A stretch of DNA of 64,000 nucleotides from Desulfomonilia bacterium. GTDB taxonomy: Bacteria; Desulfobacterota; Desulfomonilia; UBA1062. The notes beneath the pieces are model-generated. The model saw nothing but the letters and a program-made list of their open reading frames with translations. It searched no databases and had not been told where the DNA came from. The stretch covers positions 27,973 to 91,972 of the forward strand of contig JBEKDT010000019.1 of the NCBI GenBank assembly GCA_050014195.1, read 5' to 3'. Position 1 is the stretch's first letter; the number at the start of each line of letters is the position of its first letter. This document shows, one piece after another, positions 1 to 64,000 of this stretch. The translations under genes were made by a program, and so were the position numbers.

Positions 1-297
1 ATAGAGATGTGAGATCACTTTGTCAAAGTTAAACCTGCTTATCGATGAATAACCTCTAAGATTGAAGCCATAGGAGATTGAGAAACTGTTTTATACCAAA
101 ACTCAACAATACATTACCCATAACCATTTTTTCAGCATACAGCGTATATAAAAATGACCCTTAGTTACCACGCAGGCATTATTCAACCAGCCGTACTATG
201 GATTTCAGTAAGCCCGCAAAAGAGAAAACAATGACTGTGTAGACTTTTCTAATCATCCTGGTATCTATACGTGTATCATCAGGAGGTGAAGAATACG

Positions 298-984
298 ATG
301 TGCGGTAGGTTCATACAGATCGCTGATCCCGAGAAGATAAAGGTCAGCATCCTCGACCTGGAGATAGATGATACGGTCCGAGAGAGATTCGAGCCGCACT
401 ACAACATTGCCCCAACCCAAGATATTCTCACCATTCTCAACATGCCCACCCCGAAGCTTACCTTTACTCACTGGGGGCTCATACCGTTCTGGGCCAAGGA
501 TAAGACAATCGGGTACAGGATGATCAATGCCCGAGTTGAGACTATAGCGACAAAGCCTTCTTTCAGGGAGTCATTTAAAAAGCGACGCTGTATCATCCTG
601 AGTGATGGGTTCTTCGAATGGAAACAGGAGCACAAGACCAAGACGCCCTACTTTATACGGATGAGAAATAGTGAGCCCTTTGCCTTTGCAGGTTTATGGG
701 ATAACTGGACCAATGAGCAAACTGGAGAAACCATCGTCTCAAGCACCATAATCACAACCGATGCCAACCCCCTTATCGGTGAAATCTATAACCGGATGCC
801 TGCTATTCTAAAGCCGGATATTTACCGAATCTGGCTGAACCCACTCCCTGAATCAGCGAACAATCTCATGAAATGTATCAAGCCCTTTCCTCATGATGAA
901 TTGGAGGCCTTTGAGATTTCCAAGCTTGTGAACAGTCCTCAAAACGATTCACCCGAGATCATCAAGCCGGTCCATGCTCAATAA
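298..984 (+). CDS. SOS response-associated peptidase (SRAP, YedK/HMCES family)
   Basis: N-terminal MCGRF with catalytic Cys2, WGLIP, NAR, GFFEW, RMP motifs; AGGAGG RBS at 281-286 supports ATG 298. Confidence 0.93.
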   Translation: MCGRFIQIADPEKIKVSILDLEIDDTVRERFEPHYNIAPTQDILTILNMPTPKLTFTHWGLIPFWAKDKTIGYRMINARVETIATKPSFRESFKKRRCIILSDGFFEWKQEHKTKTPYFIRMRNSEPFAFAGLWDNWTNEQTGETIVSSTIITTDANPLIGEIYNRMPAILKPDIYRIWLNPLPESANNLMKCIKPFPHDELEAFEISKLVNSPQNDSPEIIKPVHAQ

Positions 985-1278
985 AAGGTTTGAATGCACA
1001 ACATCATGTTTACTGACTATATGCCCATGAAAAGTAAAGAAGCCCCTCTCATCGGGGGCCTCAGTTATCGGGCCGTACTTTCATGAATTGATTGGCTCCC
1101 ATTACTGAATTATATTGGAAAGATAAGAGGTTACAAAAGACATAGAATACTTTGTTATAAGATTGACGTGGCCTAAAGTATAATCCCGCAAACAACATGA
1201 AGATAGAAATATTATAATCAACCTTGCAAAGTAACTGTATTAATTATAGAATCAAATATTATATCAAGAGGAGTTCCC

Positions 1279-1701
1279 ATGAGGAAAAAGAGTCTGAAGT
1301 TCGTTCTGATGGTCAATATGGCTCTGGAGATCAAGGGTGATCAGGCACAGGTCGTTGTGAAAAACATCAAGGTAAAGCCTACTGCCGTATCCTTGCCGAT
1401 CGAGACTATTCCTGCCAAGAAGGGAAAACCTGTAAAGAAGAAAGCCAGGAAATCAATCCATGACATCGTATTAGAGACAGCGAAAAAGGTCTCCAAAGTA
1501 TCGGGCGAGGGAGTCTTTTCATCGGTGGATCTATATAATCAGGCTATCAAGAAATACCCTGAGCTGAATAAGAATAGTTTTAACACGACTGTCATATCGA
1601 CAGCACCTGAACATACCTCCTGGAAATATTATCCCAATGGGAAGGACTATCTGGTATACATGGGCAAAGGGAAATATAAGCTGAGAGAAAAGGCCGAGTA
1701 G
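1279..1701 (+). CDS. hypothetical basic protein, possible C-terminal winged-helix DNA-binding domain
   Basis: 140-aa ORF with GAGGAG RBS and Lys-rich linker (PAKKGKPVKKKARK); function not recognised. Confidence 0.6.
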   Translation: MRKKSLKFVLMVNMALEIKGDQAQVVVKNIKVKPTAVSLPIETIPAKKGKPVKKKARKSIHDIVLETAKKVSKVSGEGVFSSVDLYNQAIKKYPELNKNSFNTTVISTAPEHTSWKYYPNGKDYLVYMGKGKYKLREKAE

Positions 1702-1849
1702 GTTGTTATGCTTATTGATTGGTCAAGACTCCCGGGGACTCTTGAGATGTCTCGGAAAATAGTAGTAGCTTGGGCAAAGGCCAAAATAAGTTGAGAGAAT
1801 CTGCAGTCGGTCTCCATTATATCAATTCAATACATACGAGGAGGATATT

Positions 1850-2125
1850 ATGACAAAATCAGATTTAGTTGATGTTATGGCAGGCAAAGTAAAGATATCT
1901 AAGTCAGCAGCACAACTAGCGGTAGATGCTTTCACAGAGTCAATTGCTAGTGCCCTCAAGAAAGGCGATAAGGTAACCTTAGTAGGCTTTGGAACCTTCG
2001 ATGTTGCCAAGAGGGCAGCCAGAGAAGGCGTGAATCCGCAGACCAGGCAGAAGATAAAGATCAAGGCAAGCAAGGCTCCTCGTTTCAGGGCAGGCAAATT
2101 ATTGAAAGACGCGGTGAATAAATAA
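1850..2125 (+). CDS. hup: HU family DNA-binding protein
   Basis: MTKSDL...GDKVTLVGFGTF...REGVNPQT...PRFRAGKLLKDAVN; GGAGG RBS. Confidence 0.97.
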   Translation: MTKSDLVDVMAGKVKISKSAAQLAVDAFTESIASALKKGDKVTLVGFGTFDVAKRAAREGVNPQTRQKIKIKASKAPRFRAGKLLKDAVNK

Positions 2126-2129
2126 GATT

Positions 2130-2636
2130 GTGAAGAAGCAACCTAAGAAAAGGGATCTCACTGCAGCTGTGAAGAAGCAACCCAAGAAAAAAGAAACTCC
2201 TGCAGTCGTGAAGAAACAACCCCAGAAGAAGGAGATTTCTGCTGCCGTGAAGAAACAATCCCAGAAGAGGGAGCTTCCTGCAGCTGTGAAGAAGCAGCCA
2301 AAGAAAAAAGAAACTCCTGCAGTTGTGAAGAAACAACCCCAGAAGAAGGAGATTGCTGCTGCCGTGAAGAAGCAACCCCAGAAAAGGGAGCTTGCTGCAG
2401 TCGAAAAGAAGCAAACCAAGAAAAAAGAAACTCCTGCAGTCGTGAAGAAACAACCCCAGAAGAAGGAGATTGCTGCTGCCGTGAAGAAGCAACCCCAGAA
2501 GAGGGAGCTTTCTGCAGCTGTGAAGGAGCAGCCAAAGAAAAAAGAAACTCCTGCAGTCGTGAAGACTCAGCCCAAGGAAAGGGAGCTAACCGTAGCTGTA
2601 AAGACTCAACCCAAGAAAGAGGAGCTTTCTGTAGTC
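2130..2636 (+). repeat. coding tandem repeat, 13 x 39 bp with 117-bp higher-order period
   Basis: units VKKQPxK(REL|KET|KEI)xAx ordered ABCABCABCAB followed by two degenerate units. Confidence 0.95.
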
Positions 2637-2930
2637 GATCTCGGGACACGATACAAGTGTTATAAGTGCGGGACCAAGTTTTATGACCTGGGCAGACCAC
2701 AGCCCCTTTGCCCTTCATGTGGAGAAGACCAGAATAATGAAGAGACAAAGCGGATGCTCAAGCGGAAGAGAAGACGGCGATCAGCCTACATGGGTAAGGC
2801 AGACCCTACCATTATTGCCCCGGAAGAGAGAGATGACGTGGTCGAGGTTGTTAATGAAGTCGATGCTGAATATACGTTAGATGTGGATGATATTGTCCTG
2901 GAGGAGAGCGCAGACACGGATAAAGAATAG
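2130..2930 (+). CDS. FYDLN-acid (TIGR02300-like) zinc-ribbon protein with N-terminal Lys-rich tandem repeats
   Basis: GTG start 4 bp after HU stop; DLGTRYKCYKCGTKFYDL...CPSCG plus acidic tail; 13 x 13-aa repeats. Confidence 0.85.
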   Translation: MKKQPKKRDLTAAVKKQPKKKETPAVVKKQPQKKEISAAVKKQSQKRELPAAVKKQPKKKETPAVVKKQPQKKEIAAAVKKQPQKRELAAVEKKQTKKKETPAVVKKQPQKKEIAAAVKKQPQKRELSAAVKEQPKKKETPAVVKTQPKERELTVAVKTQPKKEELSVVDLGTRYKCYKCGTKFYDLGRPQPLCPSCGEDQNNEETKRMLKRKRRRRSAYMGKADPTIIAPEERDDVVEVVNEVDAEYTLDVDDIVLEESADTDKE

Positions 2931-2949
2931 AGATTGATATCGATCAAGG

Positions 2950-3417
2950 TTAAGGCATTTTATGTATTTTCCCAAGGCTTGTTACAAGCTGTTTGCCGAG
3001 CTCATGGCACGTTTTTTTTGCTTCCTCATTTATTGGTCGTTCGAATTCAGCCGTTTCACCTACTTTTGTAAAGAATCTCTGAGCAAAAGAGTCCAGTGGC
3101 TGCCTCACTTTTCCACCGCCTCCATGGGATATGAAGAGTACAGCCGGTTTCCCTTTTACAGGCTCACCTGATTGGTCCCAAAGATACATATCGTCAAAAA
3201 AAGTCTTGATGGTACCGGCAGGGTACGAGAAATAATCAGGCGTACCAAGAGCAACCGCATCGGCTGACATGAATTCCTTCATAGTTACCCGATGTTCATT
3301 TGTGTTCATGAGCTCCACATCCGCACCTGCTTCTCGAACTCCATCCGCAAGGGCTTCTGCGAGTATTCTTGTGTTTCCAAATTGCTGGCTATGATAAATG
3401 ACAAGGATTTTTTTCAT
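2950..3417 (-). CDS. flavodoxin/WrbA-like flavoprotein
   Basis: ILVIYHSQQFGNT FMN loop, GTPDYF, SHGGGG; GGAGG RBS before ATG 3417. Confidence 0.85.
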   Translation of the reverse strand: MKKILVIYHSQQFGNTRILAEALADGVREAGADVELMNTNEHRVTMKEFMSADAVALGTPDYFSYPAGTIKTFFDDMYLWDQSGEPVKGKPAVLFISHGGGGKVRQPLDSFAQRFFTKVGETAEFERPINEEAKKTCHELGKQLVTSLGKIHKMP

Positions 3418-3522
3418 ATGGTATCCTCCGGTCAGATGAATCATATGTACCATATTCTTAGTTGAGAAAGGGTATAAAAGGAAGATCATCCCCGTGCAGT
3501 AAATTCTGTGGAGGTAAAGCGT

Positions 3523-4089
3523 ATGAAGATCATTGCATTCAACGGAAGTCCAAGGAAAGACGGCAACACCACCACGTTGATAGGCTATCTCTTACGGGAG
3601 ATCGAGAAAGAGGGCATTGAAACGGAGCTCGTTCAGCTCTCGGCAAAGGCGATTCACGGGTGCATTGCCTGCTACAAGTGTTTCGAGAATAAGGACAGGC
3701 GGTGCGCCGTTAAGAACGATGCGGCGAACGAGTATATCGAAAAGATGACGACTGCTCAGGGTATCGTTTTGGGATCTCCTTCCTATTTTCAGGATGTAAC
3801 AGCGGAGATGAAGTCCTTGATCGACCGGGCGGGCTTCGTCGGATTGGCAAATGGGAGGATGTACAAGAACAAAGTTGGGGCTTCTCTATCCTGTTTTCGT
3901 CGCACCGGAGGGATGCATACCATCGAAACCATGAACCACTTCTTCTTTAGCAACGAGCTTATCATCGCCGGCCGGGCAATGAGCGTTGCCAGAGAAAAGG
4001 GAGAGGTGGCAAAAGATGAGGAAGGCGTCCAGATGGCGCAGATCCTGGGACAAAAGATCGCTTGGATGGTGAAGAAGCTCTACGGCTGA
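3523..4089 (+). CDS. iron-sulfur flavoprotein (flavodoxin family, NADPH-dependent FMN reductase-like)
   Basis: FNGSPRKDGNT; CxxCxxCx7C (CIACYKCFENKDRRC); GSPSY. Confidence 0.9.
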   Translation: MKIIAFNGSPRKDGNTTTLIGYLLREIEKEGIETELVQLSAKAIHGCIACYKCFENKDRRCAVKNDAANEYIEKMTTAQGIVLGSPSYFQDVTAEMKSLIDRAGFVGLANGRMYKNKVGASLSCFRRTGGMHTIETMNHFFFSNELIIAGRAMSVAREKGEVAKDEEGVQMAQILGQKIAWMVKKLYG

Positions 4090-4260
4090 AACCGGCTTTG
4101 GGAAGAGGCACCGTGAGGGCTCGCTGCTTCGGTGGAGAACCCCGAATGCCGGATTGATTCGATTGGGCAAAGCTGGTCTGTTCTCTCCGGCGCAGGTGAT
4201 GCCGACCTTTGGATATGGAAATAATAATTGCGGCTCAATTACTATTGTATATCAGATAAG

Positions 4261-4314
4261 AAGATCATCAGTTTCTAGGCATTTCAAAACTAGAAAGTTA
4301 TCGCAGTTATCAAC
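4261..4314 (-). repeat. cassette-boundary repeat, copy E1 (5' half plus core)
   Basis: 41/54 ungapped identity to 5001-5054; begins 50 bp after the SRPBCC stop. Confidence 0.85.
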
Positions 4315-4364
4315 GGCTTAGCCAATATGAATAGTCTGATCAGAAAACTATACCGGGATGGAGA

Positions 4365-4853
4365 TCAATGGTTTTTTTCCATAAAGGCCTTAAGAGAAAG
4401 GGCGGCTTTATGACACATATTTCCAAAAAACCATCTTCCGATTGGCCCTAACAATTTGCTAAGTAGCCTGGGTTCGTAAGCTACGATATAGGTAAATTTA
4501 GTTTTTCCTTGGCCTAACGGTTCCAGCCGGTAATCTTCGCAGAGAGCATTTACAATAGGACGATTGATTGCAGTTAAAAAAAAGGTGAATCGCTTTCCGG
4601 GATCCCAAGCAATAAATTGTTCATACACTGTCATGGGTTTGAGGGTTACTGTTCTAGTAGTACCCACACCAAACGGTTTAGGACTTGTCCATTCTACTTT
4701 GATGATATCTTTGAACCACTTAGGCCAGGCTTCTCCATCTTCAAAAACTTTAAACACCTGCTCTGGAGAAGCATTGATTTCCACCTCATTTACAAATCGG
4801 AGAGGTGCCGATTCCAAAAAACTTAAGTCAACTGAACGACAATTGAATTTCAT
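4365..4853 (-). CDS. SRPBCC (polyketide cyclase/dehydrase-like) family protein
   Basis: INASPEQVF...WPKWF...GVGTTR...E...WDPGKRF pattern; GGAGG RBS. Confidence 0.88.
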   Translation of the reverse strand: MKFNCRSVDLSFLESAPLRFVNEVEINASPEQVFKVFEDGEAWPKWFKDIIKVEWTSPKPFGVGTTRTVTLKPMTVYEQFIAWDPGKRFTFFLTAINRPIVNALCEDYRLEPLGQGKTKFTYIVAYEPRLLSKLLGPIGRWFFGNMCHKAALSLKAFMEKNH

Positions 4854-4935
4854 ACCATCCTCCTATTTCAGTATATTATGAATATAATATTAATAGAATA
4901 TTAAAAAGCAAGATAATGGGGGATTTTTTAAAGAG

Positions 4936-5055
4936 TGTTGATACTGGGTGCCATTTGATACACACAGATATGGACTGCTTTAATGCATAGGTTTCAAACA
5001 CAGATCTTCAGTATTCAGGCATCTCAAAACCGTGATGAAATCGCAGTTATCAACA
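4936..5055 (-). repeat. cassette-boundary repeat, copy E2 (full, long class)
   Basis: GAGTGTTGATA...TATCAACACTC terminal inverted repeat; starts 1 nt after the upstream gene's TGA; homologous to 49695-49806 and 61433-61548. Confidence 0.9.
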
Positions 5056-5056
5056 C

Positions 5057-6787
5057 TCACAAAATCTTTACGCCTTTGAAAGTAAATTCTGGACTTATAG
5101 TCATAGCATCAACCATCTGGAGTTTACCTTCTTTTATCCGGTAGATTCCGAGGATGTAACATGATGAATTCCGCCATCCGAAATAGGCATTCCCTAATTT
5201 AACAATAAAACATTCCTTTCCGTTTGATAAGGGAAAGTACTCAGATCCGTGGGACTCAAGAAAATCAAACTCGTTATAAGATGAATGGAATGATTTACTA
5301 TTAATAAACCTAAGCTGTTCATTGTAATCCTTGTCCACATCAATGTAAGATGTTTTATCAGGTTGCTGTTGATTTATTTTTAAAATGAGCATGCGGTAAT
5401 ACTTGGAGCCATTTGATTCAAATGCCAAGTGGCAAACAATCTCTTTTATGCCCTTGTTCTCAATATCCAGATACTGGTATTGACTTTCTTTCTGAAGGAA
5501 ATTTTCTTTATAATCTCTCTTTACAATAGCCACTACTATATTCTCAACTTTCTCTGCAGGATAAGTCCATTCGGGGTTATTCATGAGAGATGTTGCTATG
5601 GGTGAAAAACCTGCCGAAAAATTCCTTGCAAGGGCATTTGCCTTTTCTTCAAGCACTTTAAATGACGGGTCATATTGATTGACGAGATTACCATGAAATT
5701 GTGTAGAATATGTGACTTCTATTTTGCCAAGACCACTTCTGCCCTTTACATTCTTAAGGCTGAACAGTTCGATGATGGTCTTTGGTTGATCATTTGCTGC
5801 ATTATTGAGGAAATTATCTACAACAGCGATATATGTGCGTCTATCTATATGTACAAAACCGAGTGATGTAGCCCAGCAGATACCCCCTTCATCTTCATAC
5901 TGATCTATAAAAGGGCCTTCTATTTTAACCAGTGATTTGTCACTATTCACATGGAAGAATTGAAAACGGTCGCAGTGCATTGTTCCTGCAGTATTATCAA
6001 GGATAATATCTTTGATGCCATCCTGCTCGACATCTTCGAGATAAAGGTCGGTCCTGGTTGAAGTGTTATTTAAGGTTGCTTCTATATCTGATACTTGCTC
6101 TTGGGTGGGTTTGTAATTCTTGCTGATGTAATCTAATATCGATTCTTTATTTCCATCACCTAAATTGTTCTTAATACTATCCTCAGTAAATCCTAATGAA
6201 GATACAATCAATCTCCCTGGCTCAAATGGAGTTGTTCTGATACGCTCTGCAAGCTTTTTGCGAACCTCCAAACACTCTTGCGTATCCCAATTTTTATACA
6301 ATACAACACGGTCTTCATAGAATTTTTTCAGACGGGATTTCTGATAGGTTTTAATATCTATATGTTTTATTTGTGCCTTACCAGGGTTCTTCGCTGCACG
6401 CTTTTGCATTCTCAACTCTTTCCATTCTGCAAATCTTTGCCATTCTTCCCATCTTGCATCTCTTTGCCTTAGCCATTCACCCTGAGATGCAATGAATTCC
6501 TCCCTTTGATTTTGAGTCATTCCTTTTTGGGCTAATTCAAAGAGCCTATTCATCTCTGAATCTACTTCAACAAGTTCAGGGTCGGAACAGATGGCATTGT
6601 CGACAGGTGTCGTGGCCTTTTGGCAATTTAAACCGGAGACTGCAGTCGTTTCCGTTGTACTTCCTTTGGATATTAGAAATGCAAGAGAGAAGATAGAAAT
6701 CATGAAGGCAAAGAAGACAATTTGAGTATAAAATTTCAGTTTATCGATTTTGACCTTCTGCAACAAGTGCGTCCCCCTCTCAATCAA
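5057..6787 (-). CDS. membrane-anchored protein with LprI/DUF1311 domain
   Basis: N-terminal hydrophobic segment then LNCQKATTPVDNAICSDPEL...SQGEWLRQRD; low GC; start uncertain. Confidence 0.75.
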   Translation of the reverse strand: MIERGTHLLQKVKIDKLKFYTQIVFFAFMISIFSLAFLISKGSTTETTAVSGLNCQKATTPVDNAICSDPELVEVDSEMNRLFELAQKGMTQNQREEFIASQGEWLRQRDARWEEWQRFAEWKELRMQKRAAKNPGKAQIKHIDIKTYQKSRLKKFYEDRVVLYKNWDTQECLEVRKKLAERIRTTPFEPGRLIVSSLGFTEDSIKNNLGDGNKESILDYISKNYKPTQEQVSDIEATLNNTSTRTDLYLEDVEQDGIKDIILDNTAGTMHCDRFQFFHVNSDKSLVKIEGPFIDQYEDEGGICWATSLGFVHIDRRTYIAVVDNFLNNAANDQPKTIIELFSLKNVKGRSGLGKIEVTYSTQFHGNLVNQYDPSFKVLEEKANALARNFSAGFSPIATSLMNNPEWTYPAEKVENIVVAIVKRDYKENFLQKESQYQYLDIENKGIKEIVCHLAFESNGSKYYRMLILKINQQQPDKTSYIDVDKDYNEQLRFINSKSFHSSYNEFDFLESHGSEYFPLSNGKECFIVKLGNAYFGWRNSSCYILGIYRIKEGKLQMVDAMTISPEFTFKGVKIL

Positions 6788-6910
6788 AAAAGATATGATA
6801 CATAATTACCATATTTAGTTAAAACAATGCATCCAGCTTTTGTTGTCCGTGTAAGTCTTGATATAGACCCACTTATGAATATACCACCGTAACTTTTATT
6901 GACCACTGAC

Positions 6911-6972
6911 TGTTGATAACGTGCCATGAGTTACGTTTTGCCCATACTGAATATCTCTTTTGATAATCTCTC
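6911..6972 (-). repeat. cassette-boundary repeat, copy B1 (core plus 3' half, short class)
   Basis: 41/59 ungapped identity between 6911-6969 and 51004-51062. Confidence 0.85.
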
Positions 6973-6992
6973 CCTCCTCAACTCAGTGTGAA

Positions 6993-7013
6993 TGGGGGCA
7001 AAACGGGGGCAAA
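6993..7013. promoter_or_regulatory. putative integrase arm-type sites of a left-hand element (2 x GGGGGCAAA, 11-bp period)
   Basis: tgggggcaaaacgggggcaaa ~60 bp from a tRNA 3'-end copy, same geometry as 14046-14064. Confidence 0.55.
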
Positions 7014-7069
7014 TCTGAGAACAAAAGAAAAAGGCTAACAAGTTAGTATCTGTAAGCCAATGTTATTAT

Positions 7070-7090
7070 TGGCTCCCCGGGTAGGACTCG
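7070..7090 (-). repeat. 21-bp copy of the tRNA-Asn 3' end (att-like)
   Basis: TGGCTCCCCGGGTAGGACTCG identical to 14123-14143. Confidence 0.93.
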
Positions 7091-7260
7091 GTCACTACGG
7101 TCGAGACATCGTGTCTCTCCCTGCGTGACCTCCCCTCGGGTTCCTGCCGCGGCACATCCTGTGCCGCTCTTTCTCCCTATCCGGTCGGCGGAACCCTCGC
7201 TTCGAGTCCTACTGGGAAAACCATAAAAATAAAGGCCCTTGTTTGCACAAGGGCCTTTTT
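7081..7260. repeat. GC-rich structured tRNA-linked repeat unit with terminator
   Basis: GTAGGACTCG(7081)/CGAGTCCTAC(7203-7212) encloses nested hairpins; hairpin aaaggcccttg...caagggccttt at 7231-7260. Confidence 0.7.
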
Positions 7261-7434
7261 AATCTTATGGCTCCCCGGGTAGGACTCGAACCTACAACCT
7301 AGTGGTTAACAGTCACTTTAATTGACTATCACTTAGAATCACAAAAAAGCACATAGATATTGACAAACAGACCATTTGAGCGTATATGTATATCACATTC
7401 GATCATTTTTGAAACCATATTTCCACCGATAAAA

Positions 7435-7454
7435 TGGGGAGAGGATGGGGAGAG
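7435..7454. promoter_or_regulatory. putative integrase arm-type sites (2 x TGGGGAGAG)
   Basis: same motif pair with 11-bp period recurs at 14046-14064 at the other island end. Confidence 0.65.
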
Positions 7455-7477
7455 AATAATATTATTAAGGAGAGTTC

Positions 7478-8701
7478 GTGATGCCCGTGAAATGGATTCA
7501 AACAAATTATCCTGGTGTCCGTTATTACGAACACAAATCAAGAAAACATGGATTGAAGCCAGATCGATATTATGCGATTCGATATCAGAAAGATGGCAAA
7601 AGAAAAGAAGAGGGTCTAGGGTGGGGTAGTGACGGATGGACTGCTCAAAAGGCTTTATTCGAACTAGCAGAGCTGAAAGAGGCATATGTAACTGGCAATG
7701 GTCCAAGCAGACTCTCAGATAGAAGAAAACTTGTTCAAGAGGAGAAAGAAATTAAGGATGAAGCCGAAAAGAAAACCGCGCTTGAACGGATAACATTTGG
7801 AGAGTTTTTCAAGACGACGTACTATCCAACTGCTCAAACAAGCAAAAAGATAACGAGCTATGAGAAAGAGGACACATTATATAGGATCTGGATCGAACCG
7901 ATCATCGGAGAGAAACCCTTTAAACAGATTACCCAGATTGATATCGAGCGAATAAAGAAAAGACTTCTAGATAAAGATAGAGCCCCAAAGACCATAGAGT
8001 ATGTTTTTGCAGTTATCAGGCAAGTATGGAATATGGCTCGGCGAGAGGGTCATATTGATGTTGACTCACCTACTAAGATAGTCAGGAAACCAAAGAGGGA
8101 TAATCGACGATTGAGGTTTCTAAGCAGAGAAGAAGCATATGATTTACTTGACCATATAAAGACTAGAACTCCCCAACTGTATAATATATCTCTTCTCTCA
8201 TTACATACAGGAATGCGCGCAGGAGAGATATTTCCGCTAACTTGGGGAGATATTGATTTAAATCGAAAGATAATAACTATACGAGATCCTAAGAATACTC
8301 AGAATAGAGCTGCATACATGACATCTGAAGTTGAAAAAATGTTTATAGGTATGGAACGTAAGGGACATGATGATCTTGTTTTTCAAGACAAGCGACATGG
8401 TAACAGAATCAAAGAAGTATCCCATGTGTTCCGTTTGATAATAGATGAACTTGGTTTAAATAAAGATGTGACTGATCCACGCCAGAAAGTTGTATTCCAT
8501 ACTCTAAGACATACCTTTGCTTCGTGGTTAGTAGAAGGTGGGACTGATCTATATATTGTCAAGGAACTCATGGGTCATAGCACACTGAGAATGACAGAAC
8601 GATATTCGCATGTTGGGCAAAATGCCTTGCAAAGTGCGGTTAAAAATCTTGATATGAGTTTAAGCAAACATTCTAAAGCTTATCTCAAGAAGGAGGTTTA
8701 A
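7478..8701 (+). CDS. tyrosine integrase
   Basis: HTGMRAGEI, HTLRH, LMGHS, RYSH catalytic motifs; N-terminal arm-binding-like region. Confidence 0.97.
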   Translation: MMPVKWIQTNYPGVRYYEHKSRKHGLKPDRYYAIRYQKDGKRKEEGLGWGSDGWTAQKALFELAELKEAYVTGNGPSRLSDRRKLVQEEKEIKDEAEKKTALERITFGEFFKTTYYPTAQTSKKITSYEKEDTLYRIWIEPIIGEKPFKQITQIDIERIKKRLLDKDRAPKTIEYVFAVIRQVWNMARREGHIDVDSPTKIVRKPKRDNRRLRFLSREEAYDLLDHIKTRTPQLYNISLLSLHTGMRAGEIFPLTWGDIDLNRKIITIRDPKNTQNRAAYMTSEVEKMFIGMERKGHDDLVFQDKRHGNRIKEVSHVFRLIIDELGLNKDVTDPRQKVVFHTLRHTFASWLVEGGTDLYIVKELMGHSTLRMTERYSHVGQNALQSAVKNLDMSLSKHSKAYLKKEV

Positions 8702-9007
8702 CAAGACGAACCTGAATTGATATCCATGCTACAAAGTCATAAAAGCACCTGGCGCTCTATATTCTTTACTGATGAACACTTCTCATATAATACTATATTG
8801 TTAAATATAATTGTACCCCACCATGAAATGATTCATCAACCAAGAGAAGAGCGGTCTGGAATCTAACGCAGTTTTATCATTCACCATGTAATTGATAGTA
8901 TATATTATTTTATGGATGCTATGTGATTGCATTACATATTGTAGCAACAAGCATTTACTGAACTAGGGGGTCGATGACCAAAAAGAAGCTGACTTGGAGG
9001 TTACAAA

Positions 9008-9283
9008 ATGAAAAGAATAGCGATAATTCTATTGACACTCTTAATCTTCGGCTGTGTCTCTTACCCGAATCTTCCTATCCACAAAGGAATGACAAGAGAT
9101 GAAGTCCGAGCTAACTTTGGTCCCACATACTGCATATATACATCCACGATAGGGGACTACCACACAGAAATCTGGACTTATACCAAGCAATATGGTGAGT
9201 TAATGTGGGATGCACCGCCTTGCTCTGGTGTTTATAAAATAATCTTTAAAGATGACGTAGTTTATGGTTGGGAAAATTTCTAG
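9008..9283 (+). CDS. small lipoprotein (SmpA/OmlA-like)
   Basis: signal peptide with IFGC lipobox; GMTRDEVRANFGP; GGAGG RBS. Confidence 0.7.
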   Translation: MKRIAIILLTLLIFGCVSYPNLPIHKGMTRDEVRANFGPTYCIYTSTIGDYHTEIWTYTKQYGELMWDAPPCSGVYKIIFKDDVVYGWENF

Positions 9284-9763
9284 GAGGACTCATGAACATC
9301 GGAGATTGTATCAAATGTAAAAAAAATTTCTTATGACCGGAGGTTCCCTGCAAGGCAAAAAGACCTTCACTCTCGGCAAGACTTACGATCATTGAGAAGC
9401 TTTGGATTTAAAAAAGTCATTACTTTTCCGATTTTGTTTAACAATATATTAACACGTAGAATGGCTCCCTGCCGCGCACCATGCCCATGTTTAACAAAGT
9501 CCTGTAGTAAATGACCCCCATCCCTCTCCGCATGTTTTTTACTTACCATCCCCGTTAGGTCAACTACAATTCAACATATTGCTAGATATGCCTTCTCCTT
9601 ACAGTTTTCGTTTATTCAGTTACATGGCATGCTCTGCTCCCTAGTAAGTTGAACGAAGAAATTAAGTATCTTTTGAGAATTATAGATACCAAACTATATT
9701 TTATTTCAATGATTTAAATTGACATCAACCCCCCGCTTAAGGTAATTTAAAAAAAATTAAAAA

Positions 9764-10021
9764 ATGAAAGGAGCCCTCTATATGAGGAGACCAACACCGC
9801 CTCAGTCAGAGATAGAATACATTCAAGTAAAAAAAGCATTCTGCTACTTAAGGGACATTGCCGAAGTGTCTCTGGACGTAATTGGGAAGCACTGTAACCG
9901 TCATCCAGGATCTATCTTGCAATATAGAAGTAGAACCCGAATAACCCCACCAGCTATCCGATTGAAGTTGATCGAGTTGGCGAAAAATCATGGATATGAC
10001 CCAACAAAAATGATCGAGTAA
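9764..10021 (+). CDS. small HTH-like (Cro-type) protein
   Basis: 85-aa ORF upstream of Xis-like and helicase genes; helix-turn-helix-like segment SLDVIGKHCNRHPGSILQY. Confidence 0.5.
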   Translation: MKGALYMRRPTPPQSEIEYIQVKKAFCYLRDIAEVSLDVIGKHCNRHPGSILQYRSRTRITPPAIRLKLIELAKNHGYDPTKMIE

Positions 10022-10063
10022 CTTTCACAAAAGTAGCAACCCAAATTGATGAAGGAGTAATTT

Positions 10064-10342
10064 ATGAAACAAGGAAGACAACTGCGTCAAAAACCAGATC
10101 TATCTGCGATGAAGAGAAACTGGGAAGCACCATATGTAGTTAGAAGACAGAAGGAGCTAGACAAATTTTCGGGTGGTATTCTCAATGCAAGGACACTTGC
10201 TAACCTCGATTCTAAAGGTTTGGGACCAAAGGGAAGAGTAAAGATAGGCAAGAAAGTAGCTTATCCTACTCTAAGTTTGGTTGCATGGATGGAAGAGAGA
10301 GGAGAAGCATGTGGCACCGATGTATATTTCAGGCAGATATAA
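10064..10342 (+). CDS. excisionase/AlpA-like DNA-binding protein
   Basis: RTLANLDSKGLGP...KIGKKVAY...LVAWME winged-HTH pattern; AAGGAG RBS. Confidence 0.7.
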   Translation: MKQGRQLRQKPDLSAMKRNWEAPYVVRRQKELDKFSGGILNARTLANLDSKGLGPKGRVKIGKKVAYPTLSLVAWMEERGEACGTDVYFRQI

Positions 10343-11378
10343 TGAATATAAAGTCATTTCTTTAGATAAACTCCTTGAAAAGGATTTGAAGAGTGAGCCT
10401 ATCATTGAAGGGGTGCTAGATAGGCGTGAAAGTCTTGAGATATGCGGAAAAGGGGGTGTAGGAAAATCAGTCCTTAGTCTCAATATTGGTCTTTACTTAG
10501 CGTGCCCCCATATATGCAGCTCTCTTTTATCTAATGAAGGACCACCATATTCTCTATTTGGTTTATGGTCTATACCAAAGTCGGTAAAGACCTTGTTTAT
10601 TCAATCTGAAAACTCTTCACGAGCAACAATAGCTAGAGCGGAAAAGATCTTCTCAGGAAACCCTAAATTCAGAGAAGGTGCAGATAAGATATTCATGCCC
10701 ATAGACAATAATGATGAAATAATCATCAGTGGGCCGCTTACAGATTCACAGTTCCAAGATGCAGTAATGAATTTAATAACATCCTGTTCTATAGATGTAG
10801 TTATTATTGATCCTCTGATTTCCTTTCATGATAAGGATGAGAATGACAATGCAAGGATGAGAGAAAGCTTAAATTGCCTTACAGAAATAATGACAAAAAC
10901 AAGAGTGGCGACAATCATCATACATCATGTTGGCAAAAATAACACAAACAATGAGGGCCGTGGCGCATCTTCAATCGGAGATTGGGCACACAATATAATG
11001 CTTGTTGATAATATTTATGTCCATAAAGGAGAGACGGGCATAGCACCAGCTTTACGAGTTACGCATACTAAGTCAAGAAATCATGAACTAACACCTGAAT
11101 TCGCACTCATTAGAGATGAAAACCTTATTTATAGGAGGTGTTCATCAGGTGAGAAAGAAGAATCTCATGAAAAAGAACTCAAAGGAGTTGTGGCTGCCTT
11201 ACAAGCTTTGGGGGGTAAGACAGATACACAGGCCGAGTTAGTAGAATCTGTCGTGAAGATAGTAGGATGTAAGACATCTAAGGCTAAGGAATTAATAACA
11301 GGAGCATCCGTGAAAAAGTTAATCATGCCGGTGCAAGGGGGGAAGACTATTGGATATCGACTATCCGAAAATGTATGA
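10281..11378 (+). CDS. AAA-family ATPase/RepA-like helicase
   Basis: Walker A GKGGVGKS, Walker B VIIDP, DENDN, IIHH..K, GRGASS; start may be 10320. Confidence 0.88.
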   Translation: MHGWKREEKHVAPMYISGRYNEYKVISLDKLLEKDLKSEPIIEGVLDRRESLEICGKGGVGKSVLSLNIGLYLACPHICSSLLSNEGPPYSLFGLWSIPKSVKTLFIQSENSSRATIARAEKIFSGNPKFREGADKIFMPIDNNDEIIISGPLTDSQFQDAVMNLITSCSIDVVIIDPLISFHDKDENDNARMRESLNCLTEIMTKTRVATIIIHHVGKNNTNNEGRGASSIGDWAHNIMLVDNIYVHKGETGIAPALRVTHTKSRNHELTPEFALIRDENLIYRRCSSGEKEESHEKELKGVVAALQALGGKTDTQAELVESVVKIVGCKTSKAKELITGASVKKLIMPVQGGKTIGYRLSENV

Positions 11379-11379
11379 T

Positions 11380-11590
11380 TGGCCACACGGCCACAATGGC
11401 CATAAAGATTATGTGGCCATACATAATTATTTAATATCATGGGCGATATTAACTAATTTTGTAAAGCCACGAGGCCTTTTGCCAAAACCCCCCGTGGCCA
11501 AGCATAACCCATTGATATTAAAGGAAAGCCACAATGTCACATGGCCACTATAAAGGATATTGTCGTGGCCAAAGAAATTGGCCCACGAAA
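11380..11590. other. putative replication origin with GGCCA/GCCAC iteron-like repeats
   Basis: about 10 short repeats in both orientations, AT-rich core, IHF consensus on the minus strand at 11505-11517. Confidence 0.6.
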
Positions 11591-11650
11591 TACCTGTAAA
11601 CTTTATAGCCGAATTTTTTGCAACCAAAGAGATAATTGGGAGATATTAAG

Positions 11651-12058
11651 ATGAAAGACCTTGAAACGAAAAAGAAATTTGTAGAGCTAAGAGCTTCCGG
11701 CCACAGCTATGCAAAGATCTCTACTGAGTTGAAGGTTTCAAAGCCCACCCTCATCAAATGGGGGAAGCAGCTTGAAAAAGACATAGCCGAGTTGAAGGAT
11801 GCCATGATGCAAGATATCCACCTTCAATTTCAAATTTCAAAAGAGGCACGCAAACAGGTATTGTCCTGGCAACTCTTCCTCATACTTGACGCGCTGCGTT
11901 CACGAGATTTGACCAACGTGAAAACAGAGAAGCTCATGGATCAGCTAGTGAAGACCACCAACGCCCTTGACCGGATCGAAACAAAAGAAGGCCCCCCTGA
12001 TCCCTTTGAGGAAATGTTAAAGGATGCAAAGGCTATAGCTCAACAAAGAAAGGGTTAG
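11651..12058 (+). CDS. HTH protein, possibly terminase-small-subunit-like
   Basis: FVELRASGHSYAKISTELKVSKPTLIKW N-terminal HTH followed by helical region. Confidence 0.6.
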   Translation: MKDLETKKKFVELRASGHSYAKISTELKVSKPTLIKWGKQLEKDIAELKDAMMQDIHLQFQISKEARKQVLSWQLFLILDALRSRDLTNVKTEKLMDQLVKTTNALDRIETKEGPPDPFEEMLKDAKAIAQQRKG

Positions 12059-12147
12059 AAAGCAGTGAATATAGGCACATCCTGAGACATGTGTTGGCGG
12101 TATTAATTATAGAAAACGGACAAGTTAAAGTAAATAAAGGAGTAATC

Positions 12148-12504
12148 ATGAAATACACAAAAGAAGATATAAAAAAATATGCAGTGCAGTATATTGAATC
12201 AGATGATCTAACAAGAGAATGGATTGAGAGCTTAAACTTTGATGATGATTCACTCAGAGTTTTTAAATGGGAAGCAGAAAATATTAGAGGGCAAAAGTGT
12301 TACGATTATTTGACAGATGTTTATCAACCAGAAGGAAAACTTATAGAAATAGCCTTCTCAATAAGACAAGAAGTTTGGATGGAGATTGATAATTATAAAC
12401 AATTATCAAAAGATCTTAGAAAGTTTTTTAGGAATCATCATAAGAAGGATCATCCAGTGCTTTCTAATCTGTTAAATAAAGATTGTCTTAAGAAATTAAT
12501 TTAG
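12148..12504 (+). CDS. hypothetical protein
   Basis: AT-rich ORF with AAGGAG RBS before ATG 12148. Confidence 0.55.
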   Translation: MKYTKEDIKKYAVQYIESDDLTREWIESLNFDDDSLRVFKWEAENIRGQKCYDYLTDVYQPEGKLIEIAFSIRQEVWMEIDNYKQLSKDLRKFFRNHHKKDHPVLSNLLNKDCLKKLI

Positions 12505-12572
12505 TTAGTTGTAATAACCAAGATCCGATCATACATAGCAGATTATGTAGCTAAGATTCCTTCGTGTGCTCT

Positions 12573-12634
12573 TAGAGATCTTTTCACAAAACCTTTAGTC
12601 TAGGCTAAGCGTTGGCTATGGTACGAAATCAACA
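12573..12634 (+). repeat. cassette-boundary repeat, degenerate copy B4 (short class)
   Basis: TAGAGATC ... TGGTACGAAATCAACA with the 51-bp spacing seen in B1-B3. Confidence 0.45.
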
Positions 12635-12820
12635 TATAGGGCATCTTATTTCAAACGCCACAGTTTGTCCAAGATCTTCACTATTTACCAACTCGATATC
12701 ACCTCAAGTTATATTAAGACATTTCATTTTGATCTTTACAAAGGTTAATAATTACCTTAATATATAATGCTTAAATTTAATATTATACATCTGGATATAT
12801 CATCTTCTGGGGGTTTATCT

Positions 12821-13777
12821 ATGAGTACAAGGGGCATCCTTAAGATCATAGGCTCAATTGCGTCTCTTTCCATGATCATGCTCTTAGTCAGCTGTGGTGG
12901 AGGTGGAGGAAACAATTCCACCAGCAACGCTGAGAATCAAGCGGCTGTTGAAGTTTCAGGGCGGATACTTGATAGCAGCAGCATTCCAGTTGAAGGAGCA
13001 ACTGTTACCTTTGCCAGTGTTCCTGTTGTTGTGACGACCGACAATTTGGGTAATTTTTCAGCCAAAGTTGCCCCTGGTGATCACACTATAACGGTCTCGA
13101 AGGACAACATAACGTTCTATCAGCAAGTATATACTGTCAATGAAGGACCGCCAATTTCTCTTGGTGACCTTTCACCAACAACTCCTTATTATCAAAATGG
13201 CGATGGCAGCAGCCCCAAGATTAACAATCTACAGATAGACTTTTCGACCAGTGACTGCATCATCACATGGCAAGTTTCCTCAATCTATGCTGTTGATTAT
13301 TTTACTCTAACAATTCAGGACTCTTCCTCTTTACCTGTAATCCATACCGAATCTCATCTCACAGGTTCTTCATTCACTTACACTTTCGTCATGAATGATG
13401 CTGACCATATTCATCAGGCTTCTCGTAATCTTTACATCGTCCTAACAGCCTATTCTTCCTCTGGACAAACTGTCTCTGAATCTGTCACTGCTTACAATCC
13501 TCCTCCTTCTCAAGTTCAACTTCCTACTATCACTGCTCTCATTTCTGGCTTAGAAATTCAATGGCCTATGGTTTCAGGGGATACCGTTTACTACGAGGTA
13601 GGTGTTTCTCCTACAGATCCTGAATCTGGTACTCTCTATCTTGTAACTAACAATGACATCACCATAGGAAACCTCCCATCAGTCTTAGAATATGTTGCCG
13701 TCCGAGCCTGCGATGCCTTCGGTCCTGGTCCTTGGTCTCCTTTTTCTTCCGACACACCCATTTCTCTCATCCTTTGA
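12821..13777 (+). CDS. lipoprotein with carboxypeptidase-regulatory-like domain and C-terminal FN3-like beta domains
   Basis: LVSCGGGGG lipobox; VSGRILDSSSIPVEGATV...TTDNLGNFS; VAVRACDAFGPGPWS FN3-like end. Confidence 0.75.
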   Translation: MSTRGILKIIGSIASLSMIMLLVSCGGGGGNNSTSNAENQAAVEVSGRILDSSSIPVEGATVTFASVPVVVTTDNLGNFSAKVAPGDHTITVSKDNITFYQQVYTVNEGPPISLGDLSPTTPYYQNGDGSSPKINNLQIDFSTSDCIITWQVSSIYAVDYFTLTIQDSSSLPVIHTESHLTGSSFTYTFVMNDADHIHQASRNLYIVLTAYSSSGQTVSESVTAYNPPPSQVQLPTITALISGLEIQWPMVSGDTVYYEVGVSPTDPESGTLYLVTNNDITIGNLPSVLEYVAVRACDAFGPGPWSPFSSDTPISLIL

Positions 13778-13981
13778 AACTATCCATTGGACCTTGTAGC
13801 ACATTACTTTAGCTTTCATTAGATCCACAAAAGGATAAAGATCATACCATTATCGCTACTCATAGACATGGGTTGAATAGTAGAGATCCCAATATAATGA
13901 AAATTGATATTCTTTGCGCGCGAGGGTAGCTCCCCTAAAAAAGGGGTGGGGGGGGGGTCGTGTTTTAAATCAGATCATTCC

Positions 13982-14025
13982 AACATTGACAATTCAGTCA
14001 CATACTAACATTGACTATTCAGTCA
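13982..14025. repeat. 19-bp direct repeat pair AACATTGACWATTCAGTCA
   Basis: 13982-14000 and 14007-14025, 1 mismatch; each contains TGAC-N6-GTCA. Confidence 0.85.
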
Positions 14026-14122
14026 GCATCATAAAGGTTAAAATGTGGGGAGAGAGTGGGGAGAAAATAGAGATAAACTAAAAAGGGCTTACAGGTGATA
14101 ACCCGTAAACCCTCTTGATATC

Positions 14123-14198
14123 TGGCTCCCCGGGTAGGACTCGAACCTACAACCTAGTGGTTAACAGCCACCCGCTCTGCCGATTGAGCTACCGAGGA
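14123..14198 (-). tRNA. tRNA-Asn (GTT)
   Basis: 76-nt cloverleaf TCCTCGG...CTGTTAA...GGTTCGAGTCC...GCCA with encoded CCA. Confidence 0.98.
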
Positions 14199-14215
14199 AT
14201 GGTCAATGGACTGAA

Positions 14216-14244
14216 TTGATAGCCGTGATTTCATTTCTTGTCAA
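14216..14244 (-). promoter_or_regulatory. sigma70-type promoter of tRNA-Asn
   Basis: TTGACA-N17-TATCAA on the minus strand. Confidence 0.6.
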
Positions 14245-14442
14245 GTGAGAATGCCTGGCTGTCAAGGGTAAAAAGGTAAGTTGTTTAAGGCCTTCAATGC
14301 ACAGTTTGCAGCAAATGGTATGAGAAAACAATGATGATTTCCGTACTCAGTAAGCAGCCGGAGGTATACCGGATTTCTGATCACTGTTTCACTGATCACA
14401 AAAACGATCACTAGTCACTAATCATTAAAGACTCGGCTTCAT

Positions 14443-15348
14443 TCAAATATGCGTCAGCAATCCTTTGTATCGCTCCGCCGTCCCTGAATATACCTCCCTG
14501 AGGCGCAAGATGAGGGCCTGAGTGATGGGGCCCGGGCATATGAGGTCATAGTCTTCTATTTGAGCAATGGGCTGCACATGTCTCAAGGTGCCTGAGAAAA
14601 AGGCCTCATCATACTCACACAGGTCCTGGGGGAGGATATGCGTCTCTTTCACTGTGTGGCCCATGTCTTTCAGTACGTCTATGACCACCCTCCTGGTGAT
14701 GCCGGGAAGGACATTCTCCTTGGTGGGGGTCTCCACACAGGTTCCCTTGGCAAGGAATATGTTGGAGGTTGGACCCTCGGTAACAAACCCGTTGGTGTCC
14801 AGCATAAGGGCCTCATCGAACCCCTTTTTACGTACCTCTGTTCTCGCCAGGAAGCCGTTTACATAGTTGCCCACCACCTTGGCATGGACTGCTGCAGTCT
14901 GCGGGTGGAGCTTCCGATACTGGGATATGCCCACGCTCAACGGGGTGCTGAATCCATCCGGGTTCAAGCCCAGAGAGCTATAGTCAAGGCAGAATATTGC
15001 CACCGATACGTTCTCTGGCGGCCTTGGGCCCAGATCGATGTCGGTATAATAGGCATAAAACTTCGCTATGCCGTTTCTGACTGAATTGGTGCGTGCCGTG
15101 GTGATAATCGCATCCTTGATCTCTTCCCGTGTGAAGGGAATGTTCATATATGTCCTCTCGGCGCTGGAAAAAAATCTCTCCACGTGCTCTTGAAGGCAGA
15201 TCAGTGCCGGGCCGTTCTTGGCAGGGACAACGGCCATTACATCGAACACGGCGGAAGCCCTGCTGAAGCTCTGTGAAAGGGGTGAGATCCGGGTCTCCAT
15301 CCAATCAACAAACGTACCGTCCAGCCATGCCATGATCGTGTTTGCCAT
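14443..15348 (-). CDS. ilvE: branched-chain amino acid aminotransferase (class IV)
   Basis: AKVVGNY, EALMLD..G.VTEGPTSNIF, LPGITR, DEAFFSGT. Confidence 0.85.
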   Translation of the reverse strand: MANTIMAWLDGTFVDWMETRISPLSQSFSRASAVFDVMAVVPAKNGPALICLQEHVERFFSSAERTYMNIPFTREEIKDAIITTARTNSVRNGIAKFYAYYTDIDLGPRPPENVSVAIFCLDYSSLGLNPDGFSTPLSVGISQYRKLHPQTAAVHAKVVGNYVNGFLARTEVRKKGFDEALMLDTNGFVTEGPTSNIFLAKGTCVETPTKENVLPGITRRVVIDVLKDMGHTVKETHILPQDLCEYDEAFFSGTLRHVQPIAQIEDYDLICPGPITQALILRLREVYSGTAERYKGLLTHI

Positions 15349-15549
15349 GGTGTATATCCCTATATGGGCTTTTTTTACGTGTCAAGAGAGCGATAGATGA
15401 ATGTGGCCAGTGATCAAGAGTGACTGGTGATTCGTGAATAGTGACTGGACCTGTCCCCTCTCTCTGATCAGTTATCAGTGGTCGCTGTTTGCTGTGAGCG
15501 CTTTGCTTGACAAAGCCCTTCGTATGAAATAGTAGCATGATCTACTATT

Positions 15550-16098
15550 ATGGATAAGGTACGAACTATTGATGAGATAAAGCTCGTCCCAGACACTATA
15601 GGGGAGGCGGGTATCGAGAAGGACCTCCGTATAGAACCCGGGACCATGATGGAGCTCTTCGCGGATAAGGACATAGAGGTGACCGAACCATTTGATCTCC
15701 ATTATGAGGTGGCAAGGCACCATGAGAATATCCATGTGAGCGTGGACATCAAGGGCAACCTCAGCACCACATGCTCCCGTTGTATGTCTGCTATGGAATA
15801 TCCTGTAGACCTTCATCTGGAGAGCGATTATATGCCTGCCCCCCCTGAGATGTCTGATCATCTGGAGGCAGAGCGGCTGAGCGAGGAGACCGGTTATTTC
15901 CGCAAAGAGATAAAGCTGGGCGAGTACATCATATCCGAGCTTGTCCTGTCTTTGCCTTTCATCTATATCTGCACAGATAGTTGCAAGGGCCTGTGTCCGC
16001 ACTGCGGAGCCAACCTCAATGACGGTCCGTGTGCATGCACGCACAGCGCAGATCCAGGCTTCCAGGTGTTATTACAACTCAAGAAAAACTCTAAGTGA
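15550..16098 (+). CDS. yceD: DUF177/YceD protein
   Basis: CSRC and CTDSCKGLCPHCGANLN motifs; directly upstream of rpmF. Confidence 0.92.
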   Translation: MDKVRTIDEIKLVPDTIGEAGIEKDLRIEPGTMMELFADKDIEVTEPFDLHYEVARHHENIHVSVDIKGNLSTTCSRCMSAMEYPVDLHLESDYMPAPPEMSDHLEAERLSEETGYFRKEIKLGEYIISELVLSLPFIYICTDSCKGLCPHCGANLNDGPCACTHSADPGFQVLLQLKKNSK

Positions 16099-16110
16099 TA
16101 GGAGTGAGCA

Positions 16111-16296
16111 ATGCCGTTACCAAAGAGAAGACACTCGAGCACCAGGAGAGACAAGCGCAGGGCGAATGACGCTCTCAGCATGCCCGCGGTTTCCTTCTGC
16201 CCGAACTGCAAGGAGCCGAAGCCGCCGCACAAGATCTGCCCCAGCTGCGGATACTACAAGGGCAGAGAGGTGATCAAGAACACCAAAGCCGAGTGA
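16111..16296 (+). CDS. rpmF: 50S ribosomal protein L32
   Basis: PKRRHSSTRRDKRR; CPNC...HKICPSCGYY. Confidence 0.98.
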   Translation: MPLPKRRHSSTRRDKRRANDALSMPAVSFCPNCKEPKPPHKICPSCGYYKGREVIKNTKAE

Positions 16297-16306
16297 TGAT
16301 TTTGAG

Positions 16307-17158
16307 ATGCCGTATTGCCTGATCTTCCCAGGTCAAGGGAGCCAGTTCCCCGGCATGTCCAGAGGGCTCACCCTCATGAGGTCTGTTGATGACGGCCTAC
16401 GAACCCTTATGGAGCATGGCCCTGAAGACGAGCTTGGGCAGACGGTTAATGCCCAGCCGGCGGTGTTATCCGTGAGTGTCGCTTTGTGGGAAGGGTCAGG
16501 GCTGAAAGACCCTGCAGTAGTGATGGGGCACAGCCTTGGTGAATATACCGCACTTGTTGCTGCAGGCAGTTTGCAGGCAGATAGTGCCCTTGAGCTTGTG
16601 AAAAAAAGGGCCGGTTTCATGGATGCCTCCAGCCCGAAAGGGGCCGGCAGCATGGCGGCAGTTATTGGTATGTCGGTGCATAATATTGAAGAGGTCATTT
16701 CCAAATTCAGCGATCTCTGGGTGTCCAACCTCAACGGCGCTTCCCAGGTCGTGATCTCGGGCAGCATCCATGCAATCGATTGTGCAACACCGCTGCTCAA
16801 AGAAAAGGGTGCCAGGCGGGTAGTGCCGCTCAAGGTCACGGTGGCATCCCATTGTCCGTACATGGCCCATGCAAGAGAAGCCCTTGAAGGATACCTTAAG
16901 GGAATCAAGATAAAAGAGCCGTCATGCCCCGTCGTCTCCAACGTGAGCGCCCGGCCGGAGGCCGACCCTGGGCGCATCAAGGTGCTTCTTGCAGAGCAGC
17001 TCGTAAGCCCGGTGAGGTTCGAGGAATCCGTGCGTGCGGCAGCTGGCCTCGGCATCGACCGTTTTATTGAGATCGGTCCGCGTTGTGTGTTAGCACCGCT
17101 GGTGAGGCGGATTGCGCCGGGGGCCAACGTGGAGGTAATCACGAATGATGAGCATTGA
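16307..17158 (+). CDS. fabD: malonyl-CoA:ACP transacylase
   Basis: FPGQGSQ, AQPA, GHSLGEY, EIGP. Confidence 0.96.
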   Translation: MPYCLIFPGQGSQFPGMSRGLTLMRSVDDGLRTLMEHGPEDELGQTVNAQPAVLSVSVALWEGSGLKDPAVVMGHSLGEYTALVAAGSLQADSALELVKKRAGFMDASSPKGAGSMAAVIGMSVHNIEEVISKFSDLWVSNLNGASQVVISGSIHAIDCATPLLKEKGARRVVPLKVTVASHCPYMAHAREALEGYLKGIKIKEPSCPVVSNVSARPEADPGRIKVLLAEQLVSPVRFEESVRAAAGLGIDRFIEIGPRCVLAPLVRRIAPGANVEVITNDEH

Positions 17159-17888
17159 CCTGAGCACACAGGTGGCCCTCGTCACCGGTGCAAGCCGTGG
17201 TATCGGCGCTGCTACGGCAAAGTCCCTTGGAATGGCAGGTGCACACGTGATCGTCAACTATAAGAACAGCCACGAGCGTGCCAGGGAGGTGGTCGGCGAG
17301 ATCAAATCGGCAGGCGGATCTGCCGAGGCCATGTGTTTTGATGTGGCCGACGAAGCCCAGATAGCCAAGCATTTCAATGAGATCATGGCCTCCCACGGCA
17401 GGCTTGATATCCTTGTGAACAACGCCGGTATCTCAAAGGACGCACTATTTCTCAGGGTCAAACCTGAAATGCTCAATGAAATGATAGATGTAAATATCAA
17501 GGGGGCCTTTTTCTGCACTTTCCACGCTGCGAGATATATGATAAAGCAAAGACGTGGAAAGATCGTGACGGTCTCTTCCATTGTCGGGCTCGGGGGAAAC
17601 CCGGGGCAGAGTGTGTATGCAACGACGAAGGCCGGGCTCATCGGCATGACAAAGAGTTTCGCCAAGGAACTCGGCCCACGGGGGATACAAGTGAATGCTA
17701 TCGCGCCGGGTTTCGTTGACACCGAGATGACTTCAGGCATAGACAGGCAGGCCATCATCAAAGAGATACCGTTGCGCAAGACCGGCAGCCCGGACGATGT
17801 GGCCGGGGTAATCCTGTTTCTGTGTTCCGACCTGAGCGCCTACATCACCGGTCAGGTTATTGTCGTGGATGGCGGGCTATATATGTGA
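17145..17888 (+). CDS. fabG: 3-oxoacyl-ACP reductase
   Basis: TGASRGIG, NNAG, YATTK; fab operon context. Confidence 0.95.
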   Translation: MMSIDLSTQVALVTGASRGIGAATAKSLGMAGAHVIVNYKNSHERAREVVGEIKSAGGSAEAMCFDVADEAQIAKHFNEIMASHGRLDILVNNAGISKDALFLRVKPEMLNEMIDVNIKGAFFCTFHAARYMIKQRRGKIVTVSSIVGLGGNPGQSVYATTKAGLIGMTKSFAKELGPRGIQVNAIAPGFVDTEMTSGIDRQAIIKEIPLRKTGSPDDVAGVILFLCSDLSAYITGQVIVVDGGLYM

Positions 17889-17931
17889 TGTACCTAAAGG
17901 ATGTAGAGAACCTTAAAGGAGGACTATACTG

Positions 17932-18165
17932 ATGGCAGATGTTCAGCAGCGGATCATACAACTGATTGCCGAGCAGTTGGAGAAGGACCCATCCGAGATC
18001 AAGCCGGAGATGTCTTTTGCAGACGACCTCGGGGCCGATTCCCTTGATCTGGTCGAGCTGATAATGACCGTAGAAGAGGAGTTCAACATCGAGATCCCGG
18101 ACGAGGATGCCGAGAAGATCAAGTTCGTGAAGGACGCCATAGAATACGTTAAAGCCAAGATATGA
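17932..18165 (+). CDS. acpP: acyl carrier protein
   Basis: [12 protein letters not shown]. Confidence 0.98.
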
Positions 18166-18173
18166 CGCCCTAA

Positions 18174-19403
18174 ATGAAAAAAAAGGTTGCTGTCACCGGT
18201 ATAGGAGTAGTCTCGCCTCTCGGTAGCGATATCAAGACGCTCTGGGACAATCTTATCAATGGTATATCAGGAATAGAGCCCATTGAAGCATTATCGGGCC
18301 TCCCTGCCACGTTCGGAGGCCCTGCCAAGGGATTTGACCCTGGACGCTATTTAAGCCCCAAGGAGATCCGGCATATGGACCGCTTCACCCAGATGGCCGT
18401 TTCCTGCGGTCTTGATGCATGCAGCCAGTCCCATTTAAGCGCTGATTCATACCCCGAGTACCGTATCGGTGTGCTCATCGGGACAGGCGCGGGAGGCATG
18501 ACGACCGTTGAGGAGCAGTTTCCTATTTATTACGTCAAAGGGCACAGGAGAGTATCTCCGCTTACCGTCCCGATGTTCATACCCAACATTGCCTCTGCGG
18601 AACTGGCCATGAAGTTGCGGGTAAAGGGCCCCGGCATGGGGATCTCCTCGGCATGTGCAACCGGCGGGCATGCCCTGGCCGTGGCCATGCGGCTCATCCA
18701 GGCAGGGGACGCCGACTGCATGATTGCAGGAGGGGTGGAGGCATGCCTTACGCCGTTTTCCGTTGCTGCCTTTGCTTCCATGAGGGCACTGTCCACGCGA
18801 AACGATGACCCGACAAGGGCAAGCAGGCCATTTGACAAGGACCGGGACGGTTTTGTCATATCCGAGGGAGGAGCGGCCCTTGTCCTTGAAGATCTTGAAA
18901 AAGCAAAAGCCCGCGGTGCCGAGGTGCTTGCTGTCCTGGCAGGTGCAGGTATGAGCCAGGATGCCTACCATCTCGTTGCTCCGGACCCCGAGGGTGGTGC
19001 TGTTACCCATGCAATGAACCGGGCGCTTGAAGACTCTGGGATTGGCCCTGCAGATATCGGGTACATAAACGCCCACGGCACCTCCACAGAATTAAATGAC
19101 AAGATCGAGACATATGCCATCAAGAAGGTCTTCGGCCGGCGTGCTTACGAGATCCCCATAAGTTCCACCAAGTCCATGACCGGACATCTCATCGGCGGGA
19201 CCGCAAGCCTGGAGGCCGCCATCTGCATCCTTTCCATGCGTGAAGGCATGCTGCCTCCCACTATCAACCTTGACAATCCCGATCCCGAGTGCGATCTGAA
19301 CTACATACCGAATAAGGCACTGAAGGCCTCGGTGTCATACTGCCTCAACAATGCATTTGCCTTTGGCGGCCAGAACGCGGTGCTGGTGATCGGAAAGGGG
19401 TAG
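18174..19403 (+). CDS. fabF: beta-ketoacyl-ACP synthase II
   Basis: SACATG, NAHGTST, KSMTGH, FAFGG. Confidence 0.96.
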   Translation: MKKKVAVTGIGVVSPLGSDIKTLWDNLINGISGIEPIEALSGLPATFGGPAKGFDPGRYLSPKEIRHMDRFTQMAVSCGLDACSQSHLSADSYPEYRIGVLIGTGAGGMTTVEEQFPIYYVKGHRRVSPLTVPMFIPNIASAELAMKLRVKGPGMGISSACATGGHALAVAMRLIQAGDADCMIAGGVEACLTPFSVAAFASMRALSTRNDDPTRASRPFDKDRDGFVISEGGAALVLEDLEKAKARGAEVLAVLAGAGMSQDAYHLVAPDPEGGAVTHAMNRALEDSGIGPADIGYINAHGTSTELNDKIETYAIKKVFGRRAYEIPISSTKSMTGHLIGGTASLEAAICILSMREGMLPPTINLDNPDPECDLNYIPNKALKASVSYCLNNAFAFGGQNAVLVIGKG

Positions 19404-19406
19404 AGG

Positions 19407-19868
19407 GTGCGGGTAGCGGTTGCATGCGATCATGGAGGGTATCCCCTGAAGCAGGCCGTGAAGGATGCCCTTATTGCAGCAGGGGCCGAAGTGACTGACC
19501 TCGGCGCCGAGGTCACGAACTCGGTGGACTACCCGGATTTTGCGCAGAAGGCCGTTACTTTGCTCCTTGAAAAATCATGCGAACGGCTCGTGCTCATCTG
19601 CGGTACCGGCATCGGCATGTCCATCTTTGCAAACCGCATCAAGGGTGTCAGGGGCGCGCTCTGCCATGATAGCTACAGCGCCCGCATGTCAAGGCTTCAC
19701 AATGATTCAAATTGCCTCATTTTGGGCGGAAGGGTTACAGGGCCGGGTCTTGCCGCTGAGATCGTGGAGGTCTGGATGAAGACGGCCTTTGAGGGCGGAC
19801 GCCATGCAACAAGGCTTGCCAAGATCGAGGAACTATCGGAAAAGATCAAAGACTCACATGGGAAATAG
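19407..19868 (+). CDS. rpiB: ribose-5-phosphate isomerase B
   Basis: DHGG, CGTGIG, HNDSN, FEGGRH. Confidence 0.96.
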
Positions 19869-19878
19869 GAGACTTTTT

Positions 19879-21123
19879 ATGAACCTTGATAATGTTAGAA
19901 AAACCGATCCAGAGGTATATGATGCCATCATGGGCGAGCTTCAAAGACAGCGCAACAAGCTCGAGCTCATCGCATCCGAGAACATTGTAAGCAAGGCCGT
20001 GCTTGAGGCCCAGGGCTGTGTCATGACCAACAAATACGCGGAAGGCTACCCTGGGAAGAGATATTATGGAGGGTGTGAGTATGTGGACGTGGCCGAAGAT
20101 CTTGCCATAGCCCGAGCCAGGCAGCTCTTCGGAGCGGATCACGCCAATGTCCAGCCCCACTCGGGCTCCCAGGCCAACATGGCGGTCTATTTCAGCATCC
20201 TGGAGCACGGCGATACCTACCTCGGTATGAGCCTGCCTCACGGCGGCCACCTTTCCATGGGCTCGCCGGTGAACTTCTCCGGCAAATTTTACAACGTCGT
20301 CGCTTATGGGGTTCGTCAGGACACCCACCGCATCGACTATGACCAGCTCAGAGACCTGGCAAGAAAGAACAAGCCCAAGCTCATCATCGCAGGGGCCAGC
20401 GCCTACCCCAGAATCATAGAGTACAAGACCTTCAAGGAGATAGCAGACGAGGTGGGGGCATACTTCATGGTGGACATGGCCCACATCGCTGGGCTCATTG
20501 CCGCCGGGCTGCATCCGAGTCCGGTGCCGTACGCTGATTTCGTCACTACCACAACCCACAAGACGCTTCGGGGTCCCAGGGGCGGCATGGTCCTCTGCAA
20601 GGAGCAGCACGCAAAGACGCTCAATTCAAAGGTCTTCCCCGGCATGCAGGGCGGGCCGCTCATGCATGTCATCGCCGCAAAGGCGGTTGCCTTCAAAGAG
20701 GCGTTGAGCCCCGAATTCAAGGAGTACCAGTCAAGAATTGTTCGCAATGCCAAGGCCATGGCAGACGAACTGCTTTCACTGGGTTTCACCCTGGTATCCG
20801 GCGGCACGGATAACCATCTCATGCTTGTGGACCTGACAAATAAGGATGTCACGGGAAAGGATGCCCAGGAGATGCTGGACCTTGCCTGGATCACGGTGAA
20901 CAGGAACACCATCCCCTTCGAGACCAAGAGCCCCTTTGTGACCTCGGGCATCCGCATCGGAACGCCTGCGCTTACTACCAGGGGCATGAACGAGGATGAG
21001 ATGCGGCTGGTGGCGCGCATGATCGCACGGGTCATCGATGCCAAGGGTGACGCATCCGTCGTAGAAAAGGTGAGGAACGAAGTGGACGAGCTCACCAGAC
21101 GTTTCCCCATTTACGGCGGGTGA
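19879..21123 (+). CDS. glyA: serine hydroxymethyltransferase
   Basis: [27 protein letters not shown]; AGGAG RBS before ATG 19879. Confidence 0.98.
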
Positions 21124-21129
21124 TACGCC

Positions 21130-21591
21130 ATGCGATGCCCCAGGTGTTCGGGACTCGAAGACAAAGTGCTGCAGTCCAGGATCAGCCAGGACGGCATCGT
21201 GATCAGGCGCCGGAGAGAATGCATCACCTGCGGGTATCGCTTTACCACCTATGAGCGCATTGAGGAATTCATCCCGGTGGTGGTCAAGAAGGACGGCAGG
21301 CGTGAGCCCTTCGATGCCGCCAAGGTGGTCGCCGGGATCATGACCGCCTGCGAAAAGCGGCCGGTGAGCATGGAGGCCATAGAGACCGTCAAAAACGCCC
21401 TCATCCAGGACATACAATCCAAGTGGGACAAGGAAGTCCCTTCTTCCTACATTGGCGAGCGGATCATGGAGGCCCTCCACAAGCTCGACCCTGTCGCATA
21501 CGTCCGGTTTGCATCCGTTTACCGTGAATTCAAGGATGTAAGCGAGTTCATGGATGAGATCAAAGGCCTGCGCCGGCCCAGGAAGCGCTAG
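21130..21591 (+). CDS. nrdR: transcriptional repressor NrdR
   Basis: CPRC, IRRRREC..C..RFTTYE, ATP cone, VAYVRFASVY. Confidence 0.97.
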   Translation: MRCPRCSGLEDKVLQSRISQDGIVIRRRRECITCGYRFTTYERIEEFIPVVVKKDGRREPFDAAKVVAGIMTACEKRPVSMEAIETVKNALIQDIQSKWDKEVPSSYIGERIMEALHKLDPVAYVRFASVYREFKDVSEFMDEIKGLRRPRKR

Positions 21592-21606
21592 ATACATTTT
21601 TCAAGC

Positions 21607-22680
21607 ATGGAACAGGATATTTTCTTCATGAGCCAAGCCATTGCCCTCGCCAGGCAGGCCGTCGGCAGGACCGCACCCAACCCGAGTGTGGGGGCATTGG
21701 TCGTGAAGGACGGCCGGGTTGTGGGTAAAGGCTTCCATCCCAAGGCAGGTCTTCCTCATGCAGAGGTCTATGCGTTAAAGGAAGCGCTCGGGAAGGCGAG
21801 CGGCGCGACCCTGTATGTGACCCTGGAGCCGTGCAATCACTTCGGCAAGACCCCGCCGTGTAGCGAGGCCGTTATCAATGCAGGCATATCCCGTGTCGTG
21901 GTAGGGACCCTCGACCCGAACCCGATCGTGGCGGGCAAAGGGGTAGAACGGCTCAAGGATGCAGGTATCCATGTTGAAGTGGGCATATGTGAGGATGAAT
22001 GCAAGGACCTCATCGCCTGGTATGCAACATGGTTGATCAAAGACCGGCCATACGTTATCCTGAAGGCTGCAATCACCCTTGACGGCCGCATTGCAGCGGC
22101 AACAGGCGATTCCAGGTGGATCAGCTCGGAGGAATCCAGGCGCCATGTGCACGAGCTAAGGAACCGTGCAGACGGAGTCATGGTGGGCATCGGCACAGTC
22201 GTCACAGATGACCCGATGCTCACCTGCCGCATGGAGGGAGGCCGTGATCCAGCCAGGATAATCCTTGACCCGGAGTTCAGAGTCCCCAAAGATGCAAGGT
22301 GCCTGGGGCAGGGCTCAGTAGTGTTCACTGCAAAACCGCCCGATACCAGACCGGAGATCATTGAACTGGGCACCAAGGTCGTGCAGATGGAGGCGGACTC
22401 TCCCGGCATGCTCCCCTGGACTTCAATGCTTGAACACCTCGCTAAGATGGGGCTTCACGCCGTTATGGTGGAAGGCGGCAGCCGTGTTTATTCGAGCCTG
22501 CTCAAGAGCGGATATGTGGATAAGCTTCTCCTGTTTATTGCGCCAAGGATCCTTGGCGGAGGCATACCTCTGGTAGATTGGGGTAAACCTGAGCGGATTG
22601 CGGATTCCTTAAAGATTGTGATAACGAAGGTGCATCTTCTGGGCGGGGATATCCTGGTGGAAGGGGCTGTGGAGGGCTAG
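21607..22680 (+). CDS. ribD: riboflavin biosynthesis deaminase/reductase
   Basis: PNP.VG, HAE, TLEPCNH..KTPPC, VEGG. Confidence 0.97.
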   Translation: MEQDIFFMSQAIALARQAVGRTAPNPSVGALVVKDGRVVGKGFHPKAGLPHAEVYALKEALGKASGATLYVTLEPCNHFGKTPPCSEAVINAGISRVVVGTLDPNPIVAGKGVERLKDAGIHVEVGICEDECKDLIAWYATWLIKDRPYVILKAAITLDGRIAAATGDSRWISSEESRRHVHELRNRADGVMVGIGTVVTDDPMLTCRMEGGRDPARIILDPEFRVPKDARCLGQGSVVFTAKPPDTRPEIIELGTKVVQMEADSPGMLPWTSMLEHLAKMGLHAVMVEGGSRVYSSLLKSGYVDKLLLFIAPRILGGGIPLVDWGKPERIADSLKIVITKVHLLGGDILVEGAVEG

Positions 22681-22681
22681 T

Positions 22682-23320
22682 ATGTTTACGGGTATCATCG
22701 AGTCAGTGGGAAAGCTCGTCTCAAAGCGTGTCCATGGCCTGGGTGTCGAGATTGAGATCGATACGGGACTGGATCTGTCGGGTGACGCAAGGGGCGACAG
22801 CGTGGCCGTAGACGGGGTGTGCCTGACCATCACGAAGAAAAAAGGGTCTGTATTTGCAGCCAGTGCCTCACGGGAAACCATCTCCCGCTCCACCCTGGGA
22901 GATATCGGATTAGGCGCCAAGGTAAATATCGAGAGGGCCCTCACGCTCTCATCCCGGCTTGGAGGCCATATCGTGCTCGGCCATGTGGATACCGTGGGCA
23001 CAATCCTCCAGAAGGATCCTGCAGGAGAGTCGATCCGTATGAAGGTGGGCTTTGAGAAGGCCTATGCAAAATATGTAGTGGAGAAGGGTTCAATCGCCCT
23101 CGACGGTGTGTCTCTCACCATCAATGAGATCTTTTCTGAGGCCTTTAGCGTAAACATCATCGAGCATACGGCCCTATCCACTTCCTTGACACTCAAAACC
23201 GCCGGTGTTAGGGTGAATCTTGAATTCGACGTTCTGGGCAAGTATGTGGAAAACCTGCTGAACAAGGACAAAGGCGGCAACCTTCAAGACCTTCTCAAAA
23301 AGCAGGGGTTTCTCAGATAG
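22682..23320 (+). CDS. ribE: riboflavin synthase (alpha chain)
   Basis: MFTGII, GDSVAVDGVCLT, GGHIVLGHVD. Confidence 0.96.
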   Translation: MFTGIIESVGKLVSKRVHGLGVEIEIDTGLDLSGDARGDSVAVDGVCLTITKKKGSVFAASASRETISRSTLGDIGLGAKVNIERALTLSSRLGGHIVLGHVDTVGTILQKDPAGESIRMKVGFEKAYAKYVVEKGSIALDGVSLTINEIFSEAFSVNIIEHTALSTSLTLKTAGVRVNLEFDVLGKYVENLLNKDKGGNLQDLLKKQGFLR

Positions 23321-23332
23321 GAGTAGACCTGT

Positions 23333-24535
23333 ATGCCCACGTGCACCGTGGAAGAAGCGCTTCAAGATCTCAAACAAGGGAGGATGATCATCCTTGTTGA
23401 TGATGAGGACCGTGAGAACGAAGGCGACCTCACCATGGCGGCAGAGTTTATAACTCCTGATGCCATAAACTTCATGGCCAAAAACGGGCGCGGCCTGGTG
23501 TGTCTGGCATTGGATCCGGATATCGCAGACAGGCTCGACCTGCATCCCATGGTCAGAGACAACACGAGCAAGTTCGGGACAGGTTTCACGGTTTCCGTCG
23601 AGGCGAAAAAGGGTGTGACTACCGGCATATCGGCGGCCGATAGGGCCGTGACCATCCGTACTGCCATCGCCCCCGACAGCAGGGCCGGCGACCTTGCGCG
23701 GCCGGGCCATATCTTTCCTATACGCGCCAAGCAGGGTGGAGTGCTCGTCCGGACAGGCCAGACCGAGGGCTCGGTTGATCTGTGCAGGATGGCGGGCTTA
23801 AGGCCTGGGGCAGTGATCTGCGAGGTCATGAACGATGACGGGACCATGGCGCGCATGCCGCAGCTGGAGGTGTTCGCAGCAACGCACGGCCTGAAGATCT
23901 GCACCATTGCCGACATCATAGCCTACCGCATCAGAAATGAGATCCTGGTGCGCGAGGTAGTCCGCGCCAAGCTTCCAACCGAATTCGGCACCTTCGAGCT
24001 TGTTGGCTTTGACAATGACATCGACGACAAGGAACATGTAGCGCTTGTCAAGGGTGATATCACTCCGGATGAGCCGGTCCTGGTCCGTGTCCACTCAGAA
24101 TGCCTTACCGGAGACATGTTTCATTCCATACGCTGCGACTGCGGCGACCAGCTCCACCGGGCAATGGAGATGATCGAAGATGAAGGAAAGGGCGTCATCG
24201 TATATATGCGGCAGGAAGGCCGGGGCATCGGGCTTATCAACAAGCTCAAGGCCTACCACCTCCAGGACAAGGGCCGGGACACGGTCGAGGCCAACATAGA
24301 GCTGGGGTTCGCCCCGGACCTGAGGGATTACGGCATCGGTGCGCAGATCCTTGTGTACCTGGGTGTGCGCAAGATGAGGCTCATGACCAACAACCCCAAA
24401 AAGATCATCGGGCTTGAGGGTTATGGCCTGGAGATCGTCGAGCGGGTTGCAATCGAAATTCCGCCCACACAGGAGAACCAGCGATACTTGAAGACCAAGA
24501 AAGATAAGATGGGACATATTCTGGAGGTGGTATAG
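23333..24535 (+). CDS. ribBA: bifunctional DHBP synthase/GTP cyclohydrolase II
   Basis: [30 protein letters not shown]. Confidence 0.98.
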
Positions 24536-25000
24536 ATGGCGCATGTCATTGAAGGCAAACTCCTCGGCAAAGGGAAGAAGGTTGCGATCATAGCGAGCCG
24601 GTTCAACGACTTCATCACTGCGCGGCTCATGGAAGGGGCGCTCGACGCGCTGGGCCGGCACGGGGTCGCCGACAAGGACATTACCATCTACCGGGTACCC
24701 GGCGCATTCGAGATACCATCGGTGGCCAAAAGGCTTGCTGCTCTCGCCGATACCGACGGTATTATCTGCCTGGGTGCGGTCATCAGGGGTTCCACTCCGC
24801 ATTTCGATTATGTGGCCTCCGAGGTAAGCAAGGGCGTAGCCCTGGTGGGGCTGGAGGCCAAGATGCCCGTGATCTTCGGGGTACTTACGACAGACACCAT
24901 AGAACAGGCCATTGAACGGGCAGGAACCAAGGGGGGCAACAAGGGATTTGATGCCGCCATGGCCTTGCTTGAGATGATGGACCTTTTCTCACAGATCTGA
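24536..25000 (+). CDS. ribH: 6,7-dimethyl-8-ribityllumazine synthase
   Basis: [22 protein letters not shown]. Confidence 0.98.
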
Positions 25001-25009
25001 ATCGTTTTT

Positions 25010-25426
25010 ATGAAGCTAAGAACCCGGGCACGGGAGGTGGCGCTTCAATACCTGTACCAGATCGACATCACCAGCAGCCACACGGAAAAGACACTTAAGG
25101 ATTTCTTTGAGCACTTCGTCGAAGGAAAGGACAAAGATCTTGTCCCCTATGCAAAAGAACTGGTTGAAGGGGTATGCGAGCACCTGCCCCAGATCGACTC
25201 CCTCCTCGAGACTGCCTCAGAAAATTGGAAGGTGAGCCGTATGTCCACCACGGACCGGAACATCCTACGTATCGCCACCTATGAAATGGCATATCGAAAG
25301 GATGTACCCTATAAGGTGGCCATCAACGAGGCCATCGAGATCGCCAAGCGATTCGGGTCTACCCGGTTTCCCTCTTTTGCCAACGGAGTTCTGGACAAGG
25401 TCTGGAACGAGATATCAGCCGAATAA
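25010..25426 (+). CDS. nusB: transcription antitermination factor NusB
   Basis: RTRAREVALQ.LYQ, DRNILR, VAINEAIEIAK, FANGVLD. Confidence 0.96.
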   Translation: MKLRTRAREVALQYLYQIDITSSHTEKTLKDFFEHFVEGKDKDLVPYAKELVEGVCEHLPQIDSLLETASENWKVSRMSTTDRNILRIATYEMAYRKDVPYKVAINEAIEIAKRFGSTRFPSFANGVLDKVWNEISAE

Positions 25427-25477
25427 GATCGAATGCATACGGCGTCAAAACACATGGGAAACCCTTATTTATGTTAT

Positions 25478-25722
25478 GGTTCTTGTCTGTGAAGCGTATC
25501 TTTTAGGAAGCTCTAAAGGTATTTTGAGGCAGATTGTTTTCACCACGAAGGACACGAAGAGCACGAAGAAAATCTAATCAATGCAGAACAAACACTCTTG
25601 CATTCATTGAACTGGTAAGCCATTTCAAAAGATTTCTTTCTTCGTGTACTTCGTGCTCTTCGTGGTAAGGTGTCCCTCTGCATGCTCTCCAATGGTCTGG
25701 GTATGCTTTACTGTGATGAACC
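25478..25722. mobile_element. MITE-like element with inverted 9-mer (CACGAAGrr) arrays, copy 1
   Basis: both ~80-90 bp arms match 61614-61944; imperfect ~22-bp terminal inverted repeats. Confidence 0.8.
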
Positions 25723-25774
25723 TTTTTTATTATTGTATGAGGGGATAAATAGCAGATATTTTTTAAGCCGTAAG

Positions 25775-26479
25775 CTATTTGATCAGCCCCTGGACCCTGG
25801 AGCGCTCGACGATGAGCCCCCGCTGCTTGCTGCCTGTTATATCCAAGTTCCGGGCCTGGACCAGGGTCAGGTCCACTTGGTCGAGCAGAGAATTTGTAAT
25901 ACGTACATCCTCCATGACAGCCCCTGTCAACGAAGCAAGGGTGAGGTTCGATTTGTTCAGTGAGGTGTGCACGATATAGGAAAGCCCGAAGTTTGCCTGT
26001 GTAAGGTCGCATTCGTCAACAATGCAGTTTTCTATGAGGCAGAAGAGGAACCTTGTCTTCTGGAGCCTGGCACCGGTGAGGTCGATGTTTTTGAGCGTGG
26101 AGTGGGTGAAGGTTGCGCCCTCGAAGTTTACCTTCTTAAGCTCTTTATCAGTAATGGTGATGCGGACAAGGTGACTGTTCATGAGCGTAATCCTGTTCAA
26201 GTTGCACGTGCTCAGGTCAACGTCTTTGAGCGCCACTTCAGAAAGGTGGGTACCCGAAAGGTTCGTATTTTTAAAGATCGTATCCTCGAGGATCGTCCTT
26301 TCCAGATGAGATTCCTCGAAGTTGGTGTCCGTGAGGTTCGTCTTGCTCAGGTCCGAGCCCCTCAAGTTGGCACCGCCCAGGTCCAGACCCGACAGATCAA
26401 GCCCCTTGAGGTATTCCCCTTCCACAGGGGTCCCCATGGATATGGCTTCATAAAGCTTGTCTTTGTCGAACAGGTTCAT
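25775..26479 (-). CDS. pentapeptide repeat protein
   Basis: A(D/N)LxG-type 5-aa periodicity throughout. Confidence 0.9.
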   Translation of the reverse strand: MNLFDKDKLYEAISMGTPVEGEYLKGLDLSGLDLGGANLRGSDLSKTNLTDTNFEESHLERTILEDTIFKNTNLSGTHLSEVALKDVDLSTCNLNRITLMNSHLVRITITDKELKKVNFEGATFTHSTLKNIDLTGARLQKTRFLFCLIENCIVDECDLTQANFGLSYIVHTSLNKSNLTLASLTGAVMEDVRITNSLLDQVDLTLVQARNLDITGSKQRGLIVERSRVQGLIK

Positions 26480-27909
26480 TCGCCTGACTCCAATACCTTC
26501 TTGACATCGGAGACTAGTGCGAACTCCGCCTCCGTGATTTGGCCTTCTTTGAGGTAGAAGTGCACGCCGTTCTGTGCACCCGTAATTATCTTGCTTGCCA
26601 TACCGATGTAGATGTTGGTGCGCTCATGGACGGTCCCCTCGATGTAGATGTTGCCCTGGTAGGTCTTATGGATCTTTTCAACGATCTCCATTATCTTGGC
26701 ATTCTGCTGGGTAAGGGTAAGCCTGAGTGTCTCTATGGTATCGAGGATCTTGTTATAGAGCATTTCCTGTTGCCTGCTCAGTTCGCTGGTGGCTTTGAGC
26801 ACCCTCAATTTTGAAAGGGATGACTGGAGCTTGAGCAAGTCCTCAATCTTCTCGGCGATTTCCTCTTTGATCCGATTCTGCTCCTGGTGAAGTATCGGGC
26901 TATGGCCGATACTGAGCTCCGTTTCAACACCTGCATCCTCCTGGCCGGCGGTATGGCAATAGATCCAGCAATCCGAGGAGACCTTGCTTGTAGCAATAAA
27001 GCCGTTGGCATTTTTAATTACGACCGGGCCTATTGCCGAGACCAGGCTGTTGCGGATATAATCATTCACGACGATCTCTTTTTCCGATTTCACATGGGCA
27101 TCCTGGATGAATTTGGTGTGGATGTTCCCATTTGCCGTAATGATAGCCTTTTCCTGACCGAGGATTCCACCGGCTATCTTAATATTGCCTCCGGCCTCCA
27201 GCACCACCCTGCCCACCGTGGTGGCTATGGTGATGTCTTCGTTGGCATGGATCTCGTAACCGTCGCCGACCTCTCCCTGAACCACGACGGATCCGTTGAA
27301 ACGGATGTTACCCACCGATGCATCCACATCATGCACCACATAGCAAGGCTCTACGTTCACGGCGTTTTCCAGCCAGAGGACCATGCCGTCAATGGCGGAA
27401 TACATATGATTCCTGTCAGCCGAGGTCGTCACGTTCTTCCCTGACGGAAGCTTTGCCTCTTTTCCCGGCTTACTCGGCAGCTCCTCTCCTTTAACGCTCA
27501 TGCCGGACTTGCCGGATATGGGGAGGATAAGCTCGCAGAGGATGTCGCCCTTCTTTACGTTCTGGATAAGATGCAGGTCCCTCAGGTTCACCTTGCCGGA
27601 TGCATCTTCCGTGATGTGTGCCTTGGTGCGCTCGGTATTGAAGTGGAATCTGATGGAGCCGTCTTTCCCTTCTTCAGGTTTCTCACCTCTTGCGATGATG
27701 ACCCATTGGTTGAAGACATTTAGGCGAACGAGTTTCTCGACCTCCTCGGGGACGACTCCGAAGATGATCCCATCCTCCTGGATGGCCTTGAGCAGTTCCT
27801 CGACATTGAGGCCGGACACCTCCGGCGATGCCGGGATGATCTTCATGGATGCTACAAGTCCACCCTCGGTGATACTGAACTCGACGCTATAATCCTTATC
27901 CACAAGCAT
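26476..27909 (-). CDS. FapA/DUF342 family protein
   Basis: GIIFG, IARGEKP..GKDG, VKKGDIL, DVDASVGNI.F.GSV.V.G.V, coiled coil. Confidence 0.9.
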   Translation of the reverse strand: MLVDKDYSVEFSITEGGLVASMKIIPASPEVSGLNVEELLKAIQEDGIIFGVVPEEVEKLVRLNVFNQWVIIARGEKPEEGKDGSIRFHFNTERTKAHITEDASGKVNLRDLHLIQNVKKGDILCELILPISGKSGMSVKGEELPSKPGKEAKLPSGKNVTTSADRNHMYSAIDGMVLWLENAVNVEPCYVVHDVDASVGNIRFNGSVVVQGEVGDGYEIHANEDITIATTVGRVVLEAGGNIKIAGGILGQEKAIITANGNIHTKFIQDAHVKSEKEIVVNDYIRNSLVSAIGPVVIKNANGFIATSKVSSDCWIYCHTAGQEDAGVETELSIGHSPILHQEQNRIKEEIAEKIEDLLKLQSSLSKLRVLKATSELSRQQEMLYNKILDTIETLRLTLTQQNAKIMEIVEKIHKTYQGNIYIEGTVHERTNIYIGMASKIITGAQNGVHFYLKEGQITEAEFALVSDVKKVLESGE

Positions 27910-28070
27910 GGATTCGGATTCTTATGCTCAAAACTTTAAAATTTTTAAGGCATTTTTCAGAGGAAAATCTTTCATTCATGAGAGATTACCGTTAAATCCT
28001 CTTTTTTCTTGACTGACACATGTACGTCCCGTACTTCTGTGCGAGATAGTACGGTAAAAGGCGAGGTCTG

Positions 28071-28730
28071 ATGAACATCCGCGACATAGAAAAGCTTACC
28101 ATCAAGGGGTTCCTGGATGCCAGGGAGGGCAGGGCGCTCCATGAACTGGCCCTTGATGCAAGCAAGCACGGGCCCGTGCTTGAAATCGGGGGCTATTGCG
28201 GGAAATCCACACTCTATCTTGGTCTTGCATGCAAGAAAACTGGCGGCATCCTTTTCTCTATTGACCACCACAGGGGCTCTGAAGAGCAGCAACCGGGGCA
28301 GGAGTACTTCGACCCCGAACTCTATGATGAAAAGGAAGGAAAGATAGACTCATTCCGCCTCTTCCGCAGGGCCATCGAGCTCTCAGACCTGCTGGAAACC
28401 GTAGTGCCCATGGTTACCACATCCGCTGTGGCGGTGCGCATGTGGTCAACCCCCCTTTCGATGGTCTTCATAGACGGCTCCCACACCTATCCATCGGCAT
28501 TTTCCGACTATATTTCGTGGTCTTCCCACCTATTACCCGGCGGCATCCTTGCTATCCATGACATCTTCCCGGACCCGGCAAAAGGCGGCCAGGCCCCGCA
28601 TTACATCTATACACTCGCCGCCGCATCCGGTTTGTATGAAGAATTATCCATGGTCAAGACCCTTGGGGTGCTGAAGAAGAGGGGGCCTTCGGATATACCC
28701 CGGGAGCTCTTTTCAAAACGTGATTGGTAG
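28071..28730 (+). CDS. class I SAM-dependent methyltransferase (Methyltransf_24-like)
   Basis: LEIGGYCGKST, DHHRGSEE, FIDGSH, GGILAIHD. Confidence 0.88.
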   Translation: MNIRDIEKLTIKGFLDAREGRALHELALDASKHGPVLEIGGYCGKSTLYLGLACKKTGGILFSIDHHRGSEEQQPGQEYFDPELYDEKEGKIDSFRLFRRAIELSDLLETVVPMVTTSAVAVRMWSTPLSMVFIDGSHTYPSAFSDYISWSSHLLPGGILAIHDIFPDPAKGGQAPHYIYTLAAASGLYEELSMVKTLGVLKKRGPSDIPRELFSKRDW

Positions 28731-30305
28731 GGTGTCCACGTCCTTGTTGTGGGTCCAGTAGTAGGTGAATGTACTCTCAGAGAGCTTGTACCGGAGATAT
28801 CCCGCATCAAAGAAGCCCTTTATTATCCTGTGGGCGAAGGCTTCATCAGTGCCGGTCTTATGGGCAACCGAGACTGACAGGAGCATAATGGGATCGGAAC
28901 CGTTTCGTGATTCGCAAGTACTTTCCTCGATAATATCTTCCGATAGAATCCTGTAGACGAGGTTCATCTTACGATGGCCTTCCACCAAAAGGTACTCATG
29001 GTCGGAGCAGGTACCTGCCCGATGACGATCCAAGGTCTCCTTCCAGACGTTCTCATTGTACCGGTCATATTCTGCTACAAAGGCGCTCATTTCTTCCGGG
29101 TTGAGCTTTGATGTCTTCACGATCGGAGAGTTGGCGTCGTACAGGCTCCAGTCATCGGTGAGGATCTCGATGTCGTAGTTTTCAAGCTCTTCACGTACCG
29201 TAGTGCCGGGGAAGGGGGCGAAGAAGTGGTAGCCATAAGATATGTCCAGTTCATTGGCAAAGAGCTGTGTCTCGGCAAGCGTCTCTTTTGTCTCACCCGG
29301 CAGGCCAACCATGAAGGATGCATGCGGGAGGATGTCCGCCTCCTTGCAACATCGCACGGCATTTCGGGCCTGCTCAAGGGTTATGCCCTTGCGGATCCGT
29401 TTGAGCATCTCGGGGTTTCCTGATTCTATACCGAAGCTTACACAGTCGCAGCCGGTTTCCCGCATGATCTTCAGTGTCTCAAGGTCTACGGTGTTCACCC
29501 TGGCAAAGGCGGTCCAGCCGAAGTTGACGCCCCTGCGTTTTATCTCGTTGCAGAGCTCCCTGACCCGGGCCTTGTTGGCGGTGAACAGGTCGTCTGCAAC
29601 ATTGATCCTTGTGAAACCAAGATCAAGGATGTGTTCGATCTCGTCCACTACGAGCGAAGGGTTTCTGAAGCGGCCCTTGAACCCCACCATACGCCTGCCC
29701 AGACAGAAGATGCACCTGTTGGGGCACCCCCTGCTCGTAATGATGCTTACCGGATAGCCCAGGGCCTGGTAGCGGGATATGGGCAGCAGGTGCCTGGCGG
29801 GAAGCGGCAGGCTGTCAAGGTCACAGATGAGCTCCCGGGATTCGGTGATTACGACCCCATCATTGTCCTTATAGGCAATGCCCTTGATGCCCTGCCATGC
29901 CTTCTTATCATCCAGTACGGGGATGAGCTCTTGAAGCGTCTGCTCGCCTTCGCCTACTACGATGAGATCCAGCTCAGGACAGGTTTTAAAGGTGCCGTGA
30001 ATATCAAAAGATACGTGCGGCCCGCCCATCATGGTGATGACCGACGGCCTGAAGCGCTTTGCGTCCTTGATGATACGCTCGGCTTGGTTATGGATCATGG
30101 TCACCGAACTCGCACCCACCACGTCGGGCTTGAAGGCGGAGAGCATGGCTTCAAGCTTTTCAGGGGTATACCTGCTCACGATATAATCGAAGATGCGCAC
30201 CGTTGCCCCTGCGGCCTCGCATGCGGCTGCTGCGTAGGCAAGGCCCAACGGCGGGGAGGGGGCCTCTTCAAGGGGATACGGTGTGGCGATAAGTGCGACT
30301 CTCAT
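28713..30305 (-). CDS. cobalamin-binding radical SAM protein
   Basis: PPLGLAY, GGPH, SRGCPNRCIFC, GIESG, GLPGET. Confidence 0.93.
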   Translation of the reverse strand: MRVALIATPYPLEEAPSPPLGLAYAAAACEAAGATVRIFDYIVSRYTPEKLEAMLSAFKPDVVGASSVTMIHNQAERIIKDAKRFRPSVITMMGGPHVSFDIHGTFKTCPELDLIVVGEGEQTLQELIPVLDDKKAWQGIKGIAYKDNDGVVITESRELICDLDSLPLPARHLLPISRYQALGYPVSIITSRGCPNRCIFCLGRRMVGFKGRFRNPSLVVDEIEHILDLGFTRINVADDLFTANKARVRELCNEIKRRGVNFGWTAFARVNTVDLETLKIMRETGCDCVSFGIESGNPEMLKRIRKGITLEQARNAVRCCKEADILPHASFMVGLPGETKETLAETQLFANELDISYGYHFFAPFPGTTVREELENYDIEILTDDWSLYDANSPIVKTSKLNPEEMSAFVAEYDRYNENVWKETLDRHRAGTCSDHEYLLVEGHRKMNLVYRILSEDIIEESTCESRNGSDPIMLLSVSVAHKTGTDEAFAHRIIKGFFDAGYLRYKLSESTFTYYWTHNKDVDTLPITF

Positions 30306-30318
30306 ATTTGTCCTTTAA

Positions 30319-31038
30319 TCACCTTTCTTGAGGAAGAATAATCGATTTCAGCCAATATAAAATGGTGTTGTCTTTGAGCATGTCCCTGTCGATCCCGATG
30401 ATGTCTCTTTCAAGCTTATCCGGGTCGGAAAACCATTCGGCCCTGGTCTTCATGGGTTCATCCGGATCGAGCTTTTTTATGACCTTTGCGGGGTTGCCAG
30501 CGGCTATTGTATAGGCCGGGATGTCCCGCGTTACCACCGAGCCTGCGCCGATGATGCTGTTGTCCCCGATAGTAACCCCTTTGCAGACAATGGAACTGTC
30601 GCCCAGCCAGACATTGTTGCCGATGGTGACCGGGCTGGTGGCGCCGATGTAGTCGAGCCTGTCGTAGATGCCGTGCCAGTCGGAATCGGTGATGTAGACG
30701 CTGCTTGCCATCATGCAGCTATCGCCGATGGTGATCCCGGTGGCGGCGCTCATGCGGACGCCCGGGCAGATGAGGCTGTACTTGCCGATGCTGATGAATC
30801 CGTCACCCTCTTTCTTGCCCCAAACGGTAAGCCTTACCCGGTGATCGGGTGTGGTGATGACGTTGGCAAAGTCACCCAGGTCGATGGGCCAGCCGAAGAC
30901 CTGAACATGCCATGGCTTCATGAACGTGCAGCCCGTACCCATATGGCGGAACTGGGGACGGAGGAAGTGCCCTGCGTACCACTCGCGGAATTTCAGGTCG
31001 AGTCGCTTGAGGTAGTATGGACGGTAATCCCTGCGCAA
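30319..31038 (-). CDS. hexapeptide-repeat (left-handed beta-helix) acyltransferase
   Basis: PVTIGNNVWLG...GVTIGDNSIIGAGSVVTRD...AGNPA. Confidence 0.9.
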   Translation of the reverse strand: MRRDYRPYYLKRLDLKFREWYAGHFLRPQFRHMGTGCTFMKPWHVQVFGWPIDLGDFANVITTPDHRVRLTVWGKKEGDGFISIGKYSLICPGVRMSAATGITIGDSCMMASSVYITDSDWHGIYDRLDYIGATSPVTIGNNVWLGDSSIVCKGVTIGDNSIIGAGSVVTRDIPAYTIAAGNPAKVIKKLDPDEPMKTRAEWFSDPDKLERDIIGIDRDMLKDNTILYWLKSIILPQER

Positions 31039-31042
31039 GGTG

Positions 31043-32185
31043 CTATGCCCTCATGTCAAAAGCGTCAGAATAAAACGCCTTCTTGATGCTGAAGATGGGG
31101 TGATACTTCTTGAGGAATCGATACATGTGGGATTTTGCGTCTTCACCGGAGGCCCAGAATGAGTGGTTGAAGAGCTGGGAAGCCGGCGTGATGTGGTAGA
31201 TAGCATCCGTCGCCATCATCACGGCAGCATTTGTCCAGGTGAGCTTCTCTTCGGGCCAGATGACCATGTCGGGGAAGGTGAATCCGCACCAGAATGTGTT
31301 GTCGTCGTGCTTCTTGTTTTTTATCCAGCTTAAAACCGCCCCGGCCTTCTCGATGTCGCCCATGGCGGCAAGTGTCAGGATAAGTTCAGAGGTCTCGGCA
31401 ATGGTAACCCAGGGATTGTCGGAAACGCACCTTGTGCCGAGCCCTTCCACCATGAACTTGTTCCAGGACTTCTCGATGCGTTTTTTTGCTTCACTTTCCG
31501 TAACAGCGCCGCAGAGCACGGGGTAGAACCAGTCCATGGAAAAACGCGACTTGGTGCGGTCGAAAAGGTGGGGGCGGTAGCGTAGCGCATCCCCCAGTCT
31601 CTTCAGGGCCCACTGCCACCTCGGCTTGCTTTCTCCAAGCAGCAGGGCCAGGACCAGTGCGCACTTGAGGCTCATGAAGATGGAGCTGCACGCGGTGAGC
31701 AGGGCCACCGGGTCTTTGGTGCCATGGGGGCTTCTGGCCCAGTAAACCTCGCCGCCCGGGGCCTGGAGGTCAACTGCAAAATCGATCCCGGCACAGATCG
31801 TGGGCCATATGTACTCAAGAAACGGCCTGTCATGCGTGATGAGGTAGTAGTGGAATACGCCGACAGCGATGTAGGATGACATGTTGGATTCTCTTGTGAG
31901 GTCTAAAGGGTTTCCGTCCCTGTAGGCGGAGTACCAGGCCCCGTCTTCGAGCTGGGTGGATGCAAGCCATTCGAAGGCCTTGCGGGCCTCTTCATAATAA
32001 CCGCCGATGGTAAGCCCGATGGCCGCCTCCACATGATCCCACGGATCGGTCTTCCCGCCGGCGTGCCAGGGTATCTCGCCTGTCGGCCTCTGCTCTGCGG
32101 CGATTGCATCGGCCAGGGCCTCGATATCGAAGGGAAGGGCCAGCATTGAGTGGGAAGGGGAAGCATCACGTTCCATAGGAATCAC
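31043..32185 (-). CDS. prenyltransferase/squalene-cyclase-like alpha/alpha-barrel protein
   Basis: QW-like repeats (WLASTQLEDGAW, LQAPGGEVYW), DPWDHVE, FSMDWFYP; start may be 32176. Confidence 0.75.
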   Translation of the reverse strand: MIPMERDASPSHSMLALPFDIEALADAIAAEQRPTGEIPWHAGGKTDPWDHVEAAIGLTIGGYYEEARKAFEWLASTQLEDGAWYSAYRDGNPLDLTRESNMSSYIAVGVFHYYLITHDRPFLEYIWPTICAGIDFAVDLQAPGGEVYWARSPHGTKDPVALLTACSSIFMSLKCALVLALLLGESKPRWQWALKRLGDALRYRPHLFDRTKSRFSMDWFYPVLCGAVTESEAKKRIEKSWNKFMVEGLGTRCVSDNPWVTIAETSELILTLAAMGDIEKAGAVLSWIKNKKHDDNTFWCGFTFPDMVIWPEEKLTWTNAAVMMATDAIYHITPASQLFNHSFWASGEDAKSHMYRFLKKYHPIFSIKKAFYSDAFDMRA

Positions 32186-32891
32186 CTTTCTTCAGATAAA
32201 GTACAATGCTCTTGGCAATAAGGGGGTTCAGCACCCTGTCCAATGCCCGTGTCAGGAGGGGTTTCTTCATGATATCCCATACCAGGAACTTATGGTAGAG
32301 CTTCACGGGCAACGCATCGTCATTCTTATGACCGACCATGCACTTGATCCACCAGTATGGGCTGTGCAGGGCATGGGCCCAGCCCATGTCGATGCATGTA
32401 GTCCCTGCACCCTCGAGCAACTCTATGAGCTCTTTCTTACGGTAGATCCTTATATGCCCGCCCTTTTCGTTGTGGTAGTCTTGGGAAAGCGCCCAGCAGA
32501 TACGCTCGGGCAGGTACCTCGGCACGCTCACCACTAACGATTTCCCGGGCTTGAGCACACGGATGATCTCTTGAATTGCCTTCCCATGGTCAGGGATGTG
32601 TTCGAGCACCTCCGAGCAGATCACGATGTCAAACGACTCGTCTGCAAACGGCAGTTTCGTGACGTCGCTCACCATGACAAGCGCAGAGCCCCCGCCATCT
32701 TCACCCTCATGCCGCATGATCTTGGTGGTATTGTGGGCCTTGAGCGCATCGTCCTTGTTCAGGTCGATTCCTACCACACTGACACCCTTGGCGCGGAAGG
32801 CCTCGCTCAGGTGGCGTCCGCCTCCGCATCCTGCATCGAGCACCTTTGAGCCGGGCTCAAGGTCGAGTTTTGAAAAGTCAACGGTGAGCAA
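32166..32891 (-). CDS. class I SAM-dependent methyltransferase
   Basis: VLDAGCGGGRH, LPFADESFD, SEVLEH, RVLKPG. Confidence 0.92.
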   Translation of the reverse strand: MLTVDFSKLDLEPGSKVLDAGCGGGRHLSEAFRAKGVSVVGIDLNKDDALKAHNTTKIMRHEGEDGGGSALVMVSDVTKLPFADESFDIVICSEVLEHIPDHGKAIQEIIRVLKPGKSLVVSVPRYLPERICWALSQDYHNEKGGHIRIYRKKELIELLEGAGTTCIDMGWAHALHSPYWWIKCMVGHKNDDALPVKLYHKFLVWDIMKKPLLTRALDRVLNPLIAKSIVLYLKKGDSYGT

Positions 32892-34215
32892 CGATAGCCT
32901 CCCGGTAGACCTCCACCACCTGCTTGGCGGTATTGTGCCAGGTGAAGTTCTTTCTCACCCTATCGTATCCGGCCTCGGCAAGCCGGGAGCGTTTGGCAGG
33001 ATTGTCCAGAAGGTCAATGATTGCATCTTCCAAGGCCTTGGCGTCACCCGGTTTAACAAGTATTCCTGCATCGCCTACCACCTCAGGCAGGGCGCCGCCC
33101 GAGGTGCTTATGACAGGCACCTTGCAGGCCATAGCCTCGCCCGCCGGCAGGCCGAAGCCCTCATAGATGGAGGGGATTACGGCTATTGTGGTCCTGGCGT
33201 AATAGTGTGCGAACTCGGAGTCGTCGATGCGTCCCGTGAAGGTGATGTAATCGTGTGCATGGAGTCTTTTCACCAATTTGTCGATGACCCCGTCCTTTTT
33301 CGGTGCGCCGATGACCGTGAGGTGAATATCGCGTTTCTTACGGATGGAGGCAACGGCCTCGATGAGGAAGCGTAAACCTTTCAGGGGTGTGTCGGCGCTG
33401 TTGGTGACCATGATGCGGTCATCAAGTCTCTTTACCCCGGGTAAGGGGTGGAATATGTCCGTATTGATCCCGTTTGCCACTACGCGGAACCGGTCCTTGG
33501 GTATGGAGAAGGCGGTACTGATGTCGGACTTCGATGCCTCGGATACCGTAATGATATGGGAGAGCCTTCGGGAAACACGGCCCTGCATGCCGAGGAATGA
33601 GTACCACCTGCGCACCTTGAGCTTGCGCCAGAGGGCCTTTTCGGATGCTATCTCTACGTCGCGGTCCACGGTGATAGGGTGATGGATCGTGGCGACAGTC
33701 GGTATACCCAAGGCCTTGATGCCGAGGATGCCGTATGCCAGGCACTGGTTGTCGTGTACCACGTCATAGCGCTTCACGTTATCCCGCATGAAGTTGAAAT
33801 AGCGGATACTGTTCGTGAACGGCTCAGGGAAACCGCCGCTGGAGACTCCGAGCCATTCGAGTATATTAATGGGTGATCTGAGCTCCTTCAGACTCGGGAC
33901 GCGGAAGAGATCATCCGGATTGTAGAGGTCGAGGCTCGGCAGCCTATGGAGAGGGATGTCCTCATCAATGGTCGGATAGGGCGGACCCGAGACCACCTCC
34001 ACATTGTGGCCGAGGTCTTTGAGCGCCCGGCTCAGCCTCTTGATATAAACCCCCTGGCCGCCGCTGGTGGGTTTCCCGCGATAGGTGAAGAGACAGATGT
34101 TCAGGGGAACATCCTTTATTCTTCGCCGTGCCCCGGGGGAGAAATTTGCTTGGGTTGCTTCAATCGATAACATGGCACCAATACATCCTTTGCAGAAAAG
34201 TATACCCGGATGCAC
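32878..34215 (-). CDS. GT4 family glycosyltransferase
   Basis: GGQG, PLKG, PSIYEGFGLPAGEAMAC; true start probably downstream of 34215. Confidence 0.92.
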   Translation of the reverse strand: MHPGILFCKGCIGAMLSIEATQANFSPGARRRIKDVPLNICLFTYRGKPTSGGQGVYIKRLSRALKDLGHNVEVVSGPPYPTIDEDIPLHRLPSLDLYNPDDLFRVPSLKELRSPINILEWLGVSSGGFPEPFTNSIRYFNFMRDNVKRYDVVHDNQCLAYGILGIKALGIPTVATIHHPITVDRDVEIASEKALWRKLKVRRWYSFLGMQGRVSRRLSHIITVSEASKSDISTAFSIPKDRFRVVANGINTDIFHPLPGVKRLDDRIMVTNSADTPLKGLRFLIEAVASIRKKRDIHLTVIGAPKKDGVIDKLVKRLHAHDYITFTGRIDDSEFAHYYARTTIAVIPSIYEGFGLPAGEAMACKVPVISTSGGALPEVVGDAGILVKPGDAKALEDAIIDLLDNPAKRSRLAEAGYDRVRKNFTWHNTAKQVVEVYREAIVAHR

Positions 34216-34395
34216 CTATGCATGCAATTCACGGGCGACACAGTATCTTAGCAACTCTGACCTATCAAAGCAAGGAAAATCCTAAAGAATTCTGACGATA
34301 GAAACAAGCCCTTGCCGCAATTGTGGTATAATAGGTCTTCAGGAATTGGATGCAGTGAAGTTAAGATCCCATGAAACTCTTGTGGAGGGTGTATC

Positions 34396-35151
34396 ATGAA
34401 AATGATTTCGGTATCATATCAGGATGCAGTAGCCATCGTGAAGTTGAGTTCAGGCATCACGAATGCCCTGGATCTGGGACTTGTCAATGAGCTGGATGAA
34501 AACCTGGACAGGGTGGAGCAGGACCCTAACGTGTGCGGGCTTGTCCTTGGGAGCAGCAGTGATAAATTCTTTTCCATCGGATTCGACATTCAACACATGT
34601 TCGACTTCTCAAGGAAAGACTTTGAGACATTTTTCAGGGCGTTCAACCGTGTATGCCTCAGGCTGTATACTCTGCCGAAGCCGACGGCGGCAGCGATTAC
34701 AGGGCACGCCGTGGCGGGTGGGTGCATCGTGGTGCTGTGTTGCGATTACCGGTTCATAGGTGATGACAAAAAGTTCATTGGTCTCAATGAGATCAAATTG
34801 GGGGTCCCTGTCCCATACCTTGCCGATTGTATAGTCAGGGATATTGCGGGAACCCGTGTTGCACAGGAGATTATGGAGACCGGAAGGTTCTATGAGCCCC
34901 CCGAGTCCCTGCAGATGGGTCTGGTTGATGAGGTGGTTCCGGCAGGTGAGGTACTTGACCGTGCAGTGGAGAAAGTAAAATCAATAGGCAGCTGGCCTCA
35001 AAAGGCATTTGCCGGGATAAAGCAGAATCGGACGGAAGAGATTGCGGCACGGGTACGCACTTTCCAGGAAGAAAAGCATAAGGCGTTCATCGATTGCTGG
35101 TATTCCGACGAGGCACGCACGCTGATAAACGATGCAATGAAGAAGTTCTAG
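34396..35151 (+). CDS. enoyl-CoA hydratase/isomerase family protein
   Basis: NAL, FFSIGFD, AITGHAVAGG, GLNEIKLG. Confidence 0.92.
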   Translation: MKMISVSYQDAVAIVKLSSGITNALDLGLVNELDENLDRVEQDPNVCGLVLGSSSDKFFSIGFDIQHMFDFSRKDFETFFRAFNRVCLRLYTLPKPTAAAITGHAVAGGCIVVLCCDYRFIGDDKKFIGLNEIKLGVPVPYLADCIVRDIAGTRVAQEIMETGRFYEPPESLQMGLVDEVVPAGEVLDRAVEKVKSIGSWPQKAFAGIKQNRTEEIAARVRTFQEEKHKAFIDCWYSDEARTLINDAMKKF

Positions 35152-35351
35152 GCTCAGTAGTGGGGTGGAGAACAACGAACCCCGGTGGTTCTCCTATGGT
35201 CAGGCTGGATAAGGAGGCGCCTTAAACAAAAAAGATGTCCCATTTTTCTTCATCTGGTGGTAATATAATGAAGATGCTTATGCTTAGGAGTTCTGACTTC
35301 CAAGTGGGCATTATTGTGCAATGTACCTATAGCCGCTCAAGGGAGGTTTAT

Positions 35352-36281
35352 ATGACCTTACGTTCATTCAATATTGCTCCATGGCTCCTGATACTAACAA
35401 TTATTGTTTTTCTATCAGGTTGTGCACACGAGCCCCCGGAAGAGCCGCCCACGGGTTCCTACCTGGAGGATATATATTCTAAGGCGAACACCAACCCGGA
35501 TGTGGACAAGTTCTGCAATGCCATGTCTCCCTATCTCCAATATATAGAACCACGCATCCCGTTACTGCCTGATGATCTCACCTTCGTATTCAGAGTATCG
35601 GGTGCATACTACGGGTATGCCTTCTCCTGTATGGAAGACACCGATAAGAAGGAGGCAAGCCTCCTTTACCTCAAGGGAAGGGATCTTTCCCTTGATGAGC
35701 TGAAGCGTTACAGGATATTTACCCAAGCCTTAAATGATACTGTCCAGAATTTCAGAGAAGCCTTGCCCAAAGGTCTTGACAAGAGAGATCTTCAAGCCAT
35801 CTACTGGACCGCAGTTAACTGGGCCGGCTGGATCAACCTCAACCTTGAAAAGCCGGAGGCCATCGCAGACATACCCAAAGTGGAGGCCATGCTGGAGTTT
35901 CTCAATACGCTGGATGAGTCATATAACAACGGCACCGTACATGCAGTGCTGGGGACCTTGTATGCAAACCGGCCCAAGGCGGAAGGTGGCGACCCTGAGA
36001 AGGCCAAGGAACAGTTCGACAAGGCCTTTACTTACTCAGGCAACAGCCTTTTTACCATCCATGTCATGTATGCCAAATTTTACGCGTGCCGGATACAGGA
36101 CAGGGAGCTGTTTAAGAAGACCCTGGAGCAGGTCATTGGAACACCGGCAAATACCTATGCGGATAAGACCTTTGTAAACGAAGTGGCCAGAAGGAAGGCA
36201 AAGGTGCTCCTTGAGCATATTGATACATATTTCAAGGCAGCTGAAACAAAAAAGAATCCAGAGGCAGGGACAACTCCTTAG
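35352..36281 (+). CDS. TRAP transporter TatT-component lipoprotein
   Basis: LSGC lipobox; clear paralogy to 62052-62924 (YGYA, LYLK.RD, AKEQFDKAF, YAKFYA..IQDR.LF); GGAGG RBS. Confidence 0.85.
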   Translation: MTLRSFNIAPWLLILTIIVFLSGCAHEPPEEPPTGSYLEDIYSKANTNPDVDKFCNAMSPYLQYIEPRIPLLPDDLTFVFRVSGAYYGYAFSCMEDTDKKEASLLYLKGRDLSLDELKRYRIFTQALNDTVQNFREALPKGLDKRDLQAIYWTAVNWAGWINLNLEKPEAIADIPKVEAMLEFLNTLDESYNNGTVHAVLGTLYANRPKAEGGDPEKAKEQFDKAFTYSGNSLFTIHVMYAKFYACRIQDRELFKKTLEQVIGTPANTYADKTFVNEVARRKAKVLLEHIDTYFKAAETKKNPEAGTTP

Positions 36282-37008
36282 CAGTACGAGGAAAAAATCT
36301 GTCCCACTTTTTTACAGGGTATTTCTTGTTTGCTGTCTGCTCATGCTGGCTGATCAAGCGCAGGCCTGGCACGACAAAACCCATATAAGCATTGCGAAAG
36401 CGGCGGGCTATGAATACTGGTTCAATGGAGCGGGCGCCGACATAGCCAAGATAAAGGCCGGGAATGTGGAGTCTTATAACCACTGGTATGATAATACTAA
36501 AAAAGTTGAGGTCACACCGCAGATGGTGCTCGACCAGACGAACCGGTATAATAGGACGGATGAGGCAGCGGATGCACAAGGCCATCTCTATGGTGCAATA
36601 ATTGCCGCACTTCGGGAATATGGAAAGAACTCCGCTTCAGGTAAATACGGCGAGTACCATATGGCCTATGCCGCTCACTATATAGGCGACCTGTCCAACC
36701 CGCTTCACAATATTCCCAATGATGAATTCAACATAAAACATCACCAGGCCAATGACGGTGTGGTGGAAAAGACCATACTCGACCATCCTGAAAAGATAAA
36801 CAGGCACATGTATACCATCACCTTAAGGGATAATCGGTTCGAAGCCGACCTTGCACGAGAGATCGCAAGGATAGCAAACATAAGCCGCAAACTTGGGTAT
36901 AAGCTGCGGGCGGATAATAGAGACATGACCCCGGATGAGGCCTATATCCAGCTGGGGCACAGCGCCTCACTTTTAAGGGCGGTACTGAAGCATTTCAAGA
37001 AGGTTTGA
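36211..37008 (+). CDS. S1/P1 nuclease / Zn-dependent phospholipase C-like secreted protein
   Basis: AQA-WHDKTH mature N-terminus, GAGAD, HW, AHYIGDLSNPLH; start uncertain. Confidence 0.75.
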   Translation: MSILIHISRQLKQKRIQRQGQLLSSTRKKSVPLFYRVFLVCCLLMLADQAQAWHDKTHISIAKAAGYEYWFNGAGADIAKIKAGNVESYNHWYDNTKKVEVTPQMVLDQTNRYNRTDEAADAQGHLYGAIIAALREYGKNSASGKYGEYHMAYAAHYIGDLSNPLHNIPNDEFNIKHHQANDGVVEKTILDHPEKINRHMYTITLRDNRFEADLAREIARIANISRKLGYKLRADNRDMTPDEAYIQLGHSASLLRAVLKHFKKV

Positions 37009-37053
37009 TCCTGATTTAAGATTCTTAGGCGGTATGGGCAAGACCTCATGCAG

Positions 37054-37084
37054 AAAAAGGGCGGGCCATGAAAGCCCGCCCTTT
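37054..37084. terminator. bidirectional intrinsic terminator
   Basis: AAAAA-GGGCGGGC-catgaaa-GCCCGCCC-TTT. Confidence 0.88.
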
Positions 37085-37086
37085 GT

Positions 37087-37262
37087 GAATGCGCAAAGTA
37101 TTGGTCGGGGGGCCGGGTTGTAAGGGTCATTAAGTCAAAGAAGGCTTATTGAATCCAGCCCTTCAAGACCCCACCACGTCTTGCCTTGCCGTGCCTGCCA
37201 TGCCACGACTTGCTTTGCCCAGCCTTAACGCTTCCTGACCTCAGGACGATCTTTGCGCATCC
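37087..37262 (-). ncRNA. putative structured small RNA of unknown family
   Basis: TTGACA-N16-TATTAT promoter (37271-37298), 5'/3' pairing ATGCGCAAAG/CTTTGCGCAT, own terminator, no credible ORF. Confidence 0.6.
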
Positions 37263-37314
37263 GTACCATAATAATAATCCCCAGGAACGCCTTGTCAAGA
37301 GCAGGGCAGAACAG

Positions 37315-37500
37315 TGTCAAAGCTCGTTAGAAATGTCCCCATATGTCCTTCGAAGTACAGACCAAGCCCTATCCGTAGGATAGGGCCGCCGCCGGGTCAT
37401 CGGCCTGTTTCGGCGTGAATATTTTCTGGAAGGACTTTCTCCAGGGATGATCCGGTGCGGGATGCCATTTGTCCTGGTTGACCTGTGAATCTTTCTGCTC
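37315..37500 (-). mobile_element. IS remnant (ISNCY/IS1202-like right end and transposase C-terminus)
   Basis: WHPAPDHPWRK peptide; end reads GGACATTTCTAACGAGCTTTGACA on the minus strand. Confidence 0.6.
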
Positions 37501-37772
37501 CGGCTTCTCGGGACATGCTATGCAAGCGAGGACAAGAAGGAAGGCGTGACCGCTTTTACACTCAAGCGCGAACCTAAGTTCAAGGATAAGTAGCACAAGG
37601 AAGAGAACTTCCTCGCGTGTATCAAGGCCGGACCCCGGCAAAAAGAAGTTTTGTCAGGGTCCGTTCCGCTTGCATGCCAATCCCAAACTCCCTGTCGGTT
37701 CCCTCTTGTTCAGACCCAGATAGTACACATGTTCATACCTGCCTATAACCAGGGTAACCAGGATCTGATTTT

Positions 37773-37845
37773 CTACGAGCGCCTTCAGGCGCGACAAAGG
37801 TGCACCCAGCTTTGATTCGTAGTCGCGGCTTCAGTCCGCTCCTAC
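37773..37845. repeat. GTAG-type REP pair (REPIN)
   Basis: reverse complement matches GTAGGAGCGG...GCCGCGAC / GTCGCGCCTGAAGGCGCTC at 58409-58466. Confidence 0.8.
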
Positions 37846-39051
37846 AGATCCGTCTTCAGCACAAGGTCGGTGATGGGGCCTCGGGATTTGCTGCCTTTGA
37901 GGACCATGTGGCCGTAGTTGCGGTGGCCTTTGAACTTGGTGACGATCCAGTTAAGTCCGTTGTTGTATGCATTGAGATAGGGGTGGTCCACCTGGTTGGT
38001 GTCGCCCAGGACGAAACATTTCACATGTTCTCCCATGCGGGTCAGCAATGCGCGTGTCTCGTACCGGGTGATGTTCTGTGCCTCGTCGATGATGACGATG
38101 GCGTCCTCGATGTTCATCCCGCGGATGAAGTTCAGGCTGATGATCTCGATCTTTTTCGGGTTCAGTTCCGGTTTGGAGGCCTTGGGGTCTATGAACAGCG
38201 CATTTGCCGGACGCTGTCCATGCAGTTTCATGATCAGGTACGGTAATGCCCCTCATGTAGGGGGCCAGCTTCTCTTTCTCGTCTCCGGGCAGAAAGCCCA
38301 GGCGTTCGCCGATCTCAACCACAGGCTTGAAGATAAAGATCTTGCCGTACTCCTTAGGCTTCTGGAGCGCGAGTTCAAAGGCACAGGCAAGTGCTATGTG
38401 GCTTTTTCCGAAACCCGCCTCAGACTGGAGCGTCACCACATCGATATGCCTGCACAGCATGAGTTCCATGGCGCAGTTCTGATAGATATTTCTGGGTTTC
38501 ACTCCCCATGGGTTGTGCTCATAGTCGATCTGTACCCCTGTACCCTCGAACCAGAGCTTGTTCTGATGGTCCCACCAAAAACAGTTTGCGATCTTTTCAT
38601 CTTCATGTCCGACAAAGCCCGTATAGTGCTGCGACAGGGACTGGAACGGTTTCGAATCCTTGTACTCCTGGCACTTGATCCCCTCACAGTTAAGCCTGAC
38701 CCGGAACATCCTGTCATTCGAGACAACGACGGGCTCCAGGGCTCCGAAATACTCCTGGGCATTGGCAAATGCGTAACGTATGTCCTCTAGAATGTCATCA
38801 TCGTTTGTCTTGCTCACCGAGTAGGTCTTGGTGGGGATATGGATGACGCTGAAGTCCCTGTCGTGTTCGAGCCTGTCGGCAACCAGCGCGATGATGTGGG
38901 TCAGATCCGGCCTCGTCTTGAGGCGATCGAGCTCCATGATCACCGAGTAGGGGATAAGGACCTTGTTCTCCTGGCCGTTCCTGAATGCCTCTAGACAATC
39001 CGGGTTTTCTATCAGGGTGTTTGTATCGAGAATATATACCTTCTGCATCAT
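37842..39051 (-). pseudogene. PIN-PhoH protein (PhoH2/YlaK-like) with one frameshift
   Basis: ILDTN PIN domain, AGFGKS, GFLPG in one frame; FIRG, DEAQN, LTR, GD..QVD in another; extra base at ~38240. Confidence 0.88.
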
Positions 39052-39325
39052 TCTCCCAGGTGCGTCATTTCACATCTCACGTGTGTTTGTACAGAGATCA
39101 TACTATCACAGCCGAAGAAAAGGCAAAGGCAAAAAGGGTGCATTAGCGGTAACAGATGAAAAGGTAAGAGATTTAATTTCATACCGTCGTCAACCTTCCT
39201 CATTAAATTACTTAAGAAAATGAAATGGAATCTTTCCCATGCAAAGGGGAGGGCTTGAGGCAGCCGGAAACGCCTCTTGATTGTTCCAATATGCGGGTTA
39301 TCAAAGGAATAGGGGTAAGTACCCT

Positions 39326-40252
39326 ATGACGAGCAGAATAGTATCGCCCCAGGTCCTGTACGACCACCTCAAGGAAGGTGAACCCATTGTCCTCATCGAC
39401 GTTATGGTGGACGATCATTTCAGGTCTGTCCATCTGCCTGGTGCCATAAACGTGTGCGTGTACGAGATAATCTTCCTTGACAATATTGCCGGGTTCATAC
39501 CTGAAAAGGACTCTGAGATCGTCATTTACGGATCGAGCGACCAATCCCTGGAGGCGGCTACTGCAGCGGAGAAGCTCGTTGGTGCAGGCTATTGCTCTGT
39601 AAGCGTACTGCAAGGCGGGCTCAAGGGCTGGAAGGCATCCGGCTACGAACTCGAGGGTGAAGATATCGGGATCGTTGACAGGGTGGAACCGGCCATGACG
39701 TCCGAAAACACGTGGTATTTAGTTGACACCGGGCAGAGCATTATTCACTGGTTCGGACGGAACAGGAATACAACGCATCACGGGACTCTCAGGTTGTACT
39801 CGGGTGAGATCGGCATTAGGGATGGCAAGATTGAGGGCGCTTTTGAGATAGATATGACATCCATAAAGGACATCGACCTTGACGGCGACCCTCTCCAGCC
39901 GAACCTGGTCGCACACCTGATGTCGGAAGACTTCTTTTTTGTCAGGCTTTTCCCAAAAGCCTTCTTCACAATCAGATCCGCAGATCAGATTGAAGAGGTG
40001 CCGTCAAGCCTCCCTAATTTCAGGGTGCATGGGATTTTCGAGATGCGGGGGCTTAAGAACGACATTGAGTTCCTTGCAACAGCGAGCCCCCTGCAGGAAG
40101 GATTTATCAAGATCGAGGCACATTTCGACATCGACCGAACACGCTGGGGCGTGCTCTACGGCTCAAGCCGGTTTTTTGAACACCTGGGGTATCACCTGGT
40201 CTATAACCCCATAAGCCTCCAGGTACTGCTTGTCGCCAGACTCAGGGCATAG
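39326..40252 (+). CDS. rhodanese-YceI fusion protein
   Basis: HLPGAIN, LQGGLKGW rhodanese; HL.S.DFF, IDRTRWG YceI. Confidence 0.88.
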   Translation: MTSRIVSPQVLYDHLKEGEPIVLIDVMVDDHFRSVHLPGAINVCVYEIIFLDNIAGFIPEKDSEIVIYGSSDQSLEAATAAEKLVGAGYCSVSVLQGGLKGWKASGYELEGEDIGIVDRVEPAMTSENTWYLVDTGQSIIHWFGRNRNTTHHGTLRLYSGEIGIRDGKIEGAFEIDMTSIKDIDLDGDPLQPNLVAHLMSEDFFFVRLFPKAFFTIRSADQIEEVPSSLPNFRVHGIFEMRGLKNDIEFLATASPLQEGFIKIEAHFDIDRTRWGVLYGSSRFFEHLGYHLVYNPISLQVLLVARLRA

Positions 40253-40310
40253 AAACAGGTGCACATAGGCAGGTGCGGGCCGAGCAAAGCCCTTTCTACA
40301 TACTGGTTAT

Positions 40311-41252
40311 TCACTTCCCAGCTGCCTTTCGCTTTTTGCTGAATCTGTACCGGATCTTCCCCGAGAGGTAGGAGAATTCCATCAGCACCTTTATCAGGCC
40401 GGTGTACGGAAGAAGCCAACGTCCCTTGGGGAGCCTTTCCTTGTTTATGCGGGGGTCTTCTATGCGGCCGAGTTCCACCTCTTCCACGAGAACGCCCGGT
40501 CCTTGCCTCAATGATGCAAGGACGCGTCCGTTCCTGTCCACAATGGCCGAGCGGCCGACAAACTCCGCATTTGCCCGCAGCAGGGGCATGCCGGGCACCG
40601 GCGAATCGAAACTGCCGGTTTTGTTGGAGATGACCAAAGGCACCGGCAGGATGCCGGTGTAGATGGCGGCCGTCTTTTCATACACATCCACCCAGTTTTT
40701 TCTGTGCCCCGGCAGGATGAACCAGGGGAGCCCGGGGCAGGAATAGGTAATGAGCAGGATCTCCGGCATGCCATCGATCAGGCTGGATACCGTATGGGTC
40801 TTGCTGGAGTCGAAGCAGATGGAGACGCCGACCCGGCCGATGGGGGTGGCAAAGACGTTCGGGCTCAGTCCCCCTCCTGCGAAGAAATATGCCTCGTAGC
40901 TTGCAGGCTCGATCTTGCGGTGCGACCAGAAATCATGCTCCCCGGGCCCGACCAGGATGAAGGTGTCATAAAAATCCTCATCGGATTTCTCCAGGATGCA
41001 GGTGCCTATAAACACATCGTGGGCTTTGCACAGGCCCTTGAGCCACATGAAGGTCCTCCCCTTGAGCGGTTCGGCCATGGTCCACAGCGAGTCATCGAAC
41101 ACATAGCCGATGAGTGCCGCCTCGGGAAGGAGTATCAGCCTCGCCCCCTTTTTCACGGCCTCTTCGATGAGTACGAGCGCCCTTGAGACGTTTCCCTCGT
41201 AATCATTGTTCTTGGAAACCATCTGTATGGATGCCACCTTGAGCCTTTTCAT
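40311..41252 (-). CDS. carbon-nitrogen hydrolase (nitrilase superfamily)
   Basis: LPE, HRK, ICFD catalytic triad motifs. Confidence 0.9.
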   Translation of the reverse strand: MKRLKVASIQMVSKNNDYEGNVSRALVLIEEAVKKGARLILLPEAALIGYVFDDSLWTMAEPLKGRTFMWLKGLCKAHDVFIGTCILEKSDEDFYDTFILVGPGEHDFWSHRKIEPASYEAYFFAGGGLSPNVFATPIGRVGVSICFDSSKTHTVSSLIDGMPEILLITYSCPGLPWFILPGHRKNWVDVYEKTAAIYTGILPVPLVISNKTGSFDSPVPGMPLLRANAEFVGRSAIVDRNGRVLASLRQGPGVLVEEVELGRIEDPRINKERLPKGRWLLPYTGLIKVLMEFSYLSGKIRYRFSKKRKAAGK

Positions 41253-41297
41253 GGTCCCCTCCTTATCTCTTTTCTGGTTTTTATTGGCACGATGGCC

Positions 41298-41933
41298 TCA
41301 TTGTCTGTCGGGCTTCACTGCCAGTTTGGGCAGAAGTGCCTGCGACCAGGCTTTGATAGCGTTCCATTGGCGGAAGTCACCCTCAGGCACCTTGACGAAG
41401 TGTTGAACAGCCATGCGTGCGAAAAAGCCCAGCTTCGAATAGTCCATTTTCCCTGGAAACAGCCCGACATCCACCGGAGCGACCTGCTCGCGCAGAGGGT
41501 CCAGATATGCACCTGCAATCTTCCGGTTCTCGGGTGTATCGTCCTTCATGGTCATGCAGACGATAAAATAGGCCGTAGGGATTTTCCGGAGTTCTGTCCT
41601 GTGGTCCTTCACGAAACTCATCACATCCGGCTTCACCTTGCCGGCCCTGATGGCGCTGCCGATGACAACGGCATGGTACCCGACCAGGGTCTTTACCGAT
41701 TGCACGGGCTTGACCTCCACCCTTGCGCCGCCTTCAGCAAAAGTCTTGCCGATGAAGTCCGCAACCTCTGCCGTTGAGCCTGCCCATGTGCCATATACTA
41801 CCAGGATGCTGCTCGACATGTTTTTATCCCCATAGCCGATATCGATGAGTTTAACATCTTTCGAACCGCAGCACGCGAGCATGCTTAAGCCCAGCATGCA
41901 CACCCACAGCCACCATGATTGCTTACGGGACAT
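41298..41933 (-). CDS. flavodoxin-domain (HemG-like) protein with signal/lipoprotein N-terminus
   Basis: VYGTWAGSTAEVA, VVIGSAI, EGDFRQW; RBS before ATG 41933. Confidence 0.8.
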   Translation of the reverse strand: MSRKQSWWLWVCMLGLSMLACCGSKDVKLIDIGYGDKNMSSSILVVYGTWAGSTAEVADFIGKTFAEGGARVEVKPVQSVKTLVGYHAVVIGSAIRAGKVKPDVMSFVKDHRTELRKIPTAYFIVCMTMKDDTPENRKIAGAYLDPLREQVAPVDVGLFPGKMDYSKLGFFARMAVQHFVKVPEGDFRQWNAIKAWSQALLPKLAVKPDRQ

Positions 41934-42098
41934 GTTTGAACCCCTCTTTAGGACCTGTTTATTCATTACTACCTCGTAAAGAGAAGGGAGGCAAGACCTA
42001 CCACCCGCCGGAGGAGGGGATTGACCCGGATAATCTTCAATGGAGATCTTCCCTTCACTGACATGGACGAATCTCTGGATGTTATCAGGCATGAGCCT

Positions 42099-44023
42099 TT
42101 ATAAAATGTTCATGATATGCGCCAGGCTGCCGGCGACGAGGAGGGCAACGGTCGTGTTCAGGAGCATGGAGTACAGGGCGATCTTCCAACCACCCTCCTT
42201 CCAGAGCGTGGATATGGTGGCAATGCAGGGAATATACAGGACCGTAAAGACCACGAGCACGAGGATCTGGCCATGAGACAGGACGGACGAGACATCTGAG
42301 GTATGAAGCGCCTGGTTAAGCATCAATAAGGTGAGCTCCTTGCGGAAGATGCCCAGGAACAGCGTGATGCCCGTCTGGTCCGGGAGGTTCAGGATTCCCG
42401 ATGTGATGGGAGACAGGACAGCGTTCACCGGCTTGTCCATCCCGACATGCGTGATAAATGCCAAAGCCAGGCTCGAGATGACGATGACCGGCCAGGCAAG
42501 GGTGAGGAACTCGCGAAGCCTCCACCATACTTTCTTGGCCACCAGATGGAGATAGGGCCTCCTCAGCGGCGGCACATCCATGATGATGCCGGGAGCCATG
42601 TCGACCTGCAGCCGTGACAGGAGGAACGAAACACAAAGGGCCACGGCAATGTTGCCGAAGTAAATGGCAGTAGTGTAGGCGGCGCCCAGGTATTTGCCTG
42701 CAAGGGCCAGGATAACCACCGTCCTGGCCGAGCACGCGATGAACGGGATGATGAGCATGGTAAGGATGCGGTCGCGCTCGTATTCAAGGCCGCGGGCTGC
42801 CATGATGGCGGGCACACTGCACCCGTACCCCAGGATGAGGGGAACCGCCGACTTTCCGTGCAGGCCGAACCGGTGGAGGATTCCGTCCACCATAAAGGCG
42901 ATCCTGGGCAGCAGGCCTGAATCCTCGAGGATGGCAAGCAGGACGAGCAGGGGGATGAGGTAAGGCAGCACGATCCCAATGCCAGCCGTCATGCCGTTGT
43001 AGAGCCCTGATACGGCAACAGCAGCGAGCCCCGATGTCATATTGGTGAGTCTCTGCCCGAGCGCATCCAGGGGCCGCTCGATCATGCCCGAGAGGAGGTC
43101 ACCCAGACTAAACGATGCATAGAACATGACGAACAGCAGGCTTAGGATCGCTACAAAGCCCCCTGCCGGGTTGATGATGAAATGATCGATCCTTTCCCTG
43201 AGATCCATGCCGTCCCTGTGCTTTACGGTTGCGATCTGTTCGAACAGGTCGAACACGATGGCGTGGCGGTGTGACGCGAACACCCCTGCCTCGGGCCAGT
43301 TGTGTATGTCTGCCAGCTGCTTCCGCTGCTTAATGACATACTCGAGGAAACCCTTGTCCATTTTACCGACCGTGCGTTCGAATTCTTCATCCATCTCCAG
43401 GAGCCTGATGATCACGAACCGCTCGTCCATCTTCAGGCCGTCCTTAAGGCTTGAGGGATAGAGTGCCGCTATGGTGGAGATGCACTCCTCCACATCCCGG
43501 TCGTATACAGGCTTAATCTGTTTGGGCTCCCCCCGGGCGATCCCGGCTGCCGCCTCGAAAATCTCGCGTACCCCGGTGCCGTCCACTGCGATCACCGGAA
43601 CGGCCTCTACACCGGTTAGGGTCTTGAGTTTTTTGAGGTCTATGTCGATGCCTTTTTTCTGTGCCTCGTCGAACATGTTCAGGCCGATCACCATGGGGAT
43701 GTTCATCTCCATAAGCTGTATGGTGAGCTCCAGTGAGCGGGCCAGCAGTGATGTGTCGAGCACGTTGATGATGACATCCACCGTGCCCGAGAGCAGATAG
43801 TCACGGGCAACCTTTTCGGCAATGTCATGGGAGGAGATGGAGTAGGTCCCGGGCAGGTCGATGAGCCGTGCGGTCCTGCCTCCGATGAGCACCTTTGTCT
43901 CGGTGAAGGATACTGTTGTACCGGCGAAGTTTCCGGTATCCACCTTGAACCCGGCCACGGCATTGAATATGGTGGACTTGCCGCAGTTGGGCTGTCCGGC
44001 AAGGGCTATGACGAGCTGTTCAT
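42099..44023 (-). CDS. feoB: ferrous iron transporter B (apparent 1-bp deletion at codon 2)
   Basis: GQPNCGKST lies upstream of the track start; DLPG, NMFD, gate motifs GYGCSVPA, CSAR, LYIPC. Confidence 0.9.
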
Positions 44024-44301
44024 GAGGGCTTTTCAGGACTCACCTCTACGGCTTTGGCCATGCCCCGGCCGATCATGATCCGGGCGCCGGATGTGAGATC
44101 CTCCACGAGCAATGGGCCATGGAACGGGGCGGTCCTGATGAGCCTGATGCGTTTCCCCTCGCGGATTCCGTAACCGTCCATGCGGGCCGTCATGTGTCTG
44201 CCGCCATTGATCCTCTTGATCACCGCTGTTTCACCTTGCTTCAGCTCCAGTAAGGTAAAAGGATTCTTCTCCTGGTTATATGTGTCCGAGGTTTTTTGCA
44301 T
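44020..44301 (-). CDS. feoA: ferrous iron transport protein A
   Basis: L.EL..GE.A.I..I, GI.EG..I, APFHGP, IGRGMA. Confidence 0.9.
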   Translation of the reverse strand: MQKTSDTYNQEKNPFTLLELKQGETAVIKRINGGRHMTARMDGYGIREGKRIRLIRTAPFHGPLLVEDLTSGARIMIGRGMAKAVEVSPEKPS

Positions 44302-44407
44302 CGCGGGGTGAGCCTTTCAATACCTTGCCGGTGCCAGCACTGCCCAGAACAGAGGGCATGTTTGATGATAGGGAATGAGTGTGAAAGGGCATAAAAGATT
44401 TCATGCC

Positions 44408-44947
44408 TTAGCCCCCGGTGCCGGTTTTGTTCCGGCAGTCCGGGCATATGCCGATGAGCTCGAGATGATGGCCCTCAAGGGCGAACCCGTGTTCCCTGGC
44501 TACTGCCTCCTGGAGGACCTCAATGGCCTGGTAGGTGAACTCGACCTTTTTCCCGCAGCGTGAACAGACGAGGTGATCGTGGTGTTCATGGTCCCAGATG
44601 TGCTCGTACCATACCCCGCCGGCAGCTGTTTCTTCCCGTATGGATGCCCTGCGGATTATGCCTGCCTGGACGAGCAGGGCCAGGTTCCGGTACACCGTAG
44701 TCAGCGACAGGCTGTAGCCCTGTGCCTTGAGGAGATCGAGCACATGATAGGGGTGAAAGTGACCTTCAATATCGCAAACAGTTTGCAATAAAGAGAGCCG
44801 TTCTTTCGTCAGCCTCCCACCGGCAGAGACCAATAATGAGCTTAATTTATCAACACAATAGCCATTAGGGGAACAGCTCTTGCACCTTGGTTTCAGATAC
44901 TCTTGTTGCATATTATTTTCAATAATAGCTTGCAGAGGATCTGTCAA
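44408..44947 (-). CDS. Fur family transcriptional regulator
   Basis: RLTKER, SLTTVYRNL, HHDHLVCSRCG, GICPDC; start uncertain. Confidence 0.9.
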   Translation of the reverse strand: MTDPLQAIIENNMQQEYLKPRCKSCSPNGYCVDKLSSLLVSAGGRLTKERLSLLQTVCDIEGHFHPYHVLDLLKAQGYSLSLTTVYRNLALLVQAGIIRRASIREETAAGGVWYEHIWDHEHHDHLVCSRCGKKVEFTYQAIEVLQEAVAREHGFALEGHHLELIGICPDCRNKTGTGG

Positions 44948-44998
44948 TATCCAATGATTCGGATCATAAAACCGACACCGACGTTTTATAGCCCATGA

Positions 44999-45955
44999 TC
45001 ATATCTTACAGCGGAGAAAGCCATATAACGCCGCTCCCCGGAGCCCGTTATTTTCGTTTGTGTTCAAATAGATCGGAAGCTGATCGAGAAAGGGGCTTTT
45101 CAGGGTTGAGGTTACAAATTCATTCCGGAAAATATCGTTGTTCACCAAGAATGGATAGTTGCCTGCAAGGCCGCCTGCTATGAATAACATGCCGGCAGAA
45201 GACAGCTTGGTGAGACAGTAGTTTCGACAGGAACGTGCATAAAATGTGGCAAACCATTTTGTCGTATCGTTTTCAGGGGTGATCTTTCTTGCAATCTGGT
45301 CAGGGGCCAGGTCTTCACCGGTCAGGAAATTATGCAGCAGCGCAAGGCCGGGGCCCGAAACAACGGTATCGCCTGTGGGGTATGGGATATTCATTTTCTT
45401 CAGGATGAATGCCCTGAAATCCAACTCTTCTTGATTAATGAAGGGATACGGGATCTGGCCTGCTTCGGCCGGAATAGGTATGTACCCTCCTGACCCGTCG
45501 TACTTCAGATAACAATGTCCTAATCCTGTTCCGGCGCCGACAACAGCTATGTCACATGGCGTGCAGAACTTGCCGTCTTTGATCTTTATCTGATCGGATG
45601 TTGCCTGAGATAAACAACCATATCCCTGCGCCATGAAGTCATTGATAAAATATATGGGTAGATGAAAACGTTTTTTCAGCTGCCCAATGTCGATTGCCCA
45701 GGATACATTCACCATTTCCACCCTTTTCTCATCGAGAACAGGGCCGGGTACGGCAACGACCAATGCATCGCAATCGGATATGATAAGTTCGGGGCAGTTC
45801 ATCTCTTGTTGTTTGATCAATTCTTCAAATGAACTGGCATCACCTGTCTTGAGCCAGATACTGTTTATGAAACTCATCGAGTTTTGGGAATGGACTTCAA
45901 AGAGTGCAAACCTGCTGTTTGTCCCGCCGATATCGACGACAAATATTTTTTTCAT
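44999..45955 (-). CDS. glk: glucokinase
   Basis: DIGGTNSR, PGPV, INDF, GAGTGLG, SGPGL, IAGG. Confidence 0.88.
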   Translation of the reverse strand: MKKIFVVDIGGTNSRFALFEVHSQNSMSFINSIWLKTGDASSFEELIKQQEMNCPELIISDCDALVVAVPGPVLDEKRVEMVNVSWAIDIGQLKKRFHLPIYFINDFMAQGYGCLSQATSDQIKIKDGKFCTPCDIAVVGAGTGLGHCYLKYDGSGGYIPIPAEAGQIPYPFINQEELDFRAFILKKMNIPYPTGDTVVSGPGLALLHNFLTGEDLAPDQIARKITPENDTTKWFATFYARSCRNYCLTKLSSAGMLFIAGGLAGNYPFLVNNDIFRNEFVTSTLKSPFLDQLPIYLNTNENNGLRGAALYGFLRCKI

Positions 45956-46133
45956 TTCTTCTCCGGTAGCATCATTTCAAGCCGTCACCTCTTTATAAAA
46001 TAACACAGAAAAAAGGGAACAGGGATATTTTTTAAGTGACCGGCTGAAGAATCACATACAAGGGACTGACAAAAAATATGGTCCTTTTCTCAAAGAGAAG
46101 GGTCTGTAATAAAGGCTATAGGCAATACACGCA

Positions 46134-46463
46134 TCAACAGCTGCATGACCCGCCGGTCGTATTCGCCGATGATTTCTTGGGATCTACGACGCAGCTGCAT
46201 GAGGAATCATTACGTCCAAGCATACCATTGATTACGGCCGCCGCACAACCCACCCCGGCCTGGACGGACACCGCATCGGCAGGACAGTTCCGGCTGCATG
46301 CACCGCACTCCATACAGGCATCCCTATTCTGGACATGCACCCGTTTGCCGTTCATCTTCAAGACCTCATGAGGGCAGACCTCCAGGCACATCCCGCATCC
46401 GGTGCATTTGTTTCCATCGACTTGTAACGTTACAACATTTTTAAGATAAACGAGCTTCTGCAT
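46134..46463 (-). CDS. hgcB: mercury methylation ferredoxin HgcB
   Basis: two CxxCxxCxxxCP motifs, CMECGAC, GVGCA, Cys-rich tail; 9 bp after hgcA. Confidence 0.93.
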   Translation of the reverse strand: MQKLVYLKNVVTLQVDGNKCTGCGMCLEVCPHEVLKMNGKRVHVQNRDACMECGACSRNCPADAVSVQAGVGCAAAVINGMLGRNDSSCSCVVDPKKSSANTTGGSCSC

Positions 46464-46472
46464 AGTGTGCTC

Positions 46473-47621
46473 CTAAAAAACAAATCTTGATACAAACCAC
46501 ACGGCGAGCCCGGAAACCCCTGTGCCTATCTCCAGGGGCAGGGCCCAGCGCATTTCCTTCTTCACCCCGGATAGGGATGTGTATGTTGAAGCGCCGGTAA
46601 AGTTCATGGCCAGGTACGCAGTTATTGCACATACCATCAACAGCCAGGCGCTTGCTTCGAGAACACCATGCAGGGATTGCAGGTTGTCTCCCAGCATATA
46701 GATCAGTGCAAGGGCTGTGAGGAAACCGAGGGTAAGCCCCTTTGTTGTGAAGGCCCTGCCCGGCAGATACGGAAGGAGGATGGGATTGAGCACTGTCCCG
46801 GCAAAAATAGCCCCCAGAATGGCAATGAGAGAAAACACACCATCTCCCTGGATGTTCTGCATGAACCCCTCACGGCCGCTGAATCCGATGATGATCAGCA
46901 TGACCGGGATGATTATCAGAGCGGCCTTGATGGCTTCAATAAGCTCTATCGGGATGAGTACCACTCGTTCTTTCAGGGGGAAGGTCTTCAGTCTCATCGC
47001 CGGTGTCGCCTTCATCCCGGCATCGAGATAGGTGGGAAGGTCACCCGCATGGATCGGTCCATAGTGAACCTTAAACCCTGAAAATTTTTTCACCAGATGG
47101 GCTGCTACACCAGGCGCGCCAAGTTGCGGCAGGATCAGGTCACGATGTTTGACCATGTCTTTCAAGCCGCTTGCAGAGATACGGCGCAAGAGTTCCTCGG
47201 TTCCGAATGTCCCCTTGCCGGCTGCGCACCAGACATTGATCCCCTTGGAGTCCAGGACAAGAATCCATGCATTTCTCCCCGGCAGAGAACCCCGGAGGCT
47301 GTCGAAGCTCATCTTGTAGTTGGCCGTCACCAGTACCGGGGAATCCTCATCCGGCTGTCCCAGGGCATAGAGTCCGGGATCGACGGTGTAGTGCATCCTC
47401 CCCACACCGAAGCGCGCCTTGATGGTACCCCAGCGATCTTCCCGCTTCAATGAAGCAGTCACACGGGGGACCTTCCCCGAAGGCCCTTCCAACCAACCGC
47501 TCACACATGGCTGATCCAGGCGGGGTGGCTTTATCGCGGCCGCTCCATCTGCCGGATAGGGCGCCATGGGCAAAAGGATCTTTGTATCGGGCTGGCCTTC
47601 CGAACACTCTTTTTCAGTCAT
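46473..47621 (-). CDS. hgcA: mercury methylation corrinoid protein HgcA
   Basis: cap-helix GINVWCAAGKGTF, TANYK.SFD, C-terminal TM helices, NFTGASTYTSLSGVKKE. Confidence 0.96.
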   Translation of the reverse strand: MTEKECSEGQPDTKILLPMAPYPADGAAAIKPPRLDQPCVSGWLEGPSGKVPRVTASLKREDRWGTIKARFGVGRMHYTVDPGLYALGQPDEDSPVLVTANYKMSFDSLRGSLPGRNAWILVLDSKGINVWCAAGKGTFGTEELLRRISASGLKDMVKHRDLILPQLGAPGVAAHLVKKFSGFKVHYGPIHAGDLPTYLDAGMKATPAMRLKTFPLKERVVLIPIELIEAIKAALIIIPVMLIIIGFSGREGFMQNIQGDGVFSLIAILGAIFAGTVLNPILLPYLPGRAFTTKGLTLGFLTALALIYMLGDNLQSLHGVLEASAWLLMVCAITAYLAMNFTGASTYTSLSGVKKEMRWALPLEIGTGVSGLAVWFVSRFVF

Positions 47622-47660
47622 ATCTTCACCTTTAATAGAGAATTGATCCGTGCACACCGT

Positions 47661-48161
47661 TCAAAGTATAGCCGGGCACTTGCACCGGACCGACCCGGCA
47701 TCTCCCTCGCACCGTGTGGAGGAAACATTCTGCATGGCAGTGAGGAATATACGGACTCCTTCAAGGACTTCTTCCCTCTTCTCTTCAGGTATCTCATTCC
47801 GAACGGCCCGTATGAAGGTCAAGAGGCACTGCCAGACCTTCTCATGCACCTCACGGCCTTCTTCTGTCAGCTTCAACGTGGCAGCCCGCGAATCGTGATC
47901 CGCCTTATCCCGAACGATCAGGTTCCGCTTGATGAGCGGTGCGACAAGGCGTGTCGTGGTGCTTTTATCAACGGATAACGCATCATGCAGGCTTGCCATG
48001 TTCAATGTCCGGTTCCTCTCAACAGTATCCAGGATGATGAATTGGGTATATGTCACATCTTCACAGAATACCTCGTCCTGGCGGCAGCAGCGGACTGCCT
48101 TCGACAGCTCGGCCATGATGGAGAGGATTTCCCGGTCCTTAGATAATATCACATGCTTCAT
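47661..48161 (-). CDS. MarR family regulator with Cys motifs
   Basis: VTYTQ..IL, DKSTTTRLV..L, D.R...LKLTEEG; CC...C near N-terminus, C..CKC near C-terminus. Confidence 0.9.
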   Translation of the reverse strand: MKHVILSKDREILSIMAELSKAVRCCRQDEVFCEDVTYTQFIILDTVERNRTLNMASLHDALSVDKSTTTRLVAPLIKRNLIVRDKADHDSRAATLKLTEEGREVHEKVWQCLLTFIRAVRNEIPEEKREEVLEGVRIFLTAMQNVSSTRCEGDAGSVRCKCPAIL

Positions 48162-48162
48162 G

Positions 48163-48195
48163 GTTGTATTATACAACTAAAACGTCCCTTGTCAA
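48163..48195 (-). promoter_or_regulatory. consensus sigma70 promoter with overlapping palindromic operator
   Basis: TTGACA-N16-TATAAT; GTTGTAT-A-ATACAAC (48163-48177) overlaps -10; ATG starts 7 nt after -10. Confidence 0.85.
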
Positions 48196-48269
48196 GGGGC
48201 TTGTGCCTATTCCATTTCCCAATCAAAGATGATATCGATGCGGCAACGAAGATGCGACGCAGGCGTATA

Positions 48270-48361
48270 CCATATGAAGTGGACTGATTAACATAGTTAT
48301 CGATTCAAGATGTTCACCTTTCAGCGTTAGAGAGAGCGCTGATTTATCGCAGAGATCTATG
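48270..48361 (-). repeat. cassette-boundary repeat, copy E4
   Basis: aagatgttca...ttatcgcagagatctatg aligns ungapped with E1/E2; tggactg..catag shared with E2; GCATAGATCTCTGCGAT identical to E5. Confidence 0.75.
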
Positions 48362-48410
48362 CTATTGTCTGAGTGAAGTATATTGATCCGCAGACCTGCC
48401 ACTTATTAGT

Positions 48411-48677
48411 TTACGAGGGCCTTAGCAGATCCGAAATCACTTTTCCATTCTTATCCCGAGGGATCTCTGAGACGAACTTTATCTTTCTGGGAGTGTTATA
48501 AGAAACAAGCTTTTTGCAAGCATACTTTTTAACATCATCTCCGATGATGTATGGATCGTCACTGACTACATATGCCTTTATGACCGCGCCCCTCATGAGG
48601 TCAGGCTCACCGATTATGGTGGAATCATGTATACCATCCCTGGAATTGAGGACTTTTACAACCTCGCGGGAATTCAT
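48411..48677 (-). pseudogene. stand-alone AMP-binding enzyme C-terminal domain (probable fragment)
   Basis: IIGEPD.MRG.VIKAYVV...L.SY..PRKI.FV.EIPR...GKV. Confidence 0.65.
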
Positions 48678-48824
48678 GTGAGATCACTTGTATTATGAAA
48701 GGTATCCTTTATATATAAAGCTTATTTCATATCTATTAGGTGTATAAGTAGTGACTTCGCGAGCCTGTTGAACGCATTGAGAACGCCACGCTATCTTAAA
48801 GAACATAAGTATTGAAAAGGAGAT

Positions 48825-49079
48825 ATGATTATGGATAAAAAGATGATCGATTGGAAAAGCGTGGTAATAGGCATCTTACTCGGGGCCGGTGTCATATTGA
48901 TAGCAGCACAAAGTCAGAATGCGCGCGATCCGAGCCCTCAATGGCAAATCGCTGCCGGTAATTCGACATGGGTTATTAACACAGGGACGGGAGATATCTG
49001 GCAATTGATCGGACAGGGAGGTTCAACCGAAGCTTCATCCCAATATATATTACGATATGCAGGTAAGCCTTCGAAATAA
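48825..49079 (+). CDS. small hypothetical exported protein
   Basis: AAGGAG RBS; IDWKS plus hydrophobic segment; INTGTGDIW. Confidence 0.6.
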   Translation: MIMDKKMIDWKSVVIGILLGAGVILIAAQSQNARDPSPQWQIAAGNSTWVINTGTGDIWQLIGQGGSTEASSQYILRYAGKPSK

Positions 49080-49260
49080 GTAAAAAGGATCAATCACGCC
49101 CTGAAAATACGTTGCAGTCTGCCTGCCCACGGTTGTCCAGGTTCGTTCTGTTATCTACGGGTTCAATCTTGGATTCCCGGGCTGCTGAACAAGCCTTGGA
49201 TTTTTGTCTTCGTTCACAAGCCCTTGCTTTTTACGGATATGATAAAGAATGGAGGACGAT

Positions 49261-49584
49261 ATGGCCAAACTAATTAAACTTAAAGTTGATGAAGCAGATA
49301 TATGGATTGAGGCAGATGAAGATGTATTTGAGAAAGGTGTCCGGAAGGTGAGTGCAAGTGATTCCATGTAAAAGGCTACTATATCATTCCAAGAGATCTC
49401 TAATACAATCAAGGCATATTGCACCTCTTTTGTAAAAGCTATAAAAGGCTTTGACAATGAGTTGACTCCCAATGCTCTAAAAGCGGAATTTGGACTGAGA
49501 CTGAGTGGTGGAGGTAATGTCTATGTTGTGAAGACCGCTACAGAGGCAAGCTTAAAGATTACCGCCGAGTGGATAGTGAAATAA
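49261..49584 (+). pseudogene. trypsin-co-occurring domain (Trypco1/CU044_2847-like) gene with internal stop
   Basis: GGAGG RBS; reads ...DSM*KAT...PNALKAEFGLRL...KTATEASLKITAEW; TAA at 49369-49371. Confidence 0.7.
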
Positions 49585-49694
49585 ATGGCATTCTATTGAT
49601 TTGTATTAGCTACAACTTGATCTTACAAATCGAGAACCAATACTAAAACAGGATCTGACAGTGAACCCTTTTGCATATTCACAAAAAGTAGAAA

Positions 49695-49806
49695 GAACGT
49701 GCCACAAGTCACAATCAGAGCTGGCCTAATCTTTTCATAGATTATATTTCAAGATCATCGGTTTTTAGACTCTTAGAAACCATCGATAATATCGCAGGAA
49801 TCAACA
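49695..49806 (-). repeat. cassette-boundary repeat, copy E3 (long class)
   Basis: GTGCCA to ATCAAC distance 106 bp as in E2; shared tgg.ct, catag, agatc, atcgcag..atcaaca. Confidence 0.85.
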
Positions 49807-49831
49807 TTCTTGAGTTTACTTAAGATGAAAT

Positions 49832-49863
49832 AAAAAGCAGGGCCTGAGATTGACCCTGCCTTT
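49832..49863 (-). terminator. intrinsic terminator after PEP-CTERM gene
   Basis: GCAGGG..CCCTGC stem with T-run on the minus strand. Confidence 0.65.
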
Positions 49864-49884
49864 ATATTCTAATAAACTGAATCG

Positions 49885-50553
49885 TTATTTCTTCAGCTTC
49901 TTCCTGAACCCAGTAAGTCCGAGCAGGCCTGATCCGAGGAGCAGTAAAGTGGCGGGTTCGGGAACCGGCGCGGATGAAGTGGCAGAACCGGTTGTAAACT
50001 TTGTTATATCCATGCCATAGCCTTGTTCGGCAAAGGTAAGGCTCGTGATCGGCGTGTCCGAAGTAAAGCCGACGAATTCGGTAGTATTGAACGTCGGTAT
50101 AGCAAGGTTGTAAATGACGCCGTTGAGAGTCACCGTGATTGCCCCCTCTGCATCATCACCGGGACTATAGTAAAAACCTATCCCTGTTACGCCCGCCAAT
50201 GTTGCGGTCACGTAGGATAGATCAGCATTAGGCTGACCAGCTGTAGTTGACTGGCCGGAGAAGAATGCTACTCCGCCCAAGGTATTGGCATAGTAATTGG
50301 CGCCGATGAGGAACGGAATGTTGTTGGTGTTGGCTAAGGTATCAAATGTGACGCCTCCAACGGTGGTAGGGCCGATTGAATAGTTGTTGGGGGGGAGTGG
50401 TAGGACGATGCTATTGAAGTCGTACGTGGTCGGGCCCGAGACAGCGGCGTTGAAGGCTGCCATATTGGTATATTCGATGACGGAGGCGGAAACCGGTGCA
50501 GCGAAGCAGGCAAAAGCTAGAGCGGCAAATGCAAGACAATACTTTATTCTCAT
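49885..50553 (-). CDS. PEP-CTERM sorting domain protein
   Basis: signal peptide; VPEPATLLLLGSGLLGL..FRKKLKK; GAGGAG RBS. Confidence 0.96.
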   Translation of the reverse strand: MRIKYCLAFAALAFACFAAPVSASVIEYTNMAAFNAAVSGPTTYDFNSIVLPLPPNNYSIGPTTVGGVTFDTLANTNNIPFLIGANYYANTLGGVAFFSGQSTTAGQPNADLSYVTATLAGVTGIGFYYSPGDDAEGAITVTLNGVIYNLAIPTFNTTEFVGFTSDTPITSLTFAEQGYGMDITKFTTGSATSSAPVPEPATLLLLGSGLLGLTGFRKKLKK

Positions 50554-50621
50554 GATTAATCTCCTCAATAATTTATTAAACTCATTACAAAACCTTCAGC
50601 AAAGAGTTCAGTTTAAAATAA

Positions 50622-50790
50622 CGCAATTTTTATGCCTACATGCAACAAGCTGAAATTATTTAAATTAATTTTATCTCCCTCTGAAGGGTGTAAATTATTT
50701 CGACAGATCAATTTGATGTATATTCTTTATATGATAGATTTTATTGATAATTATATTAAAGCTCAGCTGTAAATTATTTCGACAGATCAA
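50622..50790 (-). promoter_or_regulatory. sigma54 promoter with two enhancer (TGT-N11-ACA) boxes
   Basis: AGGCAT-N5-TTGC at 50622-50637; 23-bp direct repeat TGTAAATTATTTCGACAGATCAA at 50689 and 50768. Confidence 0.8.
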
Positions 50791-50864
50791 CTTGAATTTA
50801 CATCTTAATATTAATATACTCTTAATATCTAATTGAATTTATTAATTTATATTATGACCTAACA

Positions 50865-50950
50865 AATGAACTACCCCGCCGCAAGCAGCGGGGTATCAAA
50901 AGCTTCTATAAGGAATAGACCTTTCGCAGCAAGCTGCGGGGAATTAACCC
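50865..50950 (+). repeat. small palindromic repeat element (CCCCGC.GCAAGC.GCGGGG family)
   Basis: two hairpins; inverted homolog at 52731-52930. Confidence 0.75.
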
Positions 50951-51003
50951 GGATGAGATTAAAAATATCAACAGCTCAATTTAATTATGTAACACCAGTG
51001 AAC

Positions 51004-51066
51004 TGTTGATCACGTGCCAAACACAACGGGGTAGCCATACTGAATATTTGAAATCATAATCTTCAC
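51004..51066 (-). repeat. cassette-boundary repeat, copy B2 (short class)
   Basis: 41/59 identity to 6911-6969; TGAAGAT-N11-ATATTCA core. Confidence 0.85.
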
Positions 51067-51159
51067 TGTTTGACTTCCTCATCCCGCTTATTATCATATC
51101 GAACATTGCTTTGAATTCCATCTCGAAACATGCTTCCCATATAAAGGCTTCATATCATG

Positions 51160-52218
51160 TTATACGCTGAAATACCTCTTCTTGAGATAGAGCGAGAGGT
51201 TCACCATCATGATGAGCACGGGCACTTCAACGAGCGGGCCGATGACCGTGGCGAATGCCACCTGGGACTGGATGCCGAACACGGCCACTGCCACGGCGAT
51301 GGCCAGCTCGAAGTCATTGGATGAACCGGTCAGGCCGACTGTTGCACATTGCGGGTAATTGCCCCCGAGCTTTTTACCCAGGAAGAAGGTCACCAGGAAC
51401 ATGAAGACAAAATAGAACAGCAGCGGGATGGCGATGCGCACCACATCCAGCGGGATCTCCACGATATACCTGCCCTTGAGCGAGAACATGACCACAATGG
51501 TAAAGAGCAATGCTACAAGAGTTATGGGGCTGATCCTGGGGATGAATCGCTCGTGATACCAGGTCTTGTCCTTGACCCGGATCAGGATATAGCGGGTGAA
51601 CATCCCCCCGAAAAAGGGTATCCCCAGGTAGATAAACACACTTTTCGCGATCTCGCTGATGGTTACCTCTACGATCTGACCCGACAGCCCGAAGAGCGGC
51701 GGCAGGACCGTGATGAAGATCCATGCATAGACCGAGTAGAAGAGCACTTGGAACACGGCGTTCAAGGCCACCAGGCCTGCGGCGTATTCCGGGTCGCCCT
51801 CTGCCAGGTCGTTCCACACGAGCACCATGGCGATGCAGCGGGCAAGACCCGTGAGGATCACACCCACCATGTAGCCGGGATAGTTATGCAGGAAGATAAT
51901 GGCAAGAAAGAACATGACAACAGGCCCCACAATCCAGTTTTGGATAAGGCTTAAAGACAGGACCCGGTAGTTCCTGAAGACCTTGTTAAACTCCTCGTAG
52001 CGAACCTTGGCCAGGGGCGGGTACATCATGAGGATGAGCCCGATGGCTATGGGGATGTTGGTTGTGCCCACACTGAAATGATCCCAGAACCCTGCAACCC
52101 CAGGCACGAAATATCCCAGCAGGACCCCAAAGGCCATTGCCAGGAAGATCCAGAGGGTGAGATACCGGTCAAGGAAAGAAAGCCGCTTCATGATACCCGG
52201 ATTCGATGAACTACTCAT
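51160..52218 (-). CDS. acr3: arsenite efflux transporter Acr3
   Basis: [45 protein letters not shown]. Confidence 0.97.
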
Positions 52219-52258
52219 AAGAAACCTCCTGCATATGTCTTAGGAAAATGTCTGTTGT

Positions 52259-52600
52259 TTACTTCCTGACGCAGGATGCTACCCTCATGTGCTCGTCAGC
52301 GATGGTGCAAATTGCCTGGTCAACACAGGAAAGCATGGAGATCAGGCATGGCATCTTGTTGGAATAATAGACATTCAGGCCTTCCTTCCTCGTCGCTACC
52401 AGTCCTGCCGTTCTGAGCACCGCAAGGTGGCGGGAGGTGTTGGCGTCTTTCTCTTCAACGATCTGAACAATCTCGCCTACGGTTTTTTCTCCATTCGCAA
52501 GGGCCTCGAAGATCCTTACCCTCACCGGGTGTGCAAGCGCCTTGAGTATATTCGCCTTGTTTATGGCGGCATCCGATTTTTTTTCTTGCACCCTTTTCAT
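52259..52600 (-). CDS. ArsR/SmtB family regulator
   Basis: KALAHPVR, SRHLAVLR.AGLV, RKEG..VYY. Confidence 0.92.
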   Translation of the reverse strand: MKRVQEKKSDAAINKANILKALAHPVRVRIFEALANGEKTVGEIVQIVEEKDANTSRHLAVLRTAGLVATRKEGLNVYYSNKMPCLISMLSCVDQAICTIADEHMRVASCVRK

Positions 52601-52623
52601 AGTCAGCCGTCTCCATTCTAGTC

Positions 52624-52655
52624 ATTACTAAATTACTAGATAGTAAAATAGTAAT
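52624..52655. promoter_or_regulatory. ArsR-type operator (15-2-15 inverted repeat)
   Basis: ATTACTAAATTACTA-GA-TAGTAAAATAGTAAT, 13/15 symmetric. Confidence 0.75.
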
Positions 52656-52730
52656 AATTATTTACCAAGCCCATGTCGAGTTTGCAACATTTTTATCCTG
52701 CCTGATCAACAATCACTTTTTCTATCAAAT

Positions 52731-52930
52731 GATTCCTCACAGCTTGCTGCGGGGTTTCCTTATAATCCTCTCCCCTGGTGGGAGTGACTCGGGACATCCA
52801 TGTCCCTCACCCTGAAGGGTGAACGTAAAGTACATCCAATTCGTCTGTCCTGACGAATTGTGGATTAAGGAGAGGGGGAAAAGAAAAATTTCCTATGATA
52901 CCGCGCAGCTTGCTTCGCGGAGCTTCATTT
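52731..52930 (-). repeat. nested palindromic repeat elements
   Basis: inverted copy of 50865-50950 interrupted by a CCTCTCCCC..GGAGAGGGG hairpin, itself interrupted by a GGGACATCCATGTCCC element. Confidence 0.7.
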
Positions 52931-52952
52931 GTCTGCAGTCCGATATAAAATC

Positions 52953-53741
52953 CTAATCCGTTCGGCCAGGGATTTTATAGGGTATGATCATGGGCACTTT
53001 TGCCTGATATTCGCGGAACTGATCGCCGAACTCACGGACAAGGTCGCGCTCTTCCAGGACCGTCCCTGTAATGATCCAGGTTGTCCACATGAGGTTGAAG
53101 AGCAGTCTGTCGACAGTGAGTACGGGGCAGGACCAGATCATGATCAGCGAGAAGAAGTAGAGCGGGTGGCGCACCCATTTATATGCACCGCTTACTGTTA
53201 AGGGCATGGTCTTTGTTTCCCTGTTCTGGATAAGACGTTGTATTTTTTTAACCCCGAAAGGATCAAAGGGTCCCAATGATTTCACCCCCCAGTGGAACCC
53301 TGCGAAGCACAGGAAAAACAGGGCCCGGAGCATCCAGTAAAACACCCCGCCTGCTGCTGCTATCGGGCCGGGTATTTTCTGCCACAACAGCATCGTAACA
53401 ATCAGGGCGATCCCGGATGAGACGGCATAGAACGCATTGTAGTAATCATCGGGGACGAGATTTGCCAGTCCCATCCGGACACCCTTTCTCACCATGATGC
53501 TGTGCTGGGTGAAGAAGAACAGGGACAGGCATGCATCCATCAGCAATGCCTGCCGGGTTTTTAGCCCGAGATCGATCAAGGTGAACGATCCCAGGAAGAG
53601 GAACAGGGAAAACAGGATCATTGAACCATGGCCGATAGTCAAGGTTGCATAGATCAGCATATAAGCTTTGAACCTGCTCATTGTGACCTCATTGGCCATT
53701 GCTGCATCAGGCCTTTGCCTTTTCATTGCCTTCCCCTCCAC
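52953..53741 (-). CDS. membrane methyltransferase (isoprenylcysteine carboxyl methyltransferase/MddA-like)
   Basis: multi-TM; QHSIM, GAYKWVRHPLY, EERDL..EFG..F.EY...VPM; start may be 53726. Confidence 0.8.
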   Translation of the reverse strand: MEGKAMKRQRPDAAMANEVTMSRFKAYMLIYATLTIGHGSMILFSLFLFLGSFTLIDLGLKTRQALLMDACLSLFFFTQHSIMVRKGVRMGLANLVPDDYYNAFYAVSSGIALIVTMLLWQKIPGPIAAAGGVFYWMLRALFFLCFAGFHWGVKSLGPFDPFGVKKIQRLIQNRETKTMPLTVSGAYKWVRHPLYFFSLIMIWSCPVLTVDRLLFNLMWTTWIITGTVLEERDLVREFGDQFREYQAKVPMIIPYKIPGRTD

Positions 53742-53967
53742 AGCAGTCCTTCATGAATTCAGAGAAGTCCATCCGGCTGCAGCATGACTTGAATCCCTCG
53801 GGCATGCCTTTGCACATGCCCTTGAATTGCGACATCATGGATGCCATGTTTTTGCAGCATGAGTGCATCTGTTCCTTCATCTTCGACTTATCCTCTTCGG
53901 ACATGCCCTTGCAGCACATGTCCATCATGAGGCCGAACATCTTTTCCTTTCCTGCATTGTCCATCAT
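53707..53967 (-). CDS. small Cys/Met-rich protein
   Basis: four CC pairs, Met-rich; AGGAGG RBS. Confidence 0.7.
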   Translation of the reverse strand: MMDNAGKEKMFGLMMDMCCKGMSEEDKSKMKEQMHSCCKNMASMMSQFKGMCKGMPEGFKSCCSRMDFSEFMKDCCGGEGNEKAKA

Positions 53968-54029
53968 GATACACCTCCTTGGTTAATGGGTATTTCGTAT
54001 TGATACTTCAGATCGCCTGATGCTTTTCA

Positions 54030-54506
54030 TCATGGGGTGGTTTCCTTCTTGATATGCCTCATCATATGCTCGGGCCTGATGCGGATCATAATACTTACGG
54101 CATCAGAGATGAGTGCATTGTCCCTGTCCCTGATCTCGCCCCTGGCCACAATTATTCTCTCGTTGTTCTCAACGAGTTCCCCCACAACATATACATATTG
54201 GCCGACATATACCGGACTGTGGTACTCAACCTGGATCTTCTTTGTGAGAAAGCTTCTTTCATTGAGCAGGCCGAAGGCCACCCATGATGTTATTTCATCG
54301 AGAAGAATGCTGTGGAAGCCTCCATGCATGATCTTGCCCCACCCTGACCAGTAATCGGGGATCGAAAGGCTGGTGCTGAGCCTCGTGTCCGTTTCCTTCC
54401 TGAACCGGAGCTTGAGCCCGAGCGGATTTTCCTGGCCGCAGCAGAAGCACCATGGTGCCACTGTTTGCACGGGAAGAAAGTCTGTTTCATATTTTTGGGG
54501 GAGCAT
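54030..54506 (-). CDS. PaaI-family thioesterase
   Basis: CFCCG.ENP.GL, GW..IMHGG....LLDE. Confidence 0.88.
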   Translation of the reverse strand: MLPQKYETDFLPVQTVAPWCFCCGQENPLGLKLRFRKETDTRLSTSLSIPDYWSGWGKIMHGGFHSILLDEITSWVAFGLLNERSFLTKKIQVEYHSPVYVGQYVYVVGELVENNERIIVARGEIRDRDNALISDAVSIMIRIRPEHMMRHIKKETTP

Positions 54507-54786
54507 TTTCGTGGTTCCTTTCTTCTCTGTTCTGAGCCTGATTCGTCCAGGATTTTCTTCCCCTTGCCAGGGTAAGGACAATCACGGCAAGGCCGGCAGC
54601 CAGGAATGTGACCGGCCAGAACAGCATCGGGTCGAACCAGAGAGTTCTGGCTGCCAGCCATATTGCTCCGATAAGTACAAGCATGATTCCGAACATCACC
54701 CCGCAATAGCGGGAGCCATGCCTCATCATGGGTCCGCAGCATCCGTACATCCCATATCCTTCTCTGAGTCTCCCGGCATGCATCAT
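54487..54786 (-). CDS. small membrane protein with N-terminal CC motif
   Basis: two TM helices (FG..LVLIG..WL; FWP...LAAGL); AAGGAG RBS. Confidence 0.65.
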   Translation of the reverse strand: MMHAGRLREGYGMYGCCGPMMRHGSRYCGVMFGIMLVLIGAIWLAARTLWFDPMLFWPVTFLAAGLAVIVLTLARGRKSWTNQAQNREERNHENAPPKI

Positions 54787-54826
54787 GGTTCAACTCCTTT
54801 TCACCCATGGGTGGCGGGTAACTGAT

Positions 54827-54884
54827 ATTAGACATTTCGAAACATATCGAAATATCTAATAGTCTCTCGGCACGTGGTTGTCAA
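54827..54884 (-). promoter_or_regulatory. promoter with ArsR-type operator
   Basis: TTGACA-N17-TATTAG overlapped by ATTAGAcATTTCGA-N6-TCGAAATaTCTAAT; related box at 55317-55340. Confidence 0.8.
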
Positions 54885-54953
54885 TACTTTTTGTGAAATA
54901 ATTTTAGTGCAGGGCTATATCGGCGTTAACTCTGTTAAGAGGCCTGATCCCGG

Positions 54954-55286
54954 TCAGGGTTTGTCCCCGCCGGTGAGATATCGGACCATCGAACTGATGG
55001 TCTCTTCGTTGGCTGTTCAGAGGATCGACTGTCCCTGCCGCTCGCAGCGGATCAGGTGCGCACGCCTGAGCTCCTTGACGTGGTGGGAGATCGTTGAGGG
55101 GACAATGTTCACGGCGTCTGCAACTTCGCACACAGCCAGACGGTTGTCACCATCGAGCCTGCCCTTGCCGCAGCCCTTCCTTATCTGCTCGAAGATGATC
55201 AGACGGTTCTTGTTGGAAAGTGCCTTGAATGCCTCTACAAGAAGCTCCTTGTCAAACTGTTTGTCTGTAGACTTTGCCCTTGGCAT
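54954..55286 (-). CDS. ArsR/SmtB family regulator, probable selenocysteine at codon 90
   Basis: FKALSN.NRL.I, STISHHVKEL; in-frame TGA at 55017-55019 followed by 20 codons and a SECIS-like hairpin (54984-55002). Confidence 0.75.
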
Positions 55287-55495
55287 TTCATCTCCTCAAT
55301 GGTGCGGATCGGGTGCACATTTCGATTGTCATCGATATATCGATTGACTAGCCCCTTTCTTTGTTTATGTCAAGGCACCCATGTAATTGTGCGGACATGT
55401 CCAGGTGATTAAGATGAAATTTTTAAATACCCCTTGACGAGACGGTGGATAAGATTATTAAATAGGATATAATAGATCCTGTTGAGGAATATGGT

Positions 55496-55903
55496 ATGAT
55501 GGAGCTGACAAGGAAGGCCGAATACGCTATCCGGGGCATGCTCTATCTTGCCAGGCAGACGGAAGGGCAGATAGCCATGCTTGGAGATATCGCCGATGCC
55601 ATGGATATGCCGCGGACATTTCTGGCCAAGATCTTCCAGGATCTGGTGAAAACAGGACTAATAAAGTCCATAAGAGGGACCGGCGGAGGATTTGTCCTGG
55701 CAAGGCAGCCCGAGCAGATTACCCTTCGTGAGATCGTCGAGGCCATCGAAGGGCCCATCATGCCCAACACATGCCTCATGGGAGAAGGGGTGTGCTCCTT
55801 TCAGAAAACCTGCACGGTTCATCCCGTGTGGAGGAGGCTCCAGTCAGTAACAAGGGGCATCCTGGAAGAGGTCACTTTGAAAACCCTGACTGCTGGCGGC
55901 TAG
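55496..55903 (+). CDS. Rrf2 family regulator (three-Cys Fe-S type)
   Basis: EYAIR, FLAKI.Q.L, S.RG.GGGF.L, Cx5Cx5C. Confidence 0.93.
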   Translation: MMELTRKAEYAIRGMLYLARQTEGQIAMLGDIADAMDMPRTFLAKIFQDLVKTGLIKSIRGTGGGFVLARQPEQITLREIVEAIEGPIMPNTCLMGEGVCSFQKTCTVHPVWRRLQSVTRGILEEVTLKTLTAGG

Positions 55904-55986
55904 ATTTTAAGAAAACAAGAATTATCAGGTACAAGGGGAGATTCAAAAGCGGACATTGTCCGTAATATACTTATCAGGAGGTCTGC

Positions 55987-57360
55987 ATGGATGTCTTATT
56001 CTTGAGCAGGCTGCAGTTCGCCATTACGAGCATGTTCCATTTCATCTTCGTGCCTTTGACCCTGGGGCTTTCCGTGCTCGTTGCGTGGATGGAATGGCGG
56101 TTTGTAAAGTCCGGTGATGAGACATGGCTGAGGATGGCAAGGTTCTGGGGCAAGCTCTTCCTGATCAATTTCGCCCTGGGCATTGTCACGGGCATCACCC
56201 TGGAGTTCCAGTTCGGCATGAACTGGGCGGAATACTCCAAGTATGTGGGGGACATCTTCGGGGCCCCCCTGGCCGTGGAGGCAACGCTGGCATTCTTTCT
56301 TGAATCGGTGTTCATCGGGGTGTGGGTCTTCGGCTGGGACAAGGTGTCACAAAAGACACATGCCTGGGCCATCACCATCGTGGCCTTTGCCACCAACCTC
56401 TCGGCCCTGTGGATACTCCTTGCCAACGGATGGATGCAGAACCCCGTCGGTGCGAAGCTGACAGAGATCACCGGCAACCCACTCATCACGAAACGGGCCG
56501 AGATGGCCGACTTCCTGGCCGTGGTGGCAAACCCCTATGGCTGGATCAAATTCTTCCACACGCTCCTGTCCGGCTACGCACTGGCCGCCTTCTTCGTAAC
56601 AGGGGTTGCGGCGTGGCATCTGCTCAGGAAGAACGAGGTGGAGCTCTTCAAACGGTCATTCAAAACCGCTGCGGTCTTCGGGCTTGTTTCGGGGCTGCTG
56701 GTCACGGCTACCGGGGACTTCCATGCCGTCGAGATCGCCAAGGTGCAGCCTGCCAAGCTCGCCGCCCTGGAGGCCGTCTGGGAGACGCAGAAAGGGGCGC
56801 CTCTGAGCCTGATCACCGTGCCGGACAGCGCCAATGAAAGGAATGCCCTCGAACTCATCACCATCCCCAAGCTGACGAGCCTGCTGGCATACCGCAACCC
56901 CGACGCCGAGGTCAAAGGCCTCAAGGATATACCGAAAGACCTGAGGCCGCCGGTGGCGCTCACGTTCTACAGCTTCCGCCTCATGGTTGTCCTGGGCATG
57001 GTGATGATCCTGCTCTCCGTCATGGCGGTCTACCTCTCGGCAAAGGACAAGCTGGAATCCTCACCGGTTTTTCTGAAGATCATGCTTTATGCCATAGCCC
57101 TGCCGTATATCGGCGTGCAGCTGGGCTGGATCGTGGCCGAGGTGGGCAGACAGCCCTGGATCGTCTACGGCATGCTCAAGACCTCGGATGCGGTATCCCG
57201 CTCCATCACGGTCTCTCAGGTCCTCATGTCCCTCATTGCCTTCACCGTCGTCTATGGGCTCCTTGGTATCGTTGATGTGTATCTTCTCGTGAAATACGCG
57301 AAACAGGGTCCGGAAAAGGGCCTTGAAGGGGTTGTGATGACCCGGGCACAGGAGGTGTGA
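55987..57360 (+). CDS. cydA: cytochrome bd ubiquinol oxidase subunit I
   Basis: RLQFA...FHFIF, EFQFG.NW, QP.KLAA.E, EVGRQPW. Confidence 0.98.
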   Translation: MDVLFLSRLQFAITSMFHFIFVPLTLGLSVLVAWMEWRFVKSGDETWLRMARFWGKLFLINFALGIVTGITLEFQFGMNWAEYSKYVGDIFGAPLAVEATLAFFLESVFIGVWVFGWDKVSQKTHAWAITIVAFATNLSALWILLANGWMQNPVGAKLTEITGNPLITKRAEMADFLAVVANPYGWIKFFHTLLSGYALAAFFVTGVAAWHLLRKNEVELFKRSFKTAAVFGLVSGLLVTATGDFHAVEIAKVQPAKLAALEAVWETQKGAPLSLITVPDSANERNALELITIPKLTSLLAYRNPDAEVKGLKDIPKDLRPPVALTFYSFRLMVVLGMVMILLSVMAVYLSAKDKLESSPVFLKIMLYAIALPYIGVQLGWIVAEVGRQPWIVYGMLKTSDAVSRSITVSQVLMSLIAFTVVYGLLGIVDVYLLVKYAKQGPEKGLEGVVMTRAQEV

Positions 57361-57361
57361 C

Positions 57362-58396
57362 ATGGAAGTGCTCCAGACACTGCAGATAACATGGTTCGCA
57401 TTATGGGGTATCCTCTGGGCCGTGTATTTCATGCTCGACGGCTTCGTGCTCGGTGCCGGCATGCTCCACAATTTCCTGGCGAAAAATGAGAATGAAAAGA
57501 AGGCCATGGTCGCTATTGTAGGACCCGTATGGAACGGCAACGAGGTCTGGCTCATCACTGCGGGAGGGGCCACCTTCGCCGCCTTCCCCACGACGTATGC
57601 CCTCATGTTCAGCTACCTCTATACCGCCCTGCTCCTGCTCCTGTTTGCTCTGATCATCCGCGGTGTATCCCTGGAATTCAGGGGAAAGGTGGCCAATGAC
57701 GCCTGGAAGAGGCTCTGGGATATCGGCATCCTCCTGGGCAGCTTCCTGCCCGCATTGCTCCTTGGTGTGGCCTTCGGCAACATCTTTAAAGGACTGCCCA
57801 TGGATGCGGCGGGTTTTCATGGGAACCTGTTCACCCTGCTGAGCCCATACGGGCTTCTCACCGGGATTCTCTTCGTGGCGTTATTCTTGGTGCATGGGGC
57901 TATTTATGCCTCGGTCAAGACCGGCGAAGACTTAAGCGCACGAGCCAAGGATTTTGCAGATAAGGCCTGGGCGGTGCTTCTGATCGTTGCCGTGGCGTTC
58001 CTTGTGTACACGGCCTTTGCCACCAGGCTTTTCCTGAACTATATGAGCACCCCCGTCCTCTTCCTGGTCCCCCTTATCGCAGTGGCCGCCCTCATCCTGA
58101 CCAAGGTCTTTCTGACCAGGGGTGATGCCCTGAAGGCCTTTGCCGCCTCGTGCGCCACCATCGTGATGGTCTGTTTCACCGGCGTCATCGGGCTGTTTCC
58201 AAATCTTATCCCGTCCAGCCTCGATCCGGCATACAGCATGACAATCTATAACTCGTCCTCCAGCAAGTTGACGCTGGCCATTATGACCGCTGTCGCGCTC
58301 ATCTTCGTGCCCATCGTCATCGCATACAAGATCTGGGTGTACCGGGTGTTCAGGGAAAAGATCTCGCCCGGGGAGGCTGCCGGAGAGACTTACTAG
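57362..58396 (+). CDS. cydB: cytochrome bd ubiquinol oxidase subunit II
   Basis: LDGF..G, GPVWNGNEVWL, FAAFP. Confidence 0.97.
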   Translation: MEVLQTLQITWFALWGILWAVYFMLDGFVLGAGMLHNFLAKNENEKKAMVAIVGPVWNGNEVWLITAGGATFAAFPTTYALMFSYLYTALLLLLFALIIRGVSLEFRGKVANDAWKRLWDIGILLGSFLPALLLGVAFGNIFKGLPMDAAGFHGNLFTLLSPYGLLTGILFVALFLVHGAIYASVKTGEDLSARAKDFADKAWAVLLIVAVAFLVYTAFATRLFLNYMSTPVLFLVPLIAVAALILTKVFLTRGDALKAFAASCATIVMVCFTGVIGLFPNLIPSSLDPAYSMTIYNSSSSKLTLAIMTAVALIFVPIVIAYKIWVYRVFREKISPGEAAGETY

Positions 58397-58408
58397 GCCT
58401 ATCAAGGA

Positions 58409-58534
58409 GTAGGAGCGGCTTTAGCCGCGACATCCAAAAATGGGTCGCGCCTGAAGGCGCTCCTACATCTCCATAATATGTTGCATGTTGTAGAAGCGGC
58501 TTAAGCCGGGATAATCGCGCCGGAAGGTACCTAC
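58409..58534. repeat. GTAG-type REP cluster (two pairs)
   Basis: GTAGGAGCGGCTTTAGCCGCGA / TCGCGCCTGAAGGCGCTCCTAC plus a degenerate second pair. Confidence 0.85.
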
Positions 58535-59931
58535 CTGACCGCATCCACGATATCAGCGATGAACCGGCCCTGGTCCCAGTTCTCGTCGGGATCGCTCAAC
58601 CCGAGGCGGACGATGACGAGTTTTTTCGAGGGCACCATGGATACATACTGTCCCTCAAAGCCGGCCAGGGAGTACATGTCTGGCGGGGCCCCGGGCATCC
58701 ACCTTTCATCCGGATTACCCGTATCACCTGCATTCAGCCAGAACTGGGCGCCGTACTTGCGTTTGGGGGCCTTGGGCGTGGGGGTTGTGCTGTACTTCAT
58801 CCACCCCTCGGGCAGGATGCGCTCTGCGTGCCATATACCGTCGTCGAGACAGAGCAGGCCGAAGCGCGCCCAGTCGCGCGCGGTTGCATACATGAAAGAA
58901 GAGCCCACGAAGGTACCGGAGGGGTCGGGCTCCATGACGGCACTTGCCATACCGATCTTATCGAACAGTGCATGGTGGGGAAAGACGAAATAATCGCGCA
59001 GAGATCCGCCCAGAGTTTGACGGACAATACGGGATATGATGTTCGCAGTCCCGCTCGAGTATTGCCAGCGGGAATCAGGCGCGACCTCTAGGGGCATCGA
59101 GGTGGCGAAGGCCCCGGCATCGGACCGTAAAAAGAGCATCCGAACCACGTCCGAGAACGGGTCTTTGTAGTCTTCCTTGAACTTGAGCCCGCTGCTCATG
59201 CGCATGAGCTCGTCTAAGGTTATGGCGCCGCGGGGGTCGCCGGGGGAGCGCCACTCAGATACAGGAGCCGGGTCTTTCAGTCTGAGCCTGCCTTCCTTGA
59301 CAAGGATGCCCACAAGGGCGTTCGTTATGCTCTTGGTCATGGACCAGCCGAGCTGCGGGGTGTCTCTGGTAAAGCCTAAGGCGTAATGCTCGGCAACGAT
59401 CCTGCCGTCATAGAGCACGATCACGGCCCGGGTCCTGCGGAGCCTTGCAGGGTCGGGTTCAATGAAGGCCGCCTCTACGACCTTTTTGAGCTTCGAGCCG
59501 TCGATGATCTTGGGCAGAGGTTCGTCCCGAATCAAGTCGCCGTCGGGCCAGGGGATATTTTCCCTATCCTCATGGACAGCCGTAAACCCGGCAGGTTGTT
59601 TTCTGAGAGCCTCAACACTCATACCCGCGGCAAGGGTGCAGCCGAGCCCATCCCGGTATAGGGCCGTGCGCTTTGCCATGCCGAGTATGGAACCGGTCAC
59701 GGTCTTGTTTTTGTAGTCTATGTCCGTACTGATGTAGCCGTACTTGCCGAGCTCCTCACGGAGCACCGAGGAAGGGTCGCGATGCGCCACAAAGACACAT
59801 GAGCACATGCGCTTGGCTGTATAGGCCGTGCCCACGGGCGCCACCTCGAGCATCAGGAAGGTGAATGCACCACAGCCAAGGACAACGAGCACGCCAAGGG
59901 CCCCGAGCAGCCATCGCAATGATCTCTTCAT
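58531..59931 (-). CDS. serine hydrolase, beta-lactamase-related
   Basis: WSMTKS (SxxK), LMRMSSGL, WQYSSG, ARDWARFG, GFEGQ. Confidence 0.9.
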   Translation of the reverse strand: MKRSLRWLLGALGVLVVLGCGAFTFLMLEVAPVGTAYTAKRMCSCVFVAHRDPSSVLREELGKYGYISTDIDYKNKTVTGSILGMAKRTALYRDGLGCTLAAGMSVEALRKQPAGFTAVHEDRENIPWPDGDLIRDEPLPKIIDGSKLKKVVEAAFIEPDPARLRRTRAVIVLYDGRIVAEHYALGFTRDTPQLGWSMTKSITNALVGILVKEGRLRLKDPAPVSEWRSPGDPRGAITLDELMRMSSGLKFKEDYKDPFSDVVRMLFLRSDAGAFATSMPLEVAPDSRWQYSSGTANIISRIVRQTLGGSLRDYFVFPHHALFDKIGMASAVMEPDPSGTFVGSSFMYATARDWARFGLLCLDDGIWHAERILPEGWMKYSTTPTPKAPKRKYGAQFWLNAGDTGNPDERWMPGAPPDMYSLAGFEGQYVSMVPSKKLVIVRLGLSDPDENWDQGRFIADIVDAVR

Positions 59932-60143
59932 GCAATCCTCCCCTTGAAAACGATCGTTTCCGGATAATAAACAGCGACATCCTTTCCATAAAAGGCTAAC
60001 AGCATGCACGGAAAATGCAAGGACTTTGCAGGGGATCATGCCCGTTCCGTCGCCGGATGCCGGCCTTGGCAATGGATAAGCGGGAAGCTCTTCAGCGAGG
60101 CAGATCTTAGAAGAATCAAGAGGGCTTAATAGCCCGTGGATAT

Positions 60144-60206
60144 GTGAAGATCAACCGACGAAATATTCAAGAGAGCCTTAGTGTCACTCTTGACACGATA
60201 GCTTCA
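60144..60206 (+). repeat. cassette-boundary repeat, copy B3 (short class, degenerate)
   Basis: GTGAAGAT-N11-ATATTCA...TGACACGATA; 29/45 ungapped identity to B1 reverse complement. Confidence 0.65.
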
Positions 60207-60465
60207 GCTTTGACCAAACATAGATGTGATCCCTTTGTGAATCACTGACACTCACTGTTGACTGCATCCTCAAATCAGCTTGGTTTGCCATTATTGGATT
60301 GGGGAGCAGGGTAAACCCACTCTCCCGAGCAGATTAAGCTCATTCTTTAATAAATGAATGTCAGTATATTTGTTGCAATATTTTCAATATCATTGTATAA
60401 TATTCTCCGTTTAATTGAAATTTAATAATTCTGGGTCCGTTAAAAACCATTTAGGGGGGTATATC

Positions 60466-61419
60466 ATGTTTAACAATTGTTTCTACAGCATCACTAGGGC
60501 TCTTGTGACTTTGTTTATTCTCTGTCTTCTTGTTGGCTGTGGCGGTGGAGGTGGCGGAACTACAGCAACAAATACCTCAACTGAATCGGCGAGCTCAATA
60601 ACAGGCATGGGGTGGTACTTCGAAAACAGTGCACTTGATTACTATAACAATGGCTCGACATGCACTTTGAAGGTTTTTTTGTATTACAGCGAATCGATTA
60701 CCACGGATGACATCGAGAGTGTCAGCGTGACTGCGCCCAATGGGAGTAGATGGTCAATTGCATTGTCGAATAGCCCTTTTGGTACCAGTAGCACGGGAAA
60801 ACCTTATATTATTGGTAGTCTTTTATATAGTGATAACCCAAATGCGTTCCCACTTGCGGGCATCTGGACTGTAGAGATCACGCTGAAGGAAGGTAAGACT
60901 TTATCGTTTCAGCGAACTCTCCATGAGCCGGGTAGCACAGATGATGCAACGCACCAATACCTATATACGAAGGAGGACTGGGCACCTTCTACGAATCCGT
61001 CGCAGTACATCGCGGCACTCAGTCGCTTTCCTTCACAGGGCTACACAGTACAATACTCTGCAGACGATGGTGGTAGTATAACGACCACAGGATTCTCTGC
61101 GGTGAGGTCGAGTTTCCTGGCAGCCGAGCCGAGAGCGTACAATATGTATTGCTGGCTTTATGATGCTAATTATACCTACCTCGGTAGAACAAATCCGGAA
61201 TATTCGACGCTGGATCATTCAAGTACAAACCTGATAACCGCAGACGGAGAAATCTTTATCGTGCCAGCGTCCACAATATCATCGGCCGGGTCTGGGTATG
61301 TTGACCTGTCCAAGGTTAAGTACATCAGATTTGTGAACACAGACGGTGCCCAATACGCGCCGTCGTCGTATTCGAGTATAGACTACCGCTCAATCTCGTC
61401 TCTCGTAGCACTGAATTGA
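60466..61419 (+). CDS. hypothetical lipoprotein
   Basis: LVGCGGGGGG lipobox, Ser/Thr-rich beta-type sequence. Confidence 0.8.
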   Translation: MFNNCFYSITRALVTLFILCLLVGCGGGGGGTTATNTSTESASSITGMGWYFENSALDYYNNGSTCTLKVFLYYSESITTDDIESVSVTAPNGSRWSIALSNSPFGTSSTGKPYIIGSLLYSDNPNAFPLAGIWTVEITLKEGKTLSFQRTLHEPGSTDDATHQYLYTKEDWAPSTNPSQYIAALSRFPSQGYTVQYSADDGGSITTTGFSAVRSSFLAAEPRAYNMYCWLYDANYTYLGRTNPEYSTLDHSSTNLITADGEIFIVPASTISSAGSGYVDLSKVKYIRFVNTDGAQYAPSSYSSIDYRSISSLVALN

Positions 61420-61432
61420 AGGGGAACGAAAG

Positions 61433-61548
61433 CATAGATCTCTGCGATTTCTTCTTGGTTTTAGGATGACAGAAAATTGAAGATCTTGGGATTAAACATA
61501 CGAAACTATCCCTTCATATCAGAGCGTGTCCTCTGGCACGATATCAAT
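61433..61548 (+). repeat. cassette-boundary repeat, copy E5 (full, long class)
   Basis: 36/45 ungapped identity to E2 from CTGCGAT to GAAGATCT; ends TGGCACGATATCAAT; 13 bp after stop. Confidence 0.9.
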
Positions 61549-61613
61549 ACTTTTCGCAGATTGATTTTAGGAGAAAATAGGATCAGAGTGAATTATTTTC
61601 CATCAAGAAAAAA

Positions 61614-61944
61614 GGTTCTTCGCTGTGAAGCGTACTTTTTATGAAGCTCTAAAGATATATTGAGGCATATTGTTTTCACCACGAAGGACACGAAGAGCAC
61701 GAAGAAAAGTATATAACAAAAAGCTTAACACCTGTACGAAGCATTCTTTACGTCGAAGCTGATTAGAAGGCCTGTCTTGACACCTGCCAAATTCATTTAG
61801 GATACTATGGACCTCAATGGCACAGCCAATAACCGGTTCGAGAGTTCAAAAGAATTTGATCCTTCGTGTCCTTCGTGCTCTTCGTGGTAAGATATCCCTC
61901 TGCATGCTCATCAATGATCTGGGTATGCTTTGCTGTGATGAAAC
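61614..61944. mobile_element. MITE-like element, copy 2, carrying an internally deleted GxxExxY gene
   Basis: arms match 25478-25722; minus strand gives ELSN/VIGCAIEVH and LAGVKTGLLISFDV fragments. Confidence 0.8.
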
Positions 61945-62051
61945 AGAAAAAATGAACTCTGGCCTCATTTTTAATTTGAAATTAATTCAGTGAGCATACC
62001 ATGCTCTGTGTTTTTATATCCACGTATATTAGTTTCATGAAAGGAGGGTGT

Positions 62052-62924
62052 ATGGCTTCAAGGGGAATATCTATTCCAGGAATAATGCTTATTCTTTTAC
62101 TGGCCCTTACCGGCTGTAGCCTAAAGGTCATGACCGTAAGATCCATGTACCCTATCATGGATGACATGAGAACTGCGGTGAACATGAACCCGGATGTCGA
62201 TTTGATGCGGGATGCAATGCCCGCAAGCCTCGTCCAACTCGACGGTTTCATTGTGGCAGTACCGGATGACACATTGATTCTACGGGCGGCTGAAAGCTAC
62301 TTCGGATATGCAAATGCCTTTGTGGAAGATACGGATAAGGAGCGGGCCGGCCTCCTCTACCTGAAGGCAAGGGATTATGGCCTTCGGGTACTGAAAGGAT
62401 ATTCTCAATTCTCAAAGGCCCTTGATGGGCCGGAGCCCGCCTTCAAGGAGATGCTCTACGGTTTTGGCGCCGGCGACGTGCCTGCCCTTTTCTGGACGGC
62501 CAACAGCTGGCTTGCCTGGATCGGGCTGAATCCCGATGATCCGCAGGCCATGATGGATCTGCCCAAGGTTATAGACATGCTGCAACGGGTGGTCGAGGTC
62601 GACGAAACATTTTACTATGGGAGCGCCCATGCCGCACTCGGGGCATACTATGCCTCCCTGCCCGGGTTGCTTGGTGACAACACTGCCAAAGCGAAGGAGC
62701 ACTTTGATAAAGCATTCGAGATCTCAAGGGGCAAGATGCTGCTCATGTACTACTTATATGCAAAGTTTTATGCCTACAAGATCCAGGATCGTGATCTGTT
62801 CGTCAAGACCCTTGAGAAGATCATCCAGACGCCGAGCGATAAATATCCGGACATGGCCTTTGCGAACGAGCTGGCCAAGAGGAAGGCAAAAGTCCTTTTG
62901 GGCAAGATTGATACGTATTTCTAG
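62052..62924 (+). CDS. TRAP transporter TatT-component lipoprotein
   Basis: LTGC lipobox; D..L.RDAMPA.L, FGYANAFVE, LFWTA..W; upstream of DctP. Confidence 0.9.
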   Translation: MASRGISIPGIMLILLLALTGCSLKVMTVRSMYPIMDDMRTAVNMNPDVDLMRDAMPASLVQLDGFIVAVPDDTLILRAAESYFGYANAFVEDTDKERAGLLYLKARDYGLRVLKGYSQFSKALDGPEPAFKEMLYGFGAGDVPALFWTANSWLAWIGLNPDDPQAMMDLPKVIDMLQRVVEVDETFYYGSAHAALGAYYASLPGLLGDNTAKAKEHFDKAFEISRGKMLLMYYLYAKFYAYKIQDRDLFVKTLEKIIQTPSDKYPDMAFANELAKRKAKVLLGKIDTYF

Positions 62925-62950
62925 GTTACAGGAGCATAATGGGGGCGTCG

Positions 62951-64000
62951 ATGATGAAAAGATTGGGAATGATACTTACTGTTGGAATAGTTTTCTTCAC
63001 TGCAGCGGGCATCTGCTTTGCTGCCGATGAGCCCAAGGTCGTCATCAAGATGGCCTCCATTGCACCCAAAGGCAGCAATATTGCAAGTTACTTTGATGAG
63101 ATCGGAAAACAGATTAAGGAGAAGACCAATAATGAGGTGGCATTCAAGATGTACTGGGGCGGTGTCCAGGGTGATGAAAAAGACATGCTCAGGAAGATCA
63201 AGCTCGGCCAACTCCACGGCGGAGGCTTCATGGGGCCCGGTCTGGGACTTATTGTCCCTGAGGTGAGGATTACGGAGGTCCCCTACCTCTTCAGGAATTA
63301 TGAAGAAATCGGGTATGTCAGGGTAAAGCTGCAGCCCTCCATGGAGAAGCTTTTTGAAGAGAAGGGTTTCAAGGTTCTCGGATGGATGGATCTCGGGTTT
63401 CTCTATACCTTCTCGAAAGAACCTTTGCTTTCACTGGAGATAGCACGCAAGCAAAAGTGGTGGACCATGGAGGGAGAACCCATCGGACAGGCCATGTTTG
63501 CAGCGCTGGGCATATCACCCGTGTCCCTGTCCATATCTGATGTTGCTACATCGCTCTCCACGAACATGATCGACTGCGCGAACAGCACCCCGTTCGGTGC
63601 CGTTGCATTTCAGTGGTATTCGCGGTTCAAGTACATGTCGAGCTACCCCACGGGCAACCTTCTGGGGGCTACGATTATCAGCAAAAGTGTGTGGGACAAG
63701 ATATCGCCTGCCAGCCAGAAGATTATGCTGGATATTGCCAAGAAGGAACAGGACAAGCTCATCAGGGTCACGAGGGAAGAAGATGCAAAATCCTTAGCGC
63801 TCCTGAAGAAGTCAGGGATCATCATTGTTCCCATTGACCCCAAGAACAAGGATATGCAGTTTGTCTTCGAGGCCTCAAAGAAGGTACGGGAAGGACTTGT
63901 GGGCAAGCTCTATTCCAAGGAACTGTTGGACCGGACCCTGGGGCTTGTGGCCGAGTACCGCCGCGTACACCCCAATGACACCGTAGTCATGCAGGTCGAG
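62951..64000 (+). CDS. dctP: TRAP substrate-binding protein DctP (runs off the window)
   Basis: signal peptide then IKMASIAPKGS...YWGGVQGDEKDMLRKIKLGQLHG; absent from ORF track because no stop in window. Confidence 0.9.
   Translation, partial: MMKRLGMILTVGIVFFTAAGICFAADEPKVVIKMASIAPKGSNIASYFDEIGKQIKEKTNNEVAFKMYWGGVQGDEKDMLRKIKLGQLHGGGFMGPGLGLIVPEVRITEVPYLFRNYEEIGYVRVKLQPSMEKLFEEKGFKVLGWMDLGFLYTFSKEPLLSLEIARKQKWWTMEGEPIGQAMFAALGISPVSLSISDVATSLSTNMIDCANSTPFGAVAFQWYSRFKYMSSYPTGNLLGATIISKSVWDKISPASQKIMLDIAKKEQDKLIRVTREEDAKSLALLKKSGIIIVPIDPKNKDMQFVFEASKKVREGLVGKLYSKELLDRTLGLVAEYRRVHPNDTVVMQVE

Follow-up and report, generated by a model that had tools for sequence, protein, structure and literature searches.

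The 64,000-nucleotide stretch of DNA analysed here (the window) carries nine short non-coding sites that an earlier inspection of the letters alone (the sequence-only reading) had picked out. All nine proved to be real and to lie where they had been reported; five are of a type that we call A and four of a type that we call B (Table 1). The hand-counted identities of that reading were reproduced (4262-4314 against 5002-5054, 77% over 53 nt; 4988-5051 against 61437-61500, 73% complementary over 64 nt). The bracketed genes were also as named, i.e. SRPBCC/Polyketide_cyc2, LprI domain, PEP-CTERM and a 334-aa lipobox-like protein, and the core block is free of sites, with no A or B copy from window 12.6 kb to 48.2 kb. 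The B copies in the window lie ∼120–440 nt upstream of the start of the enclosed gene, by subtraction of coordinates. The B copy at 12574..12635 (+) has no downstream A partner. The array running from window position 6970 to 4245 has a right-half-type module at its upstream border and a left half at its downstream border.

Table 1. Repeat copies and associated genes in the window
Feature	Position	Strand	Basis
A left half made up of left box, hairpin-bearing L arm and central box, ending abruptly in ...GATGATCTT	4245..4316	-	census
Unit gene, 162 aa, SRPBCC/Polyketide_cyc2	4365..4853	-	Pfam-type domain match
A, full copy	4942..5057	-	profile census
Unit gene, 576 aa, weak LprI domain	5057..6787	-	domain match
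B, upstream of the 576-aa LprI-domain gene	6906..6970	-	census
B in tRNA-Asn island, upstream of 336-aa CarboxypepD_reg protein	12574..12635	+	census
A, right end truncated (model positions 2-103)	48275..48363	-	census
88-aa ORF, AMP-binding C-terminal domain only (gene fragment in array)	48411..48677	-	domain match
A, full copy	49685..49808	-	census
Unit gene, 227 aa, PEP-CTERM	49885..50568	-	domain match
B, upstream of the PEP-CTERM gene	51000..51066	-	census
B; G003 homology ends within the right box, directly after ...CACGA	60143..60210	+	census
Unit gene, 334 aa, lipobox-like N-terminus	60415..61419	+	without Pfam family
A, full copy	61431..61553	+	census

A and B are two related short non-coding repeats that occur genus-wide in these peat-soil Desulfomonilia bacteria. 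The A repeat (∼120 nt) consists of a left box, an L arm, a central GAAGATCT box, an R arm and an inverted right box; the B repeat (∼65 nt) is similar to the right half of A. Their shared building block is a box of ∼12 nt of the type (A/T)GAT(C/T)(T/A), often found inside AGTGTAGATTAC. There are three such boxes in A (left direct, central palindromic AAGATCTT, right inverted) and two in B. At the family level the terminal inverted boxes of A extend over ∼18 nt, and its end sequences have the consensus GATTAC...GTAATC with variable arms, or GATAAC...GTTATC in some copies. The sequence-only reading had described the sites as related. The relatedness holds, with the correction that the short 62-nt sites form the separate B family and are not degenerate A copies.

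An nhmmer profile built from four window copies matched the genome with E-values down to 7e-27, confirming a dispersed family, which is also present in relatives; the iterated search gave 79 matches at E<1e-3. In the resulting census the genome holds 148 loci, 93 of type A (58 full copies, 22 left halves and 13 right halves) and 55 of type B. In six instances a B comes 16–17 nt after an A. Most A left halves stop abruptly at the central box. Some half-sites are explained by interruption, because A copies have been split by an IS1182-family element, inserted at the central box, or by an ORF-less group II intron, which sits in the L-arm hairpin of three copies. Pairs of a left half followed by a right half were only ever A copies split in this way, by the intron in this genome or by the IS1182-family element in the relative G003, and no such pair encloses a transposase. 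The genome also contains further families of short repeats, as well as miniature elements derived from IS.

Twelve of the 14 other species of the genus contain the repeats, with copy numbers from 0 to 84 across the species. They also occur in three other genera of the family and in none of 16 sister-family genomes. The compared genomes are all multi-contig drafts and the relatives with named records are metagenome-assembled; such assemblies could contain some false joins at repeats.

The placement of the repeats is strongly intergenic. With a crude definition of ORFs (longest ORFs, without a gene finder), 141 of the 148 loci lie outside ORFs of at least 100 aa, compared with 14% of the genome sequence. 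Neighbouring sites within 4 kb are co-oriented in 52 of 70 pairs, and 13 of the 21 clusters with at least three sites are uniform in orientation. Where a B copy has a downstream neighbour within 4 kb, this is a co-oriented A in 21 of 30 cases. The order is B-gene(s)-A, with modules stacked head to tail. The GC content of the units is 41.8%, where the genome as a whole has 50.2%; exactly one ORF of at least 100 aa is present in 27 of 45 units. These counts uphold the claim that mostly single, unrelated accessory genes lie in co-oriented arrays. A and B delimit small accessory modules of the flexible genome, which are AT-rich and mostly contain a single gene.

We noted that the direction of the genes is less regular. 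The sequence-only reading had the sites always pointing with the gene, which is so in the window but not across the genome: with crude ORF calls, full A copies share their strand with the upstream ORF 29 times and differ from it 27 times, and of the 55 ORFs inside co-oriented units 34 are same-strand and 21 opposite. Sites agree in orientation with one another rather than strictly with the genes. This bears on the suggestion that A and B are expression modules travelling with acquired genes, the layout reflecting gene architecture rather than DNA recombination. In that case B would serve on the 5′ side as promoter, operator or leader, and A on the 3′ side would end or stabilise the transcript or bind a nucleoid or silencing protein. 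The distances fit, B lying upstream of the start and co-oriented A within ∼100 nt past the gene stop, and AT-rich units are the usual target of silencing proteins. The L-arm hairpin, with many G-T pairs, fits the top strand only, and the position-specific conservation described below also agrees with it. The opposite-strand ORFs and the coupling from site to site rather than to genes argue against this suggestion, as do the folding results and the lack of an Rfam match given below, and we regard it as unlikely.

The A copies are diverged, with a median pairwise identity of 64% and only one of 703 pairs at 90% identity or more. Conservation is nevertheless concentrated at particular positions: conservation reaches 90% or more in 17 columns, where 500 shuffles gave 0.38 such columns on average and never more than 3, and the conserved positions recur in another genus. 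The repeats are therefore old yet position-constrained, and are held under selection. What is conserved is not a fold. No long hairpin or imperfect palindrome was found in A, and fold stability was not above that of shuffles in 38 copies (mean MFE z with RNA parameters −0.58 for the top and −0.73 for the bottom strand; with DNA parameters −0.74 and −0.57). The left and right arms of the same A copy were no more complementary than random pairs (−4.81 versus −4.69 kcal/mol, p = 0.31). RNAalifold gave no consensus structure for the A copies, and no helix in the repeat had covariation support. In Rfam 15 the sole match in the window at the gathering threshold was tRNA-Asn, and at E<=0.1 no copy was matched in 21 kb containing at least seven copies. 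The earlier statement that the sites match neither classical attC nor dif is borne out, and they belong to no known Rfam family.

These results weigh directly on the proposal that A and B are attC sites and that the genome holds CALINs recombined by the IntI of related strains. The resemblance to integron cassettes, attC sites and CALINs is in architecture: small, mostly single-gene AT-rich units lie between co-oriented non-coding sites of 60–130 nt. Like attC sites, A and B are diverged in sequence, lack target duplications and can carry an antisense group II intron, as group IIC-attC introns do (PMC3001079). Some ends (GATAAC...GTTATC) contain AAC...GTT, two breakpoints fall 1–2 nt from the expected point between G and TT in the right box, and eight of the genus's 15 genomes encode IntI. 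However, A and B conserve sequence positions rather than structure, with fold z-scores averaging −0.6 to −0.7 on both strands and no hairpin-forming imperfect palindrome. Unlike integron cassettes, two site types occur here in a fixed order, B upstream and A downstream, and the genes often run against the direction of the sites. This genome has no match to IntI (TIGR02249) above the cut-off. In the relatives G008, G007 and G002 the arrays beside intI are built on an unrelated attC of the classical kind, ∼60 nt long, and no A copy was found by model R1 in 68,671 + 81,179 bases (149,850) around 14 intI loci. In addition, G012 has IntI and no A copies. The attC assignment was rejected on these grounds; it is largely refuted and we give it next to no weight.

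To compare the repeats with transposon-derived elements, we looked for target-site duplications around 37 full A copies, for k = 3–9 over a grid of end offsets. The copies' own flanks never matched above mispaired flanks (for k = 5, two matches against a control mean of 1.75), so this sign of a MITE, raised in the sequence-only reading, was absent, although duplications could have been erased by the age of the copies. In mobile insertion cassettes, IS ends flank passenger genes and are mobilised in trans. A and B resemble MITEs and mobile insertion cassettes in being short, non-coding and multi-copy, with inverted terminal boxes and without a transposase of their own, in flanking passenger genes and in a copy number that varies greatly between species (see PMC5444012 and PMC10969869 on such elements). 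They differ in the missing target duplications, in having no parent IS that we could find, in being old yet constrained and in having co-oriented neighbours. Moreover, unlike transposon ends, the A/B boxes beside a gene turn their outer arms towards it.

The simplest version of this comparison, in which the repeats are ordinary decaying MITEs without present function, clustered through insertion tolerance and with mosaics that are partly assembly mis-joins, appears improbable to us. The ∼18-nt terminal boxes, the range from 0 to 84 copies, the other miniature elements of the genome and the multi-contig, metagenome-assembled nature of the relatives would all suit it. Neutral decay would not produce such uneven column conservation, and the scarcity of near-identical pairs, the co-orientation and B-gene-A order, and the B and A junctions kept around a swapped gene in two independent assemblies also speak against it. 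A plain MITE was accordingly rejected.

Gene swapping between relatives is seen most clearly in G003, where flanks are ∼94% identical and the genes between conserved sites differ, in line with the gene movement proposed in the sequence-only reading. The lipoprotein gene between the conserved B (60143..60210) and A (61431..61553) is replaced there: the 1303 nt at the orthologous place gave no BLASTN match to the 334-aa gene. This A has an orthologous copy in G003 whose left and middle parts are ∼19% diverged, compared with ∼6% in the flanks. One gene, together with the A downstream of it, is common to this genome and G007 at 88% identity. At the other end of the window, the A left half at 4245..4316 (-) is kept with its flank at the orthologous place in G003, and the SRPBCC unit (649 nt) has a 92% identical counterpart at a non-orthologous G003 place. 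G003 homology picks up again a few nt past the truncated A at 48275..48363 (-). The paralogues of the PEP-CTERM gene on C4 and C11 have in common the 3′ gene end plus an A left half, and the arrays of G003 are mosaics, their units being dispersed over several places on G000 contigs.

The breakpoints of the exchanged segments are not uniform. They fall in the right box, in the left box, at the outer A end or 50–115 nt outside the sites, so the claim that breakpoints lie at the sites is not consistently upheld. Four separate the outer arm of a box from its inner arm; three are at least 50–115 nt outside the repeats, and at one locus the swapped segment starts 115 nt outside B. At three loci in relatives a different gene is present without any repeat, and in this genome one gene unit lacks repeats at its ends; gene exchange is therefore possible without repeats. 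No empty site with the core sequence or with a target duplication was found, and the fetched parts of G003 and G007 showed no presence/absence of the element alone.

We then considered which enzyme might act on the repeats. None of the candidates (IntI, rve, Y1 transposases and two array-adjacent tyrosine recombinases) tracked copy number, and neither an rve transposase nor an autonomous element with A/B ends was found in this genome. A co-occurring recombinase, as the sequence-only reading would require, was thus not found, and the crossover it placed at the central TGAWGAT core was not established, some half-sites being IS1182-family or group II intron splits. By inspection, the boxes contain no core dyad of the tyrosine-recombinase type. 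The outer box arms show no co-variation, either within one copy or across a gene unit.

These data can be set against a model in which a new, IntI-independent system of site-specific recombination uses A and B for attachment, served by a recombinase in trans, with single-gene circles integrating at a core. This core would be either the central GAAGATCT box or the point where outer and inner arms meet in the terminal boxes. The co-oriented B-gene-A arrays of mostly single AT-rich ORFs agree with it, as do the missing target duplications and the old, position-constrained copies, as expected under functional selection. Arrays open upstream with a right-half-type module and close downstream with a left half (e.g. 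window 6970 to 4245), left halves stop at the central box and four breakpoints separate box arms. Genes in either orientation between inverted boxes are what box-box inversion would give. Against this stand the lack of a co-occurring recombinase, the breakpoints outside sites, the absence of an empty core site, the half-sites that are IS or intron insertions and the missing dyad; in addition, boxes around one gene or within one copy are no more alike than random pairs. We consider the model a possibility with a minority share of the probability. The earlier cassette reading is partly supported to the same limited degree.

Other mosaic or modular systems provide partial parallels. The REP/BIME repeats of enterobacteria and the BOX repeats of pneumococci are mosaic intergenic repeats, compared here by description only. 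Like them, A and B are intergenic, genus-specific and modular, being composed of a small number of sub-motifs that can also stand by themselves (left half, right half, B, A-B composites). REPs are palindromes of 20–40 nt tied to RAYT transposases. A and B, unlike REPs, lack a stable palindrome, are ordered around accessory genes and are not tracked by Y1 transposase genes: PF01797 (Y1/RAYT) is matched in 12 of the 14 other genomes, among them G012, which has no repeat copies, and is absent from G013 (76% complete), which has six. In the pdif modules of Acinetobacter plasmids, Xer sites with 28-bp 11-6-11 dyads surround single-gene modules. There too, short sites bracket small accessory modules found in different contexts, with sites of alternating orientation and a recombinase encoded elsewhere. 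Unlike pdif, the A/B boxes have no 11-6-11 dyad (by inspection) and are paired 40–95 nt apart.

Taken overall, A and B are real, constrained module-boundary repeats. The best explanation, which we hold tentatively, is that they are constrained border repeats of accessory modules acted on by a box-recognising enzyme in trans. The boxes would most likely be binding or cutting sites of a trans-acting DNA enzyme, and the repeats would be the ends of non-autonomous elements, similar to mobile insertion cassettes or mosaic repeats and not of the integron type. Gain, loss and exchange of modules would take place at the repeats or close to them, partly via recombination between copies. We infer both the recognition of the boxes by a protein and a role of the repeats in causing exchange, as opposed to travelling along with it. 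If instead the recombination-system model were true, which we think rather doubtful, a second, IntI-independent gene-cassette system would coexist with classical integrons in this Desulfomonilia genus, using co-oriented bipartite sites that would be recognised by their sequence (three ∼12-nt boxes) and not by the shape of a hairpin.

All nine sites that the sequence-only reading had proposed as attachment sites of a new gene-cassette system proved to be real. The identities that had been counted by hand were confirmed, at 77% over 53 nt and at 73% over 64 nt, and an nhmmer profile built from four window copies matched copies throughout the genome (G000; 4.2 Mb, 29 contigs), with E-values down to 7e-27 and, after iteration, 79 hits at E<1e-3. 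With the whole site and its halves each given a profile, we counted 93 loci of a ~120-nt non-coding repeat, A: 58 full copies, 22 left halves and 13 right halves. The short 62-nt sites are equally real but are not plain A; they form a family of their own, B, with 55 hits, 49 of which do not overlap A loci (55 B loci after filtering were used for the arrangement tables). As had been noted, the core block of the window (12.6–48.2 kb) is without any copy.

A sequence-only covariance model of the A family (R1), run with default filters, found the family in 12 of the 14 other species of the genus (84, 68, 65, 51, 24, 12, 8, 8, 6, 3, 1, 1, 0 and 0 copies) and in three other genera of the same family; none of 16 genomes from the sister family gave a match. 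All genomes are draft or metagenome-assembled; those relatives that are named in their records are metagenome-assembled Desulfomonilia or ‘delta proteobacterium’ genomes. DNA near-identical to the window is present in many peat and wetland metagenomes; for window 59900–62000 the data sets listed include no RNA set, which speaks neither for nor against expression. Among the hits listed by literature searches, the parts available contained no published description of the A/B repeat and nothing joining Desulfomonilia with integrons.

Both repeats are built from boxes and arms (see table); the boxes were extracted with hmmalign. At six places an A copy is followed after 16–17 nt by a B copy, with the conserved linker TTTTCCATGCCCCTCTTTT between them, and at four places a full A copy adjoins an inverted left half. 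A sigma-54 promoter in the motif TGGCAC was rejected on inspection because the −12 GC is missing. Hand translation of the right flank of A, inspected for a small peptide, yielded merely a 14-codon frame; the conserved flank is a B copy.

Repeat anatomy and coordinates of features. Plain numbers are window positions (window = C19:27973-91972); C numbers are contigs of G000 unless another genome is named; L numbers are extracted loci with their own coordinates.
Feature	Location	Sequence or remark
A left box (gene direction of the sequence-only reading)		AGTGTAGATTAC-TGCGAT
A L arm		CGGTTTT...AAAACTG, an AT-rich short hairpin
A central box		CTGAAGATCTTG; palindromic core AAGATCTT
A R arm		TTGAAACATACG...CAGAGCGTG
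A right box		ATGGCACGTAATCTACACT; left box inverted plus one extra base
B (~65 nt)		starts with central-type box GATGATTATC; ends with TTGGCACG and outer arm
Integrons, IntI (440-467 bits) then attC-like arrays	L086 11326-15171 (G008); L094 9893-18986 (G007); L093 1648-8974 (G002)	
Pair of classical attC motifs	C7:208,081-210,571	2.5 kb apart
IS1182-family element and short derivatives	C3:13185-14950; C8:10266-11195; C4:219931-220077; L050 8223-10069	
Group II intron copies	L035 (C24) 1841-2475; C12 near 100,350 and 102,560	
Adjoining units of the C7 array	L009 6254-9049 (C7:66253-69048)	
364-aa tyrosine recombinase genes	C7:70048-71142; C7:130745-131836	identical
Fragment of 364-aa recombinase	C1:121982-122284	78% identical, with TGA stop
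tRNA-Asn island	7268-14198	~6.9 kb
Island end repeats	7268-7316; 14123-14171	98% identical
Island tyrosine integrase	7478-8701	407 aa
~330-nt repeat family	61614-61942; 25478-25720	internal inverted repeats ACCACGAAGGACACGAAGAGCACGAAG...
~100-nt repeat family	58409-58512	
Tandem 39-nt unit	2052-2675	within ORF 2130-2930
Lipoprotein locus	60143-61553	
Left half compared with G003	4245-4316	
Array compared with G003	48275-51066	
Duplicated segment	L052 (G003:C22) 10137-12042 and 17258-19177	

Space outside ORFs of at least 100 aa makes up 14% of the genome and holds 141 of the 148 A and B loci. Of 70 pairs of neighbours up to 4 kb apart, 52 were co-oriented by our own tally, and orientation was uniform in 13 of 21 clusters of at least three sites. 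The order of sites is strict, with a co-oriented A or left half downstream in 21 of the 30 B copies that have a neighbour within 4 kb. The DNA between co-oriented neighbours (45 units) is AT-rich (41.8% GC, genome 50.2%). Counting longest ORFs only, a crude call, we found one ORF of at least 100 aa in 27 units, two in eight, three in four and none in six. The unit genes are unrelated to one another and include SRPBCC, LprI-domain, PEP-CTERM, lipoprotein-like, CarboxypepD_reg, RNB nuclease, NTP_transf_8 and alpha/beta hydrolase genes. In an array on contig C7, the products of adjoining units are an RNase II-like protein with an RNB domain (491 aa) and a nucleotidyltransferase of the NTP_transf_8 type (348 aa).

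The sequence-only reading had the genes always pointing the same way as the site. This direction is not strict: within units, 34 ORFs were on the same strand and 21 on the opposite one, and the ORF upstream of a full A shared its strand in 29 cases and lay on the other one in 27. That the repeats are expression modules seems improbable to us.

The A copies are old, with a median pairwise identity of 64% and just one of 703 pairs at 90% or above. Nevertheless, 17 columns are conserved at 90% or more; in 500 shuffles with the mismatches of each copy distributed evenly, such columns numbered 0.38 on average and 3 at most. Column identity had a standard deviation of 0.187 in the real copies and of 0.071 after shuffling. 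A copy from another genus keeps the same conserved positions. Position-specific conservation in copies this old argues that something reads these sequences. There is no sign of target-site duplications, the mark of a plain MITE: in 37 full copies searched with k = 3–9 over a grid of end offsets, the copies' own flanks never matched each other better than mispaired flanks. To decaying MITEs combined with assembly noise we give only a slim chance.

Folding gave no signal. Rfam matched the window at tRNA-Asn only, with no known family on the sites, and a search at E≤0.1 of 21 kb containing at least seven copies had no match on any copy. The fold energy of 38 copies barely beat that of shuffles (mean z between −0.6 and −0.7 for either strand, under RNA as well as DNA parameters). 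RNAalifold returned no consensus structure for A, and a mutual-information scan returned no helix. For two consensus hairpins, 74.6% of cells pair compared with 75.4% in shuffles, without covariation; their covariation score was reached by 485 of 500 shuffles. The left and right arms of a copy were no more complementary than random pairs (p = 0.31). A structured-RNA reading was rejected, as mutual information, RNAalifold and pair counts lent it no support.

Integrons do occur among the relatives. IntI was identified in 8 of the 15 genomes of the genus (345–467 bits, cut-off 265) and, among 31 genomes sampled from the family, in 12; G000 has no integron integrase. Beside intI in three relatives (G008, G007 and G002) lie classical ~60-nt attC arrays with a spacing of 0.6–3.7 kb, of the type ...AAC...CCACCGGACGGC...GCCGCCGGTGA...GTT.... 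Around 14 intI loci (68,671 + 81,179 bases) R1 found no A copy. The relative G003 has a partial intI whose closest A copies are 15 kb away, and another, G012, has IntI and zero A copies. Because classical attC arrays adjoin intI, without A there, A and B are not the attC sites of this lineage. The sequence-only reading had already set the sites apart from attC; together with the folding results and the missing IntI, these arrays led us to reject the attC reading, to which we assign next to no probability. A pair of classical attC motifs on C7 of G000, a genome without IntI, may be a small attC cluster without an integrase.

Some half-sites are explained by inserted elements. An IS1182-family element with a 524-aa transposase (NF033551, 311.7 bits, cut-off 270) and ends GAGGGTGTCGAAAAA lies exactly between left and right A halves in G003 and on contig C8. 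This element, with several copies in G003, and short derivatives of it insert at the central box of A or at box-like sequences; a 145-nt derivative adjoins a left half on C4, and two more ends adjoin box-like sequences. An ORF-less group II intron of ~635 nt (RF01999, 114.8 bits; RF00029, 52 bits) is inserted in antisense direction within the hairpin loop of the L arm in three A copies, where the intron is 98% identical and the right halves differ. A few half-sites are explained by these two elements. Of the 22 left halves, most stop sharply at the central box beside unrelated DNA, without such an insert.

To compare module borders we used the fetched parts of relatives only; G003 flanks are ~94% identical to those of G000. 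At the lipoprotein locus, B, A and both flanks are conserved in G003, and the 1240 nt between B and A that hold the gene correspond to 1303 nt without a BLASTN match. The left break falls right after ...CACGA in the right box of B, and the left and middle parts of A are ~19% diverged, the flanks ~6%. The SRPBCC unit (649 nt, 92% identical) sits on a different G003 contig, and the array around it there is a mosaic whose units are dispersed over G000 contigs; homology of the SRPBCC unit extends between the outer arm of the right box upstream and the left box of the left half downstream. One window left half is orthologous in G003 from TGCGAT on, with a different outer arm and upstream unit. G000 and G007 share a gene and its entire downstream A at 88% identity, with the upstream break ~50 nt past the previous A.

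Where the window has an array at 48275–51066, G003 has a single 357-aa ORF without repeats. A G003 unit between a truncated B and A is 95% identical in G000, where its ends lack repeats, and a 2.77-kb two-gene insertion in G003 with one A and one left half has borders away from repeats. Between a 168-aa gene and citrate synthase, G000 has B, a PEP-CTERM gene and a left half, G002 and G007 a transporter-like gene, and G003 a different membrane protein; the swapped segment begins 115 nt ahead of B. In G003:C22, a segment orthologous to G000 C2:165143 onward occurs twice, each time after the same A; this is a ~7-kb tandem duplication or else an artefact of assembly.

Judged from these alignments, module content is highly fluid, with breakpoints that cluster at or near the repeats but at no single fixed base, and exchange also occurs without repeats. 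The empty sites expected by the sequence-only reading were looked for at five loci in G003, G002 and G007, which gave replacements and no clean insertion. Its proposal of a central recombination core is best served by the sharp ends of the left halves. A true new site-specific cassette system is in our view unlikely. A cassette signature, in which the outer arm of a right box matches the next left box, gave no signal: the mean match was 0.539 for 28 adjacent pairs, 0.56 for random pairs and 0.55 within own copies (51 pairs).

A co-occurring recombinase was also sought, and no candidate examined follows repeat copy number. The 364-aa tyrosine recombinase adjoining the C7 array is in none of 14 other genomes and does not track copy number; a 278-aa recombinase adjoining a B copy on C8 is in three of the 14. 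Y1_Tnp transposases are in 12 of the 14, one of them with zero copies, and G000 has no rve transposases. Judging from length and context, the XerC/D-like genes of C9 and C1 are probably housekeeping genes. The 364-aa gene is present as two identical copies, one of which lies divergently beside the C7 array of A copies, with a fragment on C1. The 407-aa tyrosine integrase of the window belongs to a tRNA-Asn island, one end of which repeats the 3′ end of the tRNA-Asn gene; the stretch 7316–14123 is absent from the orthologous place in G003.

Other repeats share the window. A ~330-nt family has 51 BLASTN hits on 17 contigs; one copy (61614–61942) is missing at the orthologous G003 place and is therefore an insertion. 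A ~100-nt family, found in relatives too, has 24 BLASTN hits on 18 contigs (median identity 90%). A tandem 39-nt unit, with at least 11 copies of 61–90% identity, probably codes for a 13-residue protein repeat.

The A/B family, with its modular build, co-orientation, B-gene-A order, AT-rich single-gene units, constraint and absence of duplications, fits neither a plain MITE nor attC. These features fit a sequence read by a putative protein at module borders. Our preferred reading, held tentatively and at a little under even confidence, is that A and B are end sequences mobilised in trans or module borders. Such a protein may recombine DNA at the boxes; alternatively, the repeats may travel along with genes that move horizontally, as passengers that are passive or have a regulatory role.

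If A and B are markers of flexible DNA only, they amount to a new and well-described family of repeats from an uncultured lineage of peat, of help in annotation and in judging breaks in assemblies. Should they be active sites, they would form a platform for shuffling cassettes that differs from integrons in being recognised through sequence, in having two types of site and in carrying genes either way round, and that works within the same genomes as true integrons. Such a platform would matter for the question of how accessory genes, among them those for PEP-CTERM proteins, lipoproteins and nucleases, are brought together in soil bacteria.

Follow-up and report, generated by a model that had tools for sequence, protein, structure and literature searches.

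The array described here occupies positions 4261-6972 of a 64,000-nt stretch of DNA (the window) from the genome of a peat-bog bacterium (G000), and its order on the minus strand, B1 > LprI-domain gene > E2 > SRPBCC gene > E1, was confirmed with every part in the place given by a preliminary description of the locus (Table 1). B1 is a start module (S) and E2 is a full module (X), with both arms, whose onset lies 1 nt past the TGA of the 576-aa LprI-domain ORF, as had been described. The ends of E2 form an imperfect inverted repeat, GTGTTGATAACTG ... CAGT-ATCAACAC. E1, which had been described as a 5' arm and core only, is a truncated X (A) with 77% identity over 53 nt to the 5' half of E2 (repeat family D2), and the 15-mer GTTGATAACTGCGAT has two exact copies in the 64 kb, one each in E2 and E1. 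E1 marks the end of the array, where higher-GC core DNA adjoins. Core plus 3' arm was a fair description of B1, but the arms of B1 and E2 differ in subtype, and B1 belongs to family S. The two modules have in common only the last ~25-35 nt (..CGT.AC....TGGCAC G and the inverted box) and the core-like box at the start of B1, and the X profile had no match to B1 at E<=1.

Cassette 1 has a DNA homologue in 0 of 40 relatives, and no relatives of the LprI-domain protein were found in the genome-contig collection searched. An Rfam scan of window positions 4000-7400 gave chance matches only, at the tRNA-att remnant. In public sequencing runs, at least 90% of the sampled words were present in 24 peat or wetland runs, and contigs from 4 of these covered the array colinearly, one contig of 3198 nt with 0 differences. 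No joint or alternative arrangement was seen in the run contigs; since contigs drop rare variants, they are uninformative on excision.

Table 1. Features of the array and its surroundings, with two further arrays of the window (window coordinates).
Feature	Position	Strand	Evidence or make-up
B1, S start module	6903..6971	-	S-profile nhmmer E 5.8e-17; core-like box (GAGAGATTATC), then ATATTCAGTATGGGCAAAACGTAACTCATGGCACG
Cassette 1	5046..6919	-	starts after G6920; start box TTATCAACA; end box GTGTTGATAAC, the inverted repeat of the start
LprI-domain ORF, 576 aa	6787..5057	-	Pfam LprI E 1.1e-4
E2, full X module	4929..5064	-	nhmmer E 4.6e-27, model 4-122; CM R1 114 bits
E2 body	TGCGAT(5045)...TGGCAC(4948)	-	
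E2 flanking boxes	5' box 5056-5046; 3' box 4943-4935	-	
Cassette 2	4306..4947	-	contains 162-aa SRPBCC ORF
SRPBCC ORF, 162 aa	4853..4365	-	Pfam Polyketide_cyc2 E 1.5e-20
E1, truncated X	4261..4316	-	nhmmer E 4.2e-07, model 5-60; 5' box, TGCGATAAC.., hairpin 1, core box AACTGATGATCTT
Direct repeats	6994..7013	-	TTTGCCCCC(G)TTTTGCCCCC
Two tRNA-Asn 3'-end copies	7070-7090, 7268-7316 (7070..7316)	-	repeats D1, D3; enclose 198-nt GC-rich remnant
tRNA-Asn	14123-14198		
Second window array	48272..51067	-	S, 1.2 kb, X, 1.3 kb, truncated X (C19 76244-79039)
Third window array	60143..61554	+	S (60143-60212), 1.2-kb cassette, X (61430-61554)

The neighbouring tRNA-Asn island

The array was said to start ~20 bp from the TTTGCCCCC repeats, close to a tRNA-Asn att copy. 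We measured 22 nt from the repeat end (6994) to the start of S, and the copy is the 21-nt 3'-end copy at 7070-7090. The direct repeats, at whose position the relative G003 has TTGTCCCAC..TGTCCCAC, probably belong, as arm-type sites, to an old tRNA-Asn island and not to the array. An integrase gene (7478-8701) diverges from the array and is part of a 6.8-kb island that has a repeat pair of its own (D4) and is delimited by separate 49-nt att repeats. This setting resembles tandem tyrosine-integrase insertion at a tRNA att, in that the array adjoins tRNA-Asn att copies next to a diverging integrase gene. It differs in the separate att repeats of the island and in S, X and A, which contain no tRNA-derived sequence. 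Furthermore, G003 lacks the island and still has the array, and the integrase is not tied to the array.

S and X modules recur throughout the genome

The repeat family at the array far exceeds chance: searching G000 with the X profile (nhmmer) gave 98 matches at E<1, and across 57 clusters the genome has 44 S (~55 nt), 40 full X (~115 nt, with a body of ~98 nt) and 25 truncated X. The grammar claimed for the cassette array, from start half through full site to end half, recurs genome-wide, as 18 of the 28 multi-element clusters have an S followed downstream by a co-oriented X or truncated X. In these 28 clusters, 85 of 96 elements share the orientation common to their cluster. The ORF upstream of a site was co-oriented with it in only 43 cases and not in 32, which is unlike integron cassettes. 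One X with 30 further nt is 97% identical over model positions 14-144 in unrelated contexts in two contigs (C14 and C19).

The genes adjoining S copies are diverse, and several of them look like housekeeping genes judging from 40 translations (Hsp33, TypA, NAD synthetase and others). A multi-copy 1.1-kb cassette of the array on contig C5 was considered as an IS and rejected, its ORF reading as a putative LpxL-type acyltransferase and not as a transposase. Our searches demonstrate the modules and the array grammar, and the stretch first flagged proves to be a genuine array of two gene cassettes. The genome has about 28 such arrays, which consist of the bacterium's own family of ~100-base repeat modules and not of ordinary integron sites.

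Cassettes differ between close relatives and modules do not

We observed that between close relatives the cassettes differ, while the modules do not. At the tRNA-Asn locus, G003, whose flanks are 95-98% identical, has retained both B1/S and E1 with three different cassettes between them, and similarity to G000 is lost directly after TGGCACG and directly before TGCGAT. The orthologous S is conserved through TGGCACG and divergent thereafter, and the E1 ortholog aligns from TGCGAT onward, with 85% identity over 102 nt including the flank. The same break points were found at window 60183-61554, where G003 keeps S and X around an unrelated cassette. Similarity had been expected to end at the core; at both orthologous loci it breaks at the outer edges of the modules instead.

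The comparison bears out that the cassettes are exchangeable. All of them differ at the tRNA-Asn locus in G003, and the SRPBCC cassette is found elsewhere in that genome, window 4298-4943 being 92% identical to a region of its contig C17. There the SRPBCC unit is inverted relative to the neighbouring X copies, high identity stops at its two boxes with the adjoining A module much less alike, and a possible 5-bp ATTAC duplication lies on both sides of it. SRPBCC relatives at 67%, 56%, 38% and 33% identity (L098-L101) had X nearby in no case; L097, whose arrangement is that of L043, was left out as non-independent.

At the Hsp33 locus, the distant genus members G013 and G001 have an intergenic gap of ~250-300 nt with no S or X, so that S and the end module must come with the insertion. 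These empty sites, at ~75-79% identity, are too diverged for a base-level attB. X is abundant in one subclade only (39-64 matches each in G000, G002, G003, G007 and G011), with 0-9 matches in nine other genus members and 13 in G004 (71% complete).

Linkage within X breaks at the module edges

Variation in arm A tracked variation in arm B over the 35 full X copies compared (Mantel r 0.367, p 0.0005). Correlation across the core (A_l-B_1, r 0.36) was within the range found inside the arms (r 0.26-0.58), and linkage inside X fades gradually (A_l-B_3, r 0.22; A_r-B_3, r 0.02). Both outer boxes were unlinked to the X body (Mantel r -0.14 to +0.08, not significant). Linkage is lost at the two outer edges of X and not at the core, and the exchange points are the outer edges of the modules, not their centre. 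Because the arms are linked and the outer boxes are not, the crossover that had been placed in the central (GA)AGAT core is unsupported.

These results bear directly on the account offered in the preliminary description, in which two circles integrated successively by core crossover, leaving B1 as attL, E2 as attP-like and E1 as attR. The half/full/half pattern from which it started is real, and 19 of the 98 X matches stop at model positions 57-64, just past the core box, but arms A and B are linked across that core, and at least some A-only/B-only pairs are a full X split just past it by an IS5/IS1182-like insertion. S opens with a core-like box, so that direct box repeats bracket each array; its arm is nevertheless a separate subtype, of a distinct family, and there are 0 cases of an A leading directly into a co-oriented S-type arm. 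While both halves are missing from the empty loci, the flanking half-sites stay orthologous when cassettes change. A fused B1/E1 empty site was also looked for, and neither the regex matches in G000 nor the loci examined contained an S/A-like junction of a B end with an A start. We disfavor successive integration by core crossover and regard it as very unlikely.

The 3' box of one site and the 5' box of the next were complementary, with a mean longest run of 4.5 vs 3.9 that is marginally significant (p 0.03, 25 pairs), and an ungapped test of box complementarity was not significant (p 0.16). The two boxes of the same site showed no excess of complementarity (p 0.37). The hairpins of X lacked covariation support: 84.6% of cells pair and 1 of 13 pairs has changes on both sides, each no better than shuffles. 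As RNAalifold also returned 0 pairs and no consensus structure for X, we rejected X as a structured RNA family.

X is distinct from canonical attC sites

IntI (TIGR02249) is absent from G000, where the best match scored 82.7 bits vs a cut-off of 265. The same search gave IntI in 17 of the 41 family genomes. In canonical attC sites the R' box is GTTRRRY, its GTT being conserved, and the R'' box is RYYYAAC; integrons recombine between the G and the TT. Only 7 of 53 X 3' boxes open with GTT (GTA, GAA, GAT, AAG and others are common), and wGATnnC is the form of the 5' boxes, a minority of which have AAC. X had 0 matches in L059 and L060 by nhmmer and 0 in the four intI-adjacent loci of relatives (L059, L060, L093 and L095) by CM, both at E<=1; the attC sites of these loci are GC-rich and unrelated to X (..AAC..CCACCGGACGGC..GTT). 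Canonical GC-rich attC arrays also occur in G000, separately, at C1:150-156k, C7:208-213k and C10:180k (looser motif); a crude search for perfect attC matches gave no dense array. X was rejected as a canonical attC on three counts, namely its absence from intI-adjacent loci, the unconserved GTT and the lack of IntI in G000.

Alternatively, the canonical IntI found in relatives could act in trans on X as an atypical attC and on S as an atypical attI, which would make the arrays unusual CALINs. Like an attC, X is ~125 nt long and has a bulged base and inverted boxes of 7 nt (AGATAAC ... GTTATCT), but the low frequency of GTT and the 5' box unlinked to the X body argue against this reading. The break between G and TTATC agrees with the integron recombination point, and the marginal complementarity between neighboring boxes is integron-like; the GC-rich attC sites beside intI are nonetheless of another kind. 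IntI is above the cut-off in the X-rich G002, G003, G004 and G007, whereas G000 has 57 CM matches to X and no IntI, and the IntI-bearing G008 and G009 have only 3 and 1 X matches. We consider recombination of atypical sites by IntI in trans improbable.

Other candidate enzymes were also rejected. The integrase next to the C7 arrays was found in G000 alone, with 0 of the 14 other genus genomes carrying it. Two Y1_Tnp genes (C1:92k and C5:220k) were considered as the cognate enzyme, and neither has a good X copy adjoining; the GC-rich hairpins on either side of the C1 copy are unrelated. X was on this basis rejected as an IS200/IS605-derived element (PATE) or a REP/RAYT element. A search of G000 for EVE domains found nothing.

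A possible integron-like cassette system

We tentatively interpret these arrays as a lineage-specific, integron-like cassette system with an unrecognised recombinase, a reading that we regard as possible. Arrays are polar, starting at a ~55-nt S that ends in ..TGGCACG, with each later cassette closed by the ~98-nt X body (TGCGAT, hairpin 1, core box, hairpin 2, TGGCAC) and the final X often truncated past the core box. The 3' box and the 5' box are short inverted-repeat ends that the cassettes themselves carry. S and X would be the recombination sites, attI-like and attC-like respectively, and cassettes would be exchanged, gained and lost at the module edges through a recombinase encoded away from the arrays. 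S and X may act as folded single strands, because G-T wobbles favor the top strand. A more specific version, which we hold as rather doubtful, is a 'distributed integron': a second, IntI-independent capture system with a folded X of ~100 nt, dozens of S entry sites near housekeeping-like genes, and cutting and joining of cassettes with inverted-repeat ends at the two edges of X by an unrecognised, possibly host Xer-like, recombinase. G000 has Xer-like recombinases at C9:15.2-16.0k and C1:399.2-400.0k.

Against such a cassette system, no recombinase is tied to the arrays, the hairpins lack covariation support, upstream ORFs are only loosely co-oriented with the sites, complementarity between neighboring boxes is marginal, and breaks at module edges are also expected from homologous recombination between similar modules. 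The main rival treats S and X as dispersed, structured repeats between genes, of the MITE/REP/NIME type and lacking a dedicated recombinase, that offer portable homology, cassettes being exchanged with incoming DNA in a RecA-dependent manner. Edge breaks are expected wherever homology begins and stops, although S provides only ~17-35 nt of it at the left boundaries of the observed swaps. The lack of a linked recombinase, the gradual decay of linkage in X, the near-identical X shared by C14 and C19, and ORFs in both orientations fit such exchange, and the NIME arrays and minimal mobile elements of Neisseria, as far as described in the cited account, are a precedent (PMC1797815). Passive repeats would, however, not be expected to show the strong co-orientation and fixed S-first polarity seen here, the boxes appear to pair across the cassette and not across the repeat, and element-only presence/absence or target duplication was seen at none of the three loci compared. 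Taken with these points, RecA-dependent exchange appears comparatively unlikely.

Relation to known systems

The proposed cassette system has likenesses to further known ones. Acinetobacter pdif sites are 28-bp XerC/D sites in alternating orientation. Modules of this Xer type resemble our arrays, as far as partial descriptions allow, in being small gene modules between short recombination sites that are shuffled across replicons. S and X are ~55-115 nt, no dif-like sequence was recognised in them, and their co-orientation (85/96) led us to reject pdif/Xer modules.

CALINs are arrays of integron cassettes that lack an integrase (Cury et al. 2016, PMC4889954). Within what that source describes, they share with our arrays a polar, co-oriented organisation of repeat-closed cassettes with diverse accessory genes. 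Further likenesses to integrons are a distinct entry module, a break past the G preceding TTATC and, marginally, a cassette start complementary to a box near its end. The present arrays differ in that X and S show no sequence relationship to the canonical attC sites found in this genus, X lacks a conserved GTT, the genome is without IntI and has about 44 entry modules where integrons have one attI, and cassettes may carry several genes in either orientation.

In Neisseria, the cited account describes NIME arrays and minimal mobile elements as syntenic intergenic repeat arrays with alternative cassettes by strain, for which a site-specific recombinase and homologous recombination have both been debated (PMC1797815). 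Our arrays are alike in each of these respects, including the debate on mechanism. The NIME unit, by that account, is a 20-bp dRS3 inverted repeat around RS elements of 50-150 bp, stacked without genes (PMC1797815), whereas here single modules of ~100 nt alternate with genes behind a dedicated start module, in a different phylum.

Should S and X be genuine recombination sites, the clade would run two cassette systems, canonical attC arrays and S/X, the latter on about 40 loci, with multi-gene cassettes either way round and no need of an adjacent integrase. This would widen the range of known routes to exchangeable bacterial gene pools and would offer a tractable case for the origins of cassette systems, in which the sites are short and defined and peat metagenomes provide many natural variants. 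Should homologous recombination turn out to be the driver, these arrays would still be a clear case outside Neisseria of repeat-framed 'minimal mobile elements'.

The array modules belong to genome-wide repeat families

The preliminary description had placed on the minus strand a cassette array made of a start half-site (B1), an LprI-domain ORF, a full site (E2), an SRPBCC ORF and an end half-site (E1), and all of these lie there. The 5' half of E2 is repeated by E1 with 77% identity over 53 nt, and the 15-mer GTTGATAACTGCGAT is exact in both and has no third site in the window. Contigs from the four peat/wetland runs examined are colinear with the array, and 24 runs contain it.

Features of the window (nt positions)
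Feature	Position	Strand	Remark
tRNA-Asn att remnants	7316-7070	minus	first in array-reading order
Two TTTGCCCCC repeats	end at 6994	minus	between att remnants and B1
B1	6971-6903	minus	only last ~25-35 nt common to E2
576-aa ORF, LprI domain	6787..5057	minus	
E2	5056-4935	minus	begins 1 nt past TGA of LprI-domain ORF
162-aa SRPBCC ORF	4853..4365	minus	
E1	4316-4261	minus	followed by core DNA of higher GC that encodes two flavodoxin-like reductases
198-nt GC-rich segment	7090-7268		between two tRNA-Asn 3'-end copies; 92% conserved in G003
33-nt inverted repeat of tRNA end	7201-7233 / 7258-7290		in 198-nt segment
Low-GC 6.8-kb island at tRNA-Asn	7268-14171		49-nt att repeats, 98% identical
407-aa tyrosine integrase	7478-8701		encoded in 6.8-kb island
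Island's own arm-type repeats, TGGGGAGAG..	7435-7458 and 14046-14080		
S-family copy in 6.8-kb integrase island	12573-12634	plus	E 3.6e-9; orientation opposite to B1
Second array	48272-51067		
Third array	60143-61554		
~330-nt repeat	61614-61942		just past X at 61430-61554; absent there in G003

E2, E1 and B1 are no local curiosity and belong to genome-wide repeat families. A blastn search with E2 recovered ~43 copies, spread over more than 15 contigs, from the 4.2-Mb peat-bog genome (G000), and a profile built from 26 full copies of this family, X (~115 nt), gave 98 matches at E<1, E2 scoring 4.6e-27 and E1 4.2e-07. The X consensus opens with a 5' box AAAAGTGTAGATTAC, then TGCGAT and hairpin 1, a core box AAACTGAAGATCTTG, ~50 nt closing with hairpin 2 and TGGCAC, and finally G plus the 3' box GTAATCTATAGTTTA, which is the 5' box inverted. 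Covariation gives no support to the hairpins. Nineteen of the 98 matches end, like E1, directly past the core box (model positions 57-64). The X profile did not match B1, which is a member of a second family, S (~55 nt; GTGATGATTATCAAAAGAtATATTCAaTATGGcCAAAgCGTT....ATGGCACG; S-profile E 5.8e-17), with 81 matches at E<0.1, of which 40 are full-length at E<1e-3.

At least seven X copies (C6:294-373, C6:7336-7420 and several others in G000) carry a ~50-nt extension TTTTCCATGCCCCTCTTTTGCGATGATTATCAAAATAAATCTATGCTCTGG 3' of the 3' box that runs on into an S-like end. Within it, TTGCGA and TATGCT stand 18 nt apart, a sigma-70 promoter-like arrangement that would face the next cassette.

Covariance-model matches show X to be abundant in G000 (57) and in its relatives G003 (64), G011 (51), G002 (48) and G007 (39), with 13 matches in the 71% complete G004. 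The nine other genus members have few or no matches (0-9), and outside the genus X turns up sporadically in 5 of 13 genera.

Modules follow a polar, co-oriented grammar

Merged X and S profile matches amounted in G000 to 44 S, 40 full X, 25 truncated X (13 A, 12 A+), 7 B-arm-only items and 7 minor items, in 57 clusters. Within the 28 clusters with at least two elements, 85 of 96 elements shared the cluster orientation, and in 18 of these clusters S was followed downstream by a co-oriented X or truncated X, showing a polar, co-oriented module grammar. The flagged array (S-1.8kb-X-0.6kb-A) had rightly been read as cassettes set between a start, a full and an end site; its S-first co-oriented grammar recurs genome-wide. 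In no case did a co-oriented S-type arm directly follow an A arm, and a full X preceded S directly or within 0.3 kb in three cases.

As read from translations, the genes that flank S on its outer side are varied (Hsp33, TypA, NAD synthetase, a formate-dehydrogenase-like protein, ACR3) and include three tyrosine recombinases. The cassettes encode, among others, a glycosyltransferase, a methyltransferase, a thioesterase with acyl-CoA ligase, CarboxypepD_reg proteins and a 1206-aa PAS hybrid kinase. Upstream ORFs pointed the same way as their site in 43 cases and the opposite way in 32.

Cassettes turn over between module edges

Comparison with the close relative G003, whose flanks are 95-98% identical to those of G000, showed that cassettes turn over between close relatives while modules are retained. 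At the tRNA-Asn locus, G003 keeps B1 and E1 with three unrelated cassettes in between; similarity stops on the left after ..TGGCACG and resumes on the right at TGCGATAAC. Window 60183-61554 gave the same pattern: an unrelated cassette of ~1.25 kb is bordered by ..CTCTTG(A/G)CACG to its left and by T(G/T)CGATTTC.. to its right. The SRPBCC cassette (window 4298-4943) has a 92%-identical copy in G003:C17, inverted relative to neighbouring X copies; this copy is headed by GTGTGGCACG alone, and the A module at its tail is much less similar.

Among 35 full X copies of G000, distances of arms A and B, the X halves on either side of the core box, were correlated (Mantel r 0.367, p 0.0005), with r as high between parts on opposite sides of the core (A_l-B_1, 0.36) as within arms (0.26-0.58). 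Neither outer box correlated with any part of the body or with the other box (r -0.14 to +0.08). The 3' box tended to be complementary to the following site's 5' box (p 0.03) and showed no significant complementarity to that of its own site (p 0.37). Linkage breaks at module edges, and the G003 breakpoints, the arm/box linkage and the box complementarity, taken together, locate the break on either side of the X body, at its outer limits, and not at (GA)AGAT.

The preliminary description had proposed that two circles integrated by crossover in this central core, giving an attL/attP-like/attR pattern. Such a crossover is disfavoured, since the arms are linked across the core, the S subtype is distinct and the half-sites stay orthologous while cassettes change; similarity, expected to end at the core, broke at module edges at two loci in G003. 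The fused B1/E1 empty site for which it suggested a search did not appear either, no junction of a B end with an A start being found in G000. At the Hsp33 locus (C5), an 8.3-kb array in G000 faces an intergenic gap of ~250-300 nt in G013 and G001 that contains neither S nor X, and the insertion point is not base-readable at ~75-79% identity.

Homologous recombination between modules would also explain cassette exchange and stays a strong rival, because ~80%-identical modules recombining in this way would likewise leave breaks at module edges.

Neighbouring mobile DNA

The 6.8-kb island (window 7316-14123) is missing from G003, where tRNA-Asn abuts the equivalent of window 7316. The 198-nt segment matched no Rfam family above threshold. 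The ~330-nt repeat is multicopy in G000 (C21, C13, C23, C8, C4, C16, C1, C5, C15 and window ~25478-25720) and looks like a separate MITE family.

One X copy at the G003 tRNA-Asn locus is split just past the core box by an IS5/IS1182-like element (DDE_Tnp_1_6 and DUF772 ORFs; ends GGGTGTCGAAAAA...). The element lies directly past the core box at at least three places (L044 5721-7571 in G003; C4:~219.9k and C8:~11.2k in G000), splitting X into A-only and B-only parts, and may target this box.

Relation to known systems and candidate enzymes

X is ruled out as a canonical attC. No IntI was found in G000 (best match 82.7 bits against a cut-off of 265), X had no match in the intI loci of G007, G008, G002 and G003, and only 7 of 53 3' boxes start with GTT. 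Of 41 family genomes, 17 had an IntI above the cut-off, as did G002, G003 and G004, and the intI-adjacent arrays of G007 and G008 bear the usual GC-rich attC sites. Canonical attC sites do occur in G000 (C1:150-156k, C7:208-213k, C10:180k), so ordinary integrase-less integron arrays coexist there with the X/S arrays. These sites have the GC-rich pattern ..AAC..CCAsCGGACGGC..GTT (C1:150.6-155.8k, C7:208-213k, C10:180-181k), and one adjoins an RsgA-like gene (C1:152124-152651).

Of the features that define attC/CALIN, pdif and HUH-type elements, the X/S system lacks those that were tested. A non-exhaustive literature search, without supplements, found no published description of its modules. The closest analogues are integron/CALIN arrays (PMC4889954), Neisseria NIME arrays with minimal mobile elements (PMC1797815) and Acinetobacter pdif modules.

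Three candidates for an array recombinase were rejected: the C7 integrase is confined to G000, the window integrase is part of another island, and the Y1 transposases are unrelated to X/S arrays. A 364-aa tyrosine recombinase occurs in two identical copies (L062 9493-11143, that is, C7:69.5-71.1k in G000, and C7:130.7-131.8k), each diverging from an X/S array; searches of other genus members did not find it. After the first copy come an IHF/HU-like gene (read from its translation) and then X.

G-T wobbles, found for example in 10 of 19 cases at pair 34-56 and 6 of 19 at 106-119, would make the top strand of X fold better than the bottom strand. We infer that S and X would serve as recombination sites, S being analogous to attI and X to attC.
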